Shown: piece after piece, positions 1 through 64,000 of the stretch
How positions within the stretch are numbered: position 1 is the first letter of the stretch
Layout of the letters: each line of letters begins with the position of its first letter
Source: an uncultured Actinomycetota bacterium
GTDB taxonomy: Bacteria; Actinomycetota; Actinomycetes; JAFAQI01
Length of the DNA: 64,000 nt
Direction of reading: 5' to 3'
Assembly: GCA_963770565.1 (NCBI GenBank)
Contig: CAVYQE010000006.1
Location: 96,001 to 160,000 of the forward strand
Made by a program: the position numbers and the translations under genes
The notes under the pieces: model-generated
Told to the model about the DNA's origin: nothing
Seen by the model: only the letters and a program-made list of their open reading frames with translations
Database searches by the model: none

Positions 1-1190
1 TCGACCACCTCGAGCCCGGTCGCGTCGCCGGTCAGGCCGAGGTCGAGCCGGGCCGCGACCCGGGCCAGGATCTCGCGGCCCCACAACGTGGCCGGGCCGA
101 GCAACGCCCACGGCCGCTCGGTCCCCAGCCAGCCGGCCAGCGCGGTCGCCAGGTCCTGCGGGATCGCCGATCCGGCCAGCCGCACCAGGCAATCGGCGCC
201 CCAGGTCGAGGCGGTCTCGGCATCGAGCCCGTCGCCGACCGTGACCGCGACGACCGAGCCGCCGGCGCCGACCAGGGCGGCCGCTTCGCCGAGCAGCTCG
301 CGCGCGTTGCGGTCGCGCCCCGGCTCGACCAGTACGGCGATCGAGCCGCCGTCCGGCGCTCGGTCGCGCGTCGCCGATGTGGTCGCGGAGTCCGACCGCG
401 CGTCATCGGACCAGAGATCGCCGAGCGTGTCGACCGCCTGCGAGACCTGCTCCTCGACGGTGCCGGTCAGCCGCAGTCCGGCGCGCGTGGTCGGGTGTAC
501 CCGGACCTCGCCGACCGTCGTGCGGCTCGCGGCATCGCCCCATGGCCCGCCGCCGAGATCGGCCGCGGTGACCACGCGAATCCGCTCGGCGGCGACCTCG
601 GCCCGCGCCGGCGGCGGCATCTTCGCCGGGTCGCAGAGTCGCTCGGCGCAGGCGATCACTGCGGGCAGCTGTGAAACGGCCTCGCGGTGGCCGGAGTCGT
701 GCTCGCAGCCGACCTGCACTCCGCCGCCTTCGAGCAGCGACAGCTCTCGGGCCGCGCCGAGGAACGGCCAGCCGAGCAGCTCGGCCACGGCCGGCCCGAC
801 CTGGCCGGTGTCGGCGTCGAGTGAGTTGCGCCCGACCAGCACGAGGTCGAACCCGCCGAGGTGCTCGATCACCGCGGCGAGTGCTCGCGCGGTCGCCAGC
901 GTGTCCGAACCGGCGAACTCGGGACCGCTCACCATCACTCCGTCGTCGGTGCCCCACGCAACTGCCTCGCGGAGCACGTCCTCGGCCGCGGGCGGACCGA
1001 GCGTGATCGCCGTACAGGTGCCGCCGGTCTCCCGGGCCAGCTCCACACCCTTGGCGACCGCGCGCCGGCAGTAGGCGCTCATCTCGAGCGGCCCGACGTC
1101 GCGGCGCAGCCGACCGTCCGGGCCCAGCTCGAGGTCTGCCAGGATCGGGATCTGCTTGACCAGCGCGGCTATCCGAATCGTGGCCGGCAC
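1..1190 (-). CDS. Fused electron transfer flavoprotein beta/alpha (FixA/FixB-like), runs off left edge
   Basis: Not in the ORF track (no stop inside the window). Manual translation from GTG at 1190: MPATIRIAALVKQIP...TLGPPAAEDVLREA...GSDTLATARALA...VGRNSLDADTGQVGP (ETF-beta), continuing in frame to ...GREILARVAARLDLGLTGDA (ETF-alpha). Confidence 0.85.
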   Translation of the reverse strand, partial: MPATIRIAALVKQIPILADLELGPDGRLRRDVGPLEMSAYCRRAVAKGVELARETGGTCTAITLGPPAAEDVLREAVAWGTDDGVMVSGPEFAGSDTLATARALAAVIEHLGGFDLVLVGRNSLDADTGQVGPAVAELLGWPFLGAARELSLLEGGGVQVGCEHDSGHREAVSQLPAVIACAERLCDPAKMPPPARAEVAAERIRVVTAADLGGGPWGDAASRTTVGEVRVHPTTRAGLRLTGTVEEQVSQAVDTLGDLWSDDARSDSATTSATRDRAPDGGSIAVLVEPGRDRNARELLGEAAALVGAGGSVVAVTVGDGLDAETASTWGADCLVRLAGSAIPQDLATALAGWLGTERPWALLGPATLWGREILARVAARLDLGLTGDATGLEVV

Positions 1191-1191
1191 G

Positions 1192-1209
1192 CAATCAGTA
1201 TACTCAGTT
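1192..1209. promoter_or_regulatory. Putative FadR/GntR operator 1, overlapping the -10 box of the ETF gene
   Basis: CAATC-AGTATACT-CAGTT between divergent ETF and SDR genes; on the minus strand TATACT lies 6 nt before the ETF GTG. Confidence 0.7.
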
Positions 1210-1230
1210 CCGGAGAGAGGACCACACAAC

Positions 1231-2130
1231 ATGGGGATGCTGGACGGGCGGGTCGCTGCCATCACCGGCGCCGGCCGCGGTCTCGGTCGCGAGCACGCGC
1301 TGCTGTTCGCCGCGGAGGGCGCGAAGGTCGTCGTCAACGATCTCGGCGGTGACATCGGCGGCACCGGCGCCGACGCTACGCCGGCTCAGCAGGTGGTCGA
1401 CGAGATCAAGGCCGCGGGCGGCGAGGCGGTCGCCGACGGCAGCGACATCACGACCGCCGACGGTGCTGACGCACTGGTCGCAAAGGCGGTAGACACGTAC
1501 GGCGACCTGCACGCGCTGGTCAACAACGCCGGCATCCTGCGCGACCGGATGCTCGTCAACATGACCGACGAGGAGTGGGACGAGGTCATGCGGGTGCACC
1601 TGCGCGGGCACTTCATGCCCACCCGCGCGGCGGCGCGGCACTGGCGCGAGCGGTCGCAGGCGGGCGAGCAGCCGAACGCGTCGCTGACCAACACCTCGTC
1701 GACGTCCGGGCTGTTCGGCAACGTCGGGCAATCCAACTACGGCGCGGCGAAGTCGGGGATCGCGTCGTTCACCCAGATCTGCCAGATGGAGCTGCAGAAG
1801 TACGGCGTGCGCTGCAACGCGATCGCGCCGGTCGCACGCACCCGCCTCACCCTGGCGACACCGGGCCTCGGCGACCGGATCCAGCCGAAAGAGGGCGAGT
1901 TCGACCGGTACGACCCGGCCAACGTCTCGCCGTTCGTCGCCTACCTCGCGACCGCCGGCTGCCGGATCGCGGGCAAGGTCTTCTTCGTGCAGGGCAACGG
2001 CGTCCACCTGTTCCAGCCGTGGTCGGTCGTCGACCGGATCACCACCGACGGCCGCTGGACCGTCGAGGGCCTCGCCGAGGCCGCCGACCACTGGGCCGAC
2101 GTCGAGTTCGACCTCGGCAAGCCGTACTGA
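1231..2130 (+). CDS. SDR family oxidoreductase (3-hydroxyacyl-CoA dehydrogenase/FabG-like)
   Basis: TGAGRGLG, NNAGILRD and NYGAAK motifs; GGAGAGAGG RBS before ATG 1231. Confidence 0.9.
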   Translation: MGMLDGRVAAITGAGRGLGREHALLFAAEGAKVVVNDLGGDIGGTGADATPAQQVVDEIKAAGGEAVADGSDITTADGADALVAKAVDTYGDLHALVNNAGILRDRMLVNMTDEEWDEVMRVHLRGHFMPTRAAARHWRERSQAGEQPNASLTNTSSTSGLFGNVGQSNYGAAKSGIASFTQICQMELQKYGVRCNAIAPVARTRLTLATPGLGDRIQPKEGEFDRYDPANVSPFVAYLATAGCRIAGKVFFVQGNGVHLFQPWSVVDRITTDGRWTVEGLAEAADHWADVEFDLGKPY

Positions 2131-2144
2131 GCGAGAATCACCCT

Positions 2145-3245
2145 GTGAACCTGATCCTCGACGAGGAGCACAAGGCGTTCCGGCGCTCGGTGCGCTCGTT
2201 CGTCGAGGCGAAGTCGCCCTCGGCCGAGGTACGCCGGCTGATCGACTCGCCGACCGGCTACGACGACGCGACCTGGCGGCAGATGTCCGACCAGCTTGGC
2301 CTGCCCGCGCTCGCGATCCCCGAGCAGTACGGCGGGGGCGGTGGCGGGATGCTCGAGGTCGCGATCGTGATGGCCGAGCTTGGCCGCTCGCTGCTGACCA
2401 CTCCTTATCTCTCTACTGCTGTCATCGCGCCGGCGTTGTTGCTGGCGGGCGACGTCGATGCGACCGCGAGCGACCTGCTGAAGCGGATCGCCGAGGGCGC
2501 GGTGACGGTCGCGGTCGCGCTGGCAACTGACGGCGACGCGGGGGTATCGGTGTCGGCCGTGTCGGACGGCGATGGCTGGGCGCTCAGCGGCCAGGCGGAG
2601 TTCGTGATCGACGGCGCGCAGGCCGAGGTGCTGCTGGTGCCGGCGAGCACGGCTGACGGCGTTCGTCTGTTCAGCGTGGCCGGTGACGCGCCTGGCGTGA
2701 CGCGTACTGCGCTCGAGACGCTCGACGGCACTCGGCGGCAGGCGGTCGTCGAGCTCGATGCCGCTACGGGCTCCGCGATCGGCGGGGTGGATGACGCCGC
2801 CTTGGCACATGCTGCGGACATCGCCGCGATCGCAATCGCGGCCGAGCAGCTCGGCGGCGCGGAGCGGTGCCTGGAGATGGCGACCGAGTACGCGAAGCTG
2901 CGCCAGCAGTTCGGCCGCGCGATCGGCAGCTTCCAGGCGGTCAAGCACATGTGCGCGGACATGCTGATCGAGGTGGAGAGCGCGCGCTCGACCGTGCTCT
3001 ACGCGGCGTGGGTCGCCGACCACGAGCCGGAGTCGCTGTCCGAGGCGGCGAGCCTCGCGAAGGCCCGTGCATCGGACGCGTTCACCACGGTCGCCGCGAC
3101 CAACATCCAGGTGCACGGCGGGATCGGCTTCACCTGGGAGCACGACGCACACCTCTACTACCGGCGCGCGAACTCGACCGCGCAGCTGTTCGGCGACGCG
3201 CGTCGGCATCGCCGCCGCCTCGCCGAGACCCTGGGGCTGATGTGA
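2145..3245 (+). CDS. Acyl-CoA dehydrogenase, partner subunit of a FadE-type pair
   Basis: RQQFGRAIGSFQAVKH and QVHGGIGFTWEHDAH motifs; GTG start at 2145 inside the longer track ORF. Confidence 0.9.
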   Translation: MNLILDEEHKAFRRSVRSFVEAKSPSAEVRRLIDSPTGYDDATWRQMSDQLGLPALAIPEQYGGGGGGMLEVAIVMAELGRSLLTTPYLSTAVIAPALLLAGDVDATASDLLKRIAEGAVTVAVALATDGDAGVSVSAVSDGDGWALSGQAEFVIDGAQAEVLLVPASTADGVRLFSVAGDAPGVTRTALETLDGTRRQAVVELDAATGSAIGGVDDAALAHAADIAAIAIAAEQLGGAERCLEMATEYAKLRQQFGRAIGSFQAVKHMCADMLIEVESARSTVLYAAWVADHEPESLSEAASLAKARASDAFTTVAATNIQVHGGIGFTWEHDAHLYYRRANSTAQLFGDARRHRRRLAETLGLM

Positions 3246-4471
3246 GCGCCATTCCTTTGGATGCGTTCCGGGAGCGGGTACGTGACTGGCTCGCCGCCGA
3301 GGCGCCGGCGCGCGGTTGGGGCCGCGACGAGTCGCGCAGCGCGTCCGCCGTACGTCCGAAAGCCGGCGACGCCGACGCGATCACCCGCTACCTCGCCCGC
3401 GCCCGCGAGTGCCAGCAGGCGTTGTACGACGCGGGGTTCGCGGGGATCAGCTGGCCGACCGAGTACGGCGGGCAGGGGCTGACCAACCGCGAGCAGGTCG
3501 TGTTCAACGAGGAGAGCCAGGACTACGACCTGCCGCTGATCCCGTACACGATCGGGCTCGGCATGTGCGGGCCGACCGTGCTAGCGGTCGGGACCGACGC
3601 GCAGAAGGAGCGGCACATCCGGCCGATGCTGCGCGGCGAGGAGATCTGGTGCCAGATGTTCTCCGAGCCGGGCGCGGGCTCCGACGTGGCCGGACTGTCG
3701 ACGAGGGCCGAGCGCGATGACGACGGCTGGCGGATCAACGGGCAGAAGGTATGGACGTCCGGCGCGCACTACTGCAAGTGGGGCATGCTCCTCGCGCGCA
3801 CCAACGTCGACGTGCCGAAGCATCGCGGGCTGACCATGTTCATCGTCGACATGGAGGCGCCGGGTGTGACGGTGCGGCCGCTGCGGCAGATGAACGGCTC
3901 GTCCGGCTTCAACGAGGTGTTCTTCGACGACCTGGTCGTGCCGGTCGACGCGGTGCTCGGCGGGGTCGACGACGGCTGGCGGACGTCGCTCGTCACGTTG
4001 ATGAACGAGCGCGTTGCGATCGGCGCCGGCCGGCCGACCGGCGAGATCCCGACCGCGGCCGCGCTGGCCGAGCTGGCGACCCGGCGCGGGTTGGCGTCCG
4101 ACGGCGACCTGGCCGACTCGATCGCCGGGGTCTACGTGCGGGAGCGGGTGCTCGGCCTGCTCAGCAACCGGATCAACGCGGCGATCCTGCAGGACAGGGC
4201 GCCCGGGCCGGAAGGCTCGGTCGCCAAGCTGGTCGCAACCGACCTCGCCCGCCGAGCTGCGGCGCTCGCCGTACAGATCGCCGGCCCGGCCGCGCAGGCG
4301 TGGTCGGCCGACGACCTGAGCGGAGATCACTGGGCCGCGGTGCTGCTGATGACGCCCGGCCTCTCGATCGCCGGCGGCACCGACGAGATCATGCGCAACA
4401 TCCTCGGCGAACGAGTTCTCGGCCTCCCCAAGGAACCCCGCCTCGACACCGGCCCGGTCAACCGCCACTGA
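3242..4471 (+). CDS. Acyl-CoA dehydrogenase
   Basis: WCQMFSEPGAGSDVA, INGQKVWTS, FNEVFFDD and AGGTDEIMRN motifs; GTGA overlap with the upstream ACAD. Confidence 0.92.
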   Translation: MSAIPLDAFRERVRDWLAAEAPARGWGRDESRSASAVRPKAGDADAITRYLARARECQQALYDAGFAGISWPTEYGGQGLTNREQVVFNEESQDYDLPLIPYTIGLGMCGPTVLAVGTDAQKERHIRPMLRGEEIWCQMFSEPGAGSDVAGLSTRAERDDDGWRINGQKVWTSGAHYCKWGMLLARTNVDVPKHRGLTMFIVDMEAPGVTVRPLRQMNGSSGFNEVFFDDLVVPVDAVLGGVDDGWRTSLVTLMNERVAIGAGRPTGEIPTAAALAELATRRGLASDGDLADSIAGVYVRERVLGLLSNRINAAILQDRAPGPEGSVAKLVATDLARRAAALAVQIAGPAAQAWSADDLSGDHWAAVLLMTPGLSIAGGTDEIMRNILGERVLGLPKEPRLDTGPVNRH

Positions 4472-4535
4472 TCTTCGCCTGCGCGACCGTTTTTCGCCCG
4501 ACACGCCGTAGAAGTGGTCGCGAGCGCGAAGATCA
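4469..4535. repeat. Imperfect inverted repeat (REP-like hairpin or terminator)
   Basis: TGATCTTCGC...GCGAAGATCA ends, inner CGCGACC/GGTCGCG pairing, CGACACGCCG in the loop. Confidence 0.6.
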
Positions 4536-4603
4536 CGAGGACCGGATCTCCCGGTTTCGTCTCGACCCCAGGAAGGCCCCTATGGATAGCAACGGCGCTT
4601 CAG

Positions 4604-4644
4604 CGGCGGCCAGGGCACAACGATGATCGTTGCCCTGGCCGTCG
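4604..4644. repeat. Second hairpin in the same intergenic region
   Basis: CGGCGGCCAGGGCA...TGCCCTGGCCGTCG with inner CAACGAT/ATCGTTG. Confidence 0.5.
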
Positions 4645-4719
4645 TGGCGGTCGGAACTCCGGCCACGGTGTTCGCCGCCACCGGCACCTCGGTGTGGATC
4701 ACCTGTGGCATCGGTTCGC

Positions 4720-4848
4720 GGCGGACTGGGCTTGGAGGCGTTCTACGAGCAGCTCGGCTGGCAGGTGACTGGAACCCATCCGGCAGCGCTCCGGCTCGGC
4801 CCCGACGACATCCGGGACGAGGTCTTCATGGCGTTGACGAGCCTCTAG
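4720..4848 (+). pseudogene. C-terminal remnant of a GNAT N-acetyltransferase
   Basis: VRGGLGLEAFYEQLGWQVTGTHPAALRLGPDDIRDEVFM resembles the GNAT motif B and C-terminus; no matching N-terminal part is in frame. Confidence 0.55.
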
Positions 4849-4948
4849 CGACTGCGTGATCGGCCTGGCCGACCCCGCGACCGCCCGGTCGTGGCTGGCC
4901 TCCCTCGACCAGTTCTGAAGCAATGTGACATTGCCTTGTGCGCGTTGG

Positions 4949-6418
4949 CTAGGTGATTTCGAAGGACTTTGTCGCCGGGGTCTTGTCCTTGCCGCCGGGC
5001 CCGATGGCTCGAACCCTGAAGGTGTAGCGGGCCGGCTTGAGGCCGTGGTAGGCCTTGGGCGAACGGCAGGACCGGAAGGACGCGTGCTTCGCGGCGGGCT
5101 TCAGCTCGCATTGGAAGCCGGTCACCGCTCCGGATGCCGAGAACCTGACGATGACGCTTGATGACCCGACGGTGAGCTTCGTGATCCGCGTCTTTGGCGC
5201 CCGGGCCCGTTCATACGCACCGATGTCGCACTTCTTGCCCTGTGGCCGGTGGACGCCGCGCTGATCGGTCGATGGGCAGCGGCCGTGACCCGCCGGGATG
5301 TGATTGATCGCGGGGCTGTTAGCAGCGAGCGCGAGCGTCTTGGTGGGCCCACCGTTGTCGCGCAGCGCGCCGAGGTCCGGCTTCTTACCCTGCAGATCAC
5401 CGGTCGAGCCGAAGCCGCAGTCCGTTCCGCTCTCGAGGTTGTAGCCCAGCGAGTGGATCCCGGCGCTTCCGTCGCAGTTGGTGTGGGTGGTGACGCCGGC
5501 CGCGACTTCGACGTTGTCGGACACGATCGAGCCTTGGATCTCGATCGACCCGTTGCCGTCGGCAATGCCCGCGCCTGGTCCGCGTGGGGCGCCACCCCCC
5601 TCGGCCTTTACGACGTTGCCGGCGATGGTGGAACTGACGATGCGCACGGTGTTGGTCGGGTCGTTCCAGCTGAAGACACCACCCACCAGTCGCGCGTTGT
5701 TGCCCGTGATGGTCGAGTTCTCGATGAGGAGGTGGCCCGGAAGATCCGGTGTCGGGCCGCTTGCCGGAGCCCCGAAGTTCTGGATGCCGCCGGAGTCACC
5801 GCCACCGCAGCCGGCCTGATTGCCCGATATCAGCGTGCGCTCGATCTCCATCGTCCCGCCGTAGTTCGTGACCCCGGCGCCTGAGCACGCGAATCCGTTG
5901 GTGATCCAGTCACCGATCAGGTTGAGGTAGCCGGTGCTCAACACGTCGCCACCGAAGGCGCCGTTGGAGGTGTTGGCGGTCCCGCCGGTGATGGTGACCC
6001 CCTCGATCGTGACGATCGGCGTGAGCTCTCCGGCGATGGCATGGATGTCGAACACCCGATCGCCCAACGAGGTCCGGCTGGTCGGGACCGGCATCGCGAT
6101 GGTGGTCTTGTTCGCGCCGGCACCCACGATTGTCATGCTCTTATTGATGACGAGGGCGCCTATCACGGTGTTGAGGACGTACTTGCCGGCGGGCAGCTTG
6201 ATGGTGTCCGGTGGGTTCGGGGTGGCCTCGGCGGTAGCGATCAGCTGGCGCAACGAACATGGTCCCCCCGAACAGGCTGATCCCGTGTTGTCGCTCGTCG
6301 TCCCCACCGTGTAGGTGGTGGCCAGCGCTCGGTCAGCCGTGCCGACCAGGAGGCCGGACCAGGCCAGCAGCACAACACTGACCGCGCCGATCCTGGCGTT
6401 TGTCGGGCGCCCGATCAC
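4949..6418 (-). CDS. Secreted CSLREA / beta-helix / choice-of-anchor Q protein with a C-terminal Ig-like module
   Basis: Signal peptide ending ALA; CSLRQLI motif; G/N/T-rich repeats; DNGGPTKTLAL...SPAIN...TDQRGVHRPQG..CDIGAYE. Confidence 0.8.
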   Translation of the reverse strand: MIGRPTNARIGAVSVVLLAWSGLLVGTADRALATTYTVGTTSDNTGSACSGGPCSLRQLIATAEATPNPPDTIKLPAGKYVLNTVIGALVINKSMTIVGAGANKTTIAMPVPTSRTSLGDRVFDIHAIAGELTPIVTIEGVTITGGTANTSNGAFGGDVLSTGYLNLIGDWITNGFACSGAGVTNYGGTMEIERTLISGNQAGCGGGDSGGIQNFGAPASGPTPDLPGHLLIENSTITGNNARLVGGVFSWNDPTNTVRIVSSTIAGNVVKAEGGGAPRGPGAGIADGNGSIEIQGSIVSDNVEVAAGVTTHTNCDGSAGIHSLGYNLESGTDCGFGSTGDLQGKKPDLGALRDNGGPTKTLALAANSPAINHIPAGHGRCPSTDQRGVHRPQGKKCDIGAYERARAPKTRITKLTVGSSSVIVRFSASGAVTGFQCELKPAAKHASFRSCRSPKAYHGLKPARYTFRVRAIGPGGKDKTPATKSFEIT

Positions 6419-6490
6419 GTGAGCCTCCAGCCGGGTGCCGACGCGACACCGCTGCGAGGATTCTAGGCAATCGCTCGGCGGTGCGAACCC

Positions 6491-7510
6491 TCAACTGGTC
6501 GGCAGCGAGTGGAGGCCCGACACCAGGTCGGACCACTCTTCGGGTCGCTCTTCGATCGGGGCGGTGAAGCTGATCCGGTCGACCAGGCCGTCGTACCGGT
6601 CGTGGATCAGCCGCGGCAGATCCTTCATGTCACCGACGATCGCGAACGTGTCGAGCATGTCGTCGTCGATCAGCGCCGGCATCTCGGTCCAGGCGCCGCG
6701 CTTCGCGAGCGCGGCGAGCTCCGGCTGCAGATCGCCCCAGCCATGCAGCTCGAGGATCGGCTTGTACGTCGGGGTCGACGCGTAGAAGGCGAGCTTGTCG
6801 CGCACCCACGCGTCGGCGTTTGCGCGCTCCTCGTCGTTGGTCCCGGTGACGAGGAAGAGCGGCCGGCAGATGTCGATGTCGGCGCGGGTCCGGCCGGCCT
6901 TCGACAGGCCGAGCTCCAACGCCGGTACGGCGACCTCGCGCAGGTACTTCTCGGTGGTCAGCCCGTGCACGAAGACGCCGTCCGCAACCTCGCCCGCGGT
7001 CTCGGTCATCTTCGGCCCGACCGCGGCGATGAAGATCGGCGGCACTCCGTACTCGCTGACCGGCGGGGCGAAGAACGGCGTCATCAACGTGTGCGTGTAG
7101 AGCTCACCGCGGAAGTCCAGCGCGGTGCCGTCCTGCCAGCTCGCCCAGATCGCGCGGATCGCCAGCACGAGTTCGCGCATCCGCGCGACCGGCGGCTCGT
7201 ACGTCGCGCTGTAGCGGCGTTCGATGTGGGCGCGGACCTGCGAACCGAGGCCGAGGACGAACCGGCCCTTCGAATAGTGGTGCAGGTCGCGCGCGGTGTA
7301 GGCCAGGTGCATCGGGCTGCGCGGAAACGCGACCGCGATCGCGGTCCCGATCGTGATTCGCTCGGTCGCACCGGCGGCGAGAAGCAGCGGCAGGAACGGG
7401 TCATTCGCGGTTTCGGTGGCCCAGATCCCGTCGAACCCGACCTCTTCGGCCCGCCGACCGAAGTCGGCGGCGCCGTCGAGGCCGACGTTGAGAATGCTGT
7501 GAACCTTCAT
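6491..7510 (-). CDS. LLM class, probably F420-dependent, oxidoreductase (TIGR03617-like)
   Basis: ETANDPFLPL, GTAIAVAFPRSP, GRFVLGLGSQVRAHIERRY, FYASTPTY motifs; ATG at 7510. Confidence 0.88.
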   Translation of the reverse strand: MKVHSILNVGLDGAADFGRRAEEVGFDGIWATETANDPFLPLLLAAGATERITIGTAIAVAFPRSPMHLAYTARDLHHYSKGRFVLGLGSQVRAHIERRYSATYEPPVARMRELVLAIRAIWASWQDGTALDFRGELYTHTLMTPFFAPPVSEYGVPPIFIAAVGPKMTETAGEVADGVFVHGLTTEKYLREVAVPALELGLSKAGRTRADIDICRPLFLVTGTNDEERANADAWVRDKLAFYASTPTYKPILELHGWGDLQPELAALAKRGAWTEMPALIDDDMLDTFAIVGDMKDLPRLIHDRYDGLVDRISFTAPIEERPEEWSDLVSGLHSLPTS

Positions 7511-7533
7511 CAACGCCGCTGTCCCCTCCTGCG

Positions 7534-7551
7534 AATACGGTATCCTGAATT
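7534..7551. promoter_or_regulatory. Putative operator 2
   Basis: AAT-AC-GGTATCCT-GA-ATT upstream of the LLM gene. Confidence 0.7.
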
Positions 7552-7600
7552 TGCGGGCTTGTCCGCTGCCGTGGGAACTCTGGGCGGCGCGCCGCAGGCC

Positions 7601-7659
7601 CAACCCCACCAATGGGCCACGCGTGGGGCTATAGCCCCACCAATGGGCCATGCGGGTGG
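7601..7659. repeat. Intergenic repeat family A, copy 1
   Basis: CAACCCCACCAATGGGCCACGC-GTGGGGCTATAGCCCCAC-CAATGGGCCATGCGGGTGG; perfect 18-bp palindrome at 7623-7640. Confidence 0.85.
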
Positions 7660-7677
7660 CTGAGGCCCGCCGAGCTC

Positions 7678-8412
7678 TTAGCGGCCGACGACGTACCCGC
7701 GGACCGAGTCGAGGTGGCGGGCCATCCGCCGCTCAGCGGTGTCGGGATCGCCGGCGATGACCGCCTCGCCGATCCGGGCATGCGCGTGGTGCACCTCGTT
7801 CGCGACCCGGTCGAGCGACTTGGCGCGCGGCGCCTGCTCGCCGAGCACCCGGCTGATCATCTGCACGAACAGGCTCATCGCCGGGTTGTCGGTCAGCTCC
7901 GCGATCAGCACGTGGAAGTCGTGGGACGGCAGGTCGCCCTTGGGCCGGCTCGAGCGGCGGGTTCGCTTGATCTGCTGGAGCTCGTTGTCGAGGAAGGCCT
8001 GCATCCGGGCCGCGCCTTCGGGGGTGATCCGCTCCGCAGCCAGCCGCACGCACGACAGCTCGAGCGCGTTGCGGGCCTCGATCACTTGACTGGGCTTGAT
8101 GTCCTCGAACCGAAGCTGCAACGACACCGCCCGCACGACCGCGCCGAGGTCGGGCTCGGTGACGACCAGCCCGCCGCCGGGCCCGCGGCGCATCTCGGCG
8201 ACGCCATGGTGGTCGACGATCCGCATCGCCTCGCGGAAGACCGCACGGCTGACGCCGTACCGTTCGATCAGGTCCGCCTCGGAGCCGAGCACTGTGCCGA
8301 CCTGCCGGTCGCCGGCGATGATCTCGTCCTCGATGTGCTGCGCGAGGATCTCGCCGAGCTTGCGGTAGTCGCCGTTCTTCCGCACCGGAAGATCGCGCTT
8401 GGCCGCTGGCAT
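7678..8412 (-). CDS. GntR family, FadR subfamily transcriptional regulator (wHTH + FCD)
   Basis: GSEADLIERYGVSRAVFREA, RRGPGGG and DFHVLIAELTDNP motifs; TACATT -10-like box 7 nt before ATG 8412 (leaderless layout). Confidence 0.9.
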   Translation of the reverse strand: MPAAKRDLPVRKNGDYRKLGEILAQHIEDEIIAGDRQVGTVLGSEADLIERYGVSRAVFREAMRIVDHHGVAEMRRGPGGGLVVTEPDLGAVVRAVSLQLRFEDIKPSQVIEARNALELSCVRLAAERITPEGAARMQAFLDNELQQIKRTRRSSRPKGDLPSHDFHVLIAELTDNPAMSLFVQMISRVLGEQAPRAKSLDRVANEVHHAHARIGEAVIAGDPDTAERRMARHLDSVRGYVVGR

Positions 8413-8488
8413 GGTTAGCAATGTAGTGGTCGATCCCCGCCCCACGACGCTCCTTCGACTGATCGGTTCTCCGAGTGTCAAGCCACAG

Positions 8489-9709
8489 TCAAGCTGGTAC
8501 GCCGAGCCGCGGACCCGGCGTGAACGTGGCGCCAAGGGCAAAGCAGCCGTAGGTCACCCCGATGGTCTCCGCGCGTACGACCCGCGACCGGTCGACCTTG
8601 TAGTCCGGCAACCGTTCGAGCACCGCGCGCACGGCCGCAATGATCTCCTTGCGGGCGAGCGTCGAGCCCAGGCAGCGGTGCGCGCCGAGCCCGAACGTCA
8701 TGTGCCGGTTGGGGAATCGGTCGAGCTCGAGCCGGTCGGGATGGTCGAACATCTCCTCGTCCCGGTTGCCCGAGGCCCATACCAGCAACACGTGCTCGCC
8801 GGCCTTGACCAGCTGCCCGCCCACCTCGACGTCGCGGGTCGCCATCCGGGCGAGGGCGAATTGTGGTGCTTCGTAACGAAGGAACTCTTCGACCGCAACG
8901 GGGATCCGGCTGGGGTCCGCGATCAGCCGCTCGCGGGCGGCGCGGTCGTTGTCCAGCTGGAGTACGGCGCTGCTGATGGCTGAGCCGGTCGTGTCGAAGC
9001 CGCCCTGGATGGTGAGGGTCACCATCTCGAGCACCTCGATGTCGTCGAGCGGACGACCGTCGATGGTGGCCTTGGTGAGGTAGGTGATCATGTCGTCGCG
9101 CGGGTTGGCCTGCCGGTCGGCCACCTGCTCGGCGAGGTACTTGCGGATCCAGAGCAGCCGTTCGGTGTTGTTGGCGCGCAACGGGTTGTCCTGGCGAAGG
9201 AAGACGGTTGAGTGCAGCGGTTCGGAGAAGTCCCGCCAGAGCTCGGTCGGCAGGCCGAGCATGTGCAGAGTAGTCAGCGCCGGCAGCGGGTCGGCGAGGT
9301 CGTGCACGATGTCGCAGCTGCCCGACTCGATGAACTCGTCAATGCACTGGTTCGCGAACTTCTCGATCGCCGGCTCGAGCTTCGCGATCGCGGGCGGGGT
9401 GAAAAGCGGGTGCATGATCTTGCGGTACTTCTGGAACATCGGCGGGTCGGTCTCGATCGGGATCGAGCGCTGACCGACGTTCTTCTTCGCCGGGATCGTG
9501 ATCGAGTTCGCGGACGAGAAGGTGATGTCGTCGAGCGCGATCTTGCGGATGTCGTCGTACTTGGTGACGACCCAGAACCCGCCGTACGCGCCGGTGTGTG
9601 CGACCGGGCAGCGCGCACGCAGGTCGGCGAGCACCGGCCACGGGTCGGCTGCGAACTCCGGCGAGTGGTGGTCGAAGTCGACCGTCGGGACCTCGTCGGT
9701 GACCGTCAT
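8489..9709 (-). CDS. Cytochrome P450
   Basis: I-helix QGGFDTT, EEFLR (ExxR), heme motif FGLGAHRCLG; ATGA overlap with the upstream amidohydrolase. Confidence 0.95.
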   Translation of the reverse strand: MTVTDEVPTVDFDHHSPEFAADPWPVLADLRARCPVAHTGAYGGFWVVTKYDDIRKIALDDITFSSANSITIPAKKNVGQRSIPIETDPPMFQKYRKIMHPLFTPPAIAKLEPAIEKFANQCIDEFIESGSCDIVHDLADPLPALTTLHMLGLPTELWRDFSEPLHSTVFLRQDNPLRANNTERLLWIRKYLAEQVADRQANPRDDMITYLTKATIDGRPLDDIEVLEMVTLTIQGGFDTTGSAISSAVLQLDNDRAARERLIADPSRIPVAVEEFLRYEAPQFALARMATRDVEVGGQLVKAGEHVLLVWASGNRDEEMFDHPDRLELDRFPNRHMTFGLGAHRCLGSTLARKEIIAAVRAVLERLPDYKVDRSRVVRAETIGVTYGCFALGATFTPGPRLGVPA

Positions 9710-10857
9710 GTAGTCGATGTGAGCCCGAGGCTGGCCGGGTCCGGGCGCTGTGTCCAGCGGAAGAGCTTCTCCGCGTTGCCGTGCGTCATCAGCGCGACCT
9801 CGTCGTCCGGCACGCCCTTCAAGGCCCCCTCGACGTCGCGCTGCGAGTGCGGCCACGGGGTGTCGGCGTGCGGGTAGTCGCACTCCCACATGATCTTGTC
9901 GATCCCGATGTGGTGGCGCGCCTCGACGCCCATCCGCTCGTCGATGAAGCAGACCCAGATGTTGCGGGCGAACACCTCCGACGGTGGCGTCTCCGACAGC
10001 CCGCTCCAGAAGCGGTGCCGCTCCCACGCCCGGTCGGCGCGCTCGAGGACGAACGGCACCCAGCCGATCCCGCCCTCCGACAGCGCGAACTTGATCTTCG
10101 GGTAGCGCTGCGGGATCTCGCTCATGATCAGGTCGGTGCAGGTGCTCTGCGCGGCGGTCGTGGCGAGCGCGATGCCGATCGTGAAGTTGGCGTCCGGCGA
10201 CGGCATCGGTACGACGCCGCTGGTGCCGATGTGCATGCAGATCACGGTCTCGGTCTCTTCGCAGGCCTGCCAGACCGGGTCCCAGTGCCGGGTGTGGAAC
10301 GACGGCTCACCGAGCAGGTGGGTGTTCTCCGGGAACGTCACCGCGCGGGCGCCGAGGGCGGCGCAGCGACGAATCTCCTCGGCCATCTGCGGCGGGTCCC
10401 AGAGCATCCCGATGACCATCGGGATGTACATGCCGGGCACGGAGGCGCTCCACTCGTCGAGCATGAAGTCGTTGTAGGCCTTCACGCACAGGCTTGCGAG
10501 GTCCTTGTTCTTGGCCCGCAGGAACGTCACGCCGGCGAAGCGCGGGAAGGTCGGGAAGCACACGCTGCCGCGGATCCCGTCACTCAGCAGATCCTTCGCC
10601 CGCTGCACCGGGTCATAGCAGCCCAGGATCATGTCGGTGTAGCGGACCGGGTCCATCGACCAGTCCTCGGGGTTCTTGCCGGCCACGGCGTTGAGGCCCA
10701 TCGTCTCGCCGCGGTTGCCCTCGTAGAGCCAGAACTGCCGGCCGTCGGCCTCGATGACGTGCGGGCCGTCCTCCTGGTATTTCTCCGGCAGCCGCGAGCT
10801 CCACACATCCGGCGGCTCGATCACATGGTCGTCGACGCTGATCAGGTCATATGCCAT
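9706..10857 (-). CDS. Amidohydrolase_2 family protein
   Basis: ISVDDHVIEPP, MHIG, SEGGIGWVP and WECDYPHAD motifs. Confidence 0.9.
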   Translation of the reverse strand: MAYDLISVDDHVIEPPDVWSSRLPEKYQEDGPHVIEADGRQFWLYEGNRGETMGLNAVAGKNPEDWSMDPVRYTDMILGCYDPVQRAKDLLSDGIRGSVCFPTFPRFAGVTFLRAKNKDLASLCVKAYNDFMLDEWSASVPGMYIPMVIGMLWDPPQMAEEIRRCAALGARAVTFPENTHLLGEPSFHTRHWDPVWQACEETETVICMHIGTSGVVPMPSPDANFTIGIALATTAAQSTCTDLIMSEIPQRYPKIKFALSEGGIGWVPFVLERADRAWERHRFWSGLSETPPSEVFARNIWVCFIDERMGVEARHHIGIDKIMWECDYPHADTPWPHSQRDVEGALKGVPDDEVALMTHGNAEKLFRWTQRPDPASLGLTSTT

Positions 10858-10892
10858 GGCCGATTCCTCTCGATCACCGCTCGGTCCGCTGC

Positions 10893-10910
10893 GATATAGC
10901 ATACTGAATT
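10893..10910. promoter_or_regulatory. Putative operator 3
   Basis: GAT-AT-AGCATACT-GA-ATT between the divergent amidohydrolase/P450 operon and the ferredoxin. Confidence 0.6.
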
Positions 10911-10969
10911 ATTTCGACGGGGCCTAACCCCTGCCCCATTCTGGCCGAGCATGTGAGAAGTTGGTGCCG

Positions 10970-11167
10970 ATGCGAGCTCTGGTCGATACCAAGATCTGCC
11001 AGGGGCACAGCCTGTGCACCTGGGCGGCCCCTGAGGTCTTCCAGCCCGATCCCGACGACGGGCACGCGGTCGTGCAGCTCGACGTCATCCCGCCCGAGTT
11101 CGAGCAGTCCGTGCGCGACGCCGCGGCGAACTGCCCGGAGTCGGCGATCGAGGTCCTCGAGGACTGA
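10970..11167 (+). CDS. [3Fe-4S]-type ferredoxin, likely P450 partner
   Basis: CQGHSLC...CPESAI (CxxHxxC-CP); 65 aa. Confidence 0.9.
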   Translation: MRALVDTKICQGHSLCTWAAPEVFQPDPDDGHAVVQLDVIPPEFEQSVRDAAANCPESAIEVLED

Positions 11168-11175
11168 CCGCCGGG

Positions 11176-11646
11176 TCAGCGGGTGAGCTTGACGATCGTG
11201 TCGAGCTCGACGCTGGCCCCGCCCGGCAACGCGGACACGCCCACAGCTGACCGGGCCGGCACCAGGTCGGCGCCGAAGATCTGCTGAAGCAGCTCGGACG
11301 CGCCGTCCATGACCGCCGGTGACTTGTCGAAGTCGTGGGTGGCGCGGACGTAGCCGGTCATCTTGACCACTCGCTCGATCCGGTCGAGGCTGCCGAGCGC
11401 GCCGCGCAGGTTGCCGAGCGTGCTGATCAGGGCGCCCGCGGCGGAGGCCTTGCCGTCCTCGATCGAGAGGTCCTCGCCGAGCCGGCCGACGTACGCGAGC
11501 TTCAACGGCGGGCCTTCGACCGCGACCGTGCCGGAGGTGAATGCCCACAGGCCGTCGATCACCACCGAGGTGTAGAGGCCGCCGGCCGGGAGCGGCTCCC
11601 GGAGCGTGAGGCCGAGCTCGGCGACGCGTGCTTCCCAGTTGCCCAT
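11176..11646 (-). CDS. RidA/YjgF family protein
   Basis: IERVVKMTGYV, DGASELL and PARSAVGVSALPGGASVE motifs. Confidence 0.88.
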   Translation of the reverse strand: MGNWEARVAELGLTLREPLPAGGLYTSVVIDGLWAFTSGTVAVEGPPLKLAYVGRLGEDLSIEDGKASAAGALISTLGNLRGALGSLDRIERVVKMTGYVRATHDFDKSPAVMDGASELLQQIFGADLVPARSAVGVSALPGGASVELDTIVKLTR

Positions 11647-11671
11647 CTCGCATCCACCCCTCGTGTGGTCC

Positions 11672-11689
11672 TATTCAGTATACTAGATT
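11672..11689. promoter_or_regulatory. Putative operator 4
   Basis: TAT-TC-AGTATACT-AG-ATT between divergent RidA and amidohydrolase genes. Confidence 0.75.
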
Positions 11690-11736
11690 CGCGCAGGAGA
11701 CCGACCGGATCGCAACCGACCGCGGAGGATTCGATC

Positions 11737-12885
11737 ATGCGCGACGGCTACCGGATCATCGACACCGACACCCACGTCGGGCCGAACGTCGAGACCCTCG
11801 AGGTGTACGCCGGACCGGTGCTTACCGCCCGCTGGGGTGAGCTCGCGCCGTACTACCAGCAGGTCTCCGAGGGCCACCATCTGAGCATCAACCCGGCGCC
11901 GTTCAAGCGGCCGCTCAACACGTCGCTGTCCGGCGGTGAGGTCGTCGCTGGCGGCAAGATCCCGTTGCGCGGCAAGACGTCGATGAACTTCACCGAGCCG
12001 CCGTCGCCGGAGGTCAACAACCTCAACGCGACCGGCCGGCTCGCGGACATGGACCACGAGGGCGTGGACGTACACGTCATCATCCCGGCAACGTTCGCGA
12101 ACGCCGCGACGGTGCTCGACAACGAGATGGCGACCGAGCTGTACGACGCCTACCACCGCTATCTCGATGAGTACTGCTCGACCGCGCCGGACCGGTTGAA
12201 GGGGTGCCTGCTGGTCGCCGGCGCCGACGTGGAGTGGTCGCTGCGGGCGTTGAAGGCGTACGCCGACCGGCCGTGGGCGGCGGCGGTGATCGTGATCCTG
12301 CCCGAGGACCTGCCGATCGACGATCCGGGGTTGCGGCCGATCCTCGCGGCGATGAACGACGCCGACCTGCCGATCATGCATCACTCCTTCTTCTATGAGC
12401 CGCCGTACTTCCCCGGCTACCGCGACGTCTGGGGAAACCTCGCGATCGCCCGGGCCGCTGCGCATCCGTGGGGGGCGCAGCGACTGCTCGCGTACGTGCT
12501 GCTGTCGGGAATGATGGACGAGTTCCCGAGCCTGCGGATCGGCTTCGCCGAGTGCAGCGGCGGCTGGGTGTCGGGATGGCTCAACCGGCTGCAGTATCAG
12601 CAGGCGTACCTGTCGTCGACGCTGCCGGAGACGAAGCGGACTCCGATCGAGTACGCCCTCGACGGCCGGGTCTTCTGCGGGGTCGAGCTTGACGAGGGCC
12701 CGGCGATCGTGCGCAGCGTGATGGAGATCGCCGGCGACGGCGTACTGATGTATTCGTCGGACTACCCGCACGGCGGATGCCGCTACCCGGCGTCGCCCGA
12801 TGTCGTACTCGGCTGGAAAGAGCTCGGCGAGCCGGTGTTGCGCAAGCTGTTCCACGAGAACGCCGAGCGCTACCTGCGGATGTAG
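11737..12885 (+). CDS. Amidohydrolase_2 family protein, paralog 1 of 3
   Basis: GGAGG RBS; MRDGYRIIDTDTHVGP, HHSFFYEPP, AECSGGW and SDYPH motifs. Confidence 0.9.
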   Translation: MRDGYRIIDTDTHVGPNVETLEVYAGPVLTARWGELAPYYQQVSEGHHLSINPAPFKRPLNTSLSGGEVVAGGKIPLRGKTSMNFTEPPSPEVNNLNATGRLADMDHEGVDVHVIIPATFANAATVLDNEMATELYDAYHRYLDEYCSTAPDRLKGCLLVAGADVEWSLRALKAYADRPWAAAVIVILPEDLPIDDPGLRPILAAMNDADLPIMHHSFFYEPPYFPGYRDVWGNLAIARAAAHPWGAQRLLAYVLLSGMMDEFPSLRIGFAECSGGWVSGWLNRLQYQQAYLSSTLPETKRTPIEYALDGRVFCGVELDEGPAIVRSVMEIAGDGVLMYSSDYPHGGCRYPASPDVVLGWKELGEPVLRKLFHENAERYLRM

Positions 12886-12895
12886 CTCGCTCGCG

Positions 12896-12954
12896 CAACC
12901 CCACGCATGGCCCATGCGTGGGGCTATAGCCCCACCGATGGGCCATGCGGGTGG
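12896..12954. repeat. Intergenic repeat family A, copy 2
   Basis: Same 59-nt element with GTGGGGCTATAGCCCCAC at 12918-12935, between convergent genes. Confidence 0.85.
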
Positions 12955-13860
12955 TCAGCCGATTAGCAGGACGAGTTTGCCGCGCGCGCGACCGCCCTCG
13001 CTGACGCGGTGCGCCTCCGCGATCTCGGCGAGCGGGAAGGTCTGCGCGACCGGGAGCGAGAAGCGCCCGGACTCGATCAGCTCACCGATCCCGGCGAGCG
13101 CGTGGACCGCACGGCCGGCGTCGCCGCTGCTGAACCTCACCCCGTGCTCCTGCGCTCCCGCGAAGTCGGCGATTGTGACGACGTGCTCCGGACCGCCCGC
13201 CAGCTCGATCAGCTCGGGCAGGACGCCACTCCCGGCGACGTCCAGCGCGGCGTCGACGCCGTGCGGTGCGAGCGCGCGAACTCGTTCGACGAGGCCATCG
13301 CCGTACGAGACGGGCTCAGCCCCTAGCGATCGCAGGTAACTGTGGTTCGCCGGACTTGCCGTGCCGATCACGTGCGCACCCCGCACCACGGCGAGCTGAA
13401 CGGCGGCGCTGCCGACACTTCCGGAGGCGCCGTTGATGAGCACCGCGGTGCCGGGCCCGACGCCGATCTGGTCGAGCGCGCGCGTGGCCGTTTCAATGGC
13501 GGCCGGTAGCGCGGCTGCGCCGGCAAAGTCGAGCGACGGCGGGATCGCCGCGTAATAGGACAGCACCGCGAGCTCCGCCTGGGTCGCCCCGTCGGCAGAG
13601 AGGCCGAACACGCAATCGCCGAGCGCTACGTCCACCACGCCGTCGCCGATCTCGTCGACGACGCCCGCCGCTTCGTAGCCCAACGTCTGCGGGAGCTCCG
13701 GATCCATCTCGCCTCTGCGCTTCCCGCAGTCGCTGGGGTTGATGCCGGCCGCCCGCACGGCAATCCGGACCTGCCCGGGCCCGGCGTGCGGGTCGGGAAG
13801 ATCCACGATCTCGAGGACCTCCGGGCCCCCGAACCGGCTGAAGCGGGCTGCCTTCATCAT
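12955..13860 (-). CDS. NADP-dependent MDR/quinone-type oxidoreductase (zinc-free)
   Basis: GGPEVL, AAGINPSD, LGYEAAGVV, NGASGSVG and GKLVL motifs. Confidence 0.9.
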   Translation of the reverse strand: MMKAARFSRFGGPEVLEIVDLPDPHAGPGQVRIAVRAAGINPSDCGKRRGEMDPELPQTLGYEAAGVVDEIGDGVVDVALGDCVFGLSADGATQAELAVLSYYAAIPPSLDFAGAAALPAAIETATRALDQIGVGPGTAVLINGASGSVGSAAVQLAVVRGAHVIGTASPANHSYLRSLGAEPVSYGDGLVERVRALAPHGVDAALDVAGSGVLPELIELAGGPEHVVTIADFAGAQEHGVRFSSGDAGRAVHALAGIGELIESGRFSLPVAQTFPLAEIAEAHRVSEGGRARGKLVLLIG

Positions 13861-13872
13861 TCGCTCCGCTCG

Positions 13873-15501
13873 TCAGTCGTAGTGGCGCAGCTCGGGCCAG
13901 GTCTGGCCCCACGGCTTGCGCAGGCCGGTGCACAGATACACATGCCCGCCCCACTCCTCGTTGTGGATCCCGTACGGGTTGCGCAACGTCGCGACCACTC
14001 GTACGTCGGTGAAGAACCCCCGCAGGTAGCCGGCGTACCCGGTTGTGTCGACCGGGCCGGGAGCGACCGCGAGGACCGTGGTGGCGTTCGGGTTGCCGGG
14101 TCCCCACCACCACTCGTTGTTGTGCGCACTCACCGCGATCGGCAGTCCGTCGCCGCGGCCGAGCTCGTTGATCGCACCGGCCTCGCCGTACTCGGCGGTG
14201 AAGATCACCGCGTTGGCGCGGGTCGCCGGCGGGAGTGCGTCCCACTGGGTCTTGACGGTCTGAATGAACTGCGGCCAGCCGAGCGACTCGCCGGGCACCT
14301 GGTTGATGCCGTACGTCCAGCCGATGTCGCTCGGCGGCAGTACCGGCAGCACGAGCGGCAGGCTGACCAGCGTCGTGATCGCGGTCAAGCCGTAGAGCTT
14401 CCGCAGCCGGCCCGGGTTCTCGTCGAAGGAGGCGTCGATCGCGACGGCGCCCGCTGCGATCAGGTAGATGTAGGCGCCGGCGAGGTAGTAGATCTTGCCC
14501 CCGGTGGTGACGGCGAAGAAGGCGAAGAGCAGCCCGTAAGCCCAGGCGAGCGATCGCCACAGCGGCCGGTCCGAGTGCCACAGCCACTGCAACCCTTTGA
14601 TCCAGACCCAGATGAACGCCAGCGTGGTCATCAGCAACTGCCCGAACACCCAGTTGCCGATGTTGCCCGCGCCGCCGTTCTCCTGGTTGAGATGGCGGGT
14701 CATTTCGACGGTCGCCCAGTCGTGCCCGGCCTGCCAGACCAGGTCCGGTACGGCGAACAGAGCCGCGATGAGCGCGCCGCCGAGGAACCACCAGTTGAGG
14801 ACCTGACGCCGACCGCCGCTGAGGAGCGCGCCGACCAGCATCGCGATGGCGAGGAAGACCACGCTGTGCTTGTTGGTCAGGCCGAGCCCGAGCACGGGGC
14901 CGCCGAGCAGCCACCAGCGCGGATCGCCGGTCCGTCCGACTCGCAGCACGACCAGCCCGAGCCCCGACCAGGCAAGCAGGTCGAACGCGGTCGGCCCTTC
15001 GAGGTGGTCGACCGCGAGCAGCACCGGCGTGGTCGCGGTGCCAACCGCGGTCAGCAGCTGCGCGCGGCGCCCGCCACCGAGCTCGCGGGCGGTCAGGCCG
15101 GCGATCGTGATGGTCGCGAACGCGGCGAGCGCCGGCCAGAGCCGCAGCCCAGGCAGCGAGACGCCGAAGAGGTCGATCGTGAGCCGCGCGAGCAGCGGCG
15201 TGAACGCCGGCTGGTCGACGTACCCGCCTTGAAGGTGTCGGCCGGCGTCGAGGAAGTAGAGCTCGTCGCGGTGCCAGCCGTACCACGGCGAGAGGATCAT
15301 CAAGACGGCGAACACGGCCCCCGCGACCACGAGGACCCGCCGGTCGAAGCGGGGAAGCACGGTGAGGTCGGCGGGTTCGTCGGATCGGCTCGGGCGCCCG
15401 GGGGATTCGTCGCCGGACTCGCGGCGGAGCAGCCGTCGTACGCCGAGTCCGCCCGCCACGGTCAGCCCTTCGCGTGAGTACCCGTTGAGTCCCGGCCTCA
15501 C
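13873..15501 (-). CDS. GT-C glycosyltransferase (family 39/83, PMT_2-like); start uncertain
   Basis: YGWHRDELYF, GYVDQP, multiple TM segments, GKIYYLAG, YGEAGAI. Confidence 0.85.
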   Translation of the reverse strand: MRPGLNGYSREGLTVAGGLGVRRLLRRESGDESPGRPSRSDEPADLTVLPRFDRRVLVVAGAVFAVLMILSPWYGWHRDELYFLDAGRHLQGGYVDQPAFTPLLARLTIDLFGVSLPGLRLWPALAAFATITIAGLTARELGGGRRAQLLTAVGTATTPVLLAVDHLEGPTAFDLLAWSGLGLVVLRVGRTGDPRWWLLGGPVLGLGLTNKHSVVFLAIAMLVGALLSGGRRQVLNWWFLGGALIAALFAVPDLVWQAGHDWATVEMTRHLNQENGGAGNIGNWVFGQLLMTTLAFIWVWIKGLQWLWHSDRPLWRSLAWAYGLLFAFFAVTTGGKIYYLAGAYIYLIAAGAVAIDASFDENPGRLRKLYGLTAITTLVSLPLVLPVLPPSDIGWTYGINQVPGESLGWPQFIQTVKTQWDALPPATRANAVIFTAEYGEAGAINELGRGDGLPIAVSAHNNEWWWGPGNPNATTVLAVAPGPVDTTGYAGYLRGFFTDVRVVATLRNPYGIHNEEWGGHVYLCTGLRKPWGQTWPELRHYD

Positions 15502-15645
15502 CGAAGCACAAAGCCGGGGCCCGCGCGACCCGCTCGCGGTTGGCCGGTCACGCTTGGGGGCGCTACAACCGTGACTCCGTGCACCGCCACGGCTCGGCGA
15601 GCTGCACTACCAGTTCACCCGCTGACGCTCGGCGCCCGCTGGCCC

Positions 15646-15703
15646 CAACCCCACCAATGGCCCATGCGTGGGGCGATAGCCCCACCAATGGGCCATACGT
15701 GGG
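15646..15703. repeat. Intergenic repeat family A, copy 3
   Basis: CAACCCCACCAATGGCCCATGCGTGGGGCGATAGCCCCACCAATGGGCCATACGTGGG, same orientation as copies 1 and 2. Confidence 0.85.
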
Positions 15704-15704
15704 C

Positions 15705-16148
15705 CTATTCGGCGATGAGTTCGGCGAACTTATCTGCGGCGGCTTGGGCGACCTTGGCGTCGTCGGAGTAGTGGCCACCGCTGACGCCGACCGCGCCGAC
15801 CGACTTGCCGTTCACCGTCAAGGCGACCCCGCCGGGCACGAGGAAGGTGTCGGGGTTGGCGCTCATCGCCCGCCACAGCACCTCGTCGTCCTTCAGCCGC
15901 TTCTCGATGAACTCCTCGGTCGAGCGGCCGAAGCCGGCTGCGGCGTGGGCCTTGCCGTGCCCGCCCTTCCAGGCTCGCGGGTTCGCGCCGTCCATGCGCG
16001 CGGCCGTCACGATGTCGCCGTTGGCGTCGGTGACCACGATCCCGACGTTGATGCCGAGCTCGCGGGCCTTGTCGAGCCCGGCGGCCATCGCCTGCGCGGC
16101 GGCTTCGTAACTCACGTGCTGCACGGTTCGAACAGCTGGGTTGTCCAC
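15705..16148 (-). CDS. GlcG/HbpS family heme-binding protein
   Basis: VVTDANG, ARMDGA, KAHAA, PGGVAL and GAVGVSGG...DAKVA motifs. Confidence 0.88.
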   Translation of the reverse strand: MDNPAVRTVQHVSYEAAAQAMAAGLDKARELGINVGIVVTDANGDIVTAARMDGANPRAWKGGHGKAHAAAGFGRSTEEFIEKRLKDDEVLWRAMSANPDTFLVPGGVALTVNGKSVGAVGVSGGHYSDDAKVAQAAADKFAELIAE

Positions 16149-16193
16149 GTCAACTCCTGATCTCGAGCGGTCTGGCCGGCCTGGGGCGGGCGA

Positions 16194-17087
16194 TCAATCG
16201 CGGAACTCGTTGGCTATCTCGGTGATGAACAGGTCCATGGTGTCGCGCTTTGCGGTCGCGTCGCCAAGAGTGAAGTCGGGGATGATCAGCTCGTCGAGCC
16301 CGGCGTCACGGTAGTCGCCGATCCGGTCGCTGATCTGGACCGGGCTTCCGGCCAGCATCGGCAGCCCCGAGGCGCGCCACCGCGCGATCCCCGGTACGTC
16401 GTCCTCGTCGCCCACACACAGCAGTGCCTGCGCGGAGCGTCGTACCGACGCCGGATCGCGGCGGATCCGCTCACAGGCCTCGTCGAAGACCGCACCTTTC
16501 TCGCGGACCGCTTCGGGGAGCGCCCAGAAGTTCCACTCGTCGGCGTGCCGGGCCGCGACCTCGATCGCGCGTGGCCCCTTCACGCCGACACAGAGCGGTA
16601 CGTCGACCCGCGGCGACACCAAGGCGTCGGACAGCGAGTAGAAGCGACCGGTGAAGTCGACCGAATCGCCGCCGAGCAGCAGCCGAATCACCGTGCAGGC
16701 CTCGTCGAGTCGCGCGACCCGCTCGCCAGCCGACGGGTAGTCGAGCCCGTACGCGGTGTGCTCGTTGACCTGCCAGCCGGCGCCGAGCCCGAGGACGAAC
16801 CGGCCGTTCGAGATGTGCGCGAGCGTGCTGGCCATCTTCGCGACAATGGCGGGGTGCCGGAAGGTGTTGGACGAGACCAGGCTGCCGACCCGGACTCGAG
16901 GCAGGGTCGCGAGCAGCGACGCCATCGTGGTCCAGCACTCGAGGACCGGCTGGTCGAGCGGGGCCGAGCTCGGCATCAGGTGGTCCGACATCCAGACGCC
17001 GTCCCAGCCCGAGTCGTCGGCGTGCCGGCAGGTCGCCAGCAGGTCGGGATACGGCTGCTGGTTGATCGGCCAGATGCTGAACCGCAT
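16194..17087 (-). CDS. LLM class flavin/F420-dependent oxidoreductase
   Basis: WMSDHL, LECWT, FRHPAIVAKMA and GRFVLGLGAGWQVNEH motifs. Confidence 0.88.
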   Translation of the reverse strand: MRFSIWPINQQPYPDLLATCRHADDSGWDGVWMSDHLMPSSAPLDQPVLECWTTMASLLATLPRVRVGSLVSSNTFRHPAIVAKMASTLAHISNGRFVLGLGAGWQVNEHTAYGLDYPSAGERVARLDEACTVIRLLLGGDSVDFTGRFYSLSDALVSPRVDVPLCVGVKGPRAIEVAARHADEWNFWALPEAVREKGAVFDEACERIRRDPASVRRSAQALLCVGDEDDVPGIARWRASGLPMLAGSPVQISDRIGDYRDAGLDELIIPDFTLGDATAKRDTMDLFITEIANEFRD

Positions 17088-17103
17088 GGATCGCTCCCCG
17101 CGA

Positions 17104-17121
17104 GATTCAGGACACTCTATC
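17104..17121. promoter_or_regulatory. Putative operator 5 (variant)
   Basis: GAT-TC-AGGACACT-CT-ATC just upstream of the LLM gene. Confidence 0.5.
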
Positions 17122-17184
17122 CACAGCGCCGGGTCACCGCATCGTCACCGACCGTTCACTACCCGCGACCCTGTCGCATCTACG

Positions 17185-17202
17185 GAATTGGTATACTCAA
17201 TA
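17185..17202. promoter_or_regulatory. Putative operator 6
   Basis: GAA-TT-GGTATACT-CA-ATA upstream of amidohydrolase paralog 2. Confidence 0.7.
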
Positions 17203-17224
17203 CCTCGGCCGGAGGAGGATCAAC

Positions 17225-18379
17225 GTGCGCAGTGGCTACCGGGTGATCGACACCGACACCCACGTCGGACCCAACGTCGAAACCCTCCAGAAGTTCGCCG
17301 GGCCGGCGCTGCTCGAGCGCTGGGGCGAGCTGGAGCAGTACTTCTCGCCGGTCACCGACGGCGGCCACATGTTGAGCATCAGCCCGATCCCGTACAAGCG
17401 GCGGCTCGGGCAGCCGGTCAATGCCGAGGTGGCGGTCGCCGGCGGCGCGAACCCGTTGAAGGGCAACGTGTCCGCGGTCCTGCGCGAGCCAGCGGCCACC
17501 GACGTCAACAACACCAACTCGACCGGTCGGCTCGCCGACATGGACCGCGAGGGCGTCGACATCCACCTGCTCATCCCGGCCACCTTCGCGACCGCGGTGT
17601 CGGCGCTCGATCAGACCCTGGCGAAGGAGATCTACGAGGCCTACCACCGGTTCATCGCCGACTACTGCGCCGCGGATCAGGACCGGCTGAAGGCGACCAT
17701 CCTGGTCACCGGCGCCGATCCGGAGTGGTCGGCGGCCGAGATCAAGCGCCTTGCAGGGGAGAAGTTCGTGGCATCGGCCACGGTCGTGCTGCCCGAGGGG
17801 CTGCCCCTCGACGACCCGACCCTGGACCCGATCTGGTCCGCGATGGGCGACGCCGACCTGCCGTTGCTGCACCACTCGTTCTTCTTCGAGCCGCCGTACT
17901 TCCCCGGCTACCGCGACGTATGGGGAAACATCGTCGTCGCGCGCGCGGCCGCCCACCCCTGGGGCGCCGAGCGGCTGGTCGCCTACCTCACCCTGAGCGG
18001 CATGCTCGACCGCTTCCCGCGGCTGCGGATCGGGTTCGCCGAGTGCAGCGCCGGCTGGCTGCCCGGCTGGCTGGTCCGCCTGCAGGGCCAGGCCGAGTAC
18101 ATGCGGCACAACCTGCCCGAAGTGTCGATGAGCCCGGTCGAGTACGCCAAGTCCGGCCGGATCTTCTGCGGGATCGAGCTCTACGAGGGCCTCGACATGG
18201 CGAAGGCAATCCTGCAGGTCTGCGGCGATGGCGTCCTGATGTATCAGTCCGACTACCCGCACCCGGGCGCCCGCTTCCCGGACTCGCCCGAGGTCATCCT
18301 GGCGTGGGAGGAGCTCGGCGAGCCGACGCTGCGCAAGATCCTCGCCGATAACGCCGCCACCTTCCTGCGCCTGCTCTGA
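17225..18379 (+). CDS. Amidohydrolase_2 family protein, paralog 2 of 3
   Basis: GGAGGAGG RBS; YRVIDTDTHVGP, HHSFFFEPPYFPGYRDVWG and SDYPH motifs. Confidence 0.9.
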   Translation: MRSGYRVIDTDTHVGPNVETLQKFAGPALLERWGELEQYFSPVTDGGHMLSISPIPYKRRLGQPVNAEVAVAGGANPLKGNVSAVLREPAATDVNNTNSTGRLADMDREGVDIHLLIPATFATAVSALDQTLAKEIYEAYHRFIADYCAADQDRLKATILVTGADPEWSAAEIKRLAGEKFVASATVVLPEGLPLDDPTLDPIWSAMGDADLPLLHHSFFFEPPYFPGYRDVWGNIVVARAAAHPWGAERLVAYLTLSGMLDRFPRLRIGFAECSAGWLPGWLVRLQGQAEYMRHNLPEVSMSPVEYAKSGRIFCGIELYEGLDMAKAILQVCGDGVLMYQSDYPHPGARFPDSPEVILAWEELGEPTLRKILADNAATFLRLL

Positions 18380-18388
18380 GGCCGGTCA

Positions 18389-19813
18389 GTGCCGACCATC
18401 GGTGTCGTCGCGACATCGGACCAACGTGCCAGCGAGGCCGGCGCGGAGATGCTGCGTAGCGGCGGCAACGCGATCGACGCCGCGGTCACCGCGATGCTCG
18501 CGCTCTACGTCCTCGAGCCGCAGAGCTGCGGTCCGGGCGGTGACGGATTCCTGATCCAGGTCGAGCCGGGTGAGCCGCCGGTCGCGCTCGACGGCGCGGG
18601 GGAGATCCCGCTCGGCCTGACCGCCGCGGCACTCGCCGCCGACGGCTTGTCCGGAGTCCCGCCCCGCGGCGCCCGCACCGCCACCGTGCCGGGTGCGTTG
18701 CCGTTGCTGTCCGACGCGCTTGACCGCTATGGCAGCGTCGGATTCGCCGCCGCGGCCGCACCGGCGATCGCCCTCGCGATGGGGGGATTCGAGGCCGGTC
18801 CGACCCTTGCGGCCGCGGCGGCCCGGGCGGCCGGCGAGATCGCCGGCGATCCGGTCCTCGGTCCGCTCTACGCGCCCGGCGGCCAGCCGGTGCGAGAAGG
18901 CGAGCCGGTGCACAACCCGGCGCTCGCCGACTGCCTGGAGTTGTACGCCGCCGGCGGCCCCGGCCTCCTGCGCGGCGGGGCGCTCGGCGAGGCGATCGCC
19001 GCCCGGGTGCAGGCCGGAGGCGGCTACCTCGACCTCGAGGATCTCCGGCGGCACGAGTCGATCGAGGTGACGCCGCAGTCCGTGGCCTTCCGGGACCGGA
19101 CCGTGTGGGAGTTCGGCCCGCCGACCCAGGGCCCGGCCGTCCTCGGCGCGCTACGCCGGCTCGAGGCGGCCGGCGCGGACTCCAGCGACTGGGTCGCCGT
19201 CATCGAGGCGGTCCGAGCCGGCCTGGTCGAGTCCGGGTTCGACCTTTCGACGATGGTGGTCGGGCAACCGAGCCCGGCCAAGGGGGACACGACGTACGTC
19301 GCGGTGATCGATCGGGATCACCGCGCCGCGTCCTTGATCAGCAGCGTGTTCGGCGACTTCGGCTCGCATTTCGGCATCCCCGAGTTCGGTGGGCCGATCC
19401 TCAACCGGGCCTCGATCCTCCGCCCGTTCAAGCGCGATCCCGAGCCCGGCGCCAAGCCGCCGCACACCACCATCCCGGCGGCGGTCACCCACGACGGGTC
19501 GCTTGCCTATGTGCTTGGCGTGGCTGGCGGCTTCATGCAGCCGCAAGCCCAGGTGCAGGTGCTGATCCATCTGCTGGAGCGCGGGCTTGAGCCGCAGGCG
19601 GCGATCGACCAGCCGCGCTTCAAGATCATGTTCGGCGGCGAGCTGTCGCTCGAGGCCGGCCACCCGCTCTGCCGCGAGCTGCCCGACGCCGCCGCCCGGC
19701 CGCCCGGGCCGGAGGGCTTCGGCGCCGCGCAGGTGGCCGGGGTCGTCGACGGTGAGCTGCTTGCGGGCGCGGATCCGCGCCGGCACGGGGGAGTTGCGAC
19801 CGTCACCACCTGA
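18389..19813 (+). CDS. ggt: Gamma-glutamyltransferase family Ntn-hydrolase
   Basis: GGNAIDAAV, GPGGDGF, GDTTYV (Thr nucleophile), PHTTIP and GADPRR motifs. Confidence 0.88.
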   Translation: MPTIGVVATSDQRASEAGAEMLRSGGNAIDAAVTAMLALYVLEPQSCGPGGDGFLIQVEPGEPPVALDGAGEIPLGLTAAALAADGLSGVPPRGARTATVPGALPLLSDALDRYGSVGFAAAAAPAIALAMGGFEAGPTLAAAAARAAGEIAGDPVLGPLYAPGGQPVREGEPVHNPALADCLELYAAGGPGLLRGGALGEAIAARVQAGGGYLDLEDLRRHESIEVTPQSVAFRDRTVWEFGPPTQGPAVLGALRRLEAAGADSSDWVAVIEAVRAGLVESGFDLSTMVVGQPSPAKGDTTYVAVIDRDHRAASLISSVFGDFGSHFGIPEFGGPILNRASILRPFKRDPEPGAKPPHTTIPAAVTHDGSLAYVLGVAGGFMQPQAQVQVLIHLLERGLEPQAAIDQPRFKIMFGGELSLEAGHPLCRELPDAAARPPGPEGFGAAQVAGVVDGELLAGADPRRHGGVATVTT

Positions 19814-19816
19814 CGG

Positions 19817-21376
19817 TCAGACGATCCGGCTCTCGTGCCCGGCCCAGTACTGCTCGCGCAGCGGGCCCTTGCGCAGCTTGCCGGTCTCGGTGCGCGGAAG
19901 CTCGGCGACGAAGTCGATCGACCGCGGGCACTTGATCGCCGACAGCACCGACCGGCAGTGCTCGTCCAGCTCGGCGACGAGGTCGTCGCTCGCGACCGCG
20001 TCCGGCTCGAGCTGCACGACCGCCTTGACCGCCTCGCCGTACTCCTCGTCCGGTACGCCGATCACGGCGACGTCCGCGACCGACGGATGGGAGAGCAGTG
20101 CGTCCTCGACCTCGCGCGGGTAGATGTTCACCCCGCCGACCACGATCATGTAGGTCCGCCGGTCGGTCAGGTGGAGATAACCCTCGTCGTCGAGGTACCC
20201 GACGTCGTCGAGCGTCGCCCACCCGTCGGATCTGACCCGGGCGGCGGTCGCGGTCGCATCGTTGCGGTAGTGGTAGGGGTCGAGCGGTGCGAAGTAGATC
20301 GTGCCGATCTCACCCGGGCCGAGCCGTACACCGTCGGGGTCGAAGATCGCGATCTCGCTGCGGATCGACTGACCGACTGTTCCGGGACGTTCCAGCCACT
20401 CGGCGGAGGTGACGTAGGTCGCGCCGATGCCTTCGGTGCCGGCGTAGTACTCGTCGATGATCGGGCCGAACCAGTCGATCATCCCTTGCTTCACGTGCGC
20501 AGGGCACGGCGCGGCCGCGTGCACGATCCGCCGCAACGTCGAGACGTCGTACCGACTGCGCACCTCGACCGGCAGCCGCAACAGCCGGAGCATCATCGTC
20601 GGCACGAGCTGCGCATGCGTGACGCCGTAGCGCTCGATCGCCGCCAGCATCTGCTCGGCGTCGAACCGCTCCGGCAGTACGACGCAGCCACCCACCCGCT
20701 GCGCGGACAGGCTCCAGCCCACCGGCGCTGCGTGGTAGAGCGGGCCGGCGCTGAAGAACACCGTGTCGGGCCCGAAGTGGACGCGTTCCATGTATGCCGC
20801 GAGCGGGTTGCTGGACCCGGGCGGCAGCCCGGACAGCGGCCGCTCGATCCCCTTCGGCCGGCCGGTCGTGCCGGAGGAGTAGAGCAGCATCGAGCCCTCG
20901 GTCTCGTCGGCCAAAGGCTCGGACGACGTCGCCGCGAGCGCGGCTTCGTAGTCCTCGACCCCCGGGATCGCGGCGTTCACCGCGAGGACCCGGCGCACGT
21001 CGCCGACCGCAGCCGCCACATCGCGGGCCCGCTCCGTCGCGAGCGCGGTGGCGACCACGACGTCCGCGCCGGAGTCGCGGACAAGGTGGTCGAGCTCGGT
21101 CGCCGTCGACCGCGGGTTGATCGGTGTGCAGTAGCGACCCGACCGCAACGCGCCCCAGCAGATCTCGAGGAACTGCACGTCGTTGGCCATCACCAGCGCG
21201 ACGTGGTCACCGACACCGAGACCCGATTCGTCCAGCAGCCGGGCGAACTGCGTCGACCGCCGGTCGAGGTCGGCGTACGTCACCGTCGTGCCGTCGGCCG
21301 CCATGATGATCGCCGGCGCCGCCCCGCTGTGCCGGGCGATCGCGCCGACATGCCCTGAGTCGAGCGGTTCGGTCAT
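19817..21376 (-). CDS. Acyl-CoA synthetase (AMP-forming)
   Basis: YSSGTTGRPKG, GPLYHAAP, EYYAGTE, GGVNIYP and TGKLRK motifs. Confidence 0.92.
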   Translation of the reverse strand: MTEPLDSGHVGAIARHSGAAPAIIMAADGTTVTYADLDRRSTQFARLLDESGLGVGDHVALVMANDVQFLEICWGALRSGRYCTPINPRSTATELDHLVRDSGADVVVATALATERARDVAAAVGDVRRVLAVNAAIPGVEDYEAALAATSSEPLADETEGSMLLYSSGTTGRPKGIERPLSGLPPGSSNPLAAYMERVHFGPDTVFFSAGPLYHAAPVGWSLSAQRVGGCVVLPERFDAEQMLAAIERYGVTHAQLVPTMMLRLLRLPVEVRSRYDVSTLRRIVHAAAPCPAHVKQGMIDWFGPIIDEYYAGTEGIGATYVTSAEWLERPGTVGQSIRSEIAIFDPDGVRLGPGEIGTIYFAPLDPYHYRNDATATAARVRSDGWATLDDVGYLDDEGYLHLTDRRTYMIVVGGVNIYPREVEDALLSHPSVADVAVIGVPDEEYGEAVKAVVQLEPDAVASDDLVAELDEHCRSVLSAIKCPRSIDFVAELPRTETGKLRKGPLREQYWAGHESRIV

Positions 21377-22610
21377 ACGACCCGAGCGGCGTGCAGCTCG
21401 GCGATCCGTTGCTCGCCGTACCCGAGCTCGGCGAGGATCTCGTCGGTGTGCTCGCCGAGCGAGGGCGCGGGTCGCGCGACCGAGTACGGCTCGTGATCGA
21501 CGATGACCGGTTCACCGACGTAGGTGAACGCTCCGGCGTCCGGGTGGCTGCCTTCGACCAGGATCGTCCGGGCTTGCAGGTGCGGGTCGGTCGCGAGTGC
21601 GCGCGCACCCTGGTGGGCCGGACCGATCGGCAGGTGCGCGTCGGCGGCGAGTTCGACCCACTCGGCCTGGGTGCGGGTGCGGAAGATCTCTTGCAACCGC
21701 TGCCTAAGGTCGAGATCGGCGTGCGAGAAGTCGATCGGCGACTCGTCCGCGCTGCGCTCCTTGAGCTCCGGAGCGCCGACCAGGTCGCAGAACTGCTCCC
21801 AGAACTTCGGCTCGATGCAGCAGAAGAGCACGAACTTCTCGTCCGCGGTCTCGTACCACTGGTACTTCGGCCCGCTGTGCGGCGCCTGACCCGCCTCGCG
21901 CAGGTTTCGCCGGTCGGTGATCCGGTCGTCGTTGAGCCCGTACACCGCGCCCATCCATCCGGAGGCGATGACGGCGTCCGACCCGGCCGCGTCGAGGTAG
22001 GCGCCGGCGCCGGTCCGGTCCCGGCGCACCAGCGCCGCCGCGACGTGCAGCGCGGCATGCACCCCGCCGACCGCGGTCCCGTCGCCGCCGGCCTTGGTGC
22101 CGCCCATCGGCTCGTCCGCCTGGTAGTGGTGCACCAGGCCGTCGGCCTCGGTGCGGACCGGTACGGCGGCAGCGAGCGAGTTCATCATCTGCCCGTGCGT
22201 GGGAATCGTGGAGTACGGGCCGGTGGCACCGAAGCCGGAGAAGTGGCAGTAGATGATGTCGGGCTTCACCGACCGCTGGACGTCGTACCCGATCCCCAGC
22301 CGGTCGCATGCGCCGGCGACGAAGCCGTCGATGAACACGTCCGCCGTCTGCAGCAGGTCGAAGAACACTTCCTGGCCGTCCGGCTCGCGAAGGTCCACGG
22401 TCAGGCTGCGCTTGTTCTTGTTGACCTGCAGGTGTGCCGGGCTGTTGTGCGGGCTGACCTGCCCGAGCATGTCGCGGAGGTAGTCGCCGCGGCCCGGCGC
22501 CTCGACCTTGATCACGTCGGCGCCGAGGTCGCCGAGCAGCATGCCCAGGTTGTCGCCGTTGAGCAGCATCGCGGCCTCGAGGACCCGTACGCCGGAGAGA
22601 AGCTGGCTCA

Positions 22611-22611
<1 letters not shown>
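21373..22611 (-). CDS. CaiB/BaiF family III CoA-transferase
   Basis: LSGVRVLE, DLGADVIKVEAP, NKNKRSLTVDL and APSLGEHTDEIL motifs; ATG 22611 overlaps the ALDH stop. Confidence 0.9.
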
Positions 22612-24083
<1,472 letters not shown>

Positions 24084-24111
24084 CTCGCCCCTCCGCGTCG
24101 GTCGCGCTCGG

Positions 24112-24828
24112 TCACAGCAGCATCATTCCGCCGTCGACGTGCAACGTGATCCCGGTGACGTATCCGTTGCCCATCAAGAAGACCGCCGCGTCGGCGATCT
24201 CCTCCGGCGTACCGAGTCGGCCGAGCGGGACCCGGGCGTTGATCGCCGCGGTCGCGGCTTCGCGATCCGCCCCCATCGTGCGGTCGAGCATGGGGGTGCG
24301 GATCGGGCCGGGGCAGATCGTGTTCACCCGGATCGGGGCGAGCTCCACCGCCATCGCCCGGCCGAACGACTCCAGACCGGCGGTCGCGGCCGCGCCGATC
24401 GAGCGGTCCCGGCGCGGCCGGTGCGCCGACAATCCGGAGCAGAAGGTCACCGAGCCGGTCGACGGCATCTTCGGCGTGGCGTACTTGCAGACCAGCAGCG
24501 CGCCCCAGACCCGAGCCTCCATCGCCCGCCGGAACAGCGCGAGCTCAGCGTCCGGCAGCGGCGACACCGGCTGCTCGCCGGCGAAGACCACGACGTGGTC
24601 GACCTCGTAGAGCGCGTCGAATGCGGCCGCGACCTGGTCCTCGTCAGCGGCGTCGGCCGCGATCGCGCGAACTTCTGAGCCGAGGCTTGCACGGGCTTGC
24701 TCGAGCCGGTCCCGATCACGCGCGACGATCGTGACGCTGGCGCCCTCGTCGACCGCGCGCCGGGCCGTGGCCAGCCCCATGCCGGAACTCGCGCCGACGA
24801 CGACGACTTGCGCACCTGCTAGAGACAT
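24112..24828 (-). CDS. Atypical SDR family oxidoreductase
   Basis: GASSGMG and ELAPIRVNTICPG motifs; canonical YxxxK is replaced (SIGAAATAG). Confidence 0.85.
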   Translation of the reverse strand: MSLAGAQVVVVGASSGMGLATARRAVDEGASVTIVARDRDRLEQARASLGSEVRAIAADAADEDQVAAAFDALYEVDHVVVFAGEQPVSPLPDAELALFRRAMEARVWGALLVCKYATPKMPSTGSVTFCSGLSAHRPRRDRSIGAAATAGLESFGRAMAVELAPIRVNTICPGPIRTPMLDRTMGADREAATAAINARVPLGRLGTPEEIADAAVFLMGNGYVTGITLHVDGGMMLL

Positions 24829-24897
24829 GTCCCACGACCCTCCCGTTGCGCGGTCATGATCGTCAAGAAGGACCGGGGCGTCGGCGGCTCATCGCGA

Positions 24898-24915
24898 TAC
24901 AGAGTATACTCTAAT
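24898..24915. promoter_or_regulatory. Putative operator 7
   Basis: TAC-AG-AGTATACT-CT-AAT; perfect 12-bp palindrome AGAGTATACTCT at 24901-24912. Confidence 0.75.
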
Positions 24916-24950
24916 TTCACGGCACCGCATGACGCGAACGGGGACGGCAC

Positions 24951-26102
24951 ATGAGGGACGGCTACCGCATCATCGACACCGACACACATGTCGGGCCTAC
25001 TGCGGATGTGTTGTACGAGTACGGATCTGACCAGTTGCGCGCGCGCCGGGAGGAGCTGGCGCAGTACGAGGTGCAGACTCGCGACGGCACCGGGCTGTCG
25101 ATCCGGCCCTTCCCGTACAAGCGCCAGATGGGCGACAAGCCCGGCGACGACGGCACCGGAAGCGCGGGCGGCACCCCGGCCCTGAAGGGCAAGACCGCGA
25201 GCAAGGTGCGCGAGCCGGTGCAGCCCGAGGTGTCGGTGAAGAACTCGGCCGGGCGGCTGGTCGACATGGACCGCGAGGGTCGCGACATCGACCTGATCAT
25301 CCCCGGCACCTTTGCCACTGCGGTGTCGGCGATCGAGCCGTCGCTGGCACTCGAGCTGCACTCCGCTTATCACCGCTACATGGCCGACTACTGCTCCGCC
25401 GACCAGGACCGGTTGAAGGCGACCATCCTGGCGCCGGCCTGGGACCCCGAGTGGGCCGCAGCGGAGATCCGGAGGTGGGCGCCGGAGAAGTGGGTCACCG
25501 CGGTGACGGTGGTCCTGCCGGAGGGCACTCCGATCGACGACCCCGACCTGCACCCGATCTGGCGGGCGATGGACGACAACGACCTGCCGATCCTGCATCA
25601 CTCGTTCTTCTACGAGCCGCCGTTCTTCCCCGGCTACCGGGACATCTGGGGCCATGTCGCAATGGCGCGCGCGGCGGCACATCCGTGGGGCGCGCAGCGG
25701 TTGCTCGGCTACCTGCTGTTGTCCGGGCTGCTCGATCAGTACCAGACGCTGCGGATCGGCTTCGCCGAGTGCAGCGCGGGCTGGCTGCCCAGCTGGTTGA
25801 GCCGGCTCGACGGCCAGGCCGACTACCTCAGCCCGTCCCTGCCGACCCGCAAGCAGACCGCGATGGAGTACGCCCAGTCCGGCCGGGTCTTCTGCGGCAT
25901 CGACCTGTACGAAGGCGAGACGATCGGCAAGGCGGTCATGTCGGTCGTCGGCGACGGCGTCCTGATGTATCAGTCCGACTACCCGCACGACCAGTGCTAC
26001 TTCCCGGAGTCGCCGGACGTCGTCCTCAACTGGTCGATCGATGAGGGCAGCAAGCGCAAGCTGATGGCCGGCAACGCCGAGAAGTTCATGCGGCTGCTGT
26101 GA
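24951..26102 (+). CDS. Amidohydrolase_2 family protein, paralog 3 of 3
   Basis: MRDGYRIIDTDTHVGP, HHSFFYEPPFFPGYRDIWG and SDYPH motifs. Confidence 0.9.
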   Translation: MRDGYRIIDTDTHVGPTADVLYEYGSDQLRARREELAQYEVQTRDGTGLSIRPFPYKRQMGDKPGDDGTGSAGGTPALKGKTASKVREPVQPEVSVKNSAGRLVDMDREGRDIDLIIPGTFATAVSAIEPSLALELHSAYHRYMADYCSADQDRLKATILAPAWDPEWAAAEIRRWAPEKWVTAVTVVLPEGTPIDDPDLHPIWRAMDDNDLPILHHSFFYEPPFFPGYRDIWGHVAMARAAAHPWGAQRLLGYLLLSGLLDQYQTLRIGFAECSAGWLPSWLSRLDGQADYLSPSLPTRKQTAMEYAQSGRVFCGIDLYEGETIGKAVMSVVGDGVLMYQSDYPHDQCYFPESPDVVLNWSIDEGSKRKLMAGNAEKFMRLL

Positions 26103-26106
26103 CGAT

Positions 26107-26658
26107 GTGAGCCGACTCCCTCTGGTCGCCGAAGGCGACCTCGACGAATCACTCCTGCCGCTGCTCGACCGGTTCCAGAAAGCCGGCCTCGACGTGCCGG
26201 TGCTCTACCGCACGCTGGCCAACGCGCCGAAGATGCTGCACGGCTGGATCGGTTTCGCCTGGTCGCTGCGCAACGACGCGCAGACCGACCGGGGGCTGCG
26301 CGAGCTGGCGATCATGCGGGTCGCGCAGCTCACCGGTGCGTCGTACGAGTGGCAGGCGCACTGGCCGATGGCCGAGCACTTCGGCATGTCGCGCGAGCAG
26401 CTGGCCGAGCTCAAGGAGTGGAGCTCGAGCGAGGCGTTCAGCGACGAGCAGCGGCTCATCCTGGCGCTCACCGACGACCTGACCATGCGGCTCGACGTCT
26501 CCGACGAAACGTGGGCGGCGTTGATGGCGGCGTACAGCCCGGCCGACGTGGTCGAGCTCGTCCTCACGGTCGCGTTCTACTCCTGCGTGTCCCGGGTGCT
26601 CGGCGCCTTCCAGCTGCGGCCCGACGGTGACTCGGAAAGCATCGCCGAACTGATGTAG
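26107..26658 (+). CDS. Carboxymuconolactone decarboxylase/AhpD-like family protein
   Basis: LRELAIMRVA...YEWQAH and VELVLTVAFYSCVSR motifs. Confidence 0.85.
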   Translation: MSRLPLVAEGDLDESLLPLLDRFQKAGLDVPVLYRTLANAPKMLHGWIGFAWSLRNDAQTDRGLRELAIMRVAQLTGASYEWQAHWPMAEHFGMSREQLAELKEWSSSEAFSDEQRLILALTDDLTMRLDVSDETWAALMAAYSPADVVELVLTVAFYSCVSRVLGAFQLRPDGDSESIAELM

Positions 26659-26662
26659 GCCC

Positions 26663-28300
26663 TCAGCGGGTTGACGTGCGCTGCGAACGGATCTGGATCG
26701 GCGTCAGCGCGGCCAGGTCGATGTCGAGCAAGTACGGCTTGCCGGAGCCGAGCGCCTCGGTAAAGGCCTTCTCGAATTCCTCGACTCCATGGACCGGCGT
26801 CGCGGCGAGGCCGACCGAAGCCGCCAGCGCGCAAAAGTCGGGCGTCGCCAGGTCGACGCCGGTGTGCCGGCCTTCGAAGCCGACGGTCTGGATGTAGCGC
26901 AGGATGCCGTAGCCGCCGTCGTTGAAGACGCACAGCACGACCGGCACCTGTTGCTGCACCAACGTGGCGAGCTCGCCGATGCTGAGCATCAGGCCGCCGT
27001 CGCCTTGGATCACAACGGTCGGCTTGCCGGTCCCGACCGCCGCGCCCAAGGCCATCGGCAGCCCGGGTCCGATCGCCATCGAGGTCGCCCGCATCGACGT
27101 ACGCGGCTCGTAGACCGGGAGCGTGCGGTTGGCCCAGATGGTGGCCGCAATCGTGGTGTCCTTGACGACGATCGCGTCTCGCGGCAGCGCGTCGCGGATG
27201 ATGCTGCTGATCCGGGTGAAGTCGGGCCCGATCGCGTCGTGTGTTTCGGCATCGGCGGCCACGCGCGCCGCCTTGGCCTCCTCGACATAGGCGGGGTCGG
27301 CGCCGCCCGAGTCGACCTGCTCGAGCAGGGCCTGCAAACCGGCGCGTGCGTCGCCGACCATCGCGACCCGCGGCTGGTAGGTGAGACCGATGACGCTCGG
27401 GTCGACGTCGAGGTGGATCAGCGCGCCGGGGATGGTCAGCGCGCGGGCCACCGGGGTGGCCATCTGGAAGCGGGTGCCGACCGCCAGTACGACGTCGGCC
27501 GCGGCGATGATCGGGTCGAGGACGCTCATGTCCGCGTTCGGGCCGAGTGCCAGCGGATGATCCTCCGGGATCGCGCCCCGGCCCTCGATCGAGGTGAGGA
27601 CCGGCGCGCTCAACCGCTCGGCGAGCTGCCGGAGCTCGCCGGTCGCACCGGCCGCGGCAACCCCGCCGCCGGCCCAGATCAGCGGCGACCGGGCGCCCCG
27701 GAGGAGAGCCGCCGCTTCGGTCACCGACGTCGGCTCGGGCCGGGTGACGGCCGGTGGCTCGAACGCGAACGGCGGGTCGTCGTACCGCTTGGACTGCAGG
27801 TCGATCGGGATCTCGACCGCGCCCGGCATCGTCCGCCCGCGCCGCATCTCCGTCACGACCCGGGCGAAGGCGTCGACCAGGTCCTCGCGGCGCTCGACCG
27901 TCGCCGCCGCGCGCACGATCGTGCCGAGCATCTCGGCCTGCCGGTCGGCGTTGTGGATGTAGCCACGGCCCTTGCCGAGGTACGCCGTCTCGACCTGCCC
28001 GGTGATCATCAGGACCGGCGAGGAGGCGTAGGCCGCCTCGAACAACCCGCCCATCCCGTTGGCCGCACCCGGCCCGGTGCTGGTGATGACCACGCCGAGC
28101 GAGCCGGTCGCGCGGGCGTAGCCGTCAGCCGCGTGCACGCCGCCCTGCTCGTGCCGGACCGGCACCAGCTCGACCCGACCGTGGCGGGCGAGGGCGTCGA
28201 AGATCGGCAGGTTGTGGACGCTGACGATGCCGAACACATGGCGCACGCCGAGGGCCGCGAGGAGGTCGACGATCGCCTCGCCACCGGTGCGTTCGGTCAC
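26663..28300 (-). CDS. Thiamine diphosphate-dependent enzyme (acetolactate synthase-like superfamily)
   Basis: RHEQGGVHAADGYAR, TGPGAAN and GDGG...NDGGYG ThDP motif. Confidence 0.92.
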   Translation of the reverse strand: MTERTGGEAIVDLLAALGVRHVFGIVSVHNLPIFDALARHGRVELVPVRHEQGGVHAADGYARATGSLGVVITSTGPGAANGMGGLFEAAYASSPVLMITGQVETAYLGKGRGYIHNADRQAEMLGTIVRAAATVERREDLVDAFARVVTEMRRGRTMPGAVEIPIDLQSKRYDDPPFAFEPPAVTRPEPTSVTEAAALLRGARSPLIWAGGGVAAAGATGELRQLAERLSAPVLTSIEGRGAIPEDHPLALGPNADMSVLDPIIAAADVVLAVGTRFQMATPVARALTIPGALIHLDVDPSVIGLTYQPRVAMVGDARAGLQALLEQVDSGGADPAYVEEAKAARVAADAETHDAIGPDFTRISSIIRDALPRDAIVVKDTTIAATIWANRTLPVYEPRTSMRATSMAIGPGLPMALGAAVGTGKPTVVIQGDGGLMLSIGELATLVQQQVPVVLCVFNDGGYGILRYIQTVGFEGRHTGVDLATPDFCALAASVGLAATPVHGVEEFEKAFTEALGSGKPYLLDIDLAALTPIQIRSQRTSTR

Positions 28301-28322
28301 CGCTCGCTCCCATCCTCCGCGA

Positions 28323-28340
28323 AGATCAGTATCCTATATT
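28323..28340. promoter_or_regulatory. Putative operator 8
   Basis: AGA-TC-AGTATCCT-AT-ATT upstream of the ThDP enzyme. Confidence 0.7.
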
Positions 28341-28350
28341 CCGGGCCGTC

Positions 28351-29100
28351 TCAGGGGCGGAACGTGAACCCGCCGTCGATCGCGAAGGTCTGGCCGGTCA
28401 CCCACGCCGCGTCGTCGCTGCATAGGTAGCGCATCATCCCGTACATGTCCGCGGCTGTCCCCGCGCGCTTGACCGCGTTCTGACTGACCAGCCGCTCGAT
28501 CACCGCGGGCGGCACCTGGCGCTGAGTGGCCTCGTTGTCGATCGTGCCGGGTGCGATCGCGTTGACCGTGATGCCGTCGCCGCCCACCTCGGTCGCCATC
28601 GCGTAGGTCAGCTGGATCAGGCCGAGCTTGCTCACGCCGTACACGCCGCTCGGCCGCCACGCACCGATCGAGGCAATGTTGACGATCCGGCCCCACCTGT
28701 TCTCGCGCATCGCCGGCACCACGGCCGCACTGCACAGCAGCGGGCCTTTGAGGTTCACCGCCATCACGAGGTCCCAGTAGCCGGGGTCGATCTCGGTCAG
28801 CTTGGCGCGCTCGAGGTCGCCCCAGATCCCGGCGTTGTTGACCAGCACGTGTACGCCGCCGAACTCCGCGACCGTCGCGGCAACGAGGTCGCTGACACTC
28901 GTTGCGTCGGTGACGTCGACGGTCACCGCAAGGCAGCGCCCACCGCTCTCCCGGATGTCGGCGGCGGTGGCCTGCGCGGAGTCGCTGTCGACGTCGGCGA
29001 TCACGACTGCGGCGCCATCTCTGGCGAACGACTGCGCGTACTCGCGGCCGAGGCCGCGACCCGCTCCGGTGACGATGGCTACCTTGTCGTCGAGCGTCAT
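28351..29100 (-). CDS. SDR family oxidoreductase
   Basis: TGAGRGLG, NNAG, VYGVSK and VTGQTFAIDGG motifs. Confidence 0.9.
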   Translation of the reverse strand: MTLDDKVAIVTGAGRGLGREYAQSFARDGAAVVIADVDSDSAQATAADIRESGGRCLAVTVDVTDATSVSDLVAATVAEFGGVHVLVNNAGIWGDLERAKLTEIDPGYWDLVMAVNLKGPLLCSAAVVPAMRENRWGRIVNIASIGAWRPSGVYGVSKLGLIQLTYAMATEVGGDGITVNAIAPGTIDNEATQRQVPPAVIERLVSQNAVKRAGTAADMYGMMRYLCSDDAAWVTGQTFAIDGGFTFRP

Positions 29101-29155
29101 TTCACGAGCTCCCATCGAGCTTTGGCACTAGCATTGGGCCTCTGACAACCCCAAG

Positions 29156-29173
29156 AATTGCGTATACTCTGTT
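29156..29173. promoter_or_regulatory. Putative operator 9
   Basis: AAT-TG-CGTATACT-CT-GTT between the divergent SDR and ABC fusion genes. Confidence 0.7.
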
Positions 29174-29247
29174 TTGATGGCACGCCGGGGCTGGAGTCAG
29201 CCCGCGGGCGGCAGTGTGAACCCGAACACAGCCGCGAGGAGTTCGCA

Positions 29248-32070
29248 TTGGTGACCATCCCCTTCCCGGGTGCGGACTTTCAGATCCCCTACAACGTGCT
29301 CATTCTGGGTCTGATCACGGGTCTCACCTACTCGTTGCTGGGAATGGGAATCACCCTGGTCTACCGGACCTCGCGGGTGCTCAACTTCGCTCAGGGCGAG
29401 ATGGGCGCGCTGCCCGCGATGATCATCCCGATCCTCGTGATCAACCGGCACTGGAACTACTGGGTCACGCTGTTCATGGCGATCGGGGGCGCCGTACTGG
29501 TCGGTGCGCTGGCCGAGTTTCTCGTGATCCGGCGGCTGCATGCCGCCTCGCGGCTGACCGCTTTGGTCGCGACGATCGCCCTCGCCGAAGTGCTCTACAT
29601 CGTCGGCATCCTGATCCCGAAGGGATCATCGGACCTGATCGGGGCGTCATACCCGACGCCGTTCTCGACCTCCATCACGATCGGCTCGCTCATCCTCGGG
29701 CCGGGGCAGCTGTTGATCCTCATCGTGGTCCCGCTCACGATGATCGGCCTGACCTTGTTCCTACGCCGCAGCCGCCTCGGCCGGGCCAGTCGCGCGGCGG
29801 CGGAGAACACCGAGGCGGCACAGCTCGCCGGCATTCCGACCAACCGGATCTCGCTCGCGATGTGGTCGATCGCAGGTCTGCTGGCGGGCATCTCCGCGAT
29901 CCTGATCGGCCCGACGCAACCGATCTCGGTCGGTTCGGCGCTCGGCCCGACCCTGCTGGTGCGCGCGCTCGGCGCCGCGATGCTCGGCGGGCTGACGAGG
30001 TTGCCGACCGTGTTCCTCGGCGGGATCGGGATCGGTCTGATCGAGGCCCTCGTCACCTGGAACTACCCGAACGGTGACGCGACCGACCTGGTGATCTTCG
30101 TGATCATCCTCGGCAGCCTGCTGGTGCAGCGCCGGCTCGGGCAGCAGGCCCGCGGGATGGAGGAGAGCTCCTGGTCGCTCGCCCGCAACCTCCGTCCGCT
30201 TCCACCGAGCCTCGCAGCCCACCCGCGGGTCCGCCGCGCCCGGGTGGTGGCCTTCGTGGTGATGATCGCGATCGCGGTCGCGCTTCCGTTACCACTGCAC
30301 TCGGCGCAGCGGTTCTTCCTCAGCGAGGTCGTGGTCTTCGCGCTGATGGGGCTCTCGCTTGTCGTGCTGACCGGCTACGCGGGACAGGTCTCACTCGGCC
30401 AGCTGGCTTTCGTCGCGGTCGGTGCAACGGTCGGCGGCCGCTTCCTCGAGATGGGGCTGCCCGGTCCGCTGGCGGCATTGATCGCGACCCTGATCGGCGG
30501 CGCGGTCGCGCTGGTGGTCGGGCTGCCCGCGCTGCGGATCCGCGGGCTCTTCCTCGCGGTGACGACGCTTGCCTTCTCGGTGGCGGTGGCCGGCTGGATG
30601 TTCGGGCAGGGCTGGCTGGTGAAGAACACCGGCTTTGCCAACTCGTTACAGATTTCGCGGCCGAACATCGGCGGGCTGAACTTCGAGGACGAGAAGTACT
30701 ACTACTGGCTGTGCCTGTTGATCCTGGTGGTCGTCGGGCTTGCGGTCGGGTGGCTGCGGACCAGCCGGCTCGGCCGCTCGATGATCGCGGTCCGCGACAA
30801 CGAGGCCTCTGCGGCCAGCCTGTCGATCTCGCCCGGGCGGACCAAGCTCGCCGCGTTCGTGATCAGCGGGTTGATCGCATCGCTGGCCGGCTACCTGTAC
30901 GGCGGGTTGCTGGTCGACTTCTCCTACGACCCGGCGTCGACCTTCGGTGCGCAGGGATCGCTCGACCTGGTCGTGATGACCGTGCTGGGTGGCGTCACGA
31001 CCGTCACCGGCGCGGTCGTCGGCGCGGCCTGGGTGCAGGGACTGCCGGAGCTGTTCGGCCAGAACATCGGGATCCTCAGCTCCGGCTTCGGCCTGATCGC
31101 GATCCTGCTGGTGCTTCCGGGTGGTCTCGCCTCGCTGGTCTTCACCCTCCGCGACCGGGCCGCGGCCTGGTTGGCGCGAAGCGGCGTCGGCGAGGCCGAA
31201 GCGCCGCCGGCCGCTGCGGCAGTCCAACCTCGGGCCGAGGCGACCGGGCCACCGGTGGCAAGACCCTCGCCCGATGTCGGACCACCGGCGTCGGGCGATG
31301 CCGAGATCCCGTTGCAGGCACACGGCGTACGCGTCAGCTATGGCGGGCTGCTTGCCCTCGACGACGTGTCGGTCTACGCGCGTCCCGGCGAGATCGTCGG
31401 CATCATGGGGACCAACGGCGCGGGCAAGACAACGCTGTTCGACGTCCTCTCCGGCCGGATCCGTCCGGTCAACGGCGAGGTGCAGCTCTACGGCCGCGAC
31501 ATCACCCGCCAGCCCTCGCACCGGCGGGCGCGGCTCGGCCTCGGCCGGACCTTCCAGCAAGCGCGGCTGTTCGACGACCTGACCGTCATCGACGCGGTCC
31601 AGATCGCGGTCGAGGGCGGCTCGGACCCCGGCCGGCCGGCCGCCGACACCGGCCGGGTCGAAGCGCGCCGGATCCGCCGGGGCCGCGCCTCCGCGCACGC
31701 AGCGTTGACGATGGTGGGCCTGCACGACCAGCGGCATCGTTACGCCGGCGAGCTGTCCACCGGCACCCGCCGGCTCGTGGAGCTTGCGTGCGTGGCCGCG
31801 CTTGGCGCGAAGGTGCTCCTGCTGGACGAGCCGACCGCGGGCTTCACTCAGGCCGAAGTCGACGAATTTGTTGTGGTGCTACGGAATCTGCGGGATACGA
31901 CCGGGGTCACGTTGGTCGTGATCGACCACGATGTGCCGATGATGATCGAGCTCGCCGAGCGCTTGTACGTCCTGGAGGCGGGCCGGGTGATCGCCGAAGG
32001 ATCGTCGACGATCCTCAACGACGACCCGCGGGTCGTGGCCACCTACCTCGGTACGACGACCACGACATGA
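29248..32070 (+). CDS. Fused branched-chain-amino-acid-type ABC transporter: LivH-like + LivM-like permeases + LivG-like ATPase
   Basis: LNFAQGE (LivH); GYAGQVSLGQ, LRIRGLFLAVTTLAF and AVRDNE (LivM); GTNGAGKTT, LSTG, LLLDEPTAG and IDHD (LivG); GAGGAG RBS before TTG/GTG at 29248/29251. Confidence 0.9.
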   Translation: MVTIPFPGADFQIPYNVLILGLITGLTYSLLGMGITLVYRTSRVLNFAQGEMGALPAMIIPILVINRHWNYWVTLFMAIGGAVLVGALAEFLVIRRLHAASRLTALVATIALAEVLYIVGILIPKGSSDLIGASYPTPFSTSITIGSLILGPGQLLILIVVPLTMIGLTLFLRRSRLGRASRAAAENTEAAQLAGIPTNRISLAMWSIAGLLAGISAILIGPTQPISVGSALGPTLLVRALGAAMLGGLTRLPTVFLGGIGIGLIEALVTWNYPNGDATDLVIFVIILGSLLVQRRLGQQARGMEESSWSLARNLRPLPPSLAAHPRVRRARVVAFVVMIAIAVALPLPLHSAQRFFLSEVVVFALMGLSLVVLTGYAGQVSLGQLAFVAVGATVGGRFLEMGLPGPLAALIATLIGGAVALVVGLPALRIRGLFLAVTTLAFSVAVAGWMFGQGWLVKNTGFANSLQISRPNIGGLNFEDEKYYYWLCLLILVVVGLAVGWLRTSRLGRSMIAVRDNEASAASLSISPGRTKLAAFVISGLIASLAGYLYGGLLVDFSYDPASTFGAQGSLDLVVMTVLGGVTTVTGAVVGAAWVQGLPELFGQNIGILSSGFGLIAILLVLPGGLASLVFTLRDRAAAWLARSGVGEAEAPPAAAAVQPRAEATGPPVARPSPDVGPPASGDAEIPLQAHGVRVSYGGLLALDDVSVYARPGEIVGIMGTNGAGKTTLFDVLSGRIRPVNGEVQLYGRDITRQPSHRRARLGLGRTFQQARLFDDLTVIDAVQIAVEGGSDPGRPAADTGRVEARRIRRGRASAHAALTMVGLHDQRHRYAGELSTGTRRLVELACVAALGAKVLLLDEPTAGFTQAEVDEFVVVLRNLRDTTGVTLVVIDHDVPMMIELAERLYVLEAGRVIAEGSSTILNDDPRVVATYLGTTTTT

Positions 32071-32151
32071 CCGAAAGGTCCGGACCACGCGCGATGGGTC
32101 CGATTCGAAATTCGTAACAGTCGGGTGTCAATCCATCGACGGATTCCCGAG

Positions 32152-32169
32152 AATAGGGTATACCTAATT
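32152..32169. promoter_or_regulatory. Putative operator 10
   Basis: AAT-AG-GGTATACC-TA-ATT upstream of the binding protein. Confidence 0.78.
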
Positions 32170-32256
32170 CGCACCGCGGCCGACCGCTCGCGTTCCGGCG
32201 TACCGGTGTCGGGTTAAGGCTGGCGCGCATCCCAGCCACGACAGGAGGGGCACGAC

Positions 32257-33576
32257 ATGCTCGGTTCTCGTCCGCGTCAACGATCGATCCTGGCGACGAT
32301 GGCAGTTGCCGTCCTGGGCTTAGCGGTCGGCTGTAGTAGCTCGTCGAGCGGGGGTAGCCCGGGATCGGGATCCTCGTCGCCCGCAACCAGTCCGTCGACC
32401 GCGCCGTCGTCGACGACACCGATCACCATTGGTGTGGCGGTGCCCGACCTGTCCGTGTTCGTGAAGTTCAGCAAGGCGTTCGGCGTCGGCAACCCGCAGA
32501 CCCAGGCCGCCTCCGTGCTGGCGGCGTGGAAGAGCAGCGGCAGCGTGCCGGTCAACGGGCACCCGGTGAAGTTCGTCTACAAGTCCTACAACATCGTCGA
32601 CCCGGCCGCGGAGACCGCGGTCTGCAAGACGTTCGCGCAGGACGACCACGTCTTCGCGGTCATCGGTGGCCAGAGCTTCGAGACCGGTGCGCAGTGCCTT
32701 ACCGGGCAGTTCCACATCCCGGTGGTCGACCTCGACTCGGTGCCGGCGAGCTCCTACCAGAAGGGTGCGCCGGACTACTTCACCCTCCAGCCGGACCAGA
32801 ACACCTTCTACAAGGACTACATCGACTGGGCCGCGAAGGCGGGGCTGTTCAAGAACCAGAAGATCGGCATGTTCATCAGCTCTGAGGTGCAGGAGAGCGC
32901 GAACGTCGCCAAGACCGAGCTGACCAAGCTCGGCTACAAGGTGACGAGCTCGGTCACGGCCAACAGTGCGGGTGTGGGCAGCAATGCCGACCAGCTGGCG
33001 ATGCAGAAGTTCAAGGCGGCCGGCGTCACGGTGATGATCCCGTTCGTGGGTGGCAGCGACGAGATCAACGCTCTCGGGTACGCCGCGAAGCAGCACTACA
33101 ACCTCAAGGTCGTCGACCTCGACACGTCACAGCACACGACCGACGTGGCAGCAGGCGCTTTCCCGGCCACGCTCTACAACGGCACGCAGGCACTGACGTT
33201 CGCGGCGACCGGCGAGAAGGCGGCCAACCTGCCCGAGACTGCTGAGCAGACCGCCTGCATCAACAACTACAACACCTTCTCGGGTGCGAACATCCAGCGG
33301 GTCAGCCCGGAGGTCTCGGGTGAATACCAGAACCTGCTGGAGACCTGCGACATAGCCAACATCGTGCTGAAGGGAATGCAGAACGCCGGCAACAATCTCA
33401 CGGCGGCGTCCTTCATCTCCGGCCTGGAGCAGATCCAGAACATGCCGATCGCAAGCGGCGGCAATGTGTCATTCAGCTCGACCGACCACTGGGGCATTCA
33501 CCAGCTCCGGGCGGTCAAGTGGACGATCGCGTGCCACTGCTGGGCGGCGAACGGCGACTGGTTCTCGACCAGCTGA
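32257..33576 (+). CDS. ABC transporter substrate-binding lipoprotein (type I PBP, LivJ-like fold)
   Basis: Lipobox LAVGC, Ser/Pro linker, PITIGV and VFAVIG motifs; follows the Liv-type fusion. Confidence 0.82.
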   Translation: MLGSRPRQRSILATMAVAVLGLAVGCSSSSSGGSPGSGSSSPATSPSTAPSSTTPITIGVAVPDLSVFVKFSKAFGVGNPQTQAASVLAAWKSSGSVPVNGHPVKFVYKSYNIVDPAAETAVCKTFAQDDHVFAVIGGQSFETGAQCLTGQFHIPVVDLDSVPASSYQKGAPDYFTLQPDQNTFYKDYIDWAAKAGLFKNQKIGMFISSEVQESANVAKTELTKLGYKVTSSVTANSAGVGSNADQLAMQKFKAAGVTVMIPFVGGSDEINALGYAAKQHYNLKVVDLDTSQHTTDVAAGAFPATLYNGTQALTFAATGEKAANLPETAEQTACINNYNTFSGANIQRVSPEVSGEYQNLLETCDIANIVLKGMQNAGNNLTAASFISGLEQIQNMPIASGGNVSFSSTDHWGIHQLRAVKWTIACHCWAANGDWFSTS

Positions 33577-33585
33577 TTGCAGACC

Positions 33586-33630
33586 CGGGGACGGGCGGTG
33601 GGCAGGGGGCCCGCCGCTCGTCCCCGTTTC
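33586..33630 (+). terminator. Intrinsic terminator after the binding protein
   Basis: CGGGGACGGGCGGTGGGC-AGGGG-GCCCGCCGCTCGTCCCCG followed by TTTC. Confidence 0.7.
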
Positions 33631-33859
33631 ACGTGTCCTTGCTTGTAGACTGCGAGCGTGCCGAGGTGCCCGGCCTCGGCTTCCGGCGGCACCCGCTGCG
33701 ACCGTCGTGGTCCGGTCTGACTCGGTCATCGAGAGTCGTGAGCCACGGATCGCGCAAGGGTGCGTCGGCCTCATCCGGGTCCGGCCGGTGGCCGCAGCAG
33801 CGGTCCGCGACGCCATCGCCATGGCGTTGGGAAGGCCGGTCGACTGACGAGGAGCGCGC

Positions 33860-36058
33860 TTGCCCCCACGGTCCCGCCGCCGCACCCGCGGTGGCGTTCC
33901 GGTGCCGCCCCGGCAGGGTGCGGACGCTCGGCCCGCGCGGGTTCACCCTCGCCCGGCGCAGCAGGCCAGTGCACCGCGGCGCACCGCGCCACGCCGGACC
34001 TCGACGAACCGGCGACAGGACCAGGGGCCGCTCGCCGTCCTCGCCTTGGCTGCAGCGGAGGTTGACCGACGCCCGGTGAACCAGGCGACGCGGGCGCTGT
34101 TCCAGGCAGTGGCCCTGCTGCTGCGCGAACAGCGGGTCGAGGCCACCACGGCGCCGATGAGCCCGGCCCAGCGAGTGGCGCAGCAGAAGCGGATCGAGGG
34201 CCTGGCCGCCACGCTGGCCCGTACCGCCGCCCGCGACACATCGCTGTTCGCGCTCCTGGCCGATGGCGCTGCGCTGCTCCCGGGCACGAGCGCCGCGGTA
34301 CGCGACCTTCGGATCAAGGCCGGTCTCGCGGCCGAGCCGGAGGTTGCGGCGCCGTCGCCACCATCCGAGCCCGGGTCCGCCCGCGAGCAGCGTCAGGTTG
34401 TCCCGCAGTCGGCGGCCTCCCGCAACCTCGCCAACCCGTTCCTCGCGCCGGAGTACTCGGCGGCGCCCACTCCGCGGCCACGGCCACGGCTGCTCGCCGA
34501 CTGGGAACTGATCCGCCCACTGCTGCGGGCGTTCGAGGAGTCCACTGCGGACGCCCCGTCCTGTATGACCCTCCCGGCACCGAGCCATGCCCACATCGCC
34601 GCCGGCCTCGACCTCATGCCGCACCAGGCCCAAGTCGTGGCAAGCGCCAAGAACGGCCATCGGACTTTCCTGCTCGCCGACGAGCCCGGTCTCGGCAAGA
34701 CTGCTCAGGCCCTGCTCGCCGCCCAAGCCGCTCACGCCCACCCGCTGCTGGTCGTCGTACCGAACGTCGTCAAGACCAGCTGGGCCCGCGAAGCCGCGAT
34801 GTGGACGCCGAAGCACGGCGCCACCGTCATCCACGGTGACGGCGAGACCGTCGACGCGTTCTGCGACATCGTCATCGTCAACTACGACATCCTCGACCGG
34901 CACGTCGGGTGGCTCGGGAGCTTTGGCTTCCGCGGGATGGTCATCGACGAGGCCCACTTCATCAAGAACAAGTCCTCGCAGCGCTCGCAGAACGTGCTCG
35001 ACCTGTCGCGCCGGGTCCGCGAACGCACGGCACGACCGCTGCTGATGGCCCTGACCGGTACGCCGCTCATCAACGACATCGAGGACTTCCTGGCGATCTG
35101 GGAGTTCCTCGGCTGGATCACCGGCAGCGAAGTCGGTCCCGACCTGTTGCACGCCCTTGAGGCCAACGCCATGACGCCGCTCGATCCCGGCTTCTACCCG
35201 GCCGCGCGTGAGTCGGTGATCGAGATGGGGGTGGTCCGACGGCGCAAGGTCGACGTTGCGAAGGACATCCCGGACCGGCGCATCGCCGACGTGCCGGTCG
35301 AGCTCGAGGGCGCGGCGGGGTCGTCGGTGCGCGCGGCCGAGCGCAAGCTTGTCCAGCGCCTGGTGAAGCGCTACCGGAGCGCCGTGGCGGCCCGCAAGGA
35401 CACCGACCGGACGGTGGATGTCGACGCGGCGATCGTCCGTCAAGTCTGCGCGCGGGAGCTACGCGAGTCCGACGAGAACGACACCGGAGAGAACGTCTTC
35501 TCGATGATGCGGCGGATCGGCCAGGCCAAGGCTGAGCTCGCGGCCGACTACACCGCCCAACTGTCCCGCAACGCCGGCAAGGTCGTGTTCTTCGCCAAGC
35601 ACATCGACGTGATGGATGCGGCCGAGCGGGTCTTCGCCAAGCGCGGCATCAGCTTCTCCTCGATCCGCGGCGGCCAGACCACCCGGGTACGGCAACAGAA
35701 CCTCGACTCGTTCGTCAACGACGAGGACGTCCACGTCATTGTCTGCTCGCTGACCGCCGCCGGCGTCGGCATCAACCTTCAGGTGTCCTCCAACGTCGTG
35801 CTCGCCGAGCTGTCGTGGACCGCGGCCGAGCAGACGCAGGCGATCGATCGGGTCCACCGCATCGGTCAGGACCAGCCGGTCACTGCGTGGCGGATCATCG
35901 CCACGCAGACCGTCGACGCCCGGGTTGCCGAGCTCATCGGCGCCAAGGAGAGTCTCGCCGCGCGCGCACTTGACGGCGCTGACGTCGAGGTCGCAAGCCT
36001 CGACCTCCAGCTCGAGACGCTCGTCAGCCTGCTGACCGACGCTTTGGCCCCTGGCTGA
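33860..36058 (+). CDS. SNF2-related DEAH helicase/ATPase; start uncertain
   Basis: LADEPGLGKT, IDEAHFIKN, ALTGTP, GVGINL and QAIDRVHRIGQ motifs. Confidence 0.9.
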   Translation: MPPRSRRRTRGGVPVPPRQGADARPARVHPRPAQQASAPRRTAPRRTSTNRRQDQGPLAVLALAAAEVDRRPVNQATRALFQAVALLLREQRVEATTAPMSPAQRVAQQKRIEGLAATLARTAARDTSLFALLADGAALLPGTSAAVRDLRIKAGLAAEPEVAAPSPPSEPGSAREQRQVVPQSAASRNLANPFLAPEYSAAPTPRPRPRLLADWELIRPLLRAFEESTADAPSCMTLPAPSHAHIAAGLDLMPHQAQVVASAKNGHRTFLLADEPGLGKTAQALLAAQAAHAHPLLVVVPNVVKTSWAREAAMWTPKHGATVIHGDGETVDAFCDIVIVNYDILDRHVGWLGSFGFRGMVIDEAHFIKNKSSQRSQNVLDLSRRVRERTARPLLMALTGTPLINDIEDFLAIWEFLGWITGSEVGPDLLHALEANAMTPLDPGFYPAARESVIEMGVVRRRKVDVAKDIPDRRIADVPVELEGAAGSSVRAAERKLVQRLVKRYRSAVAARKDTDRTVDVDAAIVRQVCARELRESDENDTGENVFSMMRRIGQAKAELAADYTAQLSRNAGKVVFFAKHIDVMDAAERVFAKRGISFSSIRGGQTTRVRQQNLDSFVNDEDVHVIVCSLTAAGVGINLQVSSNVVLAELSWTAAEQTQAIDRVHRIGQDQPVTAWRIIATQTVDARVAELIGAKESLAARALDGADVEVASLDLQLETLVSLLTDALAPG

Positions 36059-36095
36059 TACCTCCGACGCGCCGTGCGCACCGGGGTCGCCTGCG

Positions 36096-36135
36096 ATGGC
36101 GACTTAGGGGTCATAGACGACCCCTAAGTCGCCAT
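36096..36135. repeat. 40-nt hairpin (family B), probable bidirectional terminator or REP-like element
   Basis: ATGGCGACTTAGGGGTC-ATAGAC-GACCCCTAAGTCGCCAT (perfect 17-bp stem) followed by GATCTTG, between convergent genes. Confidence 0.8.
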
Positions 36136-36156
36136 GATCTTGTACGAGGCGGTTGA

Positions 36157-37026
36157 CTAGTACGGCTTCTGCCAGATGCCGGCACTGGTCATGTAGATCA
36201 TGGTCGAGGCCATCGAGCCGGCCGACATCGCGTGGTCGACCGCGATCGTCGCGCCGTTGAGCTGGGCGTCGTCGGCGCACAGCAGCGCAAGGACCCGGGC
36301 CGCCTCGACCGGTTGGTAGACCAGCGGATTCGGCCGCTTCGGTCCGCTGTCGGCGGTCGGCTCGCCGGTGACGTACTCCGCGATCGCTGCCTTCGTCCGG
36401 TCGGCTTGCTCGGTCGCGACGCCACCGATCAGTACGGCGTTGACCCGCACCCCCTCGAGCACGTACTCGACCGCGAGGGTGCGGCTGAGCTGGACCAGGC
36501 CGGCCTTGGATGCGCTGTATGCGGCCATCCGCGCCGGACCCTCGATTGCGTTGATCGACGCGATGTTCAGCACAACCCCGGAGTGCTGCTCGGCCATGAC
36601 CCCGAGCGCCGATCGGCAGCAGAAGAATGCGCCTTTGAGGTTGGTGTCGAGGATGTCGTCCCAGTGCTCCTCGGTGGCGAGGTGCGAGGGCTGGATCGGC
36701 GGAGCGCCTTCCGTACCGGCGTTGTTGATCAGGACGTCGAGCCGCCCGTGCCGGTCCACCGCCGCCGAGATCAAGGCGGCGCAGTCTGCGGTACGGCGAA
36801 CGTCGGTCGGCACGAACGTCACGTCGTGACCCCCGGTGCGAAGGTCGGACGCGAGCCGTTCCCCGAGCTCGGCCCTCCGCGCGCCGAACACGACCCGCGA
36901 TCCGGCCCGAGCAAAGAGCTCGACGATGCCGCGACCGAGTCCGGACGTCCCGCCGGTGACCACTGTCACCTTGCCGGCGACTGCCGCGATCGTCGAGGCG
37001 GACGGGGCGTCGTCAGCTGCTGCCAC
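36157..37026 (-). CDS. SDR family oxidoreductase
   Basis: TGGTSGLG, NNAG and AYSASK motifs. Confidence 0.88.
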   Translation of the reverse strand: MAAADDAPSASTIAAVAGKVTVVTGGTSGLGRGIVELFARAGSRVVFGARRAELGERLASDLRTGGHDVTFVPTDVRRTADCAALISAAVDRHGRLDVLINNAGTEGAPPIQPSHLATEEHWDDILDTNLKGAFFCCRSALGVMAEQHSGVVLNIASINAIEGPARMAAYSASKAGLVQLSRTLAVEYVLEGVRVNAVLIGGVATEQADRTKAAIAEYVTGEPTADSGPKRPNPLVYQPVEAARVLALLCADDAQLNGATIAVDHAMSAGSMASTMIYMTSAGIWQKPY

Positions 37027-37441
37027 AGGGATTCTGATCCTTGATGAACCCTTGGAATCCGCTCAGCTGCTCGCTGTAGTCGTGCTGGGTGAGGTGGGTG
37101 AAGACCGCGCGGTATCCGACCGTGTCGCCGGGGGTGATCTTGGAGTTGTTCTCGACCGGGGTCGCGGTGATCCGCTCGAGGTCGAGGCTGTCGCGGTTGA
37201 GCGCGGCGATGCTGACGACCGGGCAGTACGACGTCTTCCCGGAGCGGTTGCGCACGGTGACCTGTACCGATGCGATTAGCCCGTCGCGACGGATGATCGC
37301 CTTGCTGACGACAAGCGGCGGCCGGTTGAGGGCCGCGACGAAGGTCAGCGCGATCGAGATGATCAACCCGACGGTGGTGATCGTGACGAAGGCGGTGACC
37401 GGGGTTCGCTTGGACTCGCGGACGCGGCTAAAGAGACTCAC
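37013..37441 (-). CDS. Small membrane-anchored hypothetical protein (one TM + beta-rich domain)
   Basis: N-terminal hydrophobic helix, VQVTVRNRSG strand, two Cys; overlaps both neighbours. Confidence 0.7.
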   Translation of the reverse strand: MSLFSRVRESKRTPVTAFVTITTVGLIISIALTFVAALNRPPLVVSKAIIRRDGLIASVQVTVRNRSGKTSYCPVVSIAALNRDSLDLERITATPVENNSKITPGDTVGYRAVFTHLTQHDYSEQLSGFQGFIKDQNPCGSS

Positions 37442-39684
37442 GACGCGCCGTCCGATTCGGTGCCGCGGATCATCAGCCGGGCCACCACACCCTCAGCGAG
37501 ACCGGCCGGCGCGCCCAGATCGCGGATCCCGGCCTTGTCCATGAAGAGCACGTGGTCGGCGACCTGCAACGCCGCCGCGACCGACTGCTCCACCATCAGC
37601 ACGGTGGTGCCGTTCTCGACCACCCGGCGGATCACTCTGAGCAGCTCGTTGGTGATCACCGGCGCGAGTCCCATCGACAACTCGTCGATCAGCAACAGGT
37701 CCGGCCCCGCCATCAGGGCGCGGCCGAGGCTCATCATCTGCTGCTCGCCGCCCGATAACGTGCCGGCCGGCTGTGACAGGTGGCTGGACAGTGCCGGGAA
37801 GACGTCGAGGACCTCGGCGAGCCGCTCCTCGACGAGCTCCTTATGCCCGGCGAAAGGATACGCACCGAGCCAGAGGTTTTCGCGCAACGTCAGGCTCGGG
37901 AAGGTGGCCCGACCGCCGCTCATCAGCGTGATGCCGAGCCGCGCGCGTTGCTCCGGCGGTACGCCGAGGATCTCGGTCCCGTTGAACCACGCCTTTCCGT
38001 CCTGCGGCTCGAGCAGGCCGGCGATCACGTTGAGCAGGGTGGTCTTCCCGACTCCGTTCCGGCCGAGCAGGGCATGGCAGCCGCCGCGTTCGATCTGCAG
38101 GTTGACGTCGAACAAGACCCGGATCGCGCCGTAGGAGAAGTCGACGTCTTCGAGCACGAGCAGGTCGCCGGCGTACTCCGCGGGTGGCTGGTCGGGCTCG
38201 TCGGTGGGCTCCATGGTCTCGGCGCGACCCTCGCCGAGGACCACCGAGGTTGCCGCGTTGACCAGGTGGGGCGGGCGCTCGTCGTCGTCGCGCTTGTCCG
38301 CGTCGCTGCTGGTGCCGGCGACGTACGCCAGGACCCTTGCCTCGTCGGTCGGGTAGGTCCGGATCGCGAACACCAGCAGCAGCAGGCCGGCGGCGGCGAG
38401 CATCGGGATCAGGGTCAGGAAGGCGGCGCGGAGCCCGAACGCATCGGAGAGGAAGCCGAAGATGGCCGGCGACGCGGCCGAGCACAGGCTCTGCAGCACG
38501 GTGTCGAGCGCGGTGCCGCGGCCGCGCAGCTGCGGACGCAGGACGTCGAGCCGGACCGCGTTGAGCGGTGGGATCGCCGCGATGATCGCGAACGCGCCGA
38601 GGGTGAAGAACACCAACATGACCGGCGTACTGCCGACCGAGAACGCGACGTAGAACAGCGGCAGCCCGAGGAGTCGGGCCGCGCCCGCGACCAGGACCCG
38701 CGCCGAGCGCCGGCCGATGTAGGTCAGGTAGTCGGCGATGTAGCCGGCCGACAGCGCGCCGATCAGGCCGCCGAGGGCGAACAAGCTGGTGGCGACCGAC
38801 GCCTGCGGCACGGTGAGGTGGTGGTAGCGAAGCAGGAACGTGACCGTCCAGACCCCGATGCCGCCGAAGAAGATGCTGCCGACGGCGGAGGAGATCATCG
38901 AGACAGTGAAGGTGGGCACCCGCAGGATCTCGCGGTAGGCGTCGCGCAGTGAGAGCGCGTCCTCGTCGACCGCGGCCCGCGCACTCAGGCTCTGGTGCCG
39001 GCGATCCTGCTCGCCCCGCGCCGGCTCCGACAGCCGCCAGGCCAGCATCGCCACGATGAAGCCCGGGGCGGCGAAGAAGTAGAACGCCGAGCGCCAGCCC
39101 CACGCCGCCGCCATCGCGGCGCCGACCGGGATCAGGAAGAACCCGATCAGCTGGCCGATCTGGTAGATGCCGAGCACCTTGGACCGCTGGTGGACCGGGT
39201 AGTAGTCGGCCAGCAGCGACTGAGTGGTCGGGACGACGGCGGGCGAGGCGCTGCCCAGCACGATCCGGGCGAAGAACAGCGTGACGTAGCCGGTGGCCAG
39301 CCCGGTCCAGAGCATCGCGATGCCCCAGACCGCGCCGGCCCAGGCGATGACTTTGGTCCGCGAGGCCCGGTCGGCGAGCGTGCCGAACGGCACCGTGCCG
39401 ATCGTGACGACGACGGCGTACGAACTGCCGAGCAGACCGAGCGCCGCGTCGCTGAGCTGGAACGACGTCTTGAGGTACGGGAAGACGGTCGACAGGAGGT
39501 ATTGGTCGCTCACGCTGATCGCGTACGCGGCGGTCAGCAGGATCAGCGGGTAGCGCGAGACGCCGACCAGTCGGCGGGTGACCTGGAAGGCGACCCGCGG
39601 AGTGCGGATCGGTGCCAGGGAGGTGCCGCCGTCGCCGCCCGACGAGCCCGCGCCGCGAGCCGACGGCGGCGCGGTTGCGGTCAT
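37438..39684 (-). CDS. MFS permease fused to a LivF-like ABC ATPase
   Basis: MFS motif A (GTLADRASR), about 12 hydrophobic segments, acidic linker, then GRNGVGKTT, LSGGEQQ, LLIDELSMGLAP and VEQ. Confidence 0.88.
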   Translation of the reverse strand: MTATAPPSARGAGSSGGDGGTSLAPIRTPRVAFQVTRRLVGVSRYPLILLTAAYAISVSDQYLLSTVFPYLKTSFQLSDAALGLLGSSYAVVVTIGTVPFGTLADRASRTKVIAWAGAVWGIAMLWTGLATGYVTLFFARIVLGSASPAVVPTTQSLLADYYPVHQRSKVLGIYQIGQLIGFFLIPVGAAMAAAWGWRSAFYFFAAPGFIVAMLAWRLSEPARGEQDRRHQSLSARAAVDEDALSLRDAYREILRVPTFTVSMISSAVGSIFFGGIGVWTVTFLLRYHHLTVPQASVATSLFALGGLIGALSAGYIADYLTYIGRRSARVLVAGAARLLGLPLFYVAFSVGSTPVMLVFFTLGAFAIIAAIPPLNAVRLDVLRPQLRGRGTALDTVLQSLCSAASPAIFGFLSDAFGLRAAFLTLIPMLAAAGLLLLVFAIRTYPTDEARVLAYVAGTSSDADKRDDDERPPHLVNAATSVVLGEGRAETMEPTDEPDQPPAEYAGDLLVLEDVDFSYGAIRVLFDVNLQIERGGCHALLGRNGVGKTTLLNVIAGLLEPQDGKAWFNGTEILGVPPEQRARLGITLMSGGRATFPSLTLRENLWLGAYPFAGHKELVEERLAEVLDVFPALSSHLSQPAGTLSGGEQQMMSLGRALMAGPDLLLIDELSMGLAPVITNELLRVIRRVVENGTTVLMVEQSVAAALQVADHVLFMDKAGIRDLGAPAGLAEGVVARLMIRGTESDGAS

Positions 39685-39719
39685 GCGGGCGGCTCCTTTG
39701 TCGGGCTAGTGCCGGTGCA

Positions 39720-39737
39720 AGATGAGGATACTCATCT
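39720..39737. promoter_or_regulatory. Putative operator 11
   Basis: AGATG-AGGATACT-CATCT, near-perfect 18-bp palindrome upstream of MFS-LivF. Confidence 0.72.
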
Positions 39738-39757
39738 CGGGCCGACGGATGCTGCGA

Positions 39758-40882
39758 TCATCGAGATCCCCCGAGCCCGAGCGCGACCCGGGTGATCAGG
39801 CCGCGCATGATCTCGGACGTACCACCCCCGATCGTCTCGCACAGCGACTGCCGCCACAGGAACTCCAGCCAGGTCCCGCGGACCAGCGCCTCCGGGGCGG
39901 CCAGGTCCATCGCGGTGCGCGCGATCCGCTGCGCCAGCTCGCTCCCGGCCAGCTTGTTGCAGGCCGCCTCGACCACGGCCGGGACCTGCGCCTCGACGGC
40001 GGCGAGCATCACCAGCGCGAGCGCCTGGACCTCGGCGAGGCCGACCGCGAGGTCGGCGAGCCGCGCGCGCACGATCGGGTCGCGATCACGCCCGGACTCG
40101 CGGGCCCACGCCACCAGGTCCTCGAAGTCGCGCAGGCAGCGCTTCGGGGCGAACTGCACGTGCCGCTCGGTCGCCAGCGCCTCGGAGATGATCGTCCACG
40201 CCGCGTTCTCGTCGCCGACCCGGTTGGCGACGGGCACGCGCACGTCGTCGAAGCGGAATTCGTTGAACCGCTCGCCGTCGATGGCCGGCACCGGCGACAC
40301 GCTGATGCCCGGGCTGCGCCGGTCGACGATCAGCAGGGTCAGGCCGCGCGAACGGCTCTCGATTGTGCCGGTGCGGCACAGCATCCACAGATAGTCGGCC
40401 CGGTGCCCGCCCGAGGTCCACCGCTTCTCGCCGTTGAGCACGTACTCGTCGCCGACGAGCTCGGCCCGCAGCCGGACCCCGCCGAGGTCCGACCCGGCTT
40501 CGGGCTCGGAGTAGCCGAGGGAGAAGAACGTCGTGCCGGCGCGAAGCCCGGGCAGGAACCGCTCGCGTTGCTCCTCGTTGCCGTGGCTGATGATCGTCTT
40601 GGCCACGATCCCGGACCCGAGCGGCGGTCGCGCGGCCCGCGCGTAGGCCATCTCGTCCCACAGCAGGTACTCGTAGACCGGCGACTTGGCCGCGCCGCCG
40701 GCGCTCTCCGGCCAGGCCAGTGACAACCAGCCGCGCTTGCCGAGTGCCTGGTAGAGCGCCCGTACGCCGTCGTCGTACGAGCCTTCGTGGTGATAGAAGC
40801 CGTCCAGGCCCTGGAAGTCGCGGAGGAAGTCGACCACCTCGAGCCGGAACGCCTCCTGCTCAGGCGCGAGCGTTGGGTTCAC
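39758..40882 (-). CDS. Acyl-CoA dehydrogenase
   Basis: LGYSEPEAGSDL, NGEKRWTS, FNEFRFDD and GGGTSEIMR motifs; GTG start at 40882. Confidence 0.92.
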   Translation of the reverse strand: MNPTLAPEQEAFRLEVVDFLRDFQGLDGFYHHEGSYDDGVRALYQALGKRGWLSLAWPESAGGAAKSPVYEYLLWDEMAYARAARPPLGSGIVAKTIISHGNEEQRERFLPGLRAGTTFFSLGYSEPEAGSDLGGVRLRAELVGDEYVLNGEKRWTSGGHRADYLWMLCRTGTIESRSRGLTLLIVDRRSPGISVSPVPAIDGERFNEFRFDDVRVPVANRVGDENAAWTIISEALATERHVQFAPKRCLRDFEDLVAWARESGRDRDPIVRARLADLAVGLAEVQALALVMLAAVEAQVPAVVEAACNKLAGSELAQRIARTAMDLAAPEALVRGTWLEFLWRQSLCETIGGGTSEIMRGLITRVALGLGGSR

Positions 40883-41709
40883 GAATGCCCGTCGGTGTCG
40901 CGCGGCGGCTCGTACCACTCGGGCGTTCGCTTCTCGGCAAAGGCCTTCGGCCCTTCCTTGAAGTCCGGGTGCCCCCAGTGCATCCGCGCGAGCGCCCAGC
41001 CGTACTCCATCGAGTGGGTGTAGCCGGTCTCCAGCGAGTTCCATAGGGCCTGCATCGACAGCGTCACCGCGGCCGGCGAGTTGGCCGCGATCTGATGCGC
41101 GATCTCGTCGGCGGTCTCCTGCAGCTTGTCCAGCGGGACGACCTCTTCGATCATCCCGAGCTGGTACGCCCGCTCCGCGGTGAGCCGAAATGCCTTGCCG
41201 CACAACGTCATTCGCAGCGCGGTGCCGAGCGGGAGGCGCTTCGCCAGCCCGATGTTCTCGATCGCGCCGACCATGCCGACGTTGACGTGGGTGTCGACGA
41301 AGGTCGCGTTCTCCGACGCCACGACGATGTCCGCGTCAACGACGAAGTGGAAGCCGCCCCCCGCGACCGTCCCGTTCACTGCGGTGACGGTCGGCTTCCA
41401 CACCCGGTTCTGGCGCGGCGACCAGAAGACCTCGTCGGTCAGTGGGCCCTGACCGGCGCTCACCCCGCCGCGGCTCGCGACCGCACCCATGTCGGCGCCG
41501 GTGCAGAAGTGCCGCTCGCCGGCCGCGGTGACCATCGCCACCCGGATCCACGGGTCGTCGCGGACCTCGGCCCAGATCGCCTTCAGCGGTTCGATCATGG
41601 TCGCGTGCAGCGCGTTCGACCGCTCGGGCCGGTTGAGGGTGATGTAGGCGATGTGGTCGCGCTTCTCGTAGATCAAGCCGGGCAGCTCGCCGGTCAGGTC
41701 GATGGACAA
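40879..41709 (-). CDS. Enoyl-CoA hydratase/isomerase (crotonase) family protein
   Basis: ITLNRPERSNAL, FCTGADM, AVNGTVAGGG and KAFAEKRTPEW motifs; AGGAGG RBS before TTG 41709. Confidence 0.92.
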   Translation of the reverse strand: MSIDLTGELPGLIYEKRDHIAYITLNRPERSNALHATMIEPLKAIWAEVRDDPWIRVAMVTAAGERHFCTGADMGAVASRGGVSAGQGPLTDEVFWSPRQNRVWKPTVTAVNGTVAGGGFHFVVDADIVVASENATFVDTHVNVGMVGAIENIGLAKRLPLGTALRMTLCGKAFRLTAERAYQLGMIEEVVPLDKLQETADEIAHQIAANSPAAVTLSMQALWNSLETGYTHSMEYGWALARMHWGHPDFKEGPKAFAEKRTPEWYEPPRDTDGHS

Positions 41710-41723
41710 GGTTCCTCCTGTTG

Positions 41724-42662
41724 TCACAAGCCGTACGGAGCGAGGACGGCGGCGGTTGTGTCGGTGAGCATCGCGGCGAGCGCGGCGGTCTGGCGGATCT
41801 GCTGACTCAGGCCGCCGATCGGACCCTCGACCGTGAAGCCCATCGCGCCGAGCGTCTGGTGGGCGCGGTAGGCGGTCTCGGTCGCGGCGGTTGCGGCTGA
41901 CTGGCGGGCGGTCACGGCCCGCGAGCGGCGGCCGGCGTCGTCGGTGTCGAACGCGTGCGCTGCAAGTCGAATCAGGGTGTCCGCGGCGGCCAGTTGCAGA
42001 TGGCAGTTCGCCAGCGGGTGCGCGGTCGCCTGAAAGTCGCCGATCGCCCGGCCGAACTGCGTGCGCTGGCCGGCGTACGTCACAGCCGCGTCGAGCAGGC
42101 GCTGCCCGGCTCCGCGCAGGTACGCTGCCGCAGCGATCTCGCCGAGCGTCGCGGCCTCGGGCCAGGTCGGCAGCTCCTCGTCGCGTTCGAGTGTGCAGCG
42201 GCCCCACGGCTCGCCGGCCAGCGTCTCGACGGCTTCGATCGGACCGACGGCGTGCGCGAGGTACGCCGTACCTCCGTCGATCTCGACGAACACCTCCGCG
42301 ACCGGCGCCCACGGCATGAGCGGCGGCACGCCCATCGAGACGAGGGTCTGGCCGGTCGCGATCCGGTCGGCGTCCGCTGGACCGAGCGCGCGGGCCGCGA
42401 CCAGGGTCGCGATCAGCGGGCCGCGTACGCCGGCCCGGCCGAGCTCGATCCCGGTCGCCGCAAGCACGTCCGCGCTGCCGCCGTCCGGCGCGGTCAGCCC
42501 GAACACCCCCAACGCGGCCAGCTCGTTCCAGCGCTCGGGCGAGAACGCGGCCGGCTCGGCGCTACCGGTCTCGGCGCTCGAGGCATCGCTCCGGCTGCAC
42601 ATCGTGCGCACCGCGGCAGCGAGTTCGCGCGCCTCCGGCGAGTAGGAGAGGTCGATGCTCAC
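41724..42662 (-). CDS. Short acyl-CoA dehydrogenase partner subunit
   Basis: RTQFGRAIGDFQA and QTLGAMGFTVE motifs; 312 aa; lacks the SEP-GSD motif. Confidence 0.85.
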   Translation of the reverse strand: MSIDLSYSPEARELAAAVRTMCSRSDASSAETGSAEPAAFSPERWNELAALGVFGLTAPDGGSADVLAATGIELGRAGVRGPLIATLVAARALGPADADRIATGQTLVSMGVPPLMPWAPVAEVFVEIDGGTAYLAHAVGPIEAVETLAGEPWGRCTLERDEELPTWPEAATLGEIAAAAYLRGAGQRLLDAAVTYAGQRTQFGRAIGDFQATAHPLANCHLQLAAADTLIRLAAHAFDTDDAGRRSRAVTARQSAATAATETAYRAHQTLGAMGFTVEGPIGGLSQQIRQTAALAAMLTDTTAAVLAPYGL

Positions 42663-43588
42663 GCGGATCGAAGCGACCAGCGCGATTCGGCGACGGCCCG
42701 GCCAGGTGGTGTCATCGCCTCAGCCTCCCGCACCAGGGCGGGAATCCGCATCGTCCACAGATGCAGGTCGTACTCGGTGGTGAATCCCATCGCGCCGGTG
42801 AGCTGATGGGTCTCGGTCATGATCCGCTTGGCGGCGGTCACCGCATGGGCGAGCGCGGCCGCGGAGTTCTGCGTCGGTGCGCCGTTCCAGGCGGCCTCCA
42901 GGGCGAGCCAGCGGCTGCCCTCCGCGAGCACCGTCGACTCGGCGAGGCGGTGTTGCAGGGCCTGGAACGAGCCGATCGGGCGCCCGAACTGGTGGCGGTC
43001 GCGGACGTAGGTGATCGTGTGCTCCAGGGCCGCCGTCATGGTGCCGACCAGCTCGATCGCCAGGGCCACCCGCCACCAGGCCGTCGCCCGCTCGGGCAGC
43101 ACGCCCGGCACCACCTCGCCGGGATCGGATCCGACCCGTCCGATCGGATATCCGTACGCCGACCGGACCCGTTCGCCGTCGCCACTCGCGGCGATCAGCC
43201 GGACCTCGTCGTCGCCCACGACCAGGATCGTGGTCGCATCGGCGACGTAGCGGGCCGGCCCGCGGGCGCCGGCGCGAACGACCGCGATCGGGCCGTCCGG
43301 CAGCTCGCCGATCGTGGCCGGCGCGATCAGGCAGGTCGCACCCGCAGTGATCACCCCGAGCGAGCGGGCGACCGCCTCGACGACGAGCGCGGCCTCGAGC
43401 GGTCCGGTGTCGGGACTCTGAAAGCAGCTCGTGTATCCGGACCGCGTCAGCTCCCACGCCAGCTCCGTGTCATAGCGCGGCTCGACCCCGCCGAGCGCGC
43501 GGATCCGGTCCGGCCCGGCGTGGCGATCGAGCAACGTGGTGACTGCGTCGAGCAGGGCCCGCTGCTCGTCATCGAGCACGAATCGCAT
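42659..43588 (-). CDS. Short acyl-CoA dehydrogenase partner subunit
   Basis: RHQFGRPIGSFQALQH and QLTGAMGFTTEYDLH motifs; 309 aa. Confidence 0.85.
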   Translation of the reverse strand: MRFVLDDEQRALLDAVTTLLDRHAGPDRIRALGGVEPRYDTELAWELTRSGYTSCFQSPDTGPLEAALVVEAVARSLGVITAGATCLIAPATIGELPDGPIAVVRAGARGPARYVADATTILVVGDDEVRLIAASGDGERVRSAYGYPIGRVGSDPGEVVPGVLPERATAWWRVALAIELVGTMTAALEHTITYVRDRHQFGRPIGSFQALQHRLAESTVLAEGSRWLALEAAWNGAPTQNSAAALAHAVTAAKRIMTETHQLTGAMGFTTEYDLHLWTMRIPALVREAEAMTPPGRAVAESRWSLRSA

Positions 43589-43591
43589 CGC

Positions 43592-44737
43592 TCAGCGCTC
43601 CCGCGGAAGCTTCAACGCAAGCTGCGCGATCATGTTGAGCTGCATCTCGTAGGTGCCGGCGGCAACCCCGGCGACCATCGACTTGCGCAGCTGCTCGTCG
43701 GCGATCGACCCGTAGACCAGTCCCTCGTCGGCCATCAGCTCACCGGCGACCGCACCGACCGCGCGTTCGGCCTGCACCATCGCCGCTCTGGCGAGATAGA
43801 CGTTCGGGCTCGGCGGCAGCCCGAGGCAGCGCTCGTCGATGACCCGGTACGCCAGCAGCCGGGCGGCTTCGCACGACGCCCGAGCCTGGCCGATCCGCTC
43901 GGCCAATGAGGCCGAGAGCTCGATGCCGTTAGAGTCCGCCCAGTCGACCAGCTGGTCGAGGACGTACGCCGCCCGGGCGTACCGCGGCGCGCCGACCCGC
44001 TCGAATGCGAGCGCCTCCCGGACCACCGCCCAGCCCTGGTCCTCGTCGCCGAGCCGGCAGTCGACCGGCACCCGCATGTCGGTGAAGACCAGTTCGTGGA
44101 AGGCGTGGCCGCCGACCACGGACGGGATCGCGTTGATCTCGAAGCCCTCGGTGTCGGTCGGCACAAGCAAGACCGAGATGCCCCGGTGCCGCTCCGCATC
44201 CGCGTTGGTGCGCACGAGCAGGTAGCAGAACTGCGCCGATGCGGCGTACGACGTCCAGACCTTCCGACCGTTGACGACGTAGTCGTCGCCGTCCCTCACC
44301 GCACGGGTGCGGAGCGAGGCGAGGTCGGAGCCGGCGTCGGGCTCGGAGAAACCCTGGCACCAGATCACGTCGCCCTTCGCGATCCGGGGCAGATGCAGCC
44401 GCTTCTGCTCCTCGGTCCCGTGCGCCATGATCGACGGGCCGATCCAGTTGACGTTCATGTACTGCGGGCCGCGCGGCTCGCCGATCGACCACATCTCCTC
44501 GGCCATGATCAGGTGCTGCCACGGCGAAGCGCCGGCGCCGCCGTACTCCTCGGGCCAGTGCGGCGTCAACCAGCCGCGGGCGGCGAGGGCTTTGGCGAAT
44601 CCGAACGAATGCTCGACGTTGGCCTCGGATCCGAGCTTCTGGGCCTCGCCGGACCAGTCGTCACCGAGGTCGCTGGCGAGGAACGCGCGCAACTCCTTGC
44701 GAAAGGTGAGGTCCTCGTCTGACCACCCGAACTCCAT
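43592..44737 (-). CDS. Acyl-CoA dehydrogenase
   Basis: WCQGFSEPDAGSDLA, NGRKVWTS, LAFERVG and AAGTYEMQ motifs. Confidence 0.92.
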   Translation of the reverse strand: MEFGWSDEDLTFRKELRAFLASDLGDDWSGEAQKLGSEANVEHSFGFAKALAARGWLTPHWPEEYGGAGASPWQHLIMAEEMWSIGEPRGPQYMNVNWIGPSIMAHGTEEQKRLHLPRIAKGDVIWCQGFSEPDAGSDLASLRTRAVRDGDDYVVNGRKVWTSYAASAQFCYLLVRTNADAERHRGISVLLVPTDTEGFEINAIPSVVGGHAFHELVFTDMRVPVDCRLGDEDQGWAVVREALAFERVGAPRYARAAYVLDQLVDWADSNGIELSASLAERIGQARASCEAARLLAYRVIDERCLGLPPSPNVYLARAAMVQAERAVGAVAGELMADEGLVYGSIADEQLRKSMVAGVAAGTYEMQLNMIAQLALKLPRER

Positions 44738-44801
44738 GCTCCACCTGCCCTCGGCACTGTCGGGGGATCTCGTTCAGTGGTCGGCGAGTATCCGTAAGAA
44801 G

Positions 44802-44819
44802 ATTACAGGATACTAAATA
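44802..44819. promoter_or_regulatory. Putative operator 12 (possible second core AGTATCCG at 44787-44794)
   Basis: ATT-AC-AGGATACT-AA-ATA upstream of the ACAD operon. Confidence 0.7.
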
Positions 44820-44836
44820 GCGCGACAAGCGAACGA

Positions 44837-46390
44837 TCAAGCGCCGGCGCCGGGGTATCCGCCGCCGCCGTGTTCGGCGTCGACGGCGGCCCGGTCGACG
44901 AACCCGACCGCGGTGCGCGGCAGGGCGGCGACGAAGACGACCGAGGTCGGCTTCTTGTACGACGCGATCCGCTGCCGGCAGTGCTCGACGATGTCGGCCT
45001 CGGTCACGTCCGCGCCTTCGCGCGCGACGACGACCGCGCGTACCCGCTGCACCCACTTGTCGTCGGGGATCCCGATGACGCAGACGTCCGCGACGCCGGG
45101 GTGGGAGCGCACCGCGTCCTCGACCTCGGCCGGATAGACGTTCTCGGCGCCGGACTTGATCATCGCGACCTTCGGCCCGATGAACGTGATCGAGCCATCG
45201 GGCTCCCGACGGCCGAGGTCGTTGCTGTGGTGCCAGCCGTCGCGACTGCGCTCGGTGTTCTCGGTGGTCCGGTTGAAGTACTCGGTCATGACGGTCGGGC
45301 CGCGCATCACGATCTCGCCGACCTCGGACCGGCCGACCTCGTCGCCGGCATCGTCGACAATCCGGATCTGGATCGCCGGCGAGGACCGTCCCGTGGTGCC
45401 GGTGCTGTCGCTGCCGAGACCGCGGAAGGTGGTGAGGCCGATCGCCTCGGTCTGCCCGTAGCCGCCGGGACGCCGGTCCCACGGCGTGCCGTGCGGCGTG
45501 ACCATCGTCGTGTGGTGGTCATCGAGGTCCGGGCTGGTCCAGAGGCTGGACAGGTCGTACCGATGGTCGGCGTTGGCCGCGCGGATCGCCTCGGCGGTCG
45601 GCCCCGGGATGAACGCGTGTGTCACGCGGTGGCGCTGGATCAGCTCGCACATCTCCGGCGCGTCCGCCCGGGCGGTGAAGACGTTGAGCCCGCCGTGGTG
45701 CAGCGTGGCCAGCGTCAGCATCAAGGTCGCGATGTGAAAGAGCGGGCCGGCGTTGAGGTTCACCGACGTGTCGGACACGTCGTGGGTCCGGCCGATGACC
45801 AGGTTCTGCAGGATCAGCCCGCCGTGGGTCAGCAGGGCGGCGTTCGGCCGGCCACCGAAGGCGGCGGTGTAGATCGCGAGGCAGGGCGTGTCGAACCGGA
45901 TCTCGCTGCTGCTGGCCGGCTCACCGGCACCGGACTGCGCGAACGCCTCGTACCCGTCGTCGCTGTCGTGCTGCAACCACAGTGCCTCGTCGGCGGACAC
46001 CGACTCGGCGCGAGCCTGCGTCACCATCTCGCCGACCTGTGCCTCCTGCCAGATCGCAACCGCAGGTCGCAGGTCGTCGATGACGAACGCGGTCTCCTGG
46101 GCCGACTGCCGCCAGTTGACCGGGCAGAAGATCGCGCCGACCCGAGCGGCCGCGAGCAGGCTTTCGAGCGTGCGGAACGAGTTCTGGCCGAACCAGGCGA
46201 CCCGGTCGCCGAGGCCGACACCGACCCGCGCAAAGGCGGCCGCGAGCCGCTCCACCCGCGCGTCGAACTCCGGATAGGTCAGCACGAGGTCGCCGTCCGC
46301 GACCGCCGGAAAGCCCGGATGGGAGCGAGCCCGTTCTTGCAGGACCTCGCCGAGTGTGAATGAGTGTCGGGCGTCGAAGCTGGTCGTCAT
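44837..46390 (-). CDS. AMP-binding acyl-CoA ligase
   Basis: Divergent P-loop YTAAFGGRPNA; GPLFHIA, GYGQTE and IKSGAENVYPAEVE motifs. Confidence 0.88.
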   Translation of the reverse strand: MTTSFDARHSFTLGEVLQERARSHPGFPAVADGDLVLTYPEFDARVERLAAAFARVGVGLGDRVAWFGQNSFRTLESLLAAARVGAIFCPVNWRQSAQETAFVIDDLRPAVAIWQEAQVGEMVTQARAESVSADEALWLQHDSDDGYEAFAQSGAGEPASSSEIRFDTPCLAIYTAAFGGRPNAALLTHGGLILQNLVIGRTHDVSDTSVNLNAGPLFHIATLMLTLATLHHGGLNVFTARADAPEMCELIQRHRVTHAFIPGPTAEAIRAANADHRYDLSSLWTSPDLDDHHTTMVTPHGTPWDRRPGGYGQTEAIGLTTFRGLGSDSTGTTGRSSPAIQIRIVDDAGDEVGRSEVGEIVMRGPTVMTEYFNRTTENTERSRDGWHHSNDLGRREPDGSITFIGPKVAMIKSGAENVYPAEVEDAVRSHPGVADVCVIGIPDDKWVQRVRAVVVAREGADVTEADIVEHCRQRIASYKKPTSVVFVAALPRTAVGFVDRAAVDAEHGGGGYPGAGA

Positions 46391-46409
46391 CGGTTCCTTC
46401 CGGCCTCGC

Positions 46410-46427
46410 TATTCCGTATACTCTATC
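46410..46427. promoter_or_regulatory. Putative operator 13
   Basis: TAT-TC-CGTATACT-CT-ATC between two divergent CoA ligases. Confidence 0.7.
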
Positions 46428-46455
46428 GGTCGACCCCGGCCCGAGAGGCGGCTGC

Positions 46456-47733
46456 ATGCCCAACGACAATCCGGACCGCGAACTATGGGACGAGTCGGTC
46501 CAGAGCGTTGATCCGGCAACTCTTCGGCGTCAAGCCGAGGAGGGACTGCAGGCCCAGTGGGAGCGAGTCTGGGAGTTGCCGCTGCAGTTCTATCAGGAGC
46601 GTTACGAGCGGGCCGGGTTCGATCGCACCCAGATGCCGCCGCTCGAGGACATCCCCCGTACGACGAAGGCCGACCACCGACAGAACGAGGCCGAGCATCC
46701 GCCGTGGGGGACCCATCGAAGCGTGAGCCTCGAGCAAGCGGCCCGGCTGGCCGTCACGACCGGTACGACCGGCAAGCCGTGGATGATCTTCTATAGCGCG
46801 CGCGATCTCGACACGATGGTCGAGATGCAGTTCCAGCACACCTGGCGGACCGGGGTGCGGTCGGGTGACCACTTCACCCACAGCTGGCCGGGCGGGCTGT
46901 ATCCGACCGCGGTGCTCGGCGGGCGGCACCTGCTCGCCCTCGGCATCCTCGAGATCCCGGTCGGGCCGCCGTTCACGCCCGAGCAGGCGGCCTCACACGT
47001 CGAGCTGTGGCGCGACCTCGGCGTCGACGCGCTGATGTGCACCGGATCGCAGCTGCAGACCTACGACAGCGCGGCCCGTTCGATCGGGGTCGACCTGGCC
47101 GACATCCTGACCGGCGCCAAGCTGATGTTCCTCGAGGCCAGCTGCCAGATGGAAGGGCCCCGCAAGCGGGTCGAGAGCGCGTACGGCGTACGGCTGCACA
47201 ACATCAGCGGGGCCGGCGAGATCCCAGGCTTCGTCACCAGCGACTGCCGGTTCCACACCGGACTGCACGCGCCGGGCAGCAACTACCTGCTCCAGGTGTG
47301 CGATCCCGAGACCGGCAAGCCGGTCGCGCCGGGGGAGCGCGGCACGATGGTCATGTCGATGTGGGGGATGGACGCGTTCTATCTCCGCTACGACATCGAG
47401 GACATCGTCATCGAGTCGACCGAGCCGTGCCCGTGCGGGCAGACCGGGCCGCGCTACACCTTGATCGGTCGCGGTGCCGACAAGGCGATCGTGGACGGCC
47501 GGATGATCCTGCCGCTCGACGTCCAGCTCGCTCTTGACGACCTCGGTGCGCCGGAGTTCGTCCTGAGCGCCGGCGAGCACTCCGAGCTTCAGGTCCGGGT
47601 CGAGTCGGAAGCGGCCAGCGCGGAGCAGGTGCGCGCCGCGCTCGCGGAGCAACTCGGCGTACCGGTCTCGGTCGAGGAAGTGGCGACCGGATCGCTGCCG
47701 AGAGCCACCTTCAAGCCGCGACGAATCGCGTGA
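46456..47733 (+). CDS. Phenylacetate-CoA ligase (PaaK)-like adenylate-forming enzyme
   Basis: IPRTTKAD, TTGTTGKP, LRYDIEDI, CPCGQT and GSLPR..FKPRR motifs. Confidence 0.85.
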   Translation: MPNDNPDRELWDESVQSVDPATLRRQAEEGLQAQWERVWELPLQFYQERYERAGFDRTQMPPLEDIPRTTKADHRQNEAEHPPWGTHRSVSLEQAARLAVTTGTTGKPWMIFYSARDLDTMVEMQFQHTWRTGVRSGDHFTHSWPGGLYPTAVLGGRHLLALGILEIPVGPPFTPEQAASHVELWRDLGVDALMCTGSQLQTYDSAARSIGVDLADILTGAKLMFLEASCQMEGPRKRVESAYGVRLHNISGAGEIPGFVTSDCRFHTGLHAPGSNYLLQVCDPETGKPVAPGERGTMVMSMWGMDAFYLRYDIEDIVIESTEPCPCGQTGPRYTLIGRGADKAIVDGRMILPLDVQLALDDLGAPEFVLSAGEHSELQVRVESEAASAEQVRAALAEQLGVPVSVEEVATGSLPRATFKPRRIA

Positions 47734-48554
47734 GCGCCGTCTTCTGGGTCGACGGTGCGCTGGTCGCCGACGGCGCGCCCGCGTTGCGGCCCGATGACCA
47801 CGGGTTGGTCGGCGACGGCGCGTTCGAAGCGATCAAGGTGCGCGCCGGCAAGCCGTTCGCGATGACCCGCCACATCAACCGGCTCCTGCGCTCGGCCGGG
47901 GCTCTTGGTATCAAGCCGGACCTCGAGCTGATCCACCGCGGCGTGGCCGAGATCGTCCAGCAGGACCTCGCCCGCGCCGGCAACTGCTGGCTGCGGATCA
48001 CGGTGACCGGCGGCAGTGCACCGATGGGCACCGGCGGCGTCGGCACGGTGCCGACCGTCGTCATCGCGCTCGCGCCGATGGCGCCGTGGGGCCCGACCTG
48101 CGATGTCGCGATCACGCCGTGGTCGCGCAACCAGAACGCACCGACCGCAGGCCTGAAGACGATCTCGTACGCCGACAACGTGATCGCGCTGCGCTGGGCG
48201 CACGAGCGCGGCGCCGACGAAGCGCTCTTCACCAACACCGCCGGTGTGCTCTGCGAGGGAACTGGCACGAACGTCTATGTCGCCGTCGATGGTGAAGTGC
48301 ACACGCCACCGCTGTCGGGCGGCTGCCTGTCCGGGGTGACCCGCGAGCTGTTGATCGAGCACGGCGTGGTTGCGGAAGGCGACATCTCGCCGGACCAGTT
48401 CCGCAAGGCACCCGAGGCGTTCCTCACCTCGACCAGTCGCGACGTCCATCCCATCGCCACTGTCGACGGCGTACCGCTTCCCACCGCCCCCGGACCGCTG
48501 ACCGTGAAGGCCGCCGAGGCGTTCCGCGAGATCGCCAAGGCCGACGACCCCTGA
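47730..48554 (+). CDS. Class IV PLP aminotransferase / aminodeoxychorismate lyase-like
   Basis: DHGLVGDGAFE, GLKTISY (PLP Lys), EGTGTNV and LSGVTR motifs. Confidence 0.9.
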   Translation: MSAVFWVDGALVADGAPALRPDDHGLVGDGAFEAIKVRAGKPFAMTRHINRLLRSAGALGIKPDLELIHRGVAEIVQQDLARAGNCWLRITVTGGSAPMGTGGVGTVPTVVIALAPMAPWGPTCDVAITPWSRNQNAPTAGLKTISYADNVIALRWAHERGADEALFTNTAGVLCEGTGTNVYVAVDGEVHTPPLSGGCLSGVTRELLIEHGVVAEGDISPDQFRKAPEAFLTSTSRDVHPIATVDGVPLPTAPGPLTVKAAEAFREIAKADDP

Positions 48555-48580
48555 CCACGCGCGTCCCGCCCGCGGCTGCG

Positions 48581-48741
48581 ATGGCGGTTTAGCAACGCTA
48601 GAGCGTGGTTATCCCGCCATGGGCGTGGCCAACCCGCTACGCCGGCGCGGCCCGTGTCCCGCCGTCGGTTTCTATGGCCGTTTAGCAACGCTAGAGCGTG
48701 GTTATCCCGCCATGGGCGTGGACAACCCGCTACGCCGGCGC
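48581..48741. repeat. Tandem duplication (68-nt unit, 93-nt period) containing family-B 40-nt hairpins
   Basis: ATGGC(G/C)GTTTAGCAACGCTAGAGCGTGGTTATCCCGCCATGGGCGTGG(C/A)CAACCCGCTACGCCGGCGC at 48581-48648 and 48674-48741; two mismatches. Confidence 0.9.
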
Positions 48742-49422
48742 TACGTGTGCGGCCGCAACGCGACCAATCGCCTCGCGAGCTACCCGCTCCTCAGTCGTCA
48801 GGGCGATCGGGTAGTCCGCCGAGAAGAACGTGAGGACCACTGCGGTGTTGCCGACGCGAACGAACACGACATCGGTGTAGATGGGATCGTTGTTGATACC
48901 GCCAAAAATAAGCTCCGTCAGCCGGAGCGCGACCGAGTCGCTGCCCATCGAGGGAAATGTCAGCCGGCTGCCCTCGTTCGGACTGACCACTCGCGCTTTC
49001 GTCCTCAGTACCTTGGCGGCTTTTGCAAGACAGCCGGGTGCGGTCGGCTGATGAAGAAGTGCGAAAGACTGCTCTTGGAGTCTGCTCGTTGCCACTATGA
49101 CGGCCTCGTCGATGGCTTCCAGTGCGCCGGTCGATGGGACGAACGTCGGATCGATCGCAATAACGGAGTCACTCGTGTCCCGGTTCGCCAGCAGTCCGGC
49201 TGGTGCGCGCAGACAGCTCGCGAGTGGGACCAGGAACGCAGCGTCGGGCCTACGCTCCGCGGCCTTGCGGCTCACCTGCCAGCCAGGGGGAAGGTCGCCG
49301 ACCTGGAGCAGAGCGCTGTGTGCCGCGGTCCGTGCTGCCGCTACCGGAAACGCTGACGTGCCGCCGCTGTGACAACCGCTGAGAAGGAGCGCGCAAGCAA
49401 GGGCAACGGCGCTGGTCCTCAT
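48730..49422 (-). CDS. Hypothetical lipoprotein
   Basis: Lipobox LLLSGC; ALLQVGDLPPGW motif; DVVFVRVGN strand near the C-terminus. Confidence 0.7.
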   Translation of the reverse strand: MRTSAVALACALLLSGCHSGGTSAFPVAAARTAAHSALLQVGDLPPGWQVSRKAAERRPDAAFLVPLASCLRAPAGLLANRDTSDSVIAIDPTFVPSTGALEAIDEAVIVATSRLQEQSFALLHQPTAPGCLAKAAKVLRTKARVVSPNEGSRLTFPSMGSDSVALRLTELIFGGINNDPIYTDVVFVRVGNTAVVLTFFSADYPIALTTEERVAREAIGRVAAAHVAPA

Positions 49423-49478
49423 GTGGCCCCCCACGTCGCCGACCCGCGACGGGAAGCTATCGGCTCAGTGCGGTCGCG

Positions 49479-49525
49479 GCGGCCGGTTGGCTGTCAAAGA
49501 GCGCAGCGAGACGGCCATGATCTTG
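49479..49525. repeat. Degenerate family-B hairpin
   Basis: 40-nt GCGGCC...GGCCAT followed by GATCTTG, the same tail as 36131-36142. Confidence 0.5.
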
Positions 49526-49526
49526 G

Positions 49527-50399
49527 TCAGAGGCGGTAGGTGCGGGTTGCAGTGTTGACGAAGAGGTCGGTGCGCTCGGTGGGCGACAGGTCGGCGGCGA
49601 TTTCGCGGTAGGCGGCGATCAGGCGGGGGTAGTCGCCGAAGAGGCTGTCGATCGGCCAGTTGGTGCCGAGCATGCAACGCTCGGTGCCGAAAGCATCGAC
49701 GCAGCCGAGGAACCACGGCCGGATGCTTGCGACCGACCAGTCCGGATCGGCGCCGCTCGCCAGCGCCGAGATCTTGCACACGATGTTCGGCTCGCGGGCG
49801 AGGTCGCCGATCGCCATCCGCCAGCGGCTGAGGTATTCGGCGTCCCGGGCGACCGGAAGGCCGGCATGGCCGAGGATCACGGTCGTGCCGAGGTTGCCAC
49901 GGGCGAGGTCGCGGACGTGCCCGTAGTTCGGCCAGGGCGTCATCACCTCGATCGGCACGCCGAGAGCCGCGACCGCGTTGAAGCCGCGGATCACCTCCGG
50001 CTGGTCGAGCCGCTCTCCGGCCGGCAGGTCCCGCACACCGCGGAAGATCGGTACGTCGAGATGCCGCCGGGCGGTGTCTGCGGCGTCCGGCGACGCGAGG
50101 TCGACATAACCGATCGCAGCGTTCGGCCAGCCGGTGGTTTCGTACAGGTCTTGCATCCACCGCGTTTCGATGACCGGGTCGGCTGCTTTCGCGGCCTGGA
50201 TGTGCACCACCTTCGTGACATCGCAACCGGCGCTGTCGCGGCGCAGCTCCTCGACCACGTAGTGGTCAGTGGCGATCTCGGGAAGGCGGCCGAGCCGCGG
50301 GTGCGAGAAGCCGGGTTCGAGCCAGGCCCAGCTGAGGCCCTCCACGCTGCGGTCCCAGAAATGCACGTGGGTATCGATCAGTGCTTCCTGATCGTCCAT
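49527..50399 (-). CDS. Amidohydrolase_2 family protein, sugar-lactonase (L-fuconolactonase)-like
   Basis: [20 protein letters not shown] and [13 protein letters not shown] motifs. Confidence 0.88.
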
Positions 50400-50404
50400 G
50401 GAGC

Positions 50405-50422
50405 AAAAGAGTATCCTCCTTT
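50405..50422. promoter_or_regulatory. Putative operator 14
   Basis: AAA-AG-AGTATCCT-CC-TTT between the divergent lactonase-like gene and the ALDH operon. Confidence 0.65.
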
Positions 50423-50464
50423 TCTCGACGAGCTCTGCTCTCGAAGCCCGCGAAGGGGGCCGGT

Positions 50465-51892
50465 GTGATCGTCCGCAACGAGCTGTTCATCGACGGCAAG
50501 TGGGTCCCGAGCACCGGCGCCGAGACGATCGATGTGATCAACCCGGCCACCGAGGAGGTCTGCGGCCAGGTCCCCGACGGCACGGTCGAGGACGTGGATC
50601 GGGCCGTCCTTGCCGCGCGACTCGCCTTCGACAGCTGGTCGCAACTGCCGGTCGCCGAACGCTGCGACCACCTGCGCGCGCTGCAGGAAGCCCTCGCCGC
50701 CCGGCAGGAGGACATCGCGGTCACGATCGCGACCGAGATGGGCGCGCCGATCGCGATGGCGCGGGCCGTGCAGCTCGGCTTGCCGCTCGCCGTCCTCGGC
50801 AGCTATCTCGCGATGTTGCCCGACTACGAGTTCGAGTCCGAGGTACGCAACTCGCTGATCCTGCGCGAGCCGGTCGGCGTGGTCGGTGCGATCACGCCGT
50901 GGAACTACCCGCTGCATCAGCTCATGTGCAAGGTCGCGCCGGCGCTCGGCGCGGGCTGCACCGTGGTCGCGAAGCCGAGCGAGGTCGCGCCGCTGTCGGC
51001 GTTCATGTTCGCCGAAGCAGTCGAAGCCGCCGGCCTGCCGCCGGGCGTGTTCAACCTCGTGTCCGGCACCGGAATGGCGGTCGGCGAGCCGATGGCCCGG
51101 CACCCCGAGATCGACATGATTTCGCTGACCGGCTCGGTGCGGGCCGGCCGGCGGGTGAGCGAGCTCGGCGCCGCCACGATCAAACGGGTAACCCTCGAGC
51201 TCGGCGGGAAGTCGGCCTGCGTCGTCCTCCCCGACGTCGACGGCGAGGTCCTCGACAGCGCGATCGAGTCGGCGCTCTACAACGCGTACTACAACACCGG
51301 TCAGACCTGCTCGGCCTGGACCCGGCTCCTGGTCAGCGCGGATCGTCATGACGAGATCGCCGAGCGGGTAGGAGCGGCCGCCCAGTCCTACCGGGTCGGC
51401 GATCCGTTCGACGAGCAGACCACGCTCGGCCCGCTCGCGTCGCAGGCGCAGCTGAGTCGCGTCCGCGGCTACATCGAGTCCGGCGTATCAGCCGGCGCGC
51501 GGCTGGTCTGCGGCGGCACCGACGCCCCCGAAGGGCTCGGTACGGGCTACTACGTCCAACCGACCGTCTTTGCCGACGTACGACCGGACGCGACGATTGC
51601 ACAGGAGGAGATCTTCGGCCCGGTCCTGTCGGTCATCGCCTACCGCGACGAGGACCAGGCGGCCGAGATCGCCAACGGCACTAGTTATGGTCTGTCGGGC
51701 GGAGTGTGGTCGAGCGATCCGGATCGCGCGAAGGCGTTTGCCCGCCGATTGCGGACCGGCCAGGTCGCGGTCAACGGCGGGAGGTACAACGTGCTCGCGC
51801 CGTTCGGTGGCTACAAGCAGTCCGGGCATGGACGCGAGCTCGGCACGTTCGGTCTGGAGGAATACCTCGAGGTGAAGTCGCTGCAATGCTGA
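50465..51892 (+). CDS. Aldehyde dehydrogenase
   Basis: ITPWNYP, KPSE, LELGGKS, GQTCSA, EEIFGPV and [12 protein letters not shown] motifs. Confidence 0.95.
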
Positions 51893-51916
51893 CGCCCCGA
51901 CCCGACCGACGCCGAG

Positions 51917-53428
51917 GTGGCAATGCCTGAGGACTCTCGGCCGGAGACCTTGCTCGATCTGCTCGCGCGTCGCGACGACCATCCGGCGCTGATCGACCCG
52001 ACGTCCGGAGCTGTTCTGACGTACGCCGGACTGCATGCGCAGATCCGCGCGGTCGCTGCACAGCTCGCCGGAGTCGGTGTCCGAGCCGGCGACCGGGTGG
52101 CGATCAGCCTGGCGAACGGGCCGGCGCTGGTCGTCACGGTGCTGGCGATCACCGCGTTGGGAGCAGCGGTCGCACCGATCAACCCGGCGCTGTCCGAGGC
52201 AGAGATGCGCGCGGAGATCGAGGACCTCGGCGTCTCGGTCATGGTGCACGGCGCGCCGGCGTCCGAGGCGGCGAGGGCGGCGGCCGCGGCGGCCGGTGTC
52301 TCTGCCTGGGCGATGTCTGCCGACGCCGACGGCGGGGTCGTCATCGAGGGGGCGGCGGCTGCCGATTCGGTCGAGTTGGTGAGTGACCCGGAGTCGCTGG
52401 CACTCCTGCTGCACACGAGCGGGACGACGAGCCGACCGAAGACCGTCCCGTTGCGGCAGCGCAACCTTGCCTATAGCGCGCGCACGATCGTCGAGTCATA
52501 CGGGCTCGGGCCGGACGACGTCAGCTATTGCGTGATGCCGCTGTTCCACATCCACGGCCTGGTCGCGGCGACCCTCGCCGCCCTCGCGGCCGGTGGGACG
52601 GTCGTCGTACCACCGAAGTTCAGTGCGACGACGTTCTGGGACGACGTGCACACCTTCGGTGCGACCTGGTACACCGCCGTCCCCACGATTCATCTTGTCG
52701 TCGTCAATACCTGCGCGGACGGGCGGCAGAACGGCCACCACCTTCGCTTCGTGCGCTCGTGCTCGTCGACCCTGCCGCCCCCGCTGTGGCGACGGTTCGA
52801 GGCGGCGGTCGGCGTCCCGCTGGTCGAGGCCTACGGCATGACGGAGGCGGCGCACCAGATGACGTCGAACCCGCTGCCACCCGGTGACCGGCGGGCCGGA
52901 TCGGTGGGCGTCGCGACCGGGATCGAAGTCGGCGTTCTCGACGAGCAGTGGCAACCGGTAGCGGCCGGGGAGAGCGGCGAAGTCTGCGTGCGGGGTCGGT
53001 CGATCGTCGATGGTTACCTCGACAACCCCGAGGCCAACGTCGCCGGCTTCCGGGATGGCTGGTTCCGCACCGGCGATGTCGGCACGTTGAGCCCGGACGG
53101 GTACCTGACGCTGGTCGGGCGGATCAAGGAGCTGATCAACCGCGCCGGGGAGAAGATCTCGCCGTACGAGGTCGAAGCCGTGTTGCTCGAGCATCCCGCG
53201 ATCAGCGAGGCGGCAGCTTATCCGCAGCCGGACGAGAAGTACGGCGAGCAGGTCGCGGCCGTCGTCGTTGCGACCGCCGACGTCACTGAGGCCGATCTGA
53301 TCAAGCATTGCGCGGATCGAATGGTGGCCTTCAAGGTGCCGGTCGCGATCGCGGTCAGGCGGGAGATCCCTAAAGGCCCGACCGGCAAGATCCAGCGGCG
53401 GGCGCTTGCGTCCCTGGTCGACACGTGA
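51917..53428 (+). CDS. Acyl-CoA synthetase, oxalate-CoA ligase (AAE3/Pcs60/Oxs)-like
   Basis: LHTSGTTSRPKTVPL, MPLFHIHGL, WYTAVPTIH, RSCSS, EAYGMTEAAHQMTSNPLPP and TGKIQRR motifs. Confidence 0.8.
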   Translation: MAMPEDSRPETLLDLLARRDDHPALIDPTSGAVLTYAGLHAQIRAVAAQLAGVGVRAGDRVAISLANGPALVVTVLAITALGAAVAPINPALSEAEMRAEIEDLGVSVMVHGAPASEAARAAAAAAGVSAWAMSADADGGVVIEGAAAADSVELVSDPESLALLLHTSGTTSRPKTVPLRQRNLAYSARTIVESYGLGPDDVSYCVMPLFHIHGLVAATLAALAAGGTVVVPPKFSATTFWDDVHTFGATWYTAVPTIHLVVVNTCADGRQNGHHLRFVRSCSSTLPPPLWRRFEAAVGVPLVEAYGMTEAAHQMTSNPLPPGDRRAGSVGVATGIEVGVLDEQWQPVAAGESGEVCVRGRSIVDGYLDNPEANVAGFRDGWFRTGDVGTLSPDGYLTLVGRIKELINRAGEKISPYEVEAVLLEHPAISEAAAYPQPDEKYGEQVAAVVVATADVTEADLIKHCADRMVAFKVPVAIAVRREIPKGPTGKIQRRALASLVDT

Positions 53429-54396
53429 GAATCGCCGTCGTCGGCGCGGGAGCGATCGGTGCATATGTCGGCGCCGCCCTGTCGCGCGGTGGCGCGGATG
53501 TCCACCTGGTCGCGCGCGGTCCGCACCTCGAGGCGATGGCCCGTGACGGCGTCGTCGTGCTCAGCGAGCGGGGCGACTTCACGGCTCACCCCGAGGTCAC
53601 CGACGACCCGGCCAAGATCGGTCCGGTCGACCTCATCTTCCTTGGCCTCAAGGCATACTCGTACGCCGCCGCTGGTCCGCTGCTCGACCCGCTGATGCAC
53701 GAGCAGACCGCGGTGGTCGCGGCGCAGAACGGCATCCCGTGGTGGTACTTCCACGGCATCGAGGGCCCACTGGCCGGCACCCGGATCGAGACGATCGACC
53801 CCGGCGGCGCGGTGTCCGACGTCATTGCGCCCGAGCGGGCGATCGGCTGTGTCGTCTACAGCTCGACCACGATCGAGCGACCGGGCGTGATCAGGCACGA
53901 GGAGGGCACCCGGTTCTCGATCGGCGAGCCGGACGGTTCGACGAGTCAGCGTTGCGCGGACTTCAGCGCGGCCATGATTGCCGGCGGCCTGAAGTGCCCG
54001 GTCGAGCCCGACCTCCGGCCGGACATCTGGCTCAAGCTGATGGGCAACATCTCGTTCAACCCGTTGAGCGCGCTGACCGGCGCGACGATGGTGCAGATCG
54101 CGCGGCACCCGCAGGCGCGGGAGCTCGTGGTCGCGATGATGGAGGAGACGCTGGCAATCTCGCGGGCGGTCGGCGCGGAGCCGACGATCTCGATCGAGCG
54201 CCGGCTCGAGGGTGCGGAGCGGGTCGGCGACCACAAGACGTCGATGCTCATCGATCTCGAAGCAGGCAAGCCACTCGAGCTCGATGTGATCATGGCTGCA
54301 CCGATCGAGATCGCCGGTCTCATCGGGGTCGACGTGCCGTCCCTGACCGCGGTGTACGCCGCGATCCGGCTGTTGGCCGACCAGAGGGGGCAGTAG
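53425..54396 (+). CDS. panE: 2-dehydropantoate 2-reductase family protein (PanE2/oxalyl-CoA reductase-like)
   Basis: GAGAIG, QNGIPWWYF, IWLKLMGN..FNP and HKTSMLIDLEAGKPLE motifs; GTGA-coupled to the ligase. Confidence 0.85.
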   Translation: MRIAVVGAGAIGAYVGAALSRGGADVHLVARGPHLEAMARDGVVVLSERGDFTAHPEVTDDPAKIGPVDLIFLGLKAYSYAAAGPLLDPLMHEQTAVVAAQNGIPWWYFHGIEGPLAGTRIETIDPGGAVSDVIAPERAIGCVVYSSTTIERPGVIRHEEGTRFSIGEPDGSTSQRCADFSAAMIAGGLKCPVEPDLRPDIWLKLMGNISFNPLSALTGATMVQIARHPQARELVVAMMEETLAISRAVGAEPTISIERRLEGAERVGDHKTSMLIDLEAGKPLELDVIMAAPIEIAGLIGVDVPSLTAVYAAIRLLADQRGQ

Positions 54397-54399
54397 GCG

Positions 54400-54822
54400 A
54401 TGACCGAACCGGCCGCGTCCGGTGTGGGGCGAGTCCCGCTGGTGGACTACCTCGTGCTCGACCCCGAGCCGCACTTGGTGGCCAACGAGTGCGCGAAATG
54501 CGGCGCGCGGTATTTCGATCGCCGCAATGCCTGTGCCAACTGCGGCGGGATCGAGTTCACGGTCACGTCGATCGCGACCCACGGCGAGGTGCGGACCTTC
54601 ACGATCGTGTCGATGGCTGCGCCCGGCATCGACGTACCGTTTGTGGCGGCGGTCGTGGAGTGCGACGGCACGCAGGTGCGCGCCAACCTGATCAACGTGC
54701 CGCCGGATCCGGAGCACGTGCACCTCGGGATGGCGGTACAGCTCGCGACGTACTCGCTGGGGATCGACGACGGCGGCGTCGAAGCGATCGGCTTCGGCTT
54801 CGAGCCGGAGAGCGCAGCGTGA
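54400..54822 (+). CDS. Zn-ribbon OB-fold (DUF35) protein
   Basis: CAKC...CANC followed by OB-fold strands; directly upstream of the thiolase. Confidence 0.9.
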   Translation: MTEPAASGVGRVPLVDYLVLDPEPHLVANECAKCGARYFDRRNACANCGGIEFTVTSIATHGEVRTFTIVSMAAPGIDVPFVAAVVECDGTQVRANLINVPPDPEHVHLGMAVQLATYSLGIDDGGVEAIGFGFEPESAA

Positions 54823-54876
54823 GGTCAATGGAACGGGCGAAAGCAGGATCGGGCTTAGGCAAGGGAGATCGACGAG

Positions 54877-56073
54877 ATGGCTGACGACGTGTGGATCCTC
54901 GGGATCACGATGACCAAGTTCGGCAAGCACCGGGACCGCGACGCGGTCGACCTTGCGGCCGAGGCCGCGACCGGCGCACTTGCCGACGCCGGCGTCACGA
55001 TGGCCGACATCGGCGTCCTCGCGGCCGGGACCCTGCGAAGCGGAGCGGGCATCGGCCAGCAGCTGCAGAAGCAGATCGGGCAGACCGGCATCCCGGTCTA
55101 CAACGTCACCAACGCATGCGCGACCGGCGCGACCGCGCTGCGGACCGCGATCATGGCGATCAAGGCGGGCGAGGCGGACTACGGCCTCGCCTTCGGCGTC
55201 GAGAAGCTGTCCGGGGTCGGGCTGCTCGCGGGCGCCCAACGGGCCGAGACCTCGACCTGGGAGCCGGCCGGCCGGTACGGCGCGGTAGCCGCGCTCGACG
55301 GCCGGGTCGGCACCGAGACGATGCCCGGTGTCTTCGCCCAGATCGGGATGGAGTACGGCCACCTGTACGGCGGGGCGAGCTTCGAGCTGTTCGCGCGGAT
55401 CGCCGAGAAGAACCACGCGCACTCGACCCTGAATCCGCTCGCGACGTATCAGAAGCGGATGTCGCTCGAAGAGATCATGGGCGACGTGATGATCGCCTAC
55501 CCGAACACTCGCTCGATGTGCTCGGCGAACTGCGACGGCGCCGCGGCGGCGGTCGTCGTGAGCGACGCGAAGCTGAAGACGCTGTCGCTCGAGCAGCGCC
55601 GACGGGCGGTGAAGGTCGCGGCGTCGGTGCTGACCAGCGACCCCTGGCAGGACGCCTGCCAGGTGTTGCCCGACGTCAACACGCTGACCAGGCAGGCGGC
55701 GGCCAAAGCGTACGAGCAGGCCGGCATCGGCCCGGCGGATCTCGACCTGGTCGAGTTGCACGACTGCTTCGCGACTGCGGAGCTCGTGCACTACGACAAC
55801 CTCGGGTTGTGCGAGCCCGGTGGGGCGGTCGACTTCTTCTCCTCCGGTGCGCCGTGGCGCGACGGGCGGATGCCGGTGAACGTCTCGGGCGGGCTCGAGT
55901 CGAAGGGCCACCCGATCGCCGCGACCGGGATCGCGAACATCTGGGAGGTGGCGACGCATCTGCGCGGCGAGGCCGGCGACCGGCAGATCGAGGGCGCCAA
56001 GGTGGGCCTGGCTCACGTCATCGGCCTTGGGTCGTCCTGCGGCGTGCACGTGCTGGAGAAGGCCGCCGCGTAA
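54877..56073 (+). CDS. SCP-x type thiolase family protein
   Basis: NACATG, DGAAAVV, ELHDCF and SGGLESKGHPIAATG motifs. Confidence 0.92.
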   Translation: MADDVWILGITMTKFGKHRDRDAVDLAAEAATGALADAGVTMADIGVLAAGTLRSGAGIGQQLQKQIGQTGIPVYNVTNACATGATALRTAIMAIKAGEADYGLAFGVEKLSGVGLLAGAQRAETSTWEPAGRYGAVAALDGRVGTETMPGVFAQIGMEYGHLYGGASFELFARIAEKNHAHSTLNPLATYQKRMSLEEIMGDVMIAYPNTRSMCSANCDGAAAAVVVSDAKLKTLSLEQRRRAVKVAASVLTSDPWQDACQVLPDVNTLTRQAAAKAYEQAGIGPADLDLVELHDCFATAELVHYDNLGLCEPGGAVDFFSSGAPWRDGRMPVNVSGGLESKGHPIAATGIANIWEVATHLRGEAGDRQIEGAKVGLAHVIGLGSSCGVHVLEKAAA

Positions 56074-56103
56074 ATCCGCCACCGGGACCTTTGCCTAGGC
56101 ACT

Positions 56104-56166
56104 GTGACAATTAGCCTAAAAGTCACCGGTCGGCTTATTGTCACGAGCGCACAAGGCGCCTAGGTT
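56104..56166 (+). promoter_or_regulatory. Inverted repeat and probable leaderless promoter of the giant-gene operon
   Basis: GTGACAATTAGCC (56104-56116) and GGCTTATTGTCAC (56132-56144) match 12/13; TAGGTT at 56161-56166 lies 6 nt before ATG 56173; no SD. Confidence 0.55.
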
Positions 56167-56172
56167 GCCGAC

Positions 56173-59100
56173 ATGGCCGAAGGTCACGGGGGGACCGACC
56201 GGACCTTTTCGCGTCGGTCCTTCATCGTTTACAGCGCGGGCGCCGTCGGGGTGGTCGCCTACGGCGACGGAGTTCGCCCGACCGAGGATCGGCTCGGGCG
56301 ATTCGTTCCCGACGCGATCGCGACACCGAAGCCGAACTTCGCGCTGATCATGCGGCGGGCCTCGGACCAGTGTGTCCTGACGCTCGGCTTCTGGAACATG
56401 ACCGCCGACTTCACCAAGTCGCCGCCCGTGGTGAAGTCGCTCAACACGGCCAAGACCAACTACCTCACGGTGAGCTTCGGCGTCGTCGGAGCTGACTTCG
56501 CCGCTGACCTGTCCTCGCCCGCGCCGCAGAACATCGCCGAGCAGGCGTTCCCGCTGGTGGCCAGTGGGCTCAAGAGCCAGACCGGCGGGCACAAGCCGCC
56601 GGCGTCGTCCAAGGCGGTCGGCGACCCGGCAGTCGATGCGCGGGTGTCCGGCGGGTCGCAACTCGCCTTCATCGTGCCGAACAGCGCGGTCGAGCCCGGC
56701 GCGACGTCGCCGCTGACCCTCGACGCCGACACCCTGCTGAGCTGGATCAACTACGAGCTGTCCGTCGTACCGGTTGCGCTCCCGCCATTGACCGCGATGA
56801 GCCAGGGGCCGAGCAACTTCAAGGGCCTCAAAGCTCCCTCGCCGACCCAGACCGCGATCGAAATGCCCTACCGGGTCGTGCTGTCGCCACCGGCCATTGC
56901 AGCCGAGGGCATTCAGTTCGGTGGTTCGCGCGCGACGACGGTGTTCGTGAACGCGACCGAGCCGGTGACCCACAACGGCTGGACCGAGCTCTGGCACACC
57001 AGAATGGCGGCCAAGCACGAGATCCTCGTCGTGCCCGATGCGCGGCGCGACGCCGATCCCGACATCATCATCGGGACGTACGAGACGATCGTCGACGAGA
57101 CCGACCGTGCCCTGATGACGGTTCGCGCGGTGTGGTGCACCGACCTGTCGTTCCCCGGCGACCTCGTCAAGGACCTCAGCGAGCCGAAGCAGGACGCCCC
57201 CAAGTTCACGACGTCGCTCGCCTACGAGGACCGGTACGACATCGTCCGGCTCTCGTCGGACTTCACCAAGTCGCCGAAGGGCCCGTTCGGCCGGAAAGGT
57301 ACGTCGACCACCGGCCGGGAGCTGACCACACCGTTCATCCCCTCGCCCGCGACGGTCGACCGTTTGATGCTGACGTCACTCGGTGGCTGGCTGGAAAGCG
57401 ATGCGCACTGGAACCTGCCGAAACAAGCGGTACCGCGGACGAAGAAGGGCAAGCCGCCGCCGAAGATCTACAACTCGTCGCTGCTGTCGTGGCGCCATCG
57501 CGCGGTGCAGGGGCGGGACAGTTACGTGCGGGTGGTCCGCAAGGGTTATCTGTTCCCGTGGGGTCACCTCGCCTCGCTGGTCAAGATCACCGAGCGGGAG
57601 ATCGCCGACAAGAACGGCCACCCTGGCGCCTACTTGAGGCAGAAGGTCTTCATCGTCATCTCGAACCCGGTGAAGAACTACGGGTTCTCCGGCGACTTCG
57701 CGCCGCACGCCGGTCACGGCATGCCGTTCAGCTCGGTCGAGGCGCTCACGCTGGTCTCGCCCGACATCGAGGAGGGCAAGAAGCCACCCGAGGCGTACAC
57801 CTCGCACCAGCACGGCAACGTCGAGCTGTGCTTCCAGCCCGACCTCGGCGACCACAAGCCGTTCCTGTTCCACTTCCGCGGCACCGACTGGGCCGGTGCG
57901 CCGATCGACTTCCACTCCCCGGTGGTCTGGGTGGACGACACCGTTGCCTACGGCGACGGCAACGCCAACCACGAGTTCATGAAGGCGCTGCTCAAGAAGT
58001 GGCACGACAACAACCCGACCATCACGCTCGACAACCAGCGGGTGAGCGTCGCCCCCCCGAGCAACCCGAACGCACCGAGTAACACCCAGCAGGTGCTGTC
58101 CAGCTTCAAGCTCGACGCGGTCTCACCGACGAGCGGTACGTCGGCACAGAGCCTGATCAACGCCAGCCAGCCCGCGTTCTATCCGTTCCTGCGCGAGATG
58201 ACGGTCAGCTCACCCGAGGCCGAGGCCGCGTCCGGCAAGGCGATCGGTGGATCGGTCCTCGAATACAACTCGACCAACTATCTCAACCACAGCGGGTTCA
58301 ACAAATCGAAGAACCCCGGTGGGATCTACCTCAGCCGGGTGTCCGGGGCCAAGCGGCAGGCCATCACTTTCAAGTCCGATCACTCCGGTGGCTCGATCAC
58401 ACCGAACATCGGCATCGACGGCATGTCGCGGGCGGTCGGCCCGGTCTCCGGCAATATCAACGACCTTGCGAAGGGCAAGTTCGAGCCGAAGGAGGTCTTC
58501 CCGACCTCCGGCCCGAATGCGATCAACGCGAAGCTGCTCGGCGGGATCCAGCTGGCGACCATCCTCCAGTCGGTCCCTTTCGGCGAGGACGCGGACAACT
58601 CCTCGACCTTCACGATCATGACGCAGGAGCTGCAGAGCCCGCACCGGATCGTCACGACGGTCGACTGGCACCCGCCGATTCAGTCGGGCGGACCGCCCGG
58701 CGCGGACGACCTGTTCGACCCGACCGGCGACACCGACAACTCGATGGACCTGCACGCGGTGCTGGTCACCTCACTCGACCCGAGCCATCCGTCGACCTCG
58801 ACCGTGACCGGGCAGATCCTCGACTTCGACCTGAACCTCTACGGCACGGACGAGTCGACGTACTTCATCCAGATCCCGTTCGACAGCCTGACCTTCCGGT
58901 CCAAGACCGGCCAGAAGACCGACGTCCAGGTGCAGGTCAACGCCGACGGTGTCGCGTTCAAGGGCCCGCTGAGCTTCGTGCAGGACCTCGCGAGCTACCT
59001 CAGCTTCGACGGCAGCGGGCTCACGATCAGCACGGCTGGCTCGGCGATCACCGCCGACCTGACGCTGGCGATCCCGAACATCACCTGCGGGGTCTTCGCG

Positions 59101-59811
59101 CTCGACAACATCGCGTTCAGCGCAGGGGTTGCGATCCCGTACAACGGCGATCCGGTCGTCTTCGACTTCGCCTTCTGCTCGGTAGACAACCCGTTCCAGC
59201 TCGAGATCATGATCTTCACGGGCGGCGGGTACGTCGCCCTGACGATCGGCCCGAACGGGATCCAGTCGTTCGCGCTCGGCTTCGACTTCGGCCTCGGCTA
59301 CTCGATCGATATCGGGATCGCGAGCGGCCAGGTCTCGCTCGTGGGCGGCATCTCCTACTCCTCCACCCAGCTGCAGCCGCACGGGCAGCAGGTCGACCTG
59401 ACGGCGTACGTCAAGGCGAGCGGCGGCATTTCCGCGCTCGGCGTGATTTCGGTCTCGGTCGAGCTGTATCTCGGGTTGACCTACCAGTCGACGGACGGCA
59501 ACAGCGAGCTGATCGGCGAAGCGTCGATGTCGATCTCGGTGCACGTGCTGTTCTTCGGGTTCAGCGTCGGCATCGACGTCCAGGAGACCTTCGCCGGCAG
59601 CTCCACCAGCGGCGGCGGAGGGGCGATCGCGCACCATCAGGCGACGCACCGGGTCGGGCACAGCTCGGCGCATCGTGCGTTGCCCGGCGCCCTCCCGCGC
59701 GCAATCCGGCACGCCGACACACCCGACCCGACCGCCCCCAACACGTTCGGCGGTTCGATGACCGCCGACCAGTGGGCGGCCTACTGCACCTCGTTCGCGC
59801 TGGTCGGGTAG
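56173..59811 (+). CDS. Giant hypothetical protein (1212 aa) with twin-arginine motif and beta-strand-rich C-terminus
   Basis: Long ORF with strong GC3 bias; SRRSFI followed by a short hydrophobic stretch; no catalytic motif recognised. Confidence 0.85.
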   Translation: MAEGHGGTDRTFSRRSFIVYSAGAVGVVAYGDGVRPTEDRLGRFVPDAIATPKPNFALIMRRASDQCVLTLGFWNMTADFTKSPPVVKSLNTAKTNYLTVSFGVVGADFAADLSSPAPQNIAEQAFPLVASGLKSQTGGHKPPASSKAVGDPAVDARVSGGSQLAFIVPNSAVEPGATSPLTLDADTLLSWINYELSVVPVALPPLTAMSQGPSNFKGLKAPSPTQTAIEMPYRVVLSPPAIAAEGIQFGGSRATTVFVNATEPVTHNGWTELWHTRMAAKHEILVVPDARRDADPDIIIGTYETIVDETDRALMTVRAVWCTDLSFPGDLVKDLSEPKQDAPKFTTSLAYEDRYDIVRLSSDFTKSPKGPFGRKGTSTTGRELTTPFIPSPATVDRLMLTSLGGWLESDAHWNLPKQAVPRTKKGKPPPKIYNSSLLSWRHRAVQGRDSYVRVVRKGYLFPWGHLASLVKITEREIADKNGHPGAYLRQKVFIVISNPVKNYGFSGDFAPHAGHGMPFSSVEALTLVSPDIEEGKKPPEAYTSHQHGNVELCFQPDLGDHKPFLFHFRGTDWAGAPIDFHSPVVWVDDTVAYGDGNANHEFMKALLKKWHDNNPTITLDNQRVSVAPPSNPNAPSNTQQVLSSFKLDAVSPTSGTSAQSLINASQPAFYPFLREMTVSSPEAEAASGKAIGGSVLEYNSTNYLNHSGFNKSKNPGGIYLSRVSGAKRQAITFKSDHSGGSITPNIGIDGMSRAVGPVSGNINDLAKGKFEPKEVFPTSGPNAINAKLLGGIQLATILQSVPFGEDADNSSTFTIMTQELQSPHRIVTTVDWHPPIQSGGPPGADDLFDPTGDTDNSMDLHAVLVTSLDPSHPSTSTVTGQILDFDLNLYGTDESTYFIQIPFDSLTFRSKTGQKTDVQVQVNADGVAFKGPLSFVQDLASYLSFDGSGLTISTAGSAITADLTLAIPNITCGVFALDNIAFSAGVAIPYNGDPVVFDFAFCSVDNPFQLEIMIFTGGGYVALTIGPNGIQSFALGFDFGLGYSIDIGIASGQVSLVGGISYSSTQLQPHGQQVDLTAYVKASGGISALGVISVSVELYLGLTYQSTDGNSELIGEASMSISVHVLFFGFSVGIDVQETFAGSSTSGGGGAIAHHQATHRVGHSSAHRALPGALPRAIRHADTPDPTAPNTFGGSMTADQWAAYCTSFALVG

Positions 59812-59819
59812 GGATCCGG

Positions 59820-62800
59820 ATGAGCATCAAGCAGGCGATGATCTGGACCGTCCTCCCGGTCGGCCAGACCAAGGTCACCGGCCGCGTCAAGCCGGGCATC
59901 TACCTCGACTTCTCGGTGATCATCTCGCCGCGCCTCGAGTCGTCGAGCAGTGCCGAGCTCACGCTGTCCGACTTCCCCGACTGGTCGCAGACGCCGTCCA
60001 CCGGGGTGAGTCAGGGCCGGACCTGGCCGGACACGATCGCGGCCCTCGAGCCGAGCTTCGAGCTGCACCTTCCGCAGCTGCCCGGCTCGCCGACGTACCA
60101 CGCCGAGTTCGTGCATACGACGAGCGGCGTGCTGTTCGGGTCGCAGTCGCCGGATCCGACCCGCTGGGCGGCAATGTTCCCACCCGATACGCCGGTGACG
60201 CCGTACGTCTTCAAGGGGATGGGGTCGCGGCAGATCCGGTCCGCGCCGGTGGGGCAGCTCAGCGACACGATCACGTCGCTGTACGGCAAGTTCGGCGTTT
60301 CGTCGCCGACCGCGTTCCCGCTGTATGAGCACCTGGCGCCGGCGGACGCGTTCGGCGCGATCGGCTTCCAGCAGCTCTTCACACTCAATCGCGCCCAGGG
60401 CGACCAGCATCCGGACCCGGGCATCCACGGCATCGGGGTCGACCGCAAGAAGCAGCTGACGGATCTGCTCGAGCACCAGATCAAGCAGTCGCGGGCGATT
60501 CCGTACGACCTGGTGACATTGGCGAAGTCGCTCGGCTCGAACGAGCCGCCGGGGGCCGCGACCTCGCTCGCGTTCATCCAGGAGCAGCAGTTCCTCCAGC
60601 GCGGGCTCAAGCCGCACAAGACGCCGGTCGCCCCGGTGACGCCGCCGCAGTGGGACTTCCACCAGATCGTCGCGGCGATCGGGAGCCAGCCGTCCCTGCT
60701 TCGCATTCTGGGTCTGGTGCTCGACCTCCGCGCCGGGCCGGTCGGCCCGGAGGTGCTGGCGGCGTGGAAGACCGCGGCCGCCAACAAGAAGCTGGTCCCG
60801 ACCGAAGCGATCTTCGTCTTCAACGGCAACAAGCTGCTGTGGCCACCGGGTACGACGGCCAACCATACCCAGTCGGTCCGGCCGCCGACCGCGACCGAAA
60901 CGGATCTCGGGGTCTTCCGGGCCCAGCCGCTCGATCCGAGCAAGACCGATCTCGACGGCCGGATGCTCAAGCTCGGCGACCGCGCGCTGTATCGGATCAT
61001 CCGGATCGATCACGACAACGCAGCCATCAAGGCGATGCAGTTCGCCGACAACCTGACCCGCAGCCGGCAGCAGGGCCAGAAGCTGACCCTCACGACGCCG
61101 GATCGGTTCGCATTGCCTGCGTTGCGAACCGGTGGGTTTGCGATCGCTCGATCCGGTCGTGCGGTGCAGATGGCCGCGACGCTGGAGCGCCAGACGACGG
61201 CGTTGCAGGACGCCTACTTCGGGAGCGCGACGAAGAAGCCGTTGTATGCCGAGGACATCACCCGCGGCTACCGCTTCGACGTCTTCTCCAAGCCGGACCC
61301 GGTCTGGCGCTCATTGATGTGGCGGCAGGGCACCATCACGGTGCTCGGGACGCCGCCGGTTTCGATCCTCGAGGAGGACACCGTCGTACCGGCGCCGACT
61401 ACGGCGACGAAGTCCGGGGCCGGCGACCTGTATCTGCAGGAGACGCTCACTCGCTGGGACGGGTGGAGCCTCGGTGTGCCTCGTATCGGCACCGCCTTCT
61501 ACGACCCGAACACCCAGTCGCCGCCGCCGTCGAACCAGGGCTCGAGCGGCTTCAACCTCGCCACCGCCTGGCAGGTGCCGGGCAGCACCGCGGTCGCAGA
61601 CACCACCGAGACGGGCACCGACAACCTGCTGAGGCTGCCGAGGCTGCGCTTCGGCTGGCCGTACCAGCTGCGCGGCCGCGCGGTCGACCTGGCCGGGAAC
61701 TCGCTGCTCCCGGCGCAGGCGCCGAAGACCGGCGGCGCGCTGATCAGTTCATACGAGGCCCACCTGCGGGTCGAGCCGGTGCCGGCCCCGCGGATGCTGT
61801 TGCTGAACCCGCCGGGTCCGGCCGCCTCGGAAGAGGTCATGGTCATCCGCAGCGAGAACGCGACCCAGGACGGGACGCTGCCGATCGACACCGGCGTCTC
61901 GACCCGGATCATCCTGCCGGCCCCGACGTCGGTGTTCATGGCGGAGCAGCACGGCGCCTGGGACTTGTCGGCGACCGGCAAGCCGATGGACGACTCGACC
62001 GGGCGGTACGACGACATCGCGCTGCGTGATGCGACCACGATCGAGAGCCTGGGAACGCTGGAGAACCCGAGCGTCGTACACAGCCAGACGAACCCCTACC
62101 TGTTTTCCGGCTACCAGCCGATCACCTATCTGCCCGAGTTCATCGGCCGGACCGCACTCGTCCGCGGCCTGCCGATCAACAGCAGCAAGCAGACCGTGGC
62201 GAAGCTGCCGTTCGACACGGCGGGTGCGGGCTGGCCGAAGCTGCAGGCGTGCCGGATCCAGCTCACCCGTGGCGTGCCGAACTGGCACACCCAGACCGTC
62301 ACCGACCCGGGCGACTCGTCGAACGTCACGACCGAGCTGTTCCTGACCCTCGCCAAGGGCGACATGATCACCTGTCTGCTCAACTGCGAGATCAACGCGG
62401 CGACGCTGGACGTGATGGGGGTCTGGGAGTGGATCCAGGCCGAGGCGGCGGCGGCCGGTCTGAGCAGCGCGAAGATCAACGCAATCCGGAACTCGATCCT
62501 GGCCGGCGAGCACTGGATGTTCACGCCGTGGCGCGAAATCCGTTTCGTGCACGCCGTACGCACCCCATTGCTGGCGCCGCGGCTGTTCCTGTCGCCGAGC
62601 AAGTCGGCGGTCGGTCAGACGTTCGCTGCTTTCCTGGGCCTGAAGAACGCGCTCTGGGGCACGGTCGAGATGAGCCGCAAGAGCACGGCGCGGATCGACG
62701 TCGACGGGACCTGGGCGATGCCGATCGACACCGGGACGAACGCCGACCCGGTCACGCCGGTGCAGTTCGCCGGGCATGCGTTCAGCCTCGAGATCCCGCG

Positions 62801-64000
62801 GATCGGGATCGGCAAGCGACCCGACGCGGCCGGCCTGTCGGGCGTCCCGCTGGTCGAGTTCGAGAACTTCGACGAGGCGCATCAGTTCGGCGACACGAAG
62901 TTCCGTGCGGTCAACTACTCCGCGACGGCGACCAGCTTCTACATCGAGTACTTCCGCCAGCAGCTCACCCTGAACTCGACCGCGGATCCGATCGCAGCGG
63001 TGCGCGGTGCTGGCGCGGTCAAGCCGGGCGTCGCGTTCGAGGGGACCACGGTCAAGCTGCTGCTCGTCGGCACGGACAACACCGACCCGAGCAACCCGAA
63101 GATCCAGACCCGGCCGTTGGTCGAGGCGCCGGTCGGGACCGACCCGAACATCGCGGCGCCGACGCCCGGCGACTACGTGGTCGTGCAGGACCCGACCCTG
63201 GCGAGCGACCCGTCCGGGGCGGTCAACGGCACGGTCCAGATCCTGACCAACAGCACGATCAAGTCTTCGGACGTCAACGGCACGCCGACCGTCGTCTTCT
63301 CCTATGTCGGGCCCACGATCCACACCTACTCGGACCCGTCGACCGACCACACGACCGCGAAGTACATGCATGTGCCGAACTCGGCCCGCCCGGCCGCACC
63401 CGACGTGCTCTACGTGATCCCGGTCTACAAGCGGGCGGCGACGAACAAGTCGATCACCCGCACCGGCGGCGCGCTTCGCGTCTACATGAACCGGCCGTGG
63501 TGGTCCAGTGGCGACAAGGAGCGACTCGGTGTCGTTTGCTGGCATCAGGGCTCGAAGAACAAGAACCCGTTGCCGCCTTCGAGCCTCGCGCCGTACGTCA
63601 CGCAGTGGGGCTTCGACCCGATCCATGTCTCCCGCGAGACGCTGACGTCGAAGACGAAGCAGCCGACACCGTCGTGCTTCCCGTTCGCGACCGCCAGCAG
63701 CGGCAACGGATCGCTGACGATCGCCGAGGTTTCCGGGAAGGTCGACGTTGCCGGCCACGACGTCGGCTTCGACAGCACCCGCAACCTCTGGTACGCCGAC
63801 ATAAAGGTGACCTCACCGAGTGGCGCCGAGCTCGAGTCGTACACGCCGTTCATCAGGTTCGCGTTCGCGCGCTACCAACCGACGTCGATTCCCAACACGC
63901 ACTTGTCGAAGGTGGTCACTGTCGACTACGCGCAGCTTGCGCCGAACCGCCACGTGACGGTCGTCGGCTCGTCGAACGGCAACAACGGCGGCCAGTTCGC
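59820..64000 (+). CDS. Giant hypothetical protein (>=1393 aa), runs off right edge
   Basis: Absent from the ORF track (no stop in window). ATG 59820: MSIKQAMIWTVLP...FSVIISPRL...; same frame at LPRLRFGWPYQLRGRAVDLAGN (~61635), LRVYMNRPWWSSGD (~63474) and the window end. Confidence 0.85.
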   Translation, partial: MSIKQAMIWTVLPVGQTKVTGRVKPGIYLDFSVIISPRLESSSSAELTLSDFPDWSQTPSTGVSQGRTWPDTIAALEPSFELHLPQLPGSPTYHAEFVHTTSGVLFGSQSPDPTRWAAMFPPDTPVTPYVFKGMGSRQIRSAPVGQLSDTITSLYGKFGVSSPTAFPLYEHLAPADAFGAIGFQQLFTLNRAQGDQHPDPGIHGIGVDRKKQLTDLLEHQIKQSRAIPYDLVTLAKSLGSNEPPGAATSLAFIQEQQFLQRGLKPHKTPVAPVTPPQWDFHQIVAAIGSQPSLLRILGLVLDLRAGPVGPEVLAAWKTAAANKKLVPTEAIFVFNGNKLLWPPGTTANHTQSVRPPTATETDLGVFRAQPLDPSKTDLDGRMLKLGDRALYRIIRIDHDNAAIKAMQFADNLTRSRQQGQKLTLTTPDRFALPALRTGGFAIARSGRAVQMAATLERQTTALQDAYFGSATKKPLYAEDITRGYRFDVFSKPDPVWRSLMWRQGTITVLGTPPVSILEEDTVVPAPTTATKSGAGDLYLQETLTRWDGWSLGVPRIGTAFYDPNTQSPPPSNQGSSGFNLATAWQVPGSTAVADTTETGTDNLLRLPRLRFGWPYQLRGRAVDLAGNSLLPAQAPKTGGALISSYEAHLRVEPVPAPRMLLLNPPGPAASEEVMVIRSENATQDGTLPIDTGVSTRIILPAPTSVFMAEQHGAWDLSATGKPMDDSTGRYDDIALRDATTIESLGTLENPSVVHSQTNPYLFSGYQPITYLPEFIGRTALVRGLPINSSKQTVAKLPFDTAGAGWPKLQACRIQLTRGVPNWHTQTVTDPGDSSNVTTELFLTLAKGDMITCLLNCEINAATLDVMGVWEWIQAEAAAAGLSSAKINAIRNSILAGEHWMFTPWREIRFVHAVRTPLLAPRLFLSPSKSAVGQTFAAFLGLKNALWGTVEMSRKSTARIDVDGTWAMPIDTGTNADPVTPVQFAGHAFSLEIPRIGIGKRPDAAGLSGVPLVEFENFDEAHQFGDTKFRAVNYSATATSFYIEYFRQQLTLNSTADPIAAVRGAGAVKPGVAFEGTTVKLLLVGTDNTDPSNPKIQTRPLVEAPVGTDPNIAAPTPGDYVVVQDPTLASDPSGAVNGTVQILTNSTIKSSDVNGTPTVVFSYVGPTIHTYSDPSTDHTTAKYMHVPNSARPAAPDVLYVIPVYKRAATNKSITRTGGALRVYMNRPWWSSGDKERLGVVCWHQGSKNKNPLPPSSLAPYVTQWGFDPIHVSRETLTSKTKQPTPSCFPFATASSGNGSLTIAEVSGKVDVAGHDVGFDSTRNLWYADIKVTSPSGAELESYTPFIRFAFARYQPTSIPNTHLSKVVTVDYAQLAPNRHVTVVGSSNGNNGGQF

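Follow-up and report, generated by a model that had tools for sequence, protein, structure and literature searches.

A total of 14 copies of an 18-bp, A/T-flanked pseudo-palindrome are present in the window, the 64,000-nt stretch of DNA analysed here, and they are probably the operators of a GntR regulator of the FCD type encoded at 7678-8412/8445. The predicted operator-regulator pair is not peculiar to the window: it is a conserved feature across the Actinomycetota. The predicted operators, the genes that they would control and the regulator gene are listed in Table 1.

Table 1. Predicted operators, their predicted target genes and the regulator gene. Operon membership of the targets was assigned from same-strand adjacency.
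Feature	Position	Strand	Context or product	Score or basis
Operator 1, CAATCAGTATACTCAGTT	1192..1209		40-bp gap, divergent ETF (-) / SDR1 (+)	25.1 bits
Target of 1	2-1190	-	fused ETF beta-alpha	Pfam, translation
Targets of 1	1231-4471	+	SDR1, two ACADs	Pfam, translation
Operator 2	7534..7551		precedes F420-dependent LLM1 (-)	27.8 bits
Target of 2	6491..7513	-	F420-dependent LLM oxidoreductase, TIGR03617	NCBIfam, 477 bits vs cut-off 278
Operator 3	10893..10910		precedes AH2a-P450-regulator (-)	23.2 bits
Target of 3	9706-10857	-	AH2a, DitZ-like amidohydrolase-related dinuclear oxygenase	structure-sequence matches
Target of 3	8489-9700	-	cytochrome P450; regulator gene downstream	Pfam p450
Regulator gene	7678..8445	-	GntR winged-helix + FCD (FadR subfamily)	Pfam
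Operator 4	11672..11689		divergent RidA (-) / AH2b (+)	27.1 bits
Target of 4	11176-11646	-	RidA/YjgF	Pfam
Target of 4	11737-12885	+	Amidohydro_2 AH2b	Pfam
Operator 5, core GGACAC	17104..17121		precedes LLM2 (-)	18.8 bits, leave-one-out 12.4
Targets of 5	15705-17087	-	LLM2, HbpS/GlcG-like gene	Pfam
Operator 6	17185..17202		precedes AH2c-GGT (+)	25.7 bits
Targets of 6	17225-19813	+	AH2c, gamma-glutamyltranspeptidase	Pfam
Operator 7	24898..24915		divergent SDR2-ALDH-CoA-transferase-ACS operon (-) / AH2d-CMD (+)	27.1 bits
Targets of 7	19817-24828	-	SDR2-ALDH1-CoA-transferase III-acyl-CoA ligase	Pfam, NCBIfam
Targets of 7	24951-26658	+	AH2d-CMD	Pfam, NCBIfam
Operator 8	28323..28340		precedes TPP enzyme gene (-)	26.6 bits
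Target of 8	26663-28300	-	TPP enzyme	Pfam, NCBIfam
Operator 9	29156..29173		divergent SDR3 (-) / fused LivH/M-LivG transporter (+)	28.1 bits
Target of 9	within 28351..33576	-	SDR3	Pfam
Target of 9	29248-32070	+	fused Liv-type permease + ATPase	Pfam, NCBIfam
Operator 10	32152..32169		precedes gene for substrate-binding-protein-like (SBP-like) product (+)	25.8 bits
Target of 10	32257-33576	+	SBP-like protein	comparison
Operator 11	39720..39737		precedes MFS-LivF fusion, orf142, SDR4 (-)	22.2 bits
Targets of 11	36157-39684	-	MFS-LivF fusion, orf142, SDR4	Pfam
Operator 12	44802..44819		precedes ACAD-ACAD-ACAD-ECH-ACAD operon (-)	25.5 bits
Targets of 12	39758-44737	-	five-gene ACAD/ECH operon	Pfam
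Operator 13	46410..46427		divergent ACS1 (-) / PaaK-like ligase + class IV aminotransferase (+)	23.3 bits
Target of 13	44837-46390	-	acyl-CoA ligase ACS1	Pfam
Targets of 13	46456-48554	+	PaaK-like ligase, aminotransferase IV	Pfam, NCBIfam
Operator 14	50405..50422		divergent AH2e (-) / ALDH2-ACS3-PanE-DUF35-SCPx thiolase (+)	24.2 bits
Target of 14	49527-50399	-	AH2e	Pfam, NCBIfam
Targets of 14	50465-56073	+	ALDH2-ACS3-PanE-DUF35/OB-SCPx thiolase	Pfam, NCBIfam

The preliminary description had placed the palindrome at 14 coordinates, and it was found at every one of them. A position weight matrix (PWM) trained on these sites and then scanned over the 64 kb recovers all of them and nothing else, with scores of 18.8-28.1 bits (best, operator 9; weakest, operator 5). 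The runner-up positions reach 10.0 bits (31062, within the permease gene) and 6.2 bits, and the leave-one-out scores of the 14 sites range from 12.4 to 26.1. Among 200 simulated 64-kb sequences from a first-order Markov model, the mean maximum was 9.7 bits (largest, 18.8), and positions of at least 10 bits averaged 0.47 per simulated 64 kb, compared with 14 observed. The core RGTATMCY given previously is exact at 10 of the 14 sites, while those at 10893, 17104, 29156 and 46410 each differ from it by one base. This core has 15 strand-matches in the window, where 2.30 ± 1.55 are expected and none of 100 dinucleotide shuffles gave more than 6; a looser flank-and-core pattern matches 7 times, compared with an expectation of 0.30. 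Symmetrising the sites gives the 22-bp consensus AAAATTGAGTATACTCAATTTT, which has an information content of approximately 23 bits.

The sites are confined to the starts of genes. All 14 site centres are located in intergenic DNA, which occupies 3,402 of the 64,000 nt (5.3%) in a 48-gene map, and of the 28 intergenic regions that are 20 nt or longer, 13 contain a site. The distance to a plausible start codon is 1-87 nt at every site, and six divergent gene pairs have one shared site between them. The earlier claims that the sites cover nearly all catabolic or transport promoters and are missing before the choice-of-anchor-Q, GT39, helicase and giant genes thus both hold: in the 64-kb PWM scan, the intergenic regions upstream of choice-of-anchor-Q, GT39, the SNF2 helicase, orf245 and the giant ORFs carry no site. 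The majority of sites are 1-47 nt from start codons, with the ribosome-binding site directly after; operator 3, for example, is 35 nt from ATG 10857. Longer gaps of 64-87 nt precede ACAD4, the SBP-like gene and SDR2. Operator 1 is separated by 1 nt from GTG 1190 and by 21 nt from ATG 1231, and its TATACT is 6 nt ahead of the ETF start, as previously reported, with GTG 1190 (N-terminus VPATIRIAALVKQIP) being the credible start. Judged by their position relative to the ribosome-binding site, most sites would be at or downstream of the -10 region, and this placement is consistent with the suggested overlap of operator and -10 box.

The regulator belongs to the FadR subfamily, with Pfam scores of 32.7 bits for GntR (cut-off 27) and 72.8 bits for FCD (cut-off 24.3). 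Translation starts either at ATG 8412 (244 aa) or at GTG 8445 (255 aa, with AAGGAG ahead), and its near homolog clusters are 255 aa long. The gene is the final one of the AH2a-P450-regulator operon, and a scan of 53 + 17 ORFs of the window revealed no second transcription factor. Its previous designation as FadR is correct for the subfamily and not for the acyl-CoA type. In Pfam, the FadR_C acyl-CoA domain is unmatched, and in NCBIfam no model scores above its cut-off and no equivalog is matched; the protein is of the FCD type and not a true acyl-CoA-sensing FadR, so that an effector other than acyl-CoA is to be expected. Judged from invariant columns among homologs, conservation in the protein is highest in the DNA-reading head. 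In the FCD domain, His167, His211 and His233 are invariant or at least 90% conserved among homologs and align with His residues of PdhR and NanR. The motif also fits the regulator: as had been proposed, it resembles the FadR-subfamily palindrome, for which the consensus NyGTM-N0-1-KACNy is described, and its GT and AC are 2 nt apart, which places it in the corresponding spacing class (PMC4494728).

To follow the motif in other genomes, 80 loci (1.44 Mb) were picked solely via regulator homology (40-96% identity), from Acidimicrobiia, Frankiaceae, Dormibacterota-labelled MAGs, Rhodococcus, Nocardia, Gordonia, Amycolatopsis and Streptomyces. At least one match of at least 15 bits was present in 76 of the 80 loci, and matches of at least 17 bits numbered 205 against 0.5 expected, with none inside the regulator ORF. 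An ORF start lies just downstream of 193 of these 205 sites (median gap, 34 nt), which fits promoter-proximal repression. A site is found within 400 bp of the regulator gene in 31 of the 80 loci. Site density just upstream of the regulator gene is 0.53 per kb, only about 3-fold above that in the rest of the ±10 kb (approximately 0.15 per kb). In other loci, sites again adjoin the gene families that are predicted targets in the window: Amidohydro_2 (33/117), ACAD (8), HbpS-like (7), RidA (6) and GGT (5) in a first tally, and ACAD (21/79), AMP-ligase (10) and cyclase (10) in a second. Individual arrangements are also retained. Operator 2 is 100% conserved in locus L001 despite a 44-bp indel beside it, and operator 5 is conserved there as well; the divergent RidA/AH2b pair with its site recurs in L001, L008 and L011, and the ACAD-ACAD-ACAD-ECH-ACAD order with sites recurs in Rhodococcus opacus plasmid pR1CP1 and a Streptomyces plasmid.

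The motif goes with the regulator clade. On pR1CP1 of R. opacus 1CP, the 40.7-kb region that surrounds the homolog contains 7 matches with scores of 14 bits or more, 5 of them reaching 17 bits. Six 50-kb windows of pR1CP1 away from the homolog (300 kb), which include other GntR, TetR, ACS, thiolase/OB-fold, CMD and CaiB genes, have no match of at least 14 bits (maximum, 12.8), so the motif is not equally common in unrelated promoters of this replicon. Among loci picked via the target ACAD instead, the Streptomyces plasmid that encodes the regulator has sites of 23.2 and 15.2 bits, and the Novosphingobium and Variovorax plasmids, with ACAD orthologs and no regulator homolog, reach only 7.4 and 8.5 bits. 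The control for this association thus consists of one replicon and two proteobacterial loci, with all 80 loci regulator-picked. The motif is found in 76 of 77 loci with an RRGP-type wing, the exception being L080 (10.2 kb, normal wing), and in 0 of 3 loci with the altered wing RRGLHGG; these three are close relatives with nearly identical upstream regions and count as approximately one evolutionary event. No alternative operator was found in the three altered-wing loci.

We propose the following mechanism from the positions of the sites. A homodimer would read the dyad (a)AATTnAGTATACTnAATT(t) through the recognition helix VSRAVFREA and the wing RRGPGGG. The operators appear to coincide with, or immediately precede, the transcription start region of approximately 20 promoters, and in several cases the core TATACT may itself serve as the -10 element; the bound protein would therefore act as a repressor, of approximately 41 of the 48 window genes. 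These would include the regulator's own operon, repressed via operator 3. A point against this reading is that no canonical -35/-10 pair is detected at the sites. The regulator would be freed from DNA by a small molecule that binds in its FCD domain, and this ligand is most likely a carboxylate substrate or pathway intermediate rather than an acyl-CoA.

It is unlikely that the sites are read by another protein, such as an FCD-GntR paralog from another part of the genome or an unrelated regulator encoded beyond the window, with the local GntR controlling some or none of them. Paralogs with the same helix and wing do exist in pairs within a single contig or MAG (L042/L053 and L046/L051), so a copy elsewhere in the genome could share or own some sites, and control of all 14 by one protein is unprovable from the window. 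The R. opacus cluster also contains an IclR regulator, and the view of this genome spans 64 kb only. Against this, the window itself encodes no further transcription factor, the motif is of the type expected for the FadR subfamily and it tracks the regulator clade over phylum-level distances, being lost with an altered wing or a missing regulator; a same-head paralog would, moreover, still be the same kind of regulator.

There is a somewhat smaller chance that the regulator binds these sites but activates, or acts dually. E. coli FadR reportedly activates at fabA. FadR-subfamily proteins can activate depending on site position, as ascribed to FadR in a paper on HypR (PMC6608401), and the sites 64-87 nt from start codons would leave room for this, whereas the short gaps and adjoining ribosome-binding sites at most operators argue for repression. 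The catabolic FCD regulators UxuR, HypR and NanR are likewise described as repressors.

An improbable reading takes the motif mainly as a promoter element, the extended -10 (TATACT) of a particular sigma factor for catabolic genes. The core AGTATACT presents TATACT on both strands, conservation is good at the positions that correspond to A2 and T6 of a -10 hexamer, the TATACT before the ETF GTG suggests a leaderless transcript, and a Shine-Dalgarno-like GGAGG frequently 5-15 nt past the site leaves scant space for a downstream promoter. A promoter element does not account for dyad symmetry that reaches 9 bp either side even at single-gene sites (6.5 of 11 complementary pairs per site, against 2.9 for random 22-mers of equal composition), for the lack of the motif both at the window's non-catabolic promoters and in the 300 kb with other promoters on the Rhodococcus replicon, or for the way its presence follows the wing sequence of a DNA-binding protein. 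Both roles can coexist in an operator overlapping the -10 box. A role as RNA, in 5'-UTR hairpins for stability, termination or translation, is highly improbable: a perfect copy could form a 7-bp stem with a 4-nt loop and several sites may be transcribed if promoters lie upstream, but there is no compensatory covariation (6.5/11 within sites against 6.14 ± 0.34 with shuffled right halves), Rfam has no match in the window and single sites serve divergent genes on both strands.

As probable operators of the FCD-type regulator, the palindromes would mark out the gene set of a pathway through an ordinary kind of genetic switch. The regulated set is predicted to comprise uptake (Liv-type ABC, MFS), CoA activation, beta-oxidation-like steps and many oxygenases (DitZ-like, P450, F420-dependent LLMs). 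When compared along its whole length, the SBP-like protein is approximately 20% identical to a Peripla_BP_6 protein of L014. The set contains five or six Amidohydro_2 paralogs, at least one of them DitZ-like, and those other than AH2a are distantly ARO-like or LigW-like. Such a gene content points to the degradation of carboxylic acids of an inert alicyclic or terpenoid-like kind. The operators would thus delimit a hitherto unstudied degradation pathway with an abundance of DitZ/PtmU3-like dinuclear oxygenases.

Among known regulators, UxuR/ExuR have the same domain architecture as the window regulator and are ligand-released repressors of catabolic and transport genes, as is proposed here. 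Their operators, such as E. coli UxuR AAATTGGTATACCAATTT (PMC8092373), are A/T-flanked palindromes with the same GT-2nt-AC spacing (PMC8092373, PMC4494728), and one window site, 17185 (GAATTGGTATACTCAATA), matches a UxuR half-site. The window regulator nevertheless scores far under the ExuR and UxuR equivalog cut-offs (56 vs 396 and 53 vs 442), the inner arm of the window consensus is gAGTATACTc instead of TGGTATACCA, its predicted targets are CoA-dependent and oxygenase genes instead of sugar-acid genes, and its predicted regulon is far denser (14 sites in 50 kb). The closest solved structures are PdhR (9jpj, E = 8.8e-12), NanR (6on4, E = 1.2e-10; also the top NCBIfam model) and LldR-like CGL2915 (2di3, E = 1.1e-9), yet all scores are below the family cut-offs and their regulons are small, whereas the window set is large. 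NanR is described as binding direct GGTATA repeats (PMC8012715), unlike the window palindrome, and PdhR and LldR operators have 3-nt spacing, compared with 2 nt here (PMC4494728).

E. coli FadR shares the GntR winged-helix head and a palindromic GT...AC operator, and it regulates acyl-CoA dehydrogenase and ligase genes, as is predicted here. The acyl-CoA-binding C-terminal domain of FadR belongs to a Pfam family other than FCD. The window regulator matches FCD only, FadR is not among its NCBIfam matches, and the FadR operator has 3-nt instead of 2-nt spacing (PMC4494728).

As generally described, the KstR/KstR2 regulons are a functional analogue of the predicted window regulon. In actinobacterial steroid catabolism, one repressor reads a short palindrome repeated before many divergent operons, in a large catabolic cluster with many genes for ACADs, acyl-CoA ligases, ECH and SCPx-type thiolase/DUF35. 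KstR proteins are of the TetR family, with operators unrelated to the window motif, and a Pfam scan found neither a TetR gene nor steroid ring-opening genes in the window. The dit diterpenoid clusters contain a P450, CoA ligases and SDRs, together with an SCPx thiolase/DUF35 pair. All of these are also present in the window, which differs in that no Rieske ring-hydroxylating or extradiol dioxygenase was seen there in the ORF domain scan. AH2a can be aligned from end to end with DitZ of Rhodococcus (PDB 8uyr, E = 9.9e-73) and with PtmU3 (E = 7e-36), and DitZ is described as a diiron hydroxylase tested with dehydroabietic acid (PMC13154177).

A palindrome was present at each of the 14 positions named in the preliminary description (operators 1–14). 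The core proposed for it, RGTATMCY, is exact at 10 of these sites and off by one base at the other four. Strand-matches to this core number 15 in the window, against 2.3 expected, and none of 100 shuffles reached 15. The operator consensus is AATTnAGTATACTnAATT, and the symmetrised 22-bp position weight matrix (PWM) has the consensus AAAATTGAGTATACTCAATTTT. Over the 64 kb, the PWM scores the 14 sites at 18.8–28.1 bits (leave-one-out scores, 12.4–26.1), and the next best matches reach 10.0 and 6.2 bits. Markov simulations gave a mean best score of 9.7 and a mean count of 0.47 matches of at least 10 bits per 64 kb. The two-fold symmetry of the consensus reaches 9 bp from the centre; of the 11 pairs in a site, 6.5 are complementary, versus 2.9 in random 22-mers of the same composition. 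Dealing the right halves among the sites left 6.14 ± 0.34 pairs, indicating no site-specific compensation. Dyad symmetry of this kind, without compensation, marks the binding site of a dimeric protein, as opposed to an RNA hairpin. An RNA-structure reading was rejected for lack of covariation and of any Rfam match in the window.

All 14 operators are intergenic, intergenic DNA making up 5.3% of the window, and 13 of the 28 intergenic regions carry a site. The distance from site to start codon is 1–87 nt; six single sites and one pair of sites lie between divergent genes. The regions before the choice-of-anchor-Q, GT39, SNF2 helicase, orf245 and giant genes were scanned and contain no site, in agreement with the preliminary description. 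Judged by same-strand adjacency, the 14 sites are predicted to control some 20 transcription units, comprising about 41 of the 48 genes mapped. Operator 3 heads the operon of AH2a (an Amidohydro_2 paralog), the P450 and the regulator, and would confer autoregulation on it.

Since the sites directly precede a Shine-Dalgarno-like GGAGG and a start codon, the bound regulator would cover the −10/+1 region or the first transcript bases, and would hence repress. The GTG start of the ETF gene at 1190 does follow TATACT by 6 nt, as had been claimed, and this gene may be leaderless. Because the core AGTATACT reads TATACT on each strand, one dimer could occlude two back-to-back promoters in the divergent regions of 40–130 bp. 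A scan of window 1–20000 for the sigma-70 consensus found nothing at the sites and a single match overall against 0.8 expected, the consensus being uninformative for a high-GC genome (window G+C ~70%). This sole match is located just before the choice-of-anchor-Q gene, which may have its own unregulated promoter, given the sigma-70-like match in front of it and the lack of an operator. Between the stop codon of the regulator gene and operator 2, two copies of a direct repeat, GGCCCATTGGTGGGG, flank a GTGGGGC/GCCCCAC hairpin. One copy (44 bp) is missing from the 96%-identical relative L001, and the region is possibly a terminator in which a duplication arose recently.

Only one transcription factor was recognised among the 53 + 17 window ORFs scanned. 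It carries a GntR winged helix-turn-helix (PF00392; 32.7 bits, cut-off 27; residues 66–122 of the 287-aa ORF) and a C-terminal, all-helical FCD effector domain (PF07729; 72.8 bits, cut-off 24.3), and each of the solved structures nearest to it is that of an FCD regulator. A second, hidden regulator was rejected, the remaining ORFs having no regulator domain; a 156-aa ORF considered as MarR turned out to be RidA. The earlier naming of the protein as FadR stands as far as the FadR subfamily of GntR proteins is concerned, but the protein is of the FCD type and is not the acyl-CoA-sensing FadR of E. coli. A Pfam scan (E ≤ 1e-5) returned FCD and GntR only, with no FadR_C acyl-CoA-binding domain. 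FadR is also not among its seven NCBIfam matches (NanR, LldR, GlcC, ExuR, UxuR, PdhR and PhnR), all of which fall below cut-off. Among the named FCD equivalogs, the best, NanR, scores 84.7 bits against 260, and UxuR, ExuR, PdhR, LldR and GlcC score 53–70 bits against cut-offs of 301–442. HypR of S. coelicolor, a characterised Streptomyces FCD regulator, was rejected as its identity, the HypR operator CTNTGC(A/C)ATGTCAC (PMC6608401) being unrelated.

FadR-subfamily operators are described as A/T-rich palindromes of the form NyGTM-N0-1-KACNy (PMC4494728), and the window contains operators of this form near promoters and the regulator's own gene. GT and AC are separated by 2 nt (GTATAC) and not by the 3 nt of E. 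coli FadR-type operators; UxuR is placed in the 2-nt class and FadR in the 3-nt class (PMC4494728). His167, His211 and His233 of the regulator are conserved in an alignment of 30 homologs, and PdhR and NanR have His residues at the corresponding positions. Small carboxylic acids are given as the ligands that members of the FadR subfamily sense (PMC4494728). From this property, the FCD domain, the lack of a FadR model, the conserved His residues and the closest relatives by NCBIfam and structure (the first six of the seven below-cut-off matches), the effector is expected to be a free carboxylate, either substrate or intermediate, rather than an acyl-CoA.

The window PWM was applied to 80 loci selected by homology to the regulator (40–96% identity; up to 10 kb per side; 1.44 Mb). 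The loci come from Acidimicrobiia, Frankiaceae and other MAGs, and from cultured Rhodococcus, Nocardia, Gordonia, Amycolatopsis, Pseudonocardia, Saccharopolyspora and Streptomyces. A total of 205 matches of at least 17 bits were found, against 0.5 expected, and 193 of them have an ORF start just downstream. At least one match (at least 15 bits) is present in 76 of the 80 loci, none lies within the regulator gene itself, and a site lies within 400 bp of that gene in 31 loci. The recognition helix VSRAVFREA is identical in 79 loci and the wing is of the RRGP type in 77, a constancy partly guaranteed by the scan patterns, which were VSRAVFREA and wing peptides. The motif occurs in 76 of 77 loci with an RRGP-type wing versus 0 of 3 with an RRGLHGG wing, and these three count as about one event because they are close relatives. 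They (L048, L063 and L079) are three of the four motif-free loci and have no AGTATACT operator within ±10 kb. A palindrome search near the RRGLHGG regulators found no alternative operator, and the 9-mers shared near them, considered as an operator, are tRNA genes. Footprinting with L001 lends weak support, the genomes being too close and their intergenic DNA mostly identical.

Pairs of regulator paralogs that share one recognition helix, each paralog with motif matches nearby, were identified on one Pseudonocardia halophobica contig (L042 and L053) and in one Subtercola MAG (L046 and L051). How cross-talk is avoided between paralogs with the same DNA-reading head in one genome is a question these cases raise. 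On the plasmid of Streptomyces sp. NBC_01471 (L088), weaker sites with GTGYAC or GTGTTC cores stand beside strong ones. These hint at a Streptomyces variant of the operator that is richer in G+C and under-scored by the window PWM.

The preliminary description had allowed that the motif might be equally common in unrelated promoters. The background view covers ±10 kb per homolog plus 300 kb of a Rhodococcus replicon, the Rhodococcus opacus 1CP plasmid pR1CP1, which encodes a homolog, annotated as an FCD protein at 367958–368668, that is 46% identical to the regulator with identical recognition helix and wing. The 40.7 kb around this homolog contain seven matches of at least 14 bits, placed in the ACAD/ligase and SDR/regulator divergent regions, versus none (maximum 12.8) in six other 50-kb windows of pR1CP1. 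The motif is thus not equally common there, and these control windows do encode comparable catabolic functions as well as other GntR and TetR regulators. As a control by target gene, the 381-aa acyl-CoA dehydrogenase (ACAD) was searched against plasmids with tblastn, giving 11 records, three of which were examined. The two best ACAD plasmids are the two that carry the two best plasmid-borne regulator homologs, and motif sites are present on the Streptomyces plasmid picked in this way. Novosphingobium and Variovorax plasmids, with ACAD orthologs and no regulator homolog, have maxima of 7.4 and 8.5 bits.

The gene map was drawn from third-position GC bias together with Pfam and NCBIfam scans; genes in 1–56073 are nearly all catabolic or transport genes, and two of them encode unusual transporter fusions.

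Features of the window and, where a locus is named, of related loci
Feature	Location	Strand	Details
Operators 1–14	1192 to 50405		operator 3 at 10893
Fused ETF	2–1190	−	Pfam/NCBIfam; ETF beta and ETF alpha domains in one stop-free frame; 396 residues read through; second ETF domain from about residue 293; gene runs past the window start
Choice-of-anchor-Q gene	4949–6418		
Sigma-70-like match	6460–6487	−	TTCGCA-16-TAGAAT
Direct repeats and hairpin	about 7596–7662		
Regulator	7678–8412/8445	−	last gene of its operon
AH2a	9706–10857		Amidohydro_2 paralog
Permease–ATPase fusion	29248–32070	+	two BPD_transp_2 permease domains fused to a LivG-like ATPase; presumed partner of the MFS–LivF protein
LivH/M–LivG fusion, second occurrence	L070:4942–7713		
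MFS–LivF fusion	37438–39684	−	748 aa; MFS_1 permease (residues 51–406), LivF/UrtE-like ABC ATPase (510–736)
ACAD-ACAD-ACAD-ECH-ACAD operon and neighbouring ligase	39758–46390		
First giant ORF	56173–59811	+	1212 aa; outside the regulon; coding-type GC3 (0.92); no Pfam family at E ≤ 0.01
Second giant ORF	59772–64000	+	open end; at least 1409 aa; outside the regulon; coding-type GC3; no Pfam family at E ≤ 0.01
Acyl-CoA dehydrogenases (7), enoyl-CoA hydratase (1)	1–56073		
Acyl-CoA ligases (4 or 5)	1–56073		
Family III CoA-transferase (1), aldehyde dehydrogenases (2)	1–56073		
SDRs (5), F420-type LLM oxidoreductases (2)	1–56073		
P450 (1), TPP enzyme (1)	1–56073		
Amidohydro_2 proteins (6)	1–56073		PF04909
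RidA, CMD, HbpS/GlcG-like proteins, gamma-glutamyltranspeptidase	1–56073		
SCPx thiolase and DUF35 partner	1–56073		
Liv-type ABC system and MFS	1–56073		
Weaker operator-like sites	L088: 8217, 9061, 14776		6.9–10.6 bits
BNR/Asp-box repeat proteins	L003:776–2572, L004:12156–13901, L010:10713–12518		Acidimicrobiia; about 590 aa; motif-controlled

In the orthologous loci (53–96% identity), 117 of 165 site–gene pairs were put through Pfam, leaving out duplicates or near-identical loci (L007, L020, L022, L024, L026, L027, and most of L006 and L009). Amidohydro_2 proteins lie downstream of the site in 33 of the 117 pairs, followed by ACAD (8), HbpS-like proteins (7), RidA (6), gamma-glutamyltranspeptidase (GGT; 5), the regulator itself (5) and LLM (4), with three each of CoA-transferase III, CMD, P450, BNR proteins, Peripla_BP_6 and SDR. 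In the distant loci (40–48% identity; 79 of 133 pairs put through Pfam), the main downstream families are ACAD (21 of 79), AMP-ligase (10), cyclase-family PF04199 (10), ECH (7) and FAS1_DH/MaoC (6). The five-gene ACAD/ECH operon and its neighbouring ligase are common to the window, pR1CP1 and the Streptomyces plasmid, and look like the conserved core. GGT homologs are repeatedly motif-controlled in Acidimicrobiia loci (L012, L017 and L003); neither these nor the BNR proteins are obvious partners of acyl-CoA catabolism.

AH2a matches Rhodococcus DitZ end to end (PDB 8uyr; E = 9.9e-73; residues 5–369) and PtmU3 with E = 7e-36, and this full-length homology of a PF04909 protein makes it a putative amidohydrolase-related dinuclear oxygenase (ARO). 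Other hallmarks of this group are dinuclear metal ligands and a dedicated reductase partner, a Rieske ferredoxin; no Rieske protein was seen among the window ORFs scanned. AH2c, the paralog after operator 6, is ambiguous (PtmU3, 7e-16, versus LigW, 7.6e-14); the comparison covers these two of the six Amidohydro_2 paralogs. For DitZ, a diiron hydroxylase, the assay substrate was dehydroabietic acid (PMC13154177); the enzyme is one of the 'amidohydrolase-related dinuclear oxygenases' (PMC13154177; PMC10811679). The pathway would run from carboxylic acid uptake through several C–H hydroxylations and CoA activation to a β-oxidation-like shortening; its substrate may reasonably be guessed to be a terpenoid-like or other alicyclic acid.

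These elements can be joined into one reading, which as a whole we regard as possible but rather unlikely. It combines a new conserved regulator–operator pair, a catabolic system for inert acids, an ancestral core, oxygenase-rich growth and a shared −10. An undescribed pair conserved across Actinomycetota would mark a catabolic system whose substrates are inert carboxylic acids, alicyclic or terpenoid-like. Its ancestral core would comprise the ACAD/ECH operon of five genes together with an acyl-CoA ligase and a gene of the cyclase family. Amidohydrolase-related dinuclear oxygenases would dominate the large gene sets into which the regulon would have grown in uncultured Acidimicrobiia and Frankiaceae-like lineages. 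Divergent promoters would share the palindromic core AGTATACT as a back-to-back −10, and a single repressor dimer could shut two transcription units, some of them leaderless, at once.

The operator provides a sequence-level criterion for gene membership in an extensive, unannotated degradation system. This criterion takes in about 41 window genes, whose families are met again in dozens of uncultured Acidimicrobiia and other Actinomycetota. The Amidohydro_2 superfamily has only recently been shown to include dinuclear C–H hydroxylases (DitZ, PtmU3, AibH and SfbO), and most members are, to our knowledge, orphans. By joining Amidohydro_2 paralogs with transporters, CoA ligases and β-oxidation genes, the regulon narrows the search for their substrates. 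Because culturable R. opacus 1CP (pR1CP1) and Streptomyces share this regulator and operator, ligand and pathway are testable there, and the result is transferable to the uncultured lineages. No description of the regulator clade or its operator was found in a literature search to which RegPrecise, the supplementary site tables of PMC4494728, subscription journals and the ChemRxiv DitZ preprint were external; a regulog may exist in the first three.

In dit clusters, the DitA ring-hydroxylating and DitC extradiol dioxygenases are encoded alongside DitZ, P450 and CoA-ligase genes. No Rieske protein, Ring_hydroxyl_A or extradiol domain was identified among the 70 window ORFs scanned; the targets of the motif do include a Rieske dioxygenase in one related locus, L013. 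The window differs from a dit-type diterpenoid (resin acid) cluster in lacking the DitA/DitC-type dioxygenases, and it is not filed as a dit cluster because these ring-opening enzymes are absent. The architecture of the window motif is nearly the same as that of the UxuR operator, AAATTGGTATACCAATTT, as given in PMC8092373. The predicted mechanism is an ordinary and standard one, in which a GntR/FCD repressor acts at a palindromic operator. The novelty lies in this particular member, in the spread of its operator over the phylum and in the set of genes so defined.

Follow-up and report, generated by a model that had tools for sequence, protein, structure and literature searches.

The 64-kb stretch of DNA analysed here (the window) carries two fusion genes with the domains of a Liv/Urt-type ABC importer: one encodes LivH, LivM and a LivG-type ATPase as a single chain, and the other encodes a complete MFS carrier with a LivF-type ATPase at its C-terminus. 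ABC transporters and MFS carriers form the two largest classes of transporter and are regarded as separate machines that draw on different sources of energy; Liv-type importers need a second, LivF-type ATPase beside LivG. Having established the identities of the domains, the conservation of the fusion, the adjacency of the genes and the operator that they share, we consider it probable that the LivF domain acts as the second ATPase of a Liv/Urt-type importer and thereby tethers a Spinster-like carrier, which would serve as a companion carrier in a catabolic regulon under the shared operator. A catalytic subunit on which the importer depends would then be covalently and permanently part of a complete MFS carrier, forcing both transporters into one assembly.

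Domain architecture of the two fusion proteins

The LivH-LivM-LivG fusion (29248..32070, + strand; 940 aa) is recognized from its translation, from Pfam and NCBIfam matches and from an alignment of homologues, and its reading frame (29158/29248-32070, +) is free of internal stop codons when translated. In Pfam, two stretches of the chain match BPD_transp_2 (PF02653, E 1.1e-57) and one matches ABC_tran (E 2.5e-29), giving a LivH part (~29248-30147), a LivM part (~30175-31167) and a LivG-type ATPase (~31312-32055) with the motifs LLLDEPTAG and VVIDHDV. Comparison with the N-termini of homologues favours the start at 29248, a TTG that follows GAGGAG, over the TTG further upstream at 29158. Eight homologues share 52-58% identity with the window chain (alignment A2), and in this family the LivG part is marked by the degenerate signature LSTG(T/S/A)RRL and the H-loop His. 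For the LivG C-terminal extension (BCA_ABC_TP_C), the window chain reaches 17.1 bits where the cut-off is 25.5, and the Embleya homologue 32.7 bits. A phmmer search for a solved relative of the LivH/LivM part gave 0 matches at E <= 0.01, and the AlphaFold2 model of the chain has a mean pLDDT of 52.7, with a poor membrane part.

The MFS-LivF gene (37438-39684, - strand) is one uninterrupted ORF of 748 codons, and its product matches MFS_1 at residues 51-406 (E 9.5e-60) and ABC_tran at residues 525-668 (E 4.3e-26). The carrier domain (38350..39555, -; residues ~44-445) has 12 helices and is delimited by Pfam, a PDB sequence match, Foldseek and the structural model, and the ATPase domain (37459..38169, -; residues ~506-742) by Pfam ABC_tran and NCBIfam. 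Between them lies a linker (38170..38349, -; residues ~446-505) that varies in both length and sequence (alignment A1, columns ~580-660), with ~60 residues in the window protein and about 50-90 among the homologues. The model contains a 12-helix core with pLDDT mostly 70-90 (helices H44-461), and the linker is predicted to be disordered, with pLDDT < 50 at residues 458-505.

The two ATPases fall on different sides of the LivG/LivF division. By NCBIfam, the ATPase of the LivHMG chain scores highest as UrtD (192.5 bits) and LivG (174.1 bits), with UrtE lower at 122.1 bits, and that of the MFS fusion as UrtE (182.3 bits) and LivF (157.2 bits), with UrtD lower at 98.9 bits; because all of these lie below the equivalog cut-offs (285.8 bits for UrtE and 441 bits for LivF), they indicate subfamily membership and not orthology to named transporters. 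The LivF part carries canonical LSGGEQQ, IDELSMGLAP and VEQS motifs, so that the signatures of the two ATPases are complementary, degenerate in LivG and canonical in LivF. Its closest solved relative is 1ji0 (E 4.8e-51; 42% identical; target TM-score 0.86 in Foldseek). The initial annotation had placed LivH-, LivM- and LivG-like domains on one chain and a LivF-like ATPase at the end of an MFS permease. Both assignments hold, the former through Pfam, NCBIfam and the DEPTAG and IDHD motifs and the latter through Pfam, NCBIfam and the motifs just listed. It had also named the latter as the sole LivF-like ATPase of the window, and tblastn of the 64 kb with both domains (E <= 1e-3) found only two ATPase domains, one LivG-like and one LivF-like, and no free-standing LivF; one may still be encoded in the rest of the genome.

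Conservation, gene order and the shared operator

Ten further MFS-LivF genes, 32-57% identical to that of the window, were found in eight genomes or MAGs (8 independent assemblies). Eight come from a sample of 80 loci, in which L002-L009 match the MFS part as well as the ATPase part at 35-57% identity (alignment A1), and two from Embleya. The fusion extends through Acidimicrobiia, other Actinomycetes and Streptomycetaceae, with identity falling to 32%. Nor is the architecture a rarity among database sequences: six protein-atlas clusters with 436 members in total combine MFS_1 with ABC_tran. The suspicion that no characterized example exists is upheld by the literature searched, which holds no description of an MFS-ABC ATPase fusion, the atlas clusters notwithstanding; supplementary files, TCDB and InterPro lay outside the scope of this search and may hold a database note. 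Term look-ups in PMC3924187 and bioRxiv 10.64898/2026.05.09.724020 likewise returned no such fusion.

In all 10 MFS-LivF loci outside the window, a LivH-LivM-LivG fusion gene lies directly downstream on the same strand, as anticipated if the two architectures co-occur. Start and stop codons in L002, L003 and L005 overlap through a small gene placed between the two. The window is unlike every relative in that 5.4 kb separate its MFS-LivF and LivHMG genes, which are read from opposite strands. Each of the loci L002-L009 has one SGGEQQ-coding site and thus no second canonical LivF within 10 kb. A further outcome of this analysis is that close relatives of the importer use a free-standing LivF, encoded upstream of a LivHM fusion in L010 and L011; in L010 the gene order is binding protein, LivF and LivHM, and the free LivF is 54% identical to the window ATPase domain. 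The MFS part is thus an add-on that is dispensable for the ABC cycle.

The small gene of the window (37013..37441, -) encodes a conserved single-pass membrane protein of 142 aa, and its start overlaps the MFS-LivF stop codon (GTGA). Homologues 30-37% identical to it, with two invariant Cys residues (alignment A4), occupy the same position in L002-L008, the L007 homologue matching with a BLASTP E of 2e-34. Although the window is rearranged relative to the other loci, the small gene still adjoins the MFS-LivF gene, and this co-travel of the two, seen in sequence comparison, is new here. The small protein has no Pfam match, and a protein-atlas search with it gave unnamed clusters only; the hints it returned of DUF2393 and DUF3426 were weak, below 0.9. 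Its gene overlaps at its end with a short-chain dehydrogenase gene (36157..37026, -), which belongs to the same transcription unit and encodes no transporter part.

A 20-nt palindrome-like operator lies 74, 87 and 35 nt upstream of the LivHMG, binding-protein and MFS-LivF starts, respectively. The copy at 29155..29174 (+) is in the divergent promoter region between an SDR gene (28351-29115, -) and the LivHMG gene, and that at 32151..32170, upstream of the binding-protein gene, matches on both strands. A pattern built from these two sites has 4 matches in the window against 0.03 expected, and a looser four-site pattern has 8 matches, corresponding to 6 distinct sites, against 0.04 expected; the site at 29155..29174 matches both. 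The MFS-LivF copy (39719..39738, -) is the most diverged, having been found by eye and missed by the two-site pattern, and it matches the four-site pattern, as do copies at 28322..28341, 22 nt upstream of a TPP-enzyme gene (26663-28300, -), at 7533-7552 and at 1191-1210. Both scans thus support the earlier claim of an operator common to the three transporter genes, and it also precedes three neighbouring catabolic genes. A GntR/FCD gene at 7678-8541 is the candidate for the repressor that acts at this operator. The exact pattern has no site in any of 82 loci outside the window, so that the operator is documented for this genome alone. Catabolic genes of similar kinds accompany the related loci, and the context in the window is catabolic and not amino-acid related. 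Rfam has no match in the window at gathering thresholds.

The binding lipoprotein proposed to follow the LivHMG gene (32257..33576, +; 439 aa) is likewise borne out, by its lipobox-like LAVGC and by homologues in related loci. It is a diverged protein of the LivJ/Peripla_BP_6 type that matches neither Pfam nor NCBIfam, and it is 33% identical to the L010 protein (E 5e-73), 33% to that of L006 (E 2e-94), and 35% and 33% to those of L005 and L007. The L007 protein matches Peripla_BP_6 (PF13458) with E 2.1e-13, the Embleya binding protein also matches PF13458, and homology of the window protein to relatives of the L007 protein places it in the Peripla_BP_6 type. ORF comparison, BLASTP and two motif scans located no binding-protein gene in L002, L003, L004 or L008: 19 candidate ORFs from these loci and L006 are only 13-20% identical to the window protein, one BLASTP run gave E 1.6, and the sole motif-scan match among the four loci lies inside the L004 LivHMG gene. 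The case of a 509-aa ORF in L009 is doubtful, as it has in common with the window protein only a C-terminal W..C.CW motif (E 0.10).

The Spinster-like carrier domain and its proposed tether

Among PDB sequences, the MFS domain best matches 6e8j, a Spinster homologue from bacteria (E 1.8e-23), with DgoT at 3.9e-14, and Foldseek matches the domain to SPNS2 (target TM-score 0.87), 6e8j and DgoT (best range 0.73-0.88). The HnSpns study describes a polar network of Asp41, Arg42, Arg122 and Glu129, in which Arg42 binds substrate and Glu129 is the proton switch, and a motif A network of D87-R91-D142 (PMC9440201). In our alignment, motif A (LADRxSRT, with D105 and R109, between TM2 and TM3) is invariant, and the equivalents of D41, R122, D87, R91 and D142 are invariant in all nine sequences, D60 and R140 of the window protein corresponding to D41 and R122. 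The full polar network is not kept. The Arg42 position is Gln61 in the window protein and Gln in eight of the nine sequences, and the Glu129 position is Ser147 in the window protein, Gln in L009 and Asp in the other seven. A 12-helix fold and the D41/R122 and D87-R91-D142 equivalents are therefore shared with Spinster carriers (HnSpns 6e8j; human SPNS2 and SPNS1), from which this family differs in its attached C-terminal ABC ATPase and in the replacement of the Arg42 and Glu129 equivalents. This likeness, indicated by sequence and model comparisons, is new here. The changes at the two positions make this Spinster-like domain atypical at the substrate and proton site, and with Gln61 and Ser147, ordinary proton-coupled transport is not assured for the window protein.

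We propose a binding-protein-dependent importer in which one chain would supply both membrane domains and the LivG-type ATPase, and the C-terminus of the Spinster-like carrier would supply the second, LivF-type ATPase. The LivF domain would pair with the LivG domain and dock on the importer, so that the long flexible linker would hold the carrier beside it at a fixed 1:1 stoichiometry; the 142-aa single-pass protein is probably part of the assembly. Co-expression through an operator common with the catabolic cluster suggests that the cargo is most likely an organic acid of amphipathic character or something related to one. Uptake of this compound would fall to the importer, and the Spinster-like module may be a companion carrier, or a relief valve, for it or for a product of it. 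A complex prediction with the LivH, LivM and MFS domains as three chains (1000 residues, each with its own 9-row alignment) returned a score of 0.00 (mark 0.32) and weighs neither for nor against binding.

It is conceivable, though rather unlikely, that the two machines form a mechanochemical hybrid, in which the LivG/LivF ATPase dimer, as it closes and opens, gates or drives the carrier, or is itself gated by the carrier's state, so that import and counter-transport are obligatorily coupled. A primary and a secondary transporter would then be energetically coupled, with the small protein as an extra subunit, and uptake would be obligatorily linked to the movement of a second solute or lipid. 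The preservation of the covalent fusion across 11 loci, including the window, at 32-57% identity is in keeping with such coupling, and the neutral residue at the Glu129 position in two of the nine proteins (window and L009) could mean that another driver has replaced protons; in the HnSpns study, E129Q shifts the protein to an inward-closed state (PMC9440201). However, seven of the nine proteins retain an acidic residue at this position, relatives with a free LivF exist, and a linker of such variable length and predicted disorder is a poor transmitter of force and speaks for a loose tether more than for a rigid mechanical link. The altered Gln61 and Ser147, together with the persistence of the small membrane protein beside a rearranged MFS-LivF gene, could be accounted for by an MFS domain that no longer transports and serves as a membrane anchor, scaffold or ligand sensor (transceptor) that positions or regulates LivF, perhaps docking the small protein. 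We judge this to be quite unlikely, because the MFS and ATPase parts are conserved to about the same degree, all nine sequences keep motif A and the charge-relay residues that conformational switching requires, and a simple anchor needs no 12 helices with such residues.

The strict adjacency of the LivHMG gene, the translational coupling, the complementary LivG and LivF motifs and the single LivF signature within 10 kb in L002-L009 make it very improbable that the MFS-LivF protein acts alone, with an ATPase homodimer regulating the carrier while LivHMG uses a LivG homodimer or another LivF, although the atlas clusters of ~1011-1025 aa with MFS_1 and ABC_tran might carry extra domains. The concern that the fusion arose through an error of assembly or sequencing, or represents two genes joined by a frameshift, has next to no probability and is rejected: the gene is one continuous ORF with a uniform third-position GC of 0.94, the same fusion recurs in the 10 other loci from 8 independent assemblies, and nothing was found in favour of an artefact.

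If the ATPase and carrier cycles communicate, the system would represent a new principle of transport coupling and, on the hybrid reading, the first described ABC-MFS hybrid. If they are independent, it would still be a naturally occurring case in which an importer and a likely efflux-type carrier are made to assemble in fixed proportion. For bacterial Spinster homologues, which have no clear physiological role so far, the system also supplies a genetic context, namely a catabolic regulon that includes its own binding protein. The cultured strain Embleya sp. NBC_00888, with two copies, allows the system to be tested directly.

Relation to known transport systems

The LivJ/LivHMGF and UrtABCDE importers, which constitute the hydrophobic amino acid uptake (HAAT) family, TC 3.A.1.4, share with the window system two BPD_transp_2 domains, LivG/UrtD and LivF/UrtE ATPases and a Peripla_BP_6-type binding protein. 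Here, in contrast, a single chain unites H, M and G, an MFS carrier is attached to F, the context is catabolic and the binding protein is without a Pfam match. MFS proteins joined to cytoplasmic signalling domains, such as those of the Sensor Kinase-MFS Fusion family (TC 2.A.1.34 in PMC3924187), also combine an MFS carrier with a cytoplasmic domain of another system, whereas in the present case the attached domain is a catalytic subunit required by another transporter.

Liv-type chains in which membrane and ATPase parts are joined occur in other Actinomycetota, as in Streptomyces NZ_CP107787.1 and on a Rhodococcus plasmid, where an 880-aa fused protein follows LivH. None of the fused chains of these two or of L010 and L011 has an MFS domain. 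Public records name fused Liv chains as 'branched-chain amino acid ABC transporter permease/ATP-binding protein' or 'ATP-binding cassette domain-containing protein'.

Domain content of the transporter genes

With open reading frames chosen by third-position GC in this window of ∼70% G+C, three transporter genes are found. The LivHMG gene (29248–32070, + strand; 940 aa) matches BPD_transp_2 in two stretches (E 1.1e-57) and ABC_tran once (E 2.5e-29); among NCBIfam models its ATPase part scores higher with UrtD (192.5 bits) and LivG (174.1 bits) than with UrtE (122.1 bits), and it carries the motifs GTNGAGKTT, LSTGTRRL, LLLDEPTAG and VVIDHDV. The longest reading frame begins at a TTG at 29158, and we prefer the alternative TTG at 29248 because it has GAGGAG 6 bases upstream and agrees with the N-termini of eight homologues. 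The LivH/LivM part (29248–31300) gave no phmmer match to solved structures at E ≤ 0.01 and was modelled poorly by AlphaFold2 from nine sequences.

The product of the next gene (32257–33576, + strand) is 439 aa long and contains a lipobox-like LAVGC. Searches of Pfam, NCBIfam and solved structures gave no match, yet by sequence comparison the protein is clearly homologous to binding proteins adjoining related transporters, including those of database loci L006 (E 2e-94), L005 (35% identity), L007 (33%) and L010 (33%, E 5e-73). The L007 protein matches Peripla_BP_6, as does a more distant binding protein from Embleya.

The MFS–LivF gene (37438–39684, − strand) is a single 748-aa reading frame in which MFS_1 covers residues 51–406 (E 9.5e-60) and ABC_tran residues 525–668 (E 4.3e-26). 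For its ATPase part the top NCBIfam scores are those of UrtE (182.3 bits) and LivF (157.2 bits), against 98.9 bits for UrtD, with no NCBIfam model reaching its cut-off on the protein; the motifs are GRNGVGKTT, LSGGEQQ, LLLIDELSMGLAP and VEQS. These searches bear out the initial annotation, which had described LivH, LivM and LivG-like domains in the first gene, a binding lipoprotein after it, and a full MFS permease with a LivF-like C-terminus. That C-terminus is also the sole LivF-like ATPase of the window, as claimed, since tblastn with both ATPase domains (E ≤ 1e-3) detected no third ATPase domain in the 64 kb.

Distribution of the fusion and its association with LivHMG

When one genome per species was scanned with full-length MFS–LivF as query, 80 loci were kept: 72 matched in the ATPase part only, and eight (L002–L009) matched over both domains, from the start of the MFS part to the end of the ATPase, at 35–57% identity. 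The sources of these eight are MAGs of Acidimicrobiia and Actinomycetes and one MAG labelled Burkholderiales, in which two copies occur (L006 and L009). A plasmid collection yielded two more copies on a single Embleya (Streptomycetaceae) replicon, L001 (37% identity to the window protein) and L083 (32%, full length, E 6e-85). The junction, for which an artefact had to be considered, is therefore real: the same fusion occurs at ten loci from eight assemblies outside the window. The window protein and its eight scan homologues align end to end with a mean column identity of 63%, and the Walker A motif, the signature, the Walker B Asp, VEQS and many membrane-domain residues are invariant. In a protein-language-model atlas, six clusters (113, 63, 66, 77, 56 and 61 members; 436 in all, mostly Actinomycetota) have both MFS_1 and ABC_tran in at least 98% of members, with lengths of 684–782 or 1011–1025 aa. 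The architecture is thus common in sequence space, without a name or family, and proteins of the MFS–LivF family are present in public collections under generic names. The initial annotation knew of no characterised example, and our search of the accessible literature likewise found no description of an MFS carrier combined with an ABC ATPase. Both components come from established families, Liv/Urt-type ABC importers and Spinster-like MFS carriers; it is their combination that the literature searched does not describe. A Streptomyces 'permease/ATP-binding protein' and an 880-aa protein following LivH on a Rhodococcus plasmid are other Liv fusions.

The predicted co-occurrence of the two architectures holds at every locus: in 10 of 10, MFS–LivF is followed on the same strand by a gene for a 937–1036-aa protein related to the window LivHMG (52–58% identity in L002–L009, 36–38% in Embleya). 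Each 22-kb locus from L002 to L009 contains exactly one SGGEQQ-coding site, so a second canonical LivF gene is not nearby. In the alignments, the LivG part combines a degenerate signature with the H-loop His, and the LivF part has a canonical signature and Gln in place of that His; in these motifs the two ATPase types are complementary. LivG and LivF of E. coli have the same complementary pattern. Five of the ten loci (L001, L083, L005, L006 and L007) encode an orthologue of the binding protein within 10 kb; none was found among the reading frames covered by a partial search of L002, L003, L004 and L008. Between MFS–LivF and LivHMG, L009 has a 509-aa reading frame (12084–13613, + strand) whose only resemblance to the binding proteins is a C-terminal W..C.CW motif (E 0.10) and which may, doubtfully, be a very diverged member. 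The L083 locus (NZ_CP108785.1, 2471464–2486241), a paralogous second set, has the order binding protein, MFS–LivF, LivHMG, and Embleya, as a cultured organism with two copies, is suited to experiments.

Seven of the ten loci (L002–L008) also have a 137–179-aa reading frame between MFS–LivF and LivHMG that starts four bases before the MFS–LivF stop; its own stop overlaps the LivHMG start in L002, L003 and L005. The window counterpart (37013–37441, − strand; 142 aa) likewise starts on the MFS–LivF stop (GTGA), and the two genes are coupled in translation. The window protein is 30–37% identical to its seven homologues (E 2e-34 to that of L007) and consists of a single N-terminal hydrophobic helix and a ∼100-aa domain with two invariant cysteines. 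No Pfam family matches it, its atlas neighbours are unnamed, and both Embleya loci lack the gene.

Two relatives on short contigs of Actinomycetota MAGs (L010 and L011) have a free-standing LivF gene immediately before a LivH–LivM fusion gene, which is cut short by the contig end; the L010 order is binding protein, LivF, LivHM. The L010 LivF is 54% identical to the window ATPase domain, compared with 62% for the fused L004 protein; the fused L009 protein is 35% identical to the window protein overall. With LivF free of any carrier in these relatives, this type of importer can do without an MFS domain.

The Spinster-like carrier and its proposed tethering to the importer

By sequence, the closest solved relatives of the MFS part are 6e8j, the Spinster homologue HnSpns of Hyphomonas neptunium (E 1.8e-23), followed by DgoT (3.9e-14) and human Spinster homolog 1. 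An AlphaFold2 model of MFS–LivF from the nine-row alignment (mean pLDDT 71.8, pTM 0.53) has a 12-helix core at ∼70–90, an ATPase domain at ∼70–85 and residues 458–505 below 50. Foldseek matched the MFS part to 6e8j, SPNS2 and DgoT (target TM-scores 0.73–0.88) and the ATPase part to 1ji0 (42% identical, target TM-score 0.86).

We mapped HnSpns residues onto the window protein through the phmmer alignment to 6e8j, taking their roles from PMC9440201, which places all seven at the heart of the Spinster mechanism. Five positions are invariant in all nine proteins: Asp41 (window D60), Arg122 (R140) and the charge-relay residues Asp87 (D105), Arg91 (R109) and Asp142 (D160). The putative substrate-binding Arg42 is replaced by Gln in eight of nine proteins (window Gln61; Arg in L009), and the master proton switch Glu129 by Ser147 in the window, Asp in L002–L008 and Gln in L009. 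On this mapping, the conformational-switch hardware is kept and the substrate/proton site altered, most of all in the window protein. PMC9440201 discusses bacterial Spinster homologues as broad-specificity efflux pumps.

The evidence best supports a reading in which the LivF domain serves the LivHMG importer as its second ATPase. The importer assembly would then tether one Spinster-like carrier through a flexible linker, and the small single-pass protein would probably join it; the importer would take up a compound and the carrier would move the same compound or a product. The surrounding cluster encodes acyl-CoA ligases and dehydrogenases, SDRs, a TPP enzyme, amidohydrolase_2 proteins and a P450, as do related loci similarly, and these catabolic regulon genes suggest an amphipathic organic acid as substrate. 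A bolder reading is an ATP-gated MFS carrier or an MFS-gated ATPase, at which the neutral residue at the proton-switch position of two family members hints. The linker is long and variable, with disorder predicted, and we therefore favour co-assembly that serves stoichiometry and co-localisation over a rigid energetic coupling. The family is widespread, and coupling of the two transport cycles is its key, directly testable question.

Operator sites, rearrangement and neighbouring genes

The regions upstream of the three transporter genes share a GTAT(A/C)C-centred palindrome, seen by eye. A pattern built from the sites at 29155 and 32151 (≤3 mismatches) gave four matches against 0.03 expected, including a new site at 7533–7552 before a luciferase-like monooxygenase gene, and missed the copy before MFS–LivF. 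A looser four-site pattern gave eight matches, or six distinct sites, against 0.04 expected; its four input sites match by construction, and the independent new sites are 28322–28341, 22 nt upstream of the TPP-enzyme gene, and 1191–1210, at the 5′ end of an SDR gene. An operator at all three transporter genes, as originally proposed, is thereby confirmed, with the MFS–LivF copy matched only by the looser pattern. Because the six sites precede LivHMG (and a divergent SDR gene), the binding protein, MFS–LivF and the catabolic genes for the TPP enzyme, monooxygenase and SDR, they define a small regulon. The GntR/FCD regulator gene adjoining the 7533 site (7678–8541) encodes a candidate repressor. 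The exact pattern is absent from all 82 loci searched.

The ancestral order MFS–LivF, small gene, LivHMG is broken in the window, where the + strand carries LivHMG and the binding protein, and the − strand, 5.4 kb away, MFS–LivF, the small gene and an SDR gene. A SNF2-family helicase gene (SNF2-rel_dom and Helicase_C; 33860–36058, + strand) separates the binding-protein gene from the inverted MFS–LivF unit and may mark the rearrangement that split the operon. Since the small gene stayed with MFS–LivF and a separate operator copy serves each piece, we infer selection for continued co-expression. The helicase gene sits inside an otherwise catabolic cluster.

Three amidohydrolase_2 paralogues (11335–12885, 17225–18379 and 24951–26102) share 63–80% nucleotide identity over several hundred bases (repeat families D1–D5), and further amidohydrolase_2 genes lie at 9706–10902 and 49527–50399. 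A 77-nt intergenic repeat with internal palindromes (family D6; 7585–7661, 12880–12956 and 15630–15706; 78–83% identity) looks like a REP- or MITE-like element, and in an intergenic stretch at 48560–48741 an 89-nt sequence is repeated in tandem, the two copies having 91% identity and a spacing of 93 nt (family D9). Two reading frames with coding-like third-position GC, of 1212 aa (56173–59811, + strand) and 489 aa (4949–6418, − strand), have no Pfam match at E ≤ 1e-4. Two short acyl-CoA-dehydrogenase-like genes adjoin at 41724–43588 (− strand), and a ChsH2-type OB-fold/zinc-ribbon protein adjoins a thiolase-like protein at 54400–56073 (+ strand). Gene pairs of this sort typically belong to the degradation of steroids or branched side chains and offer a lead to the substrate class.
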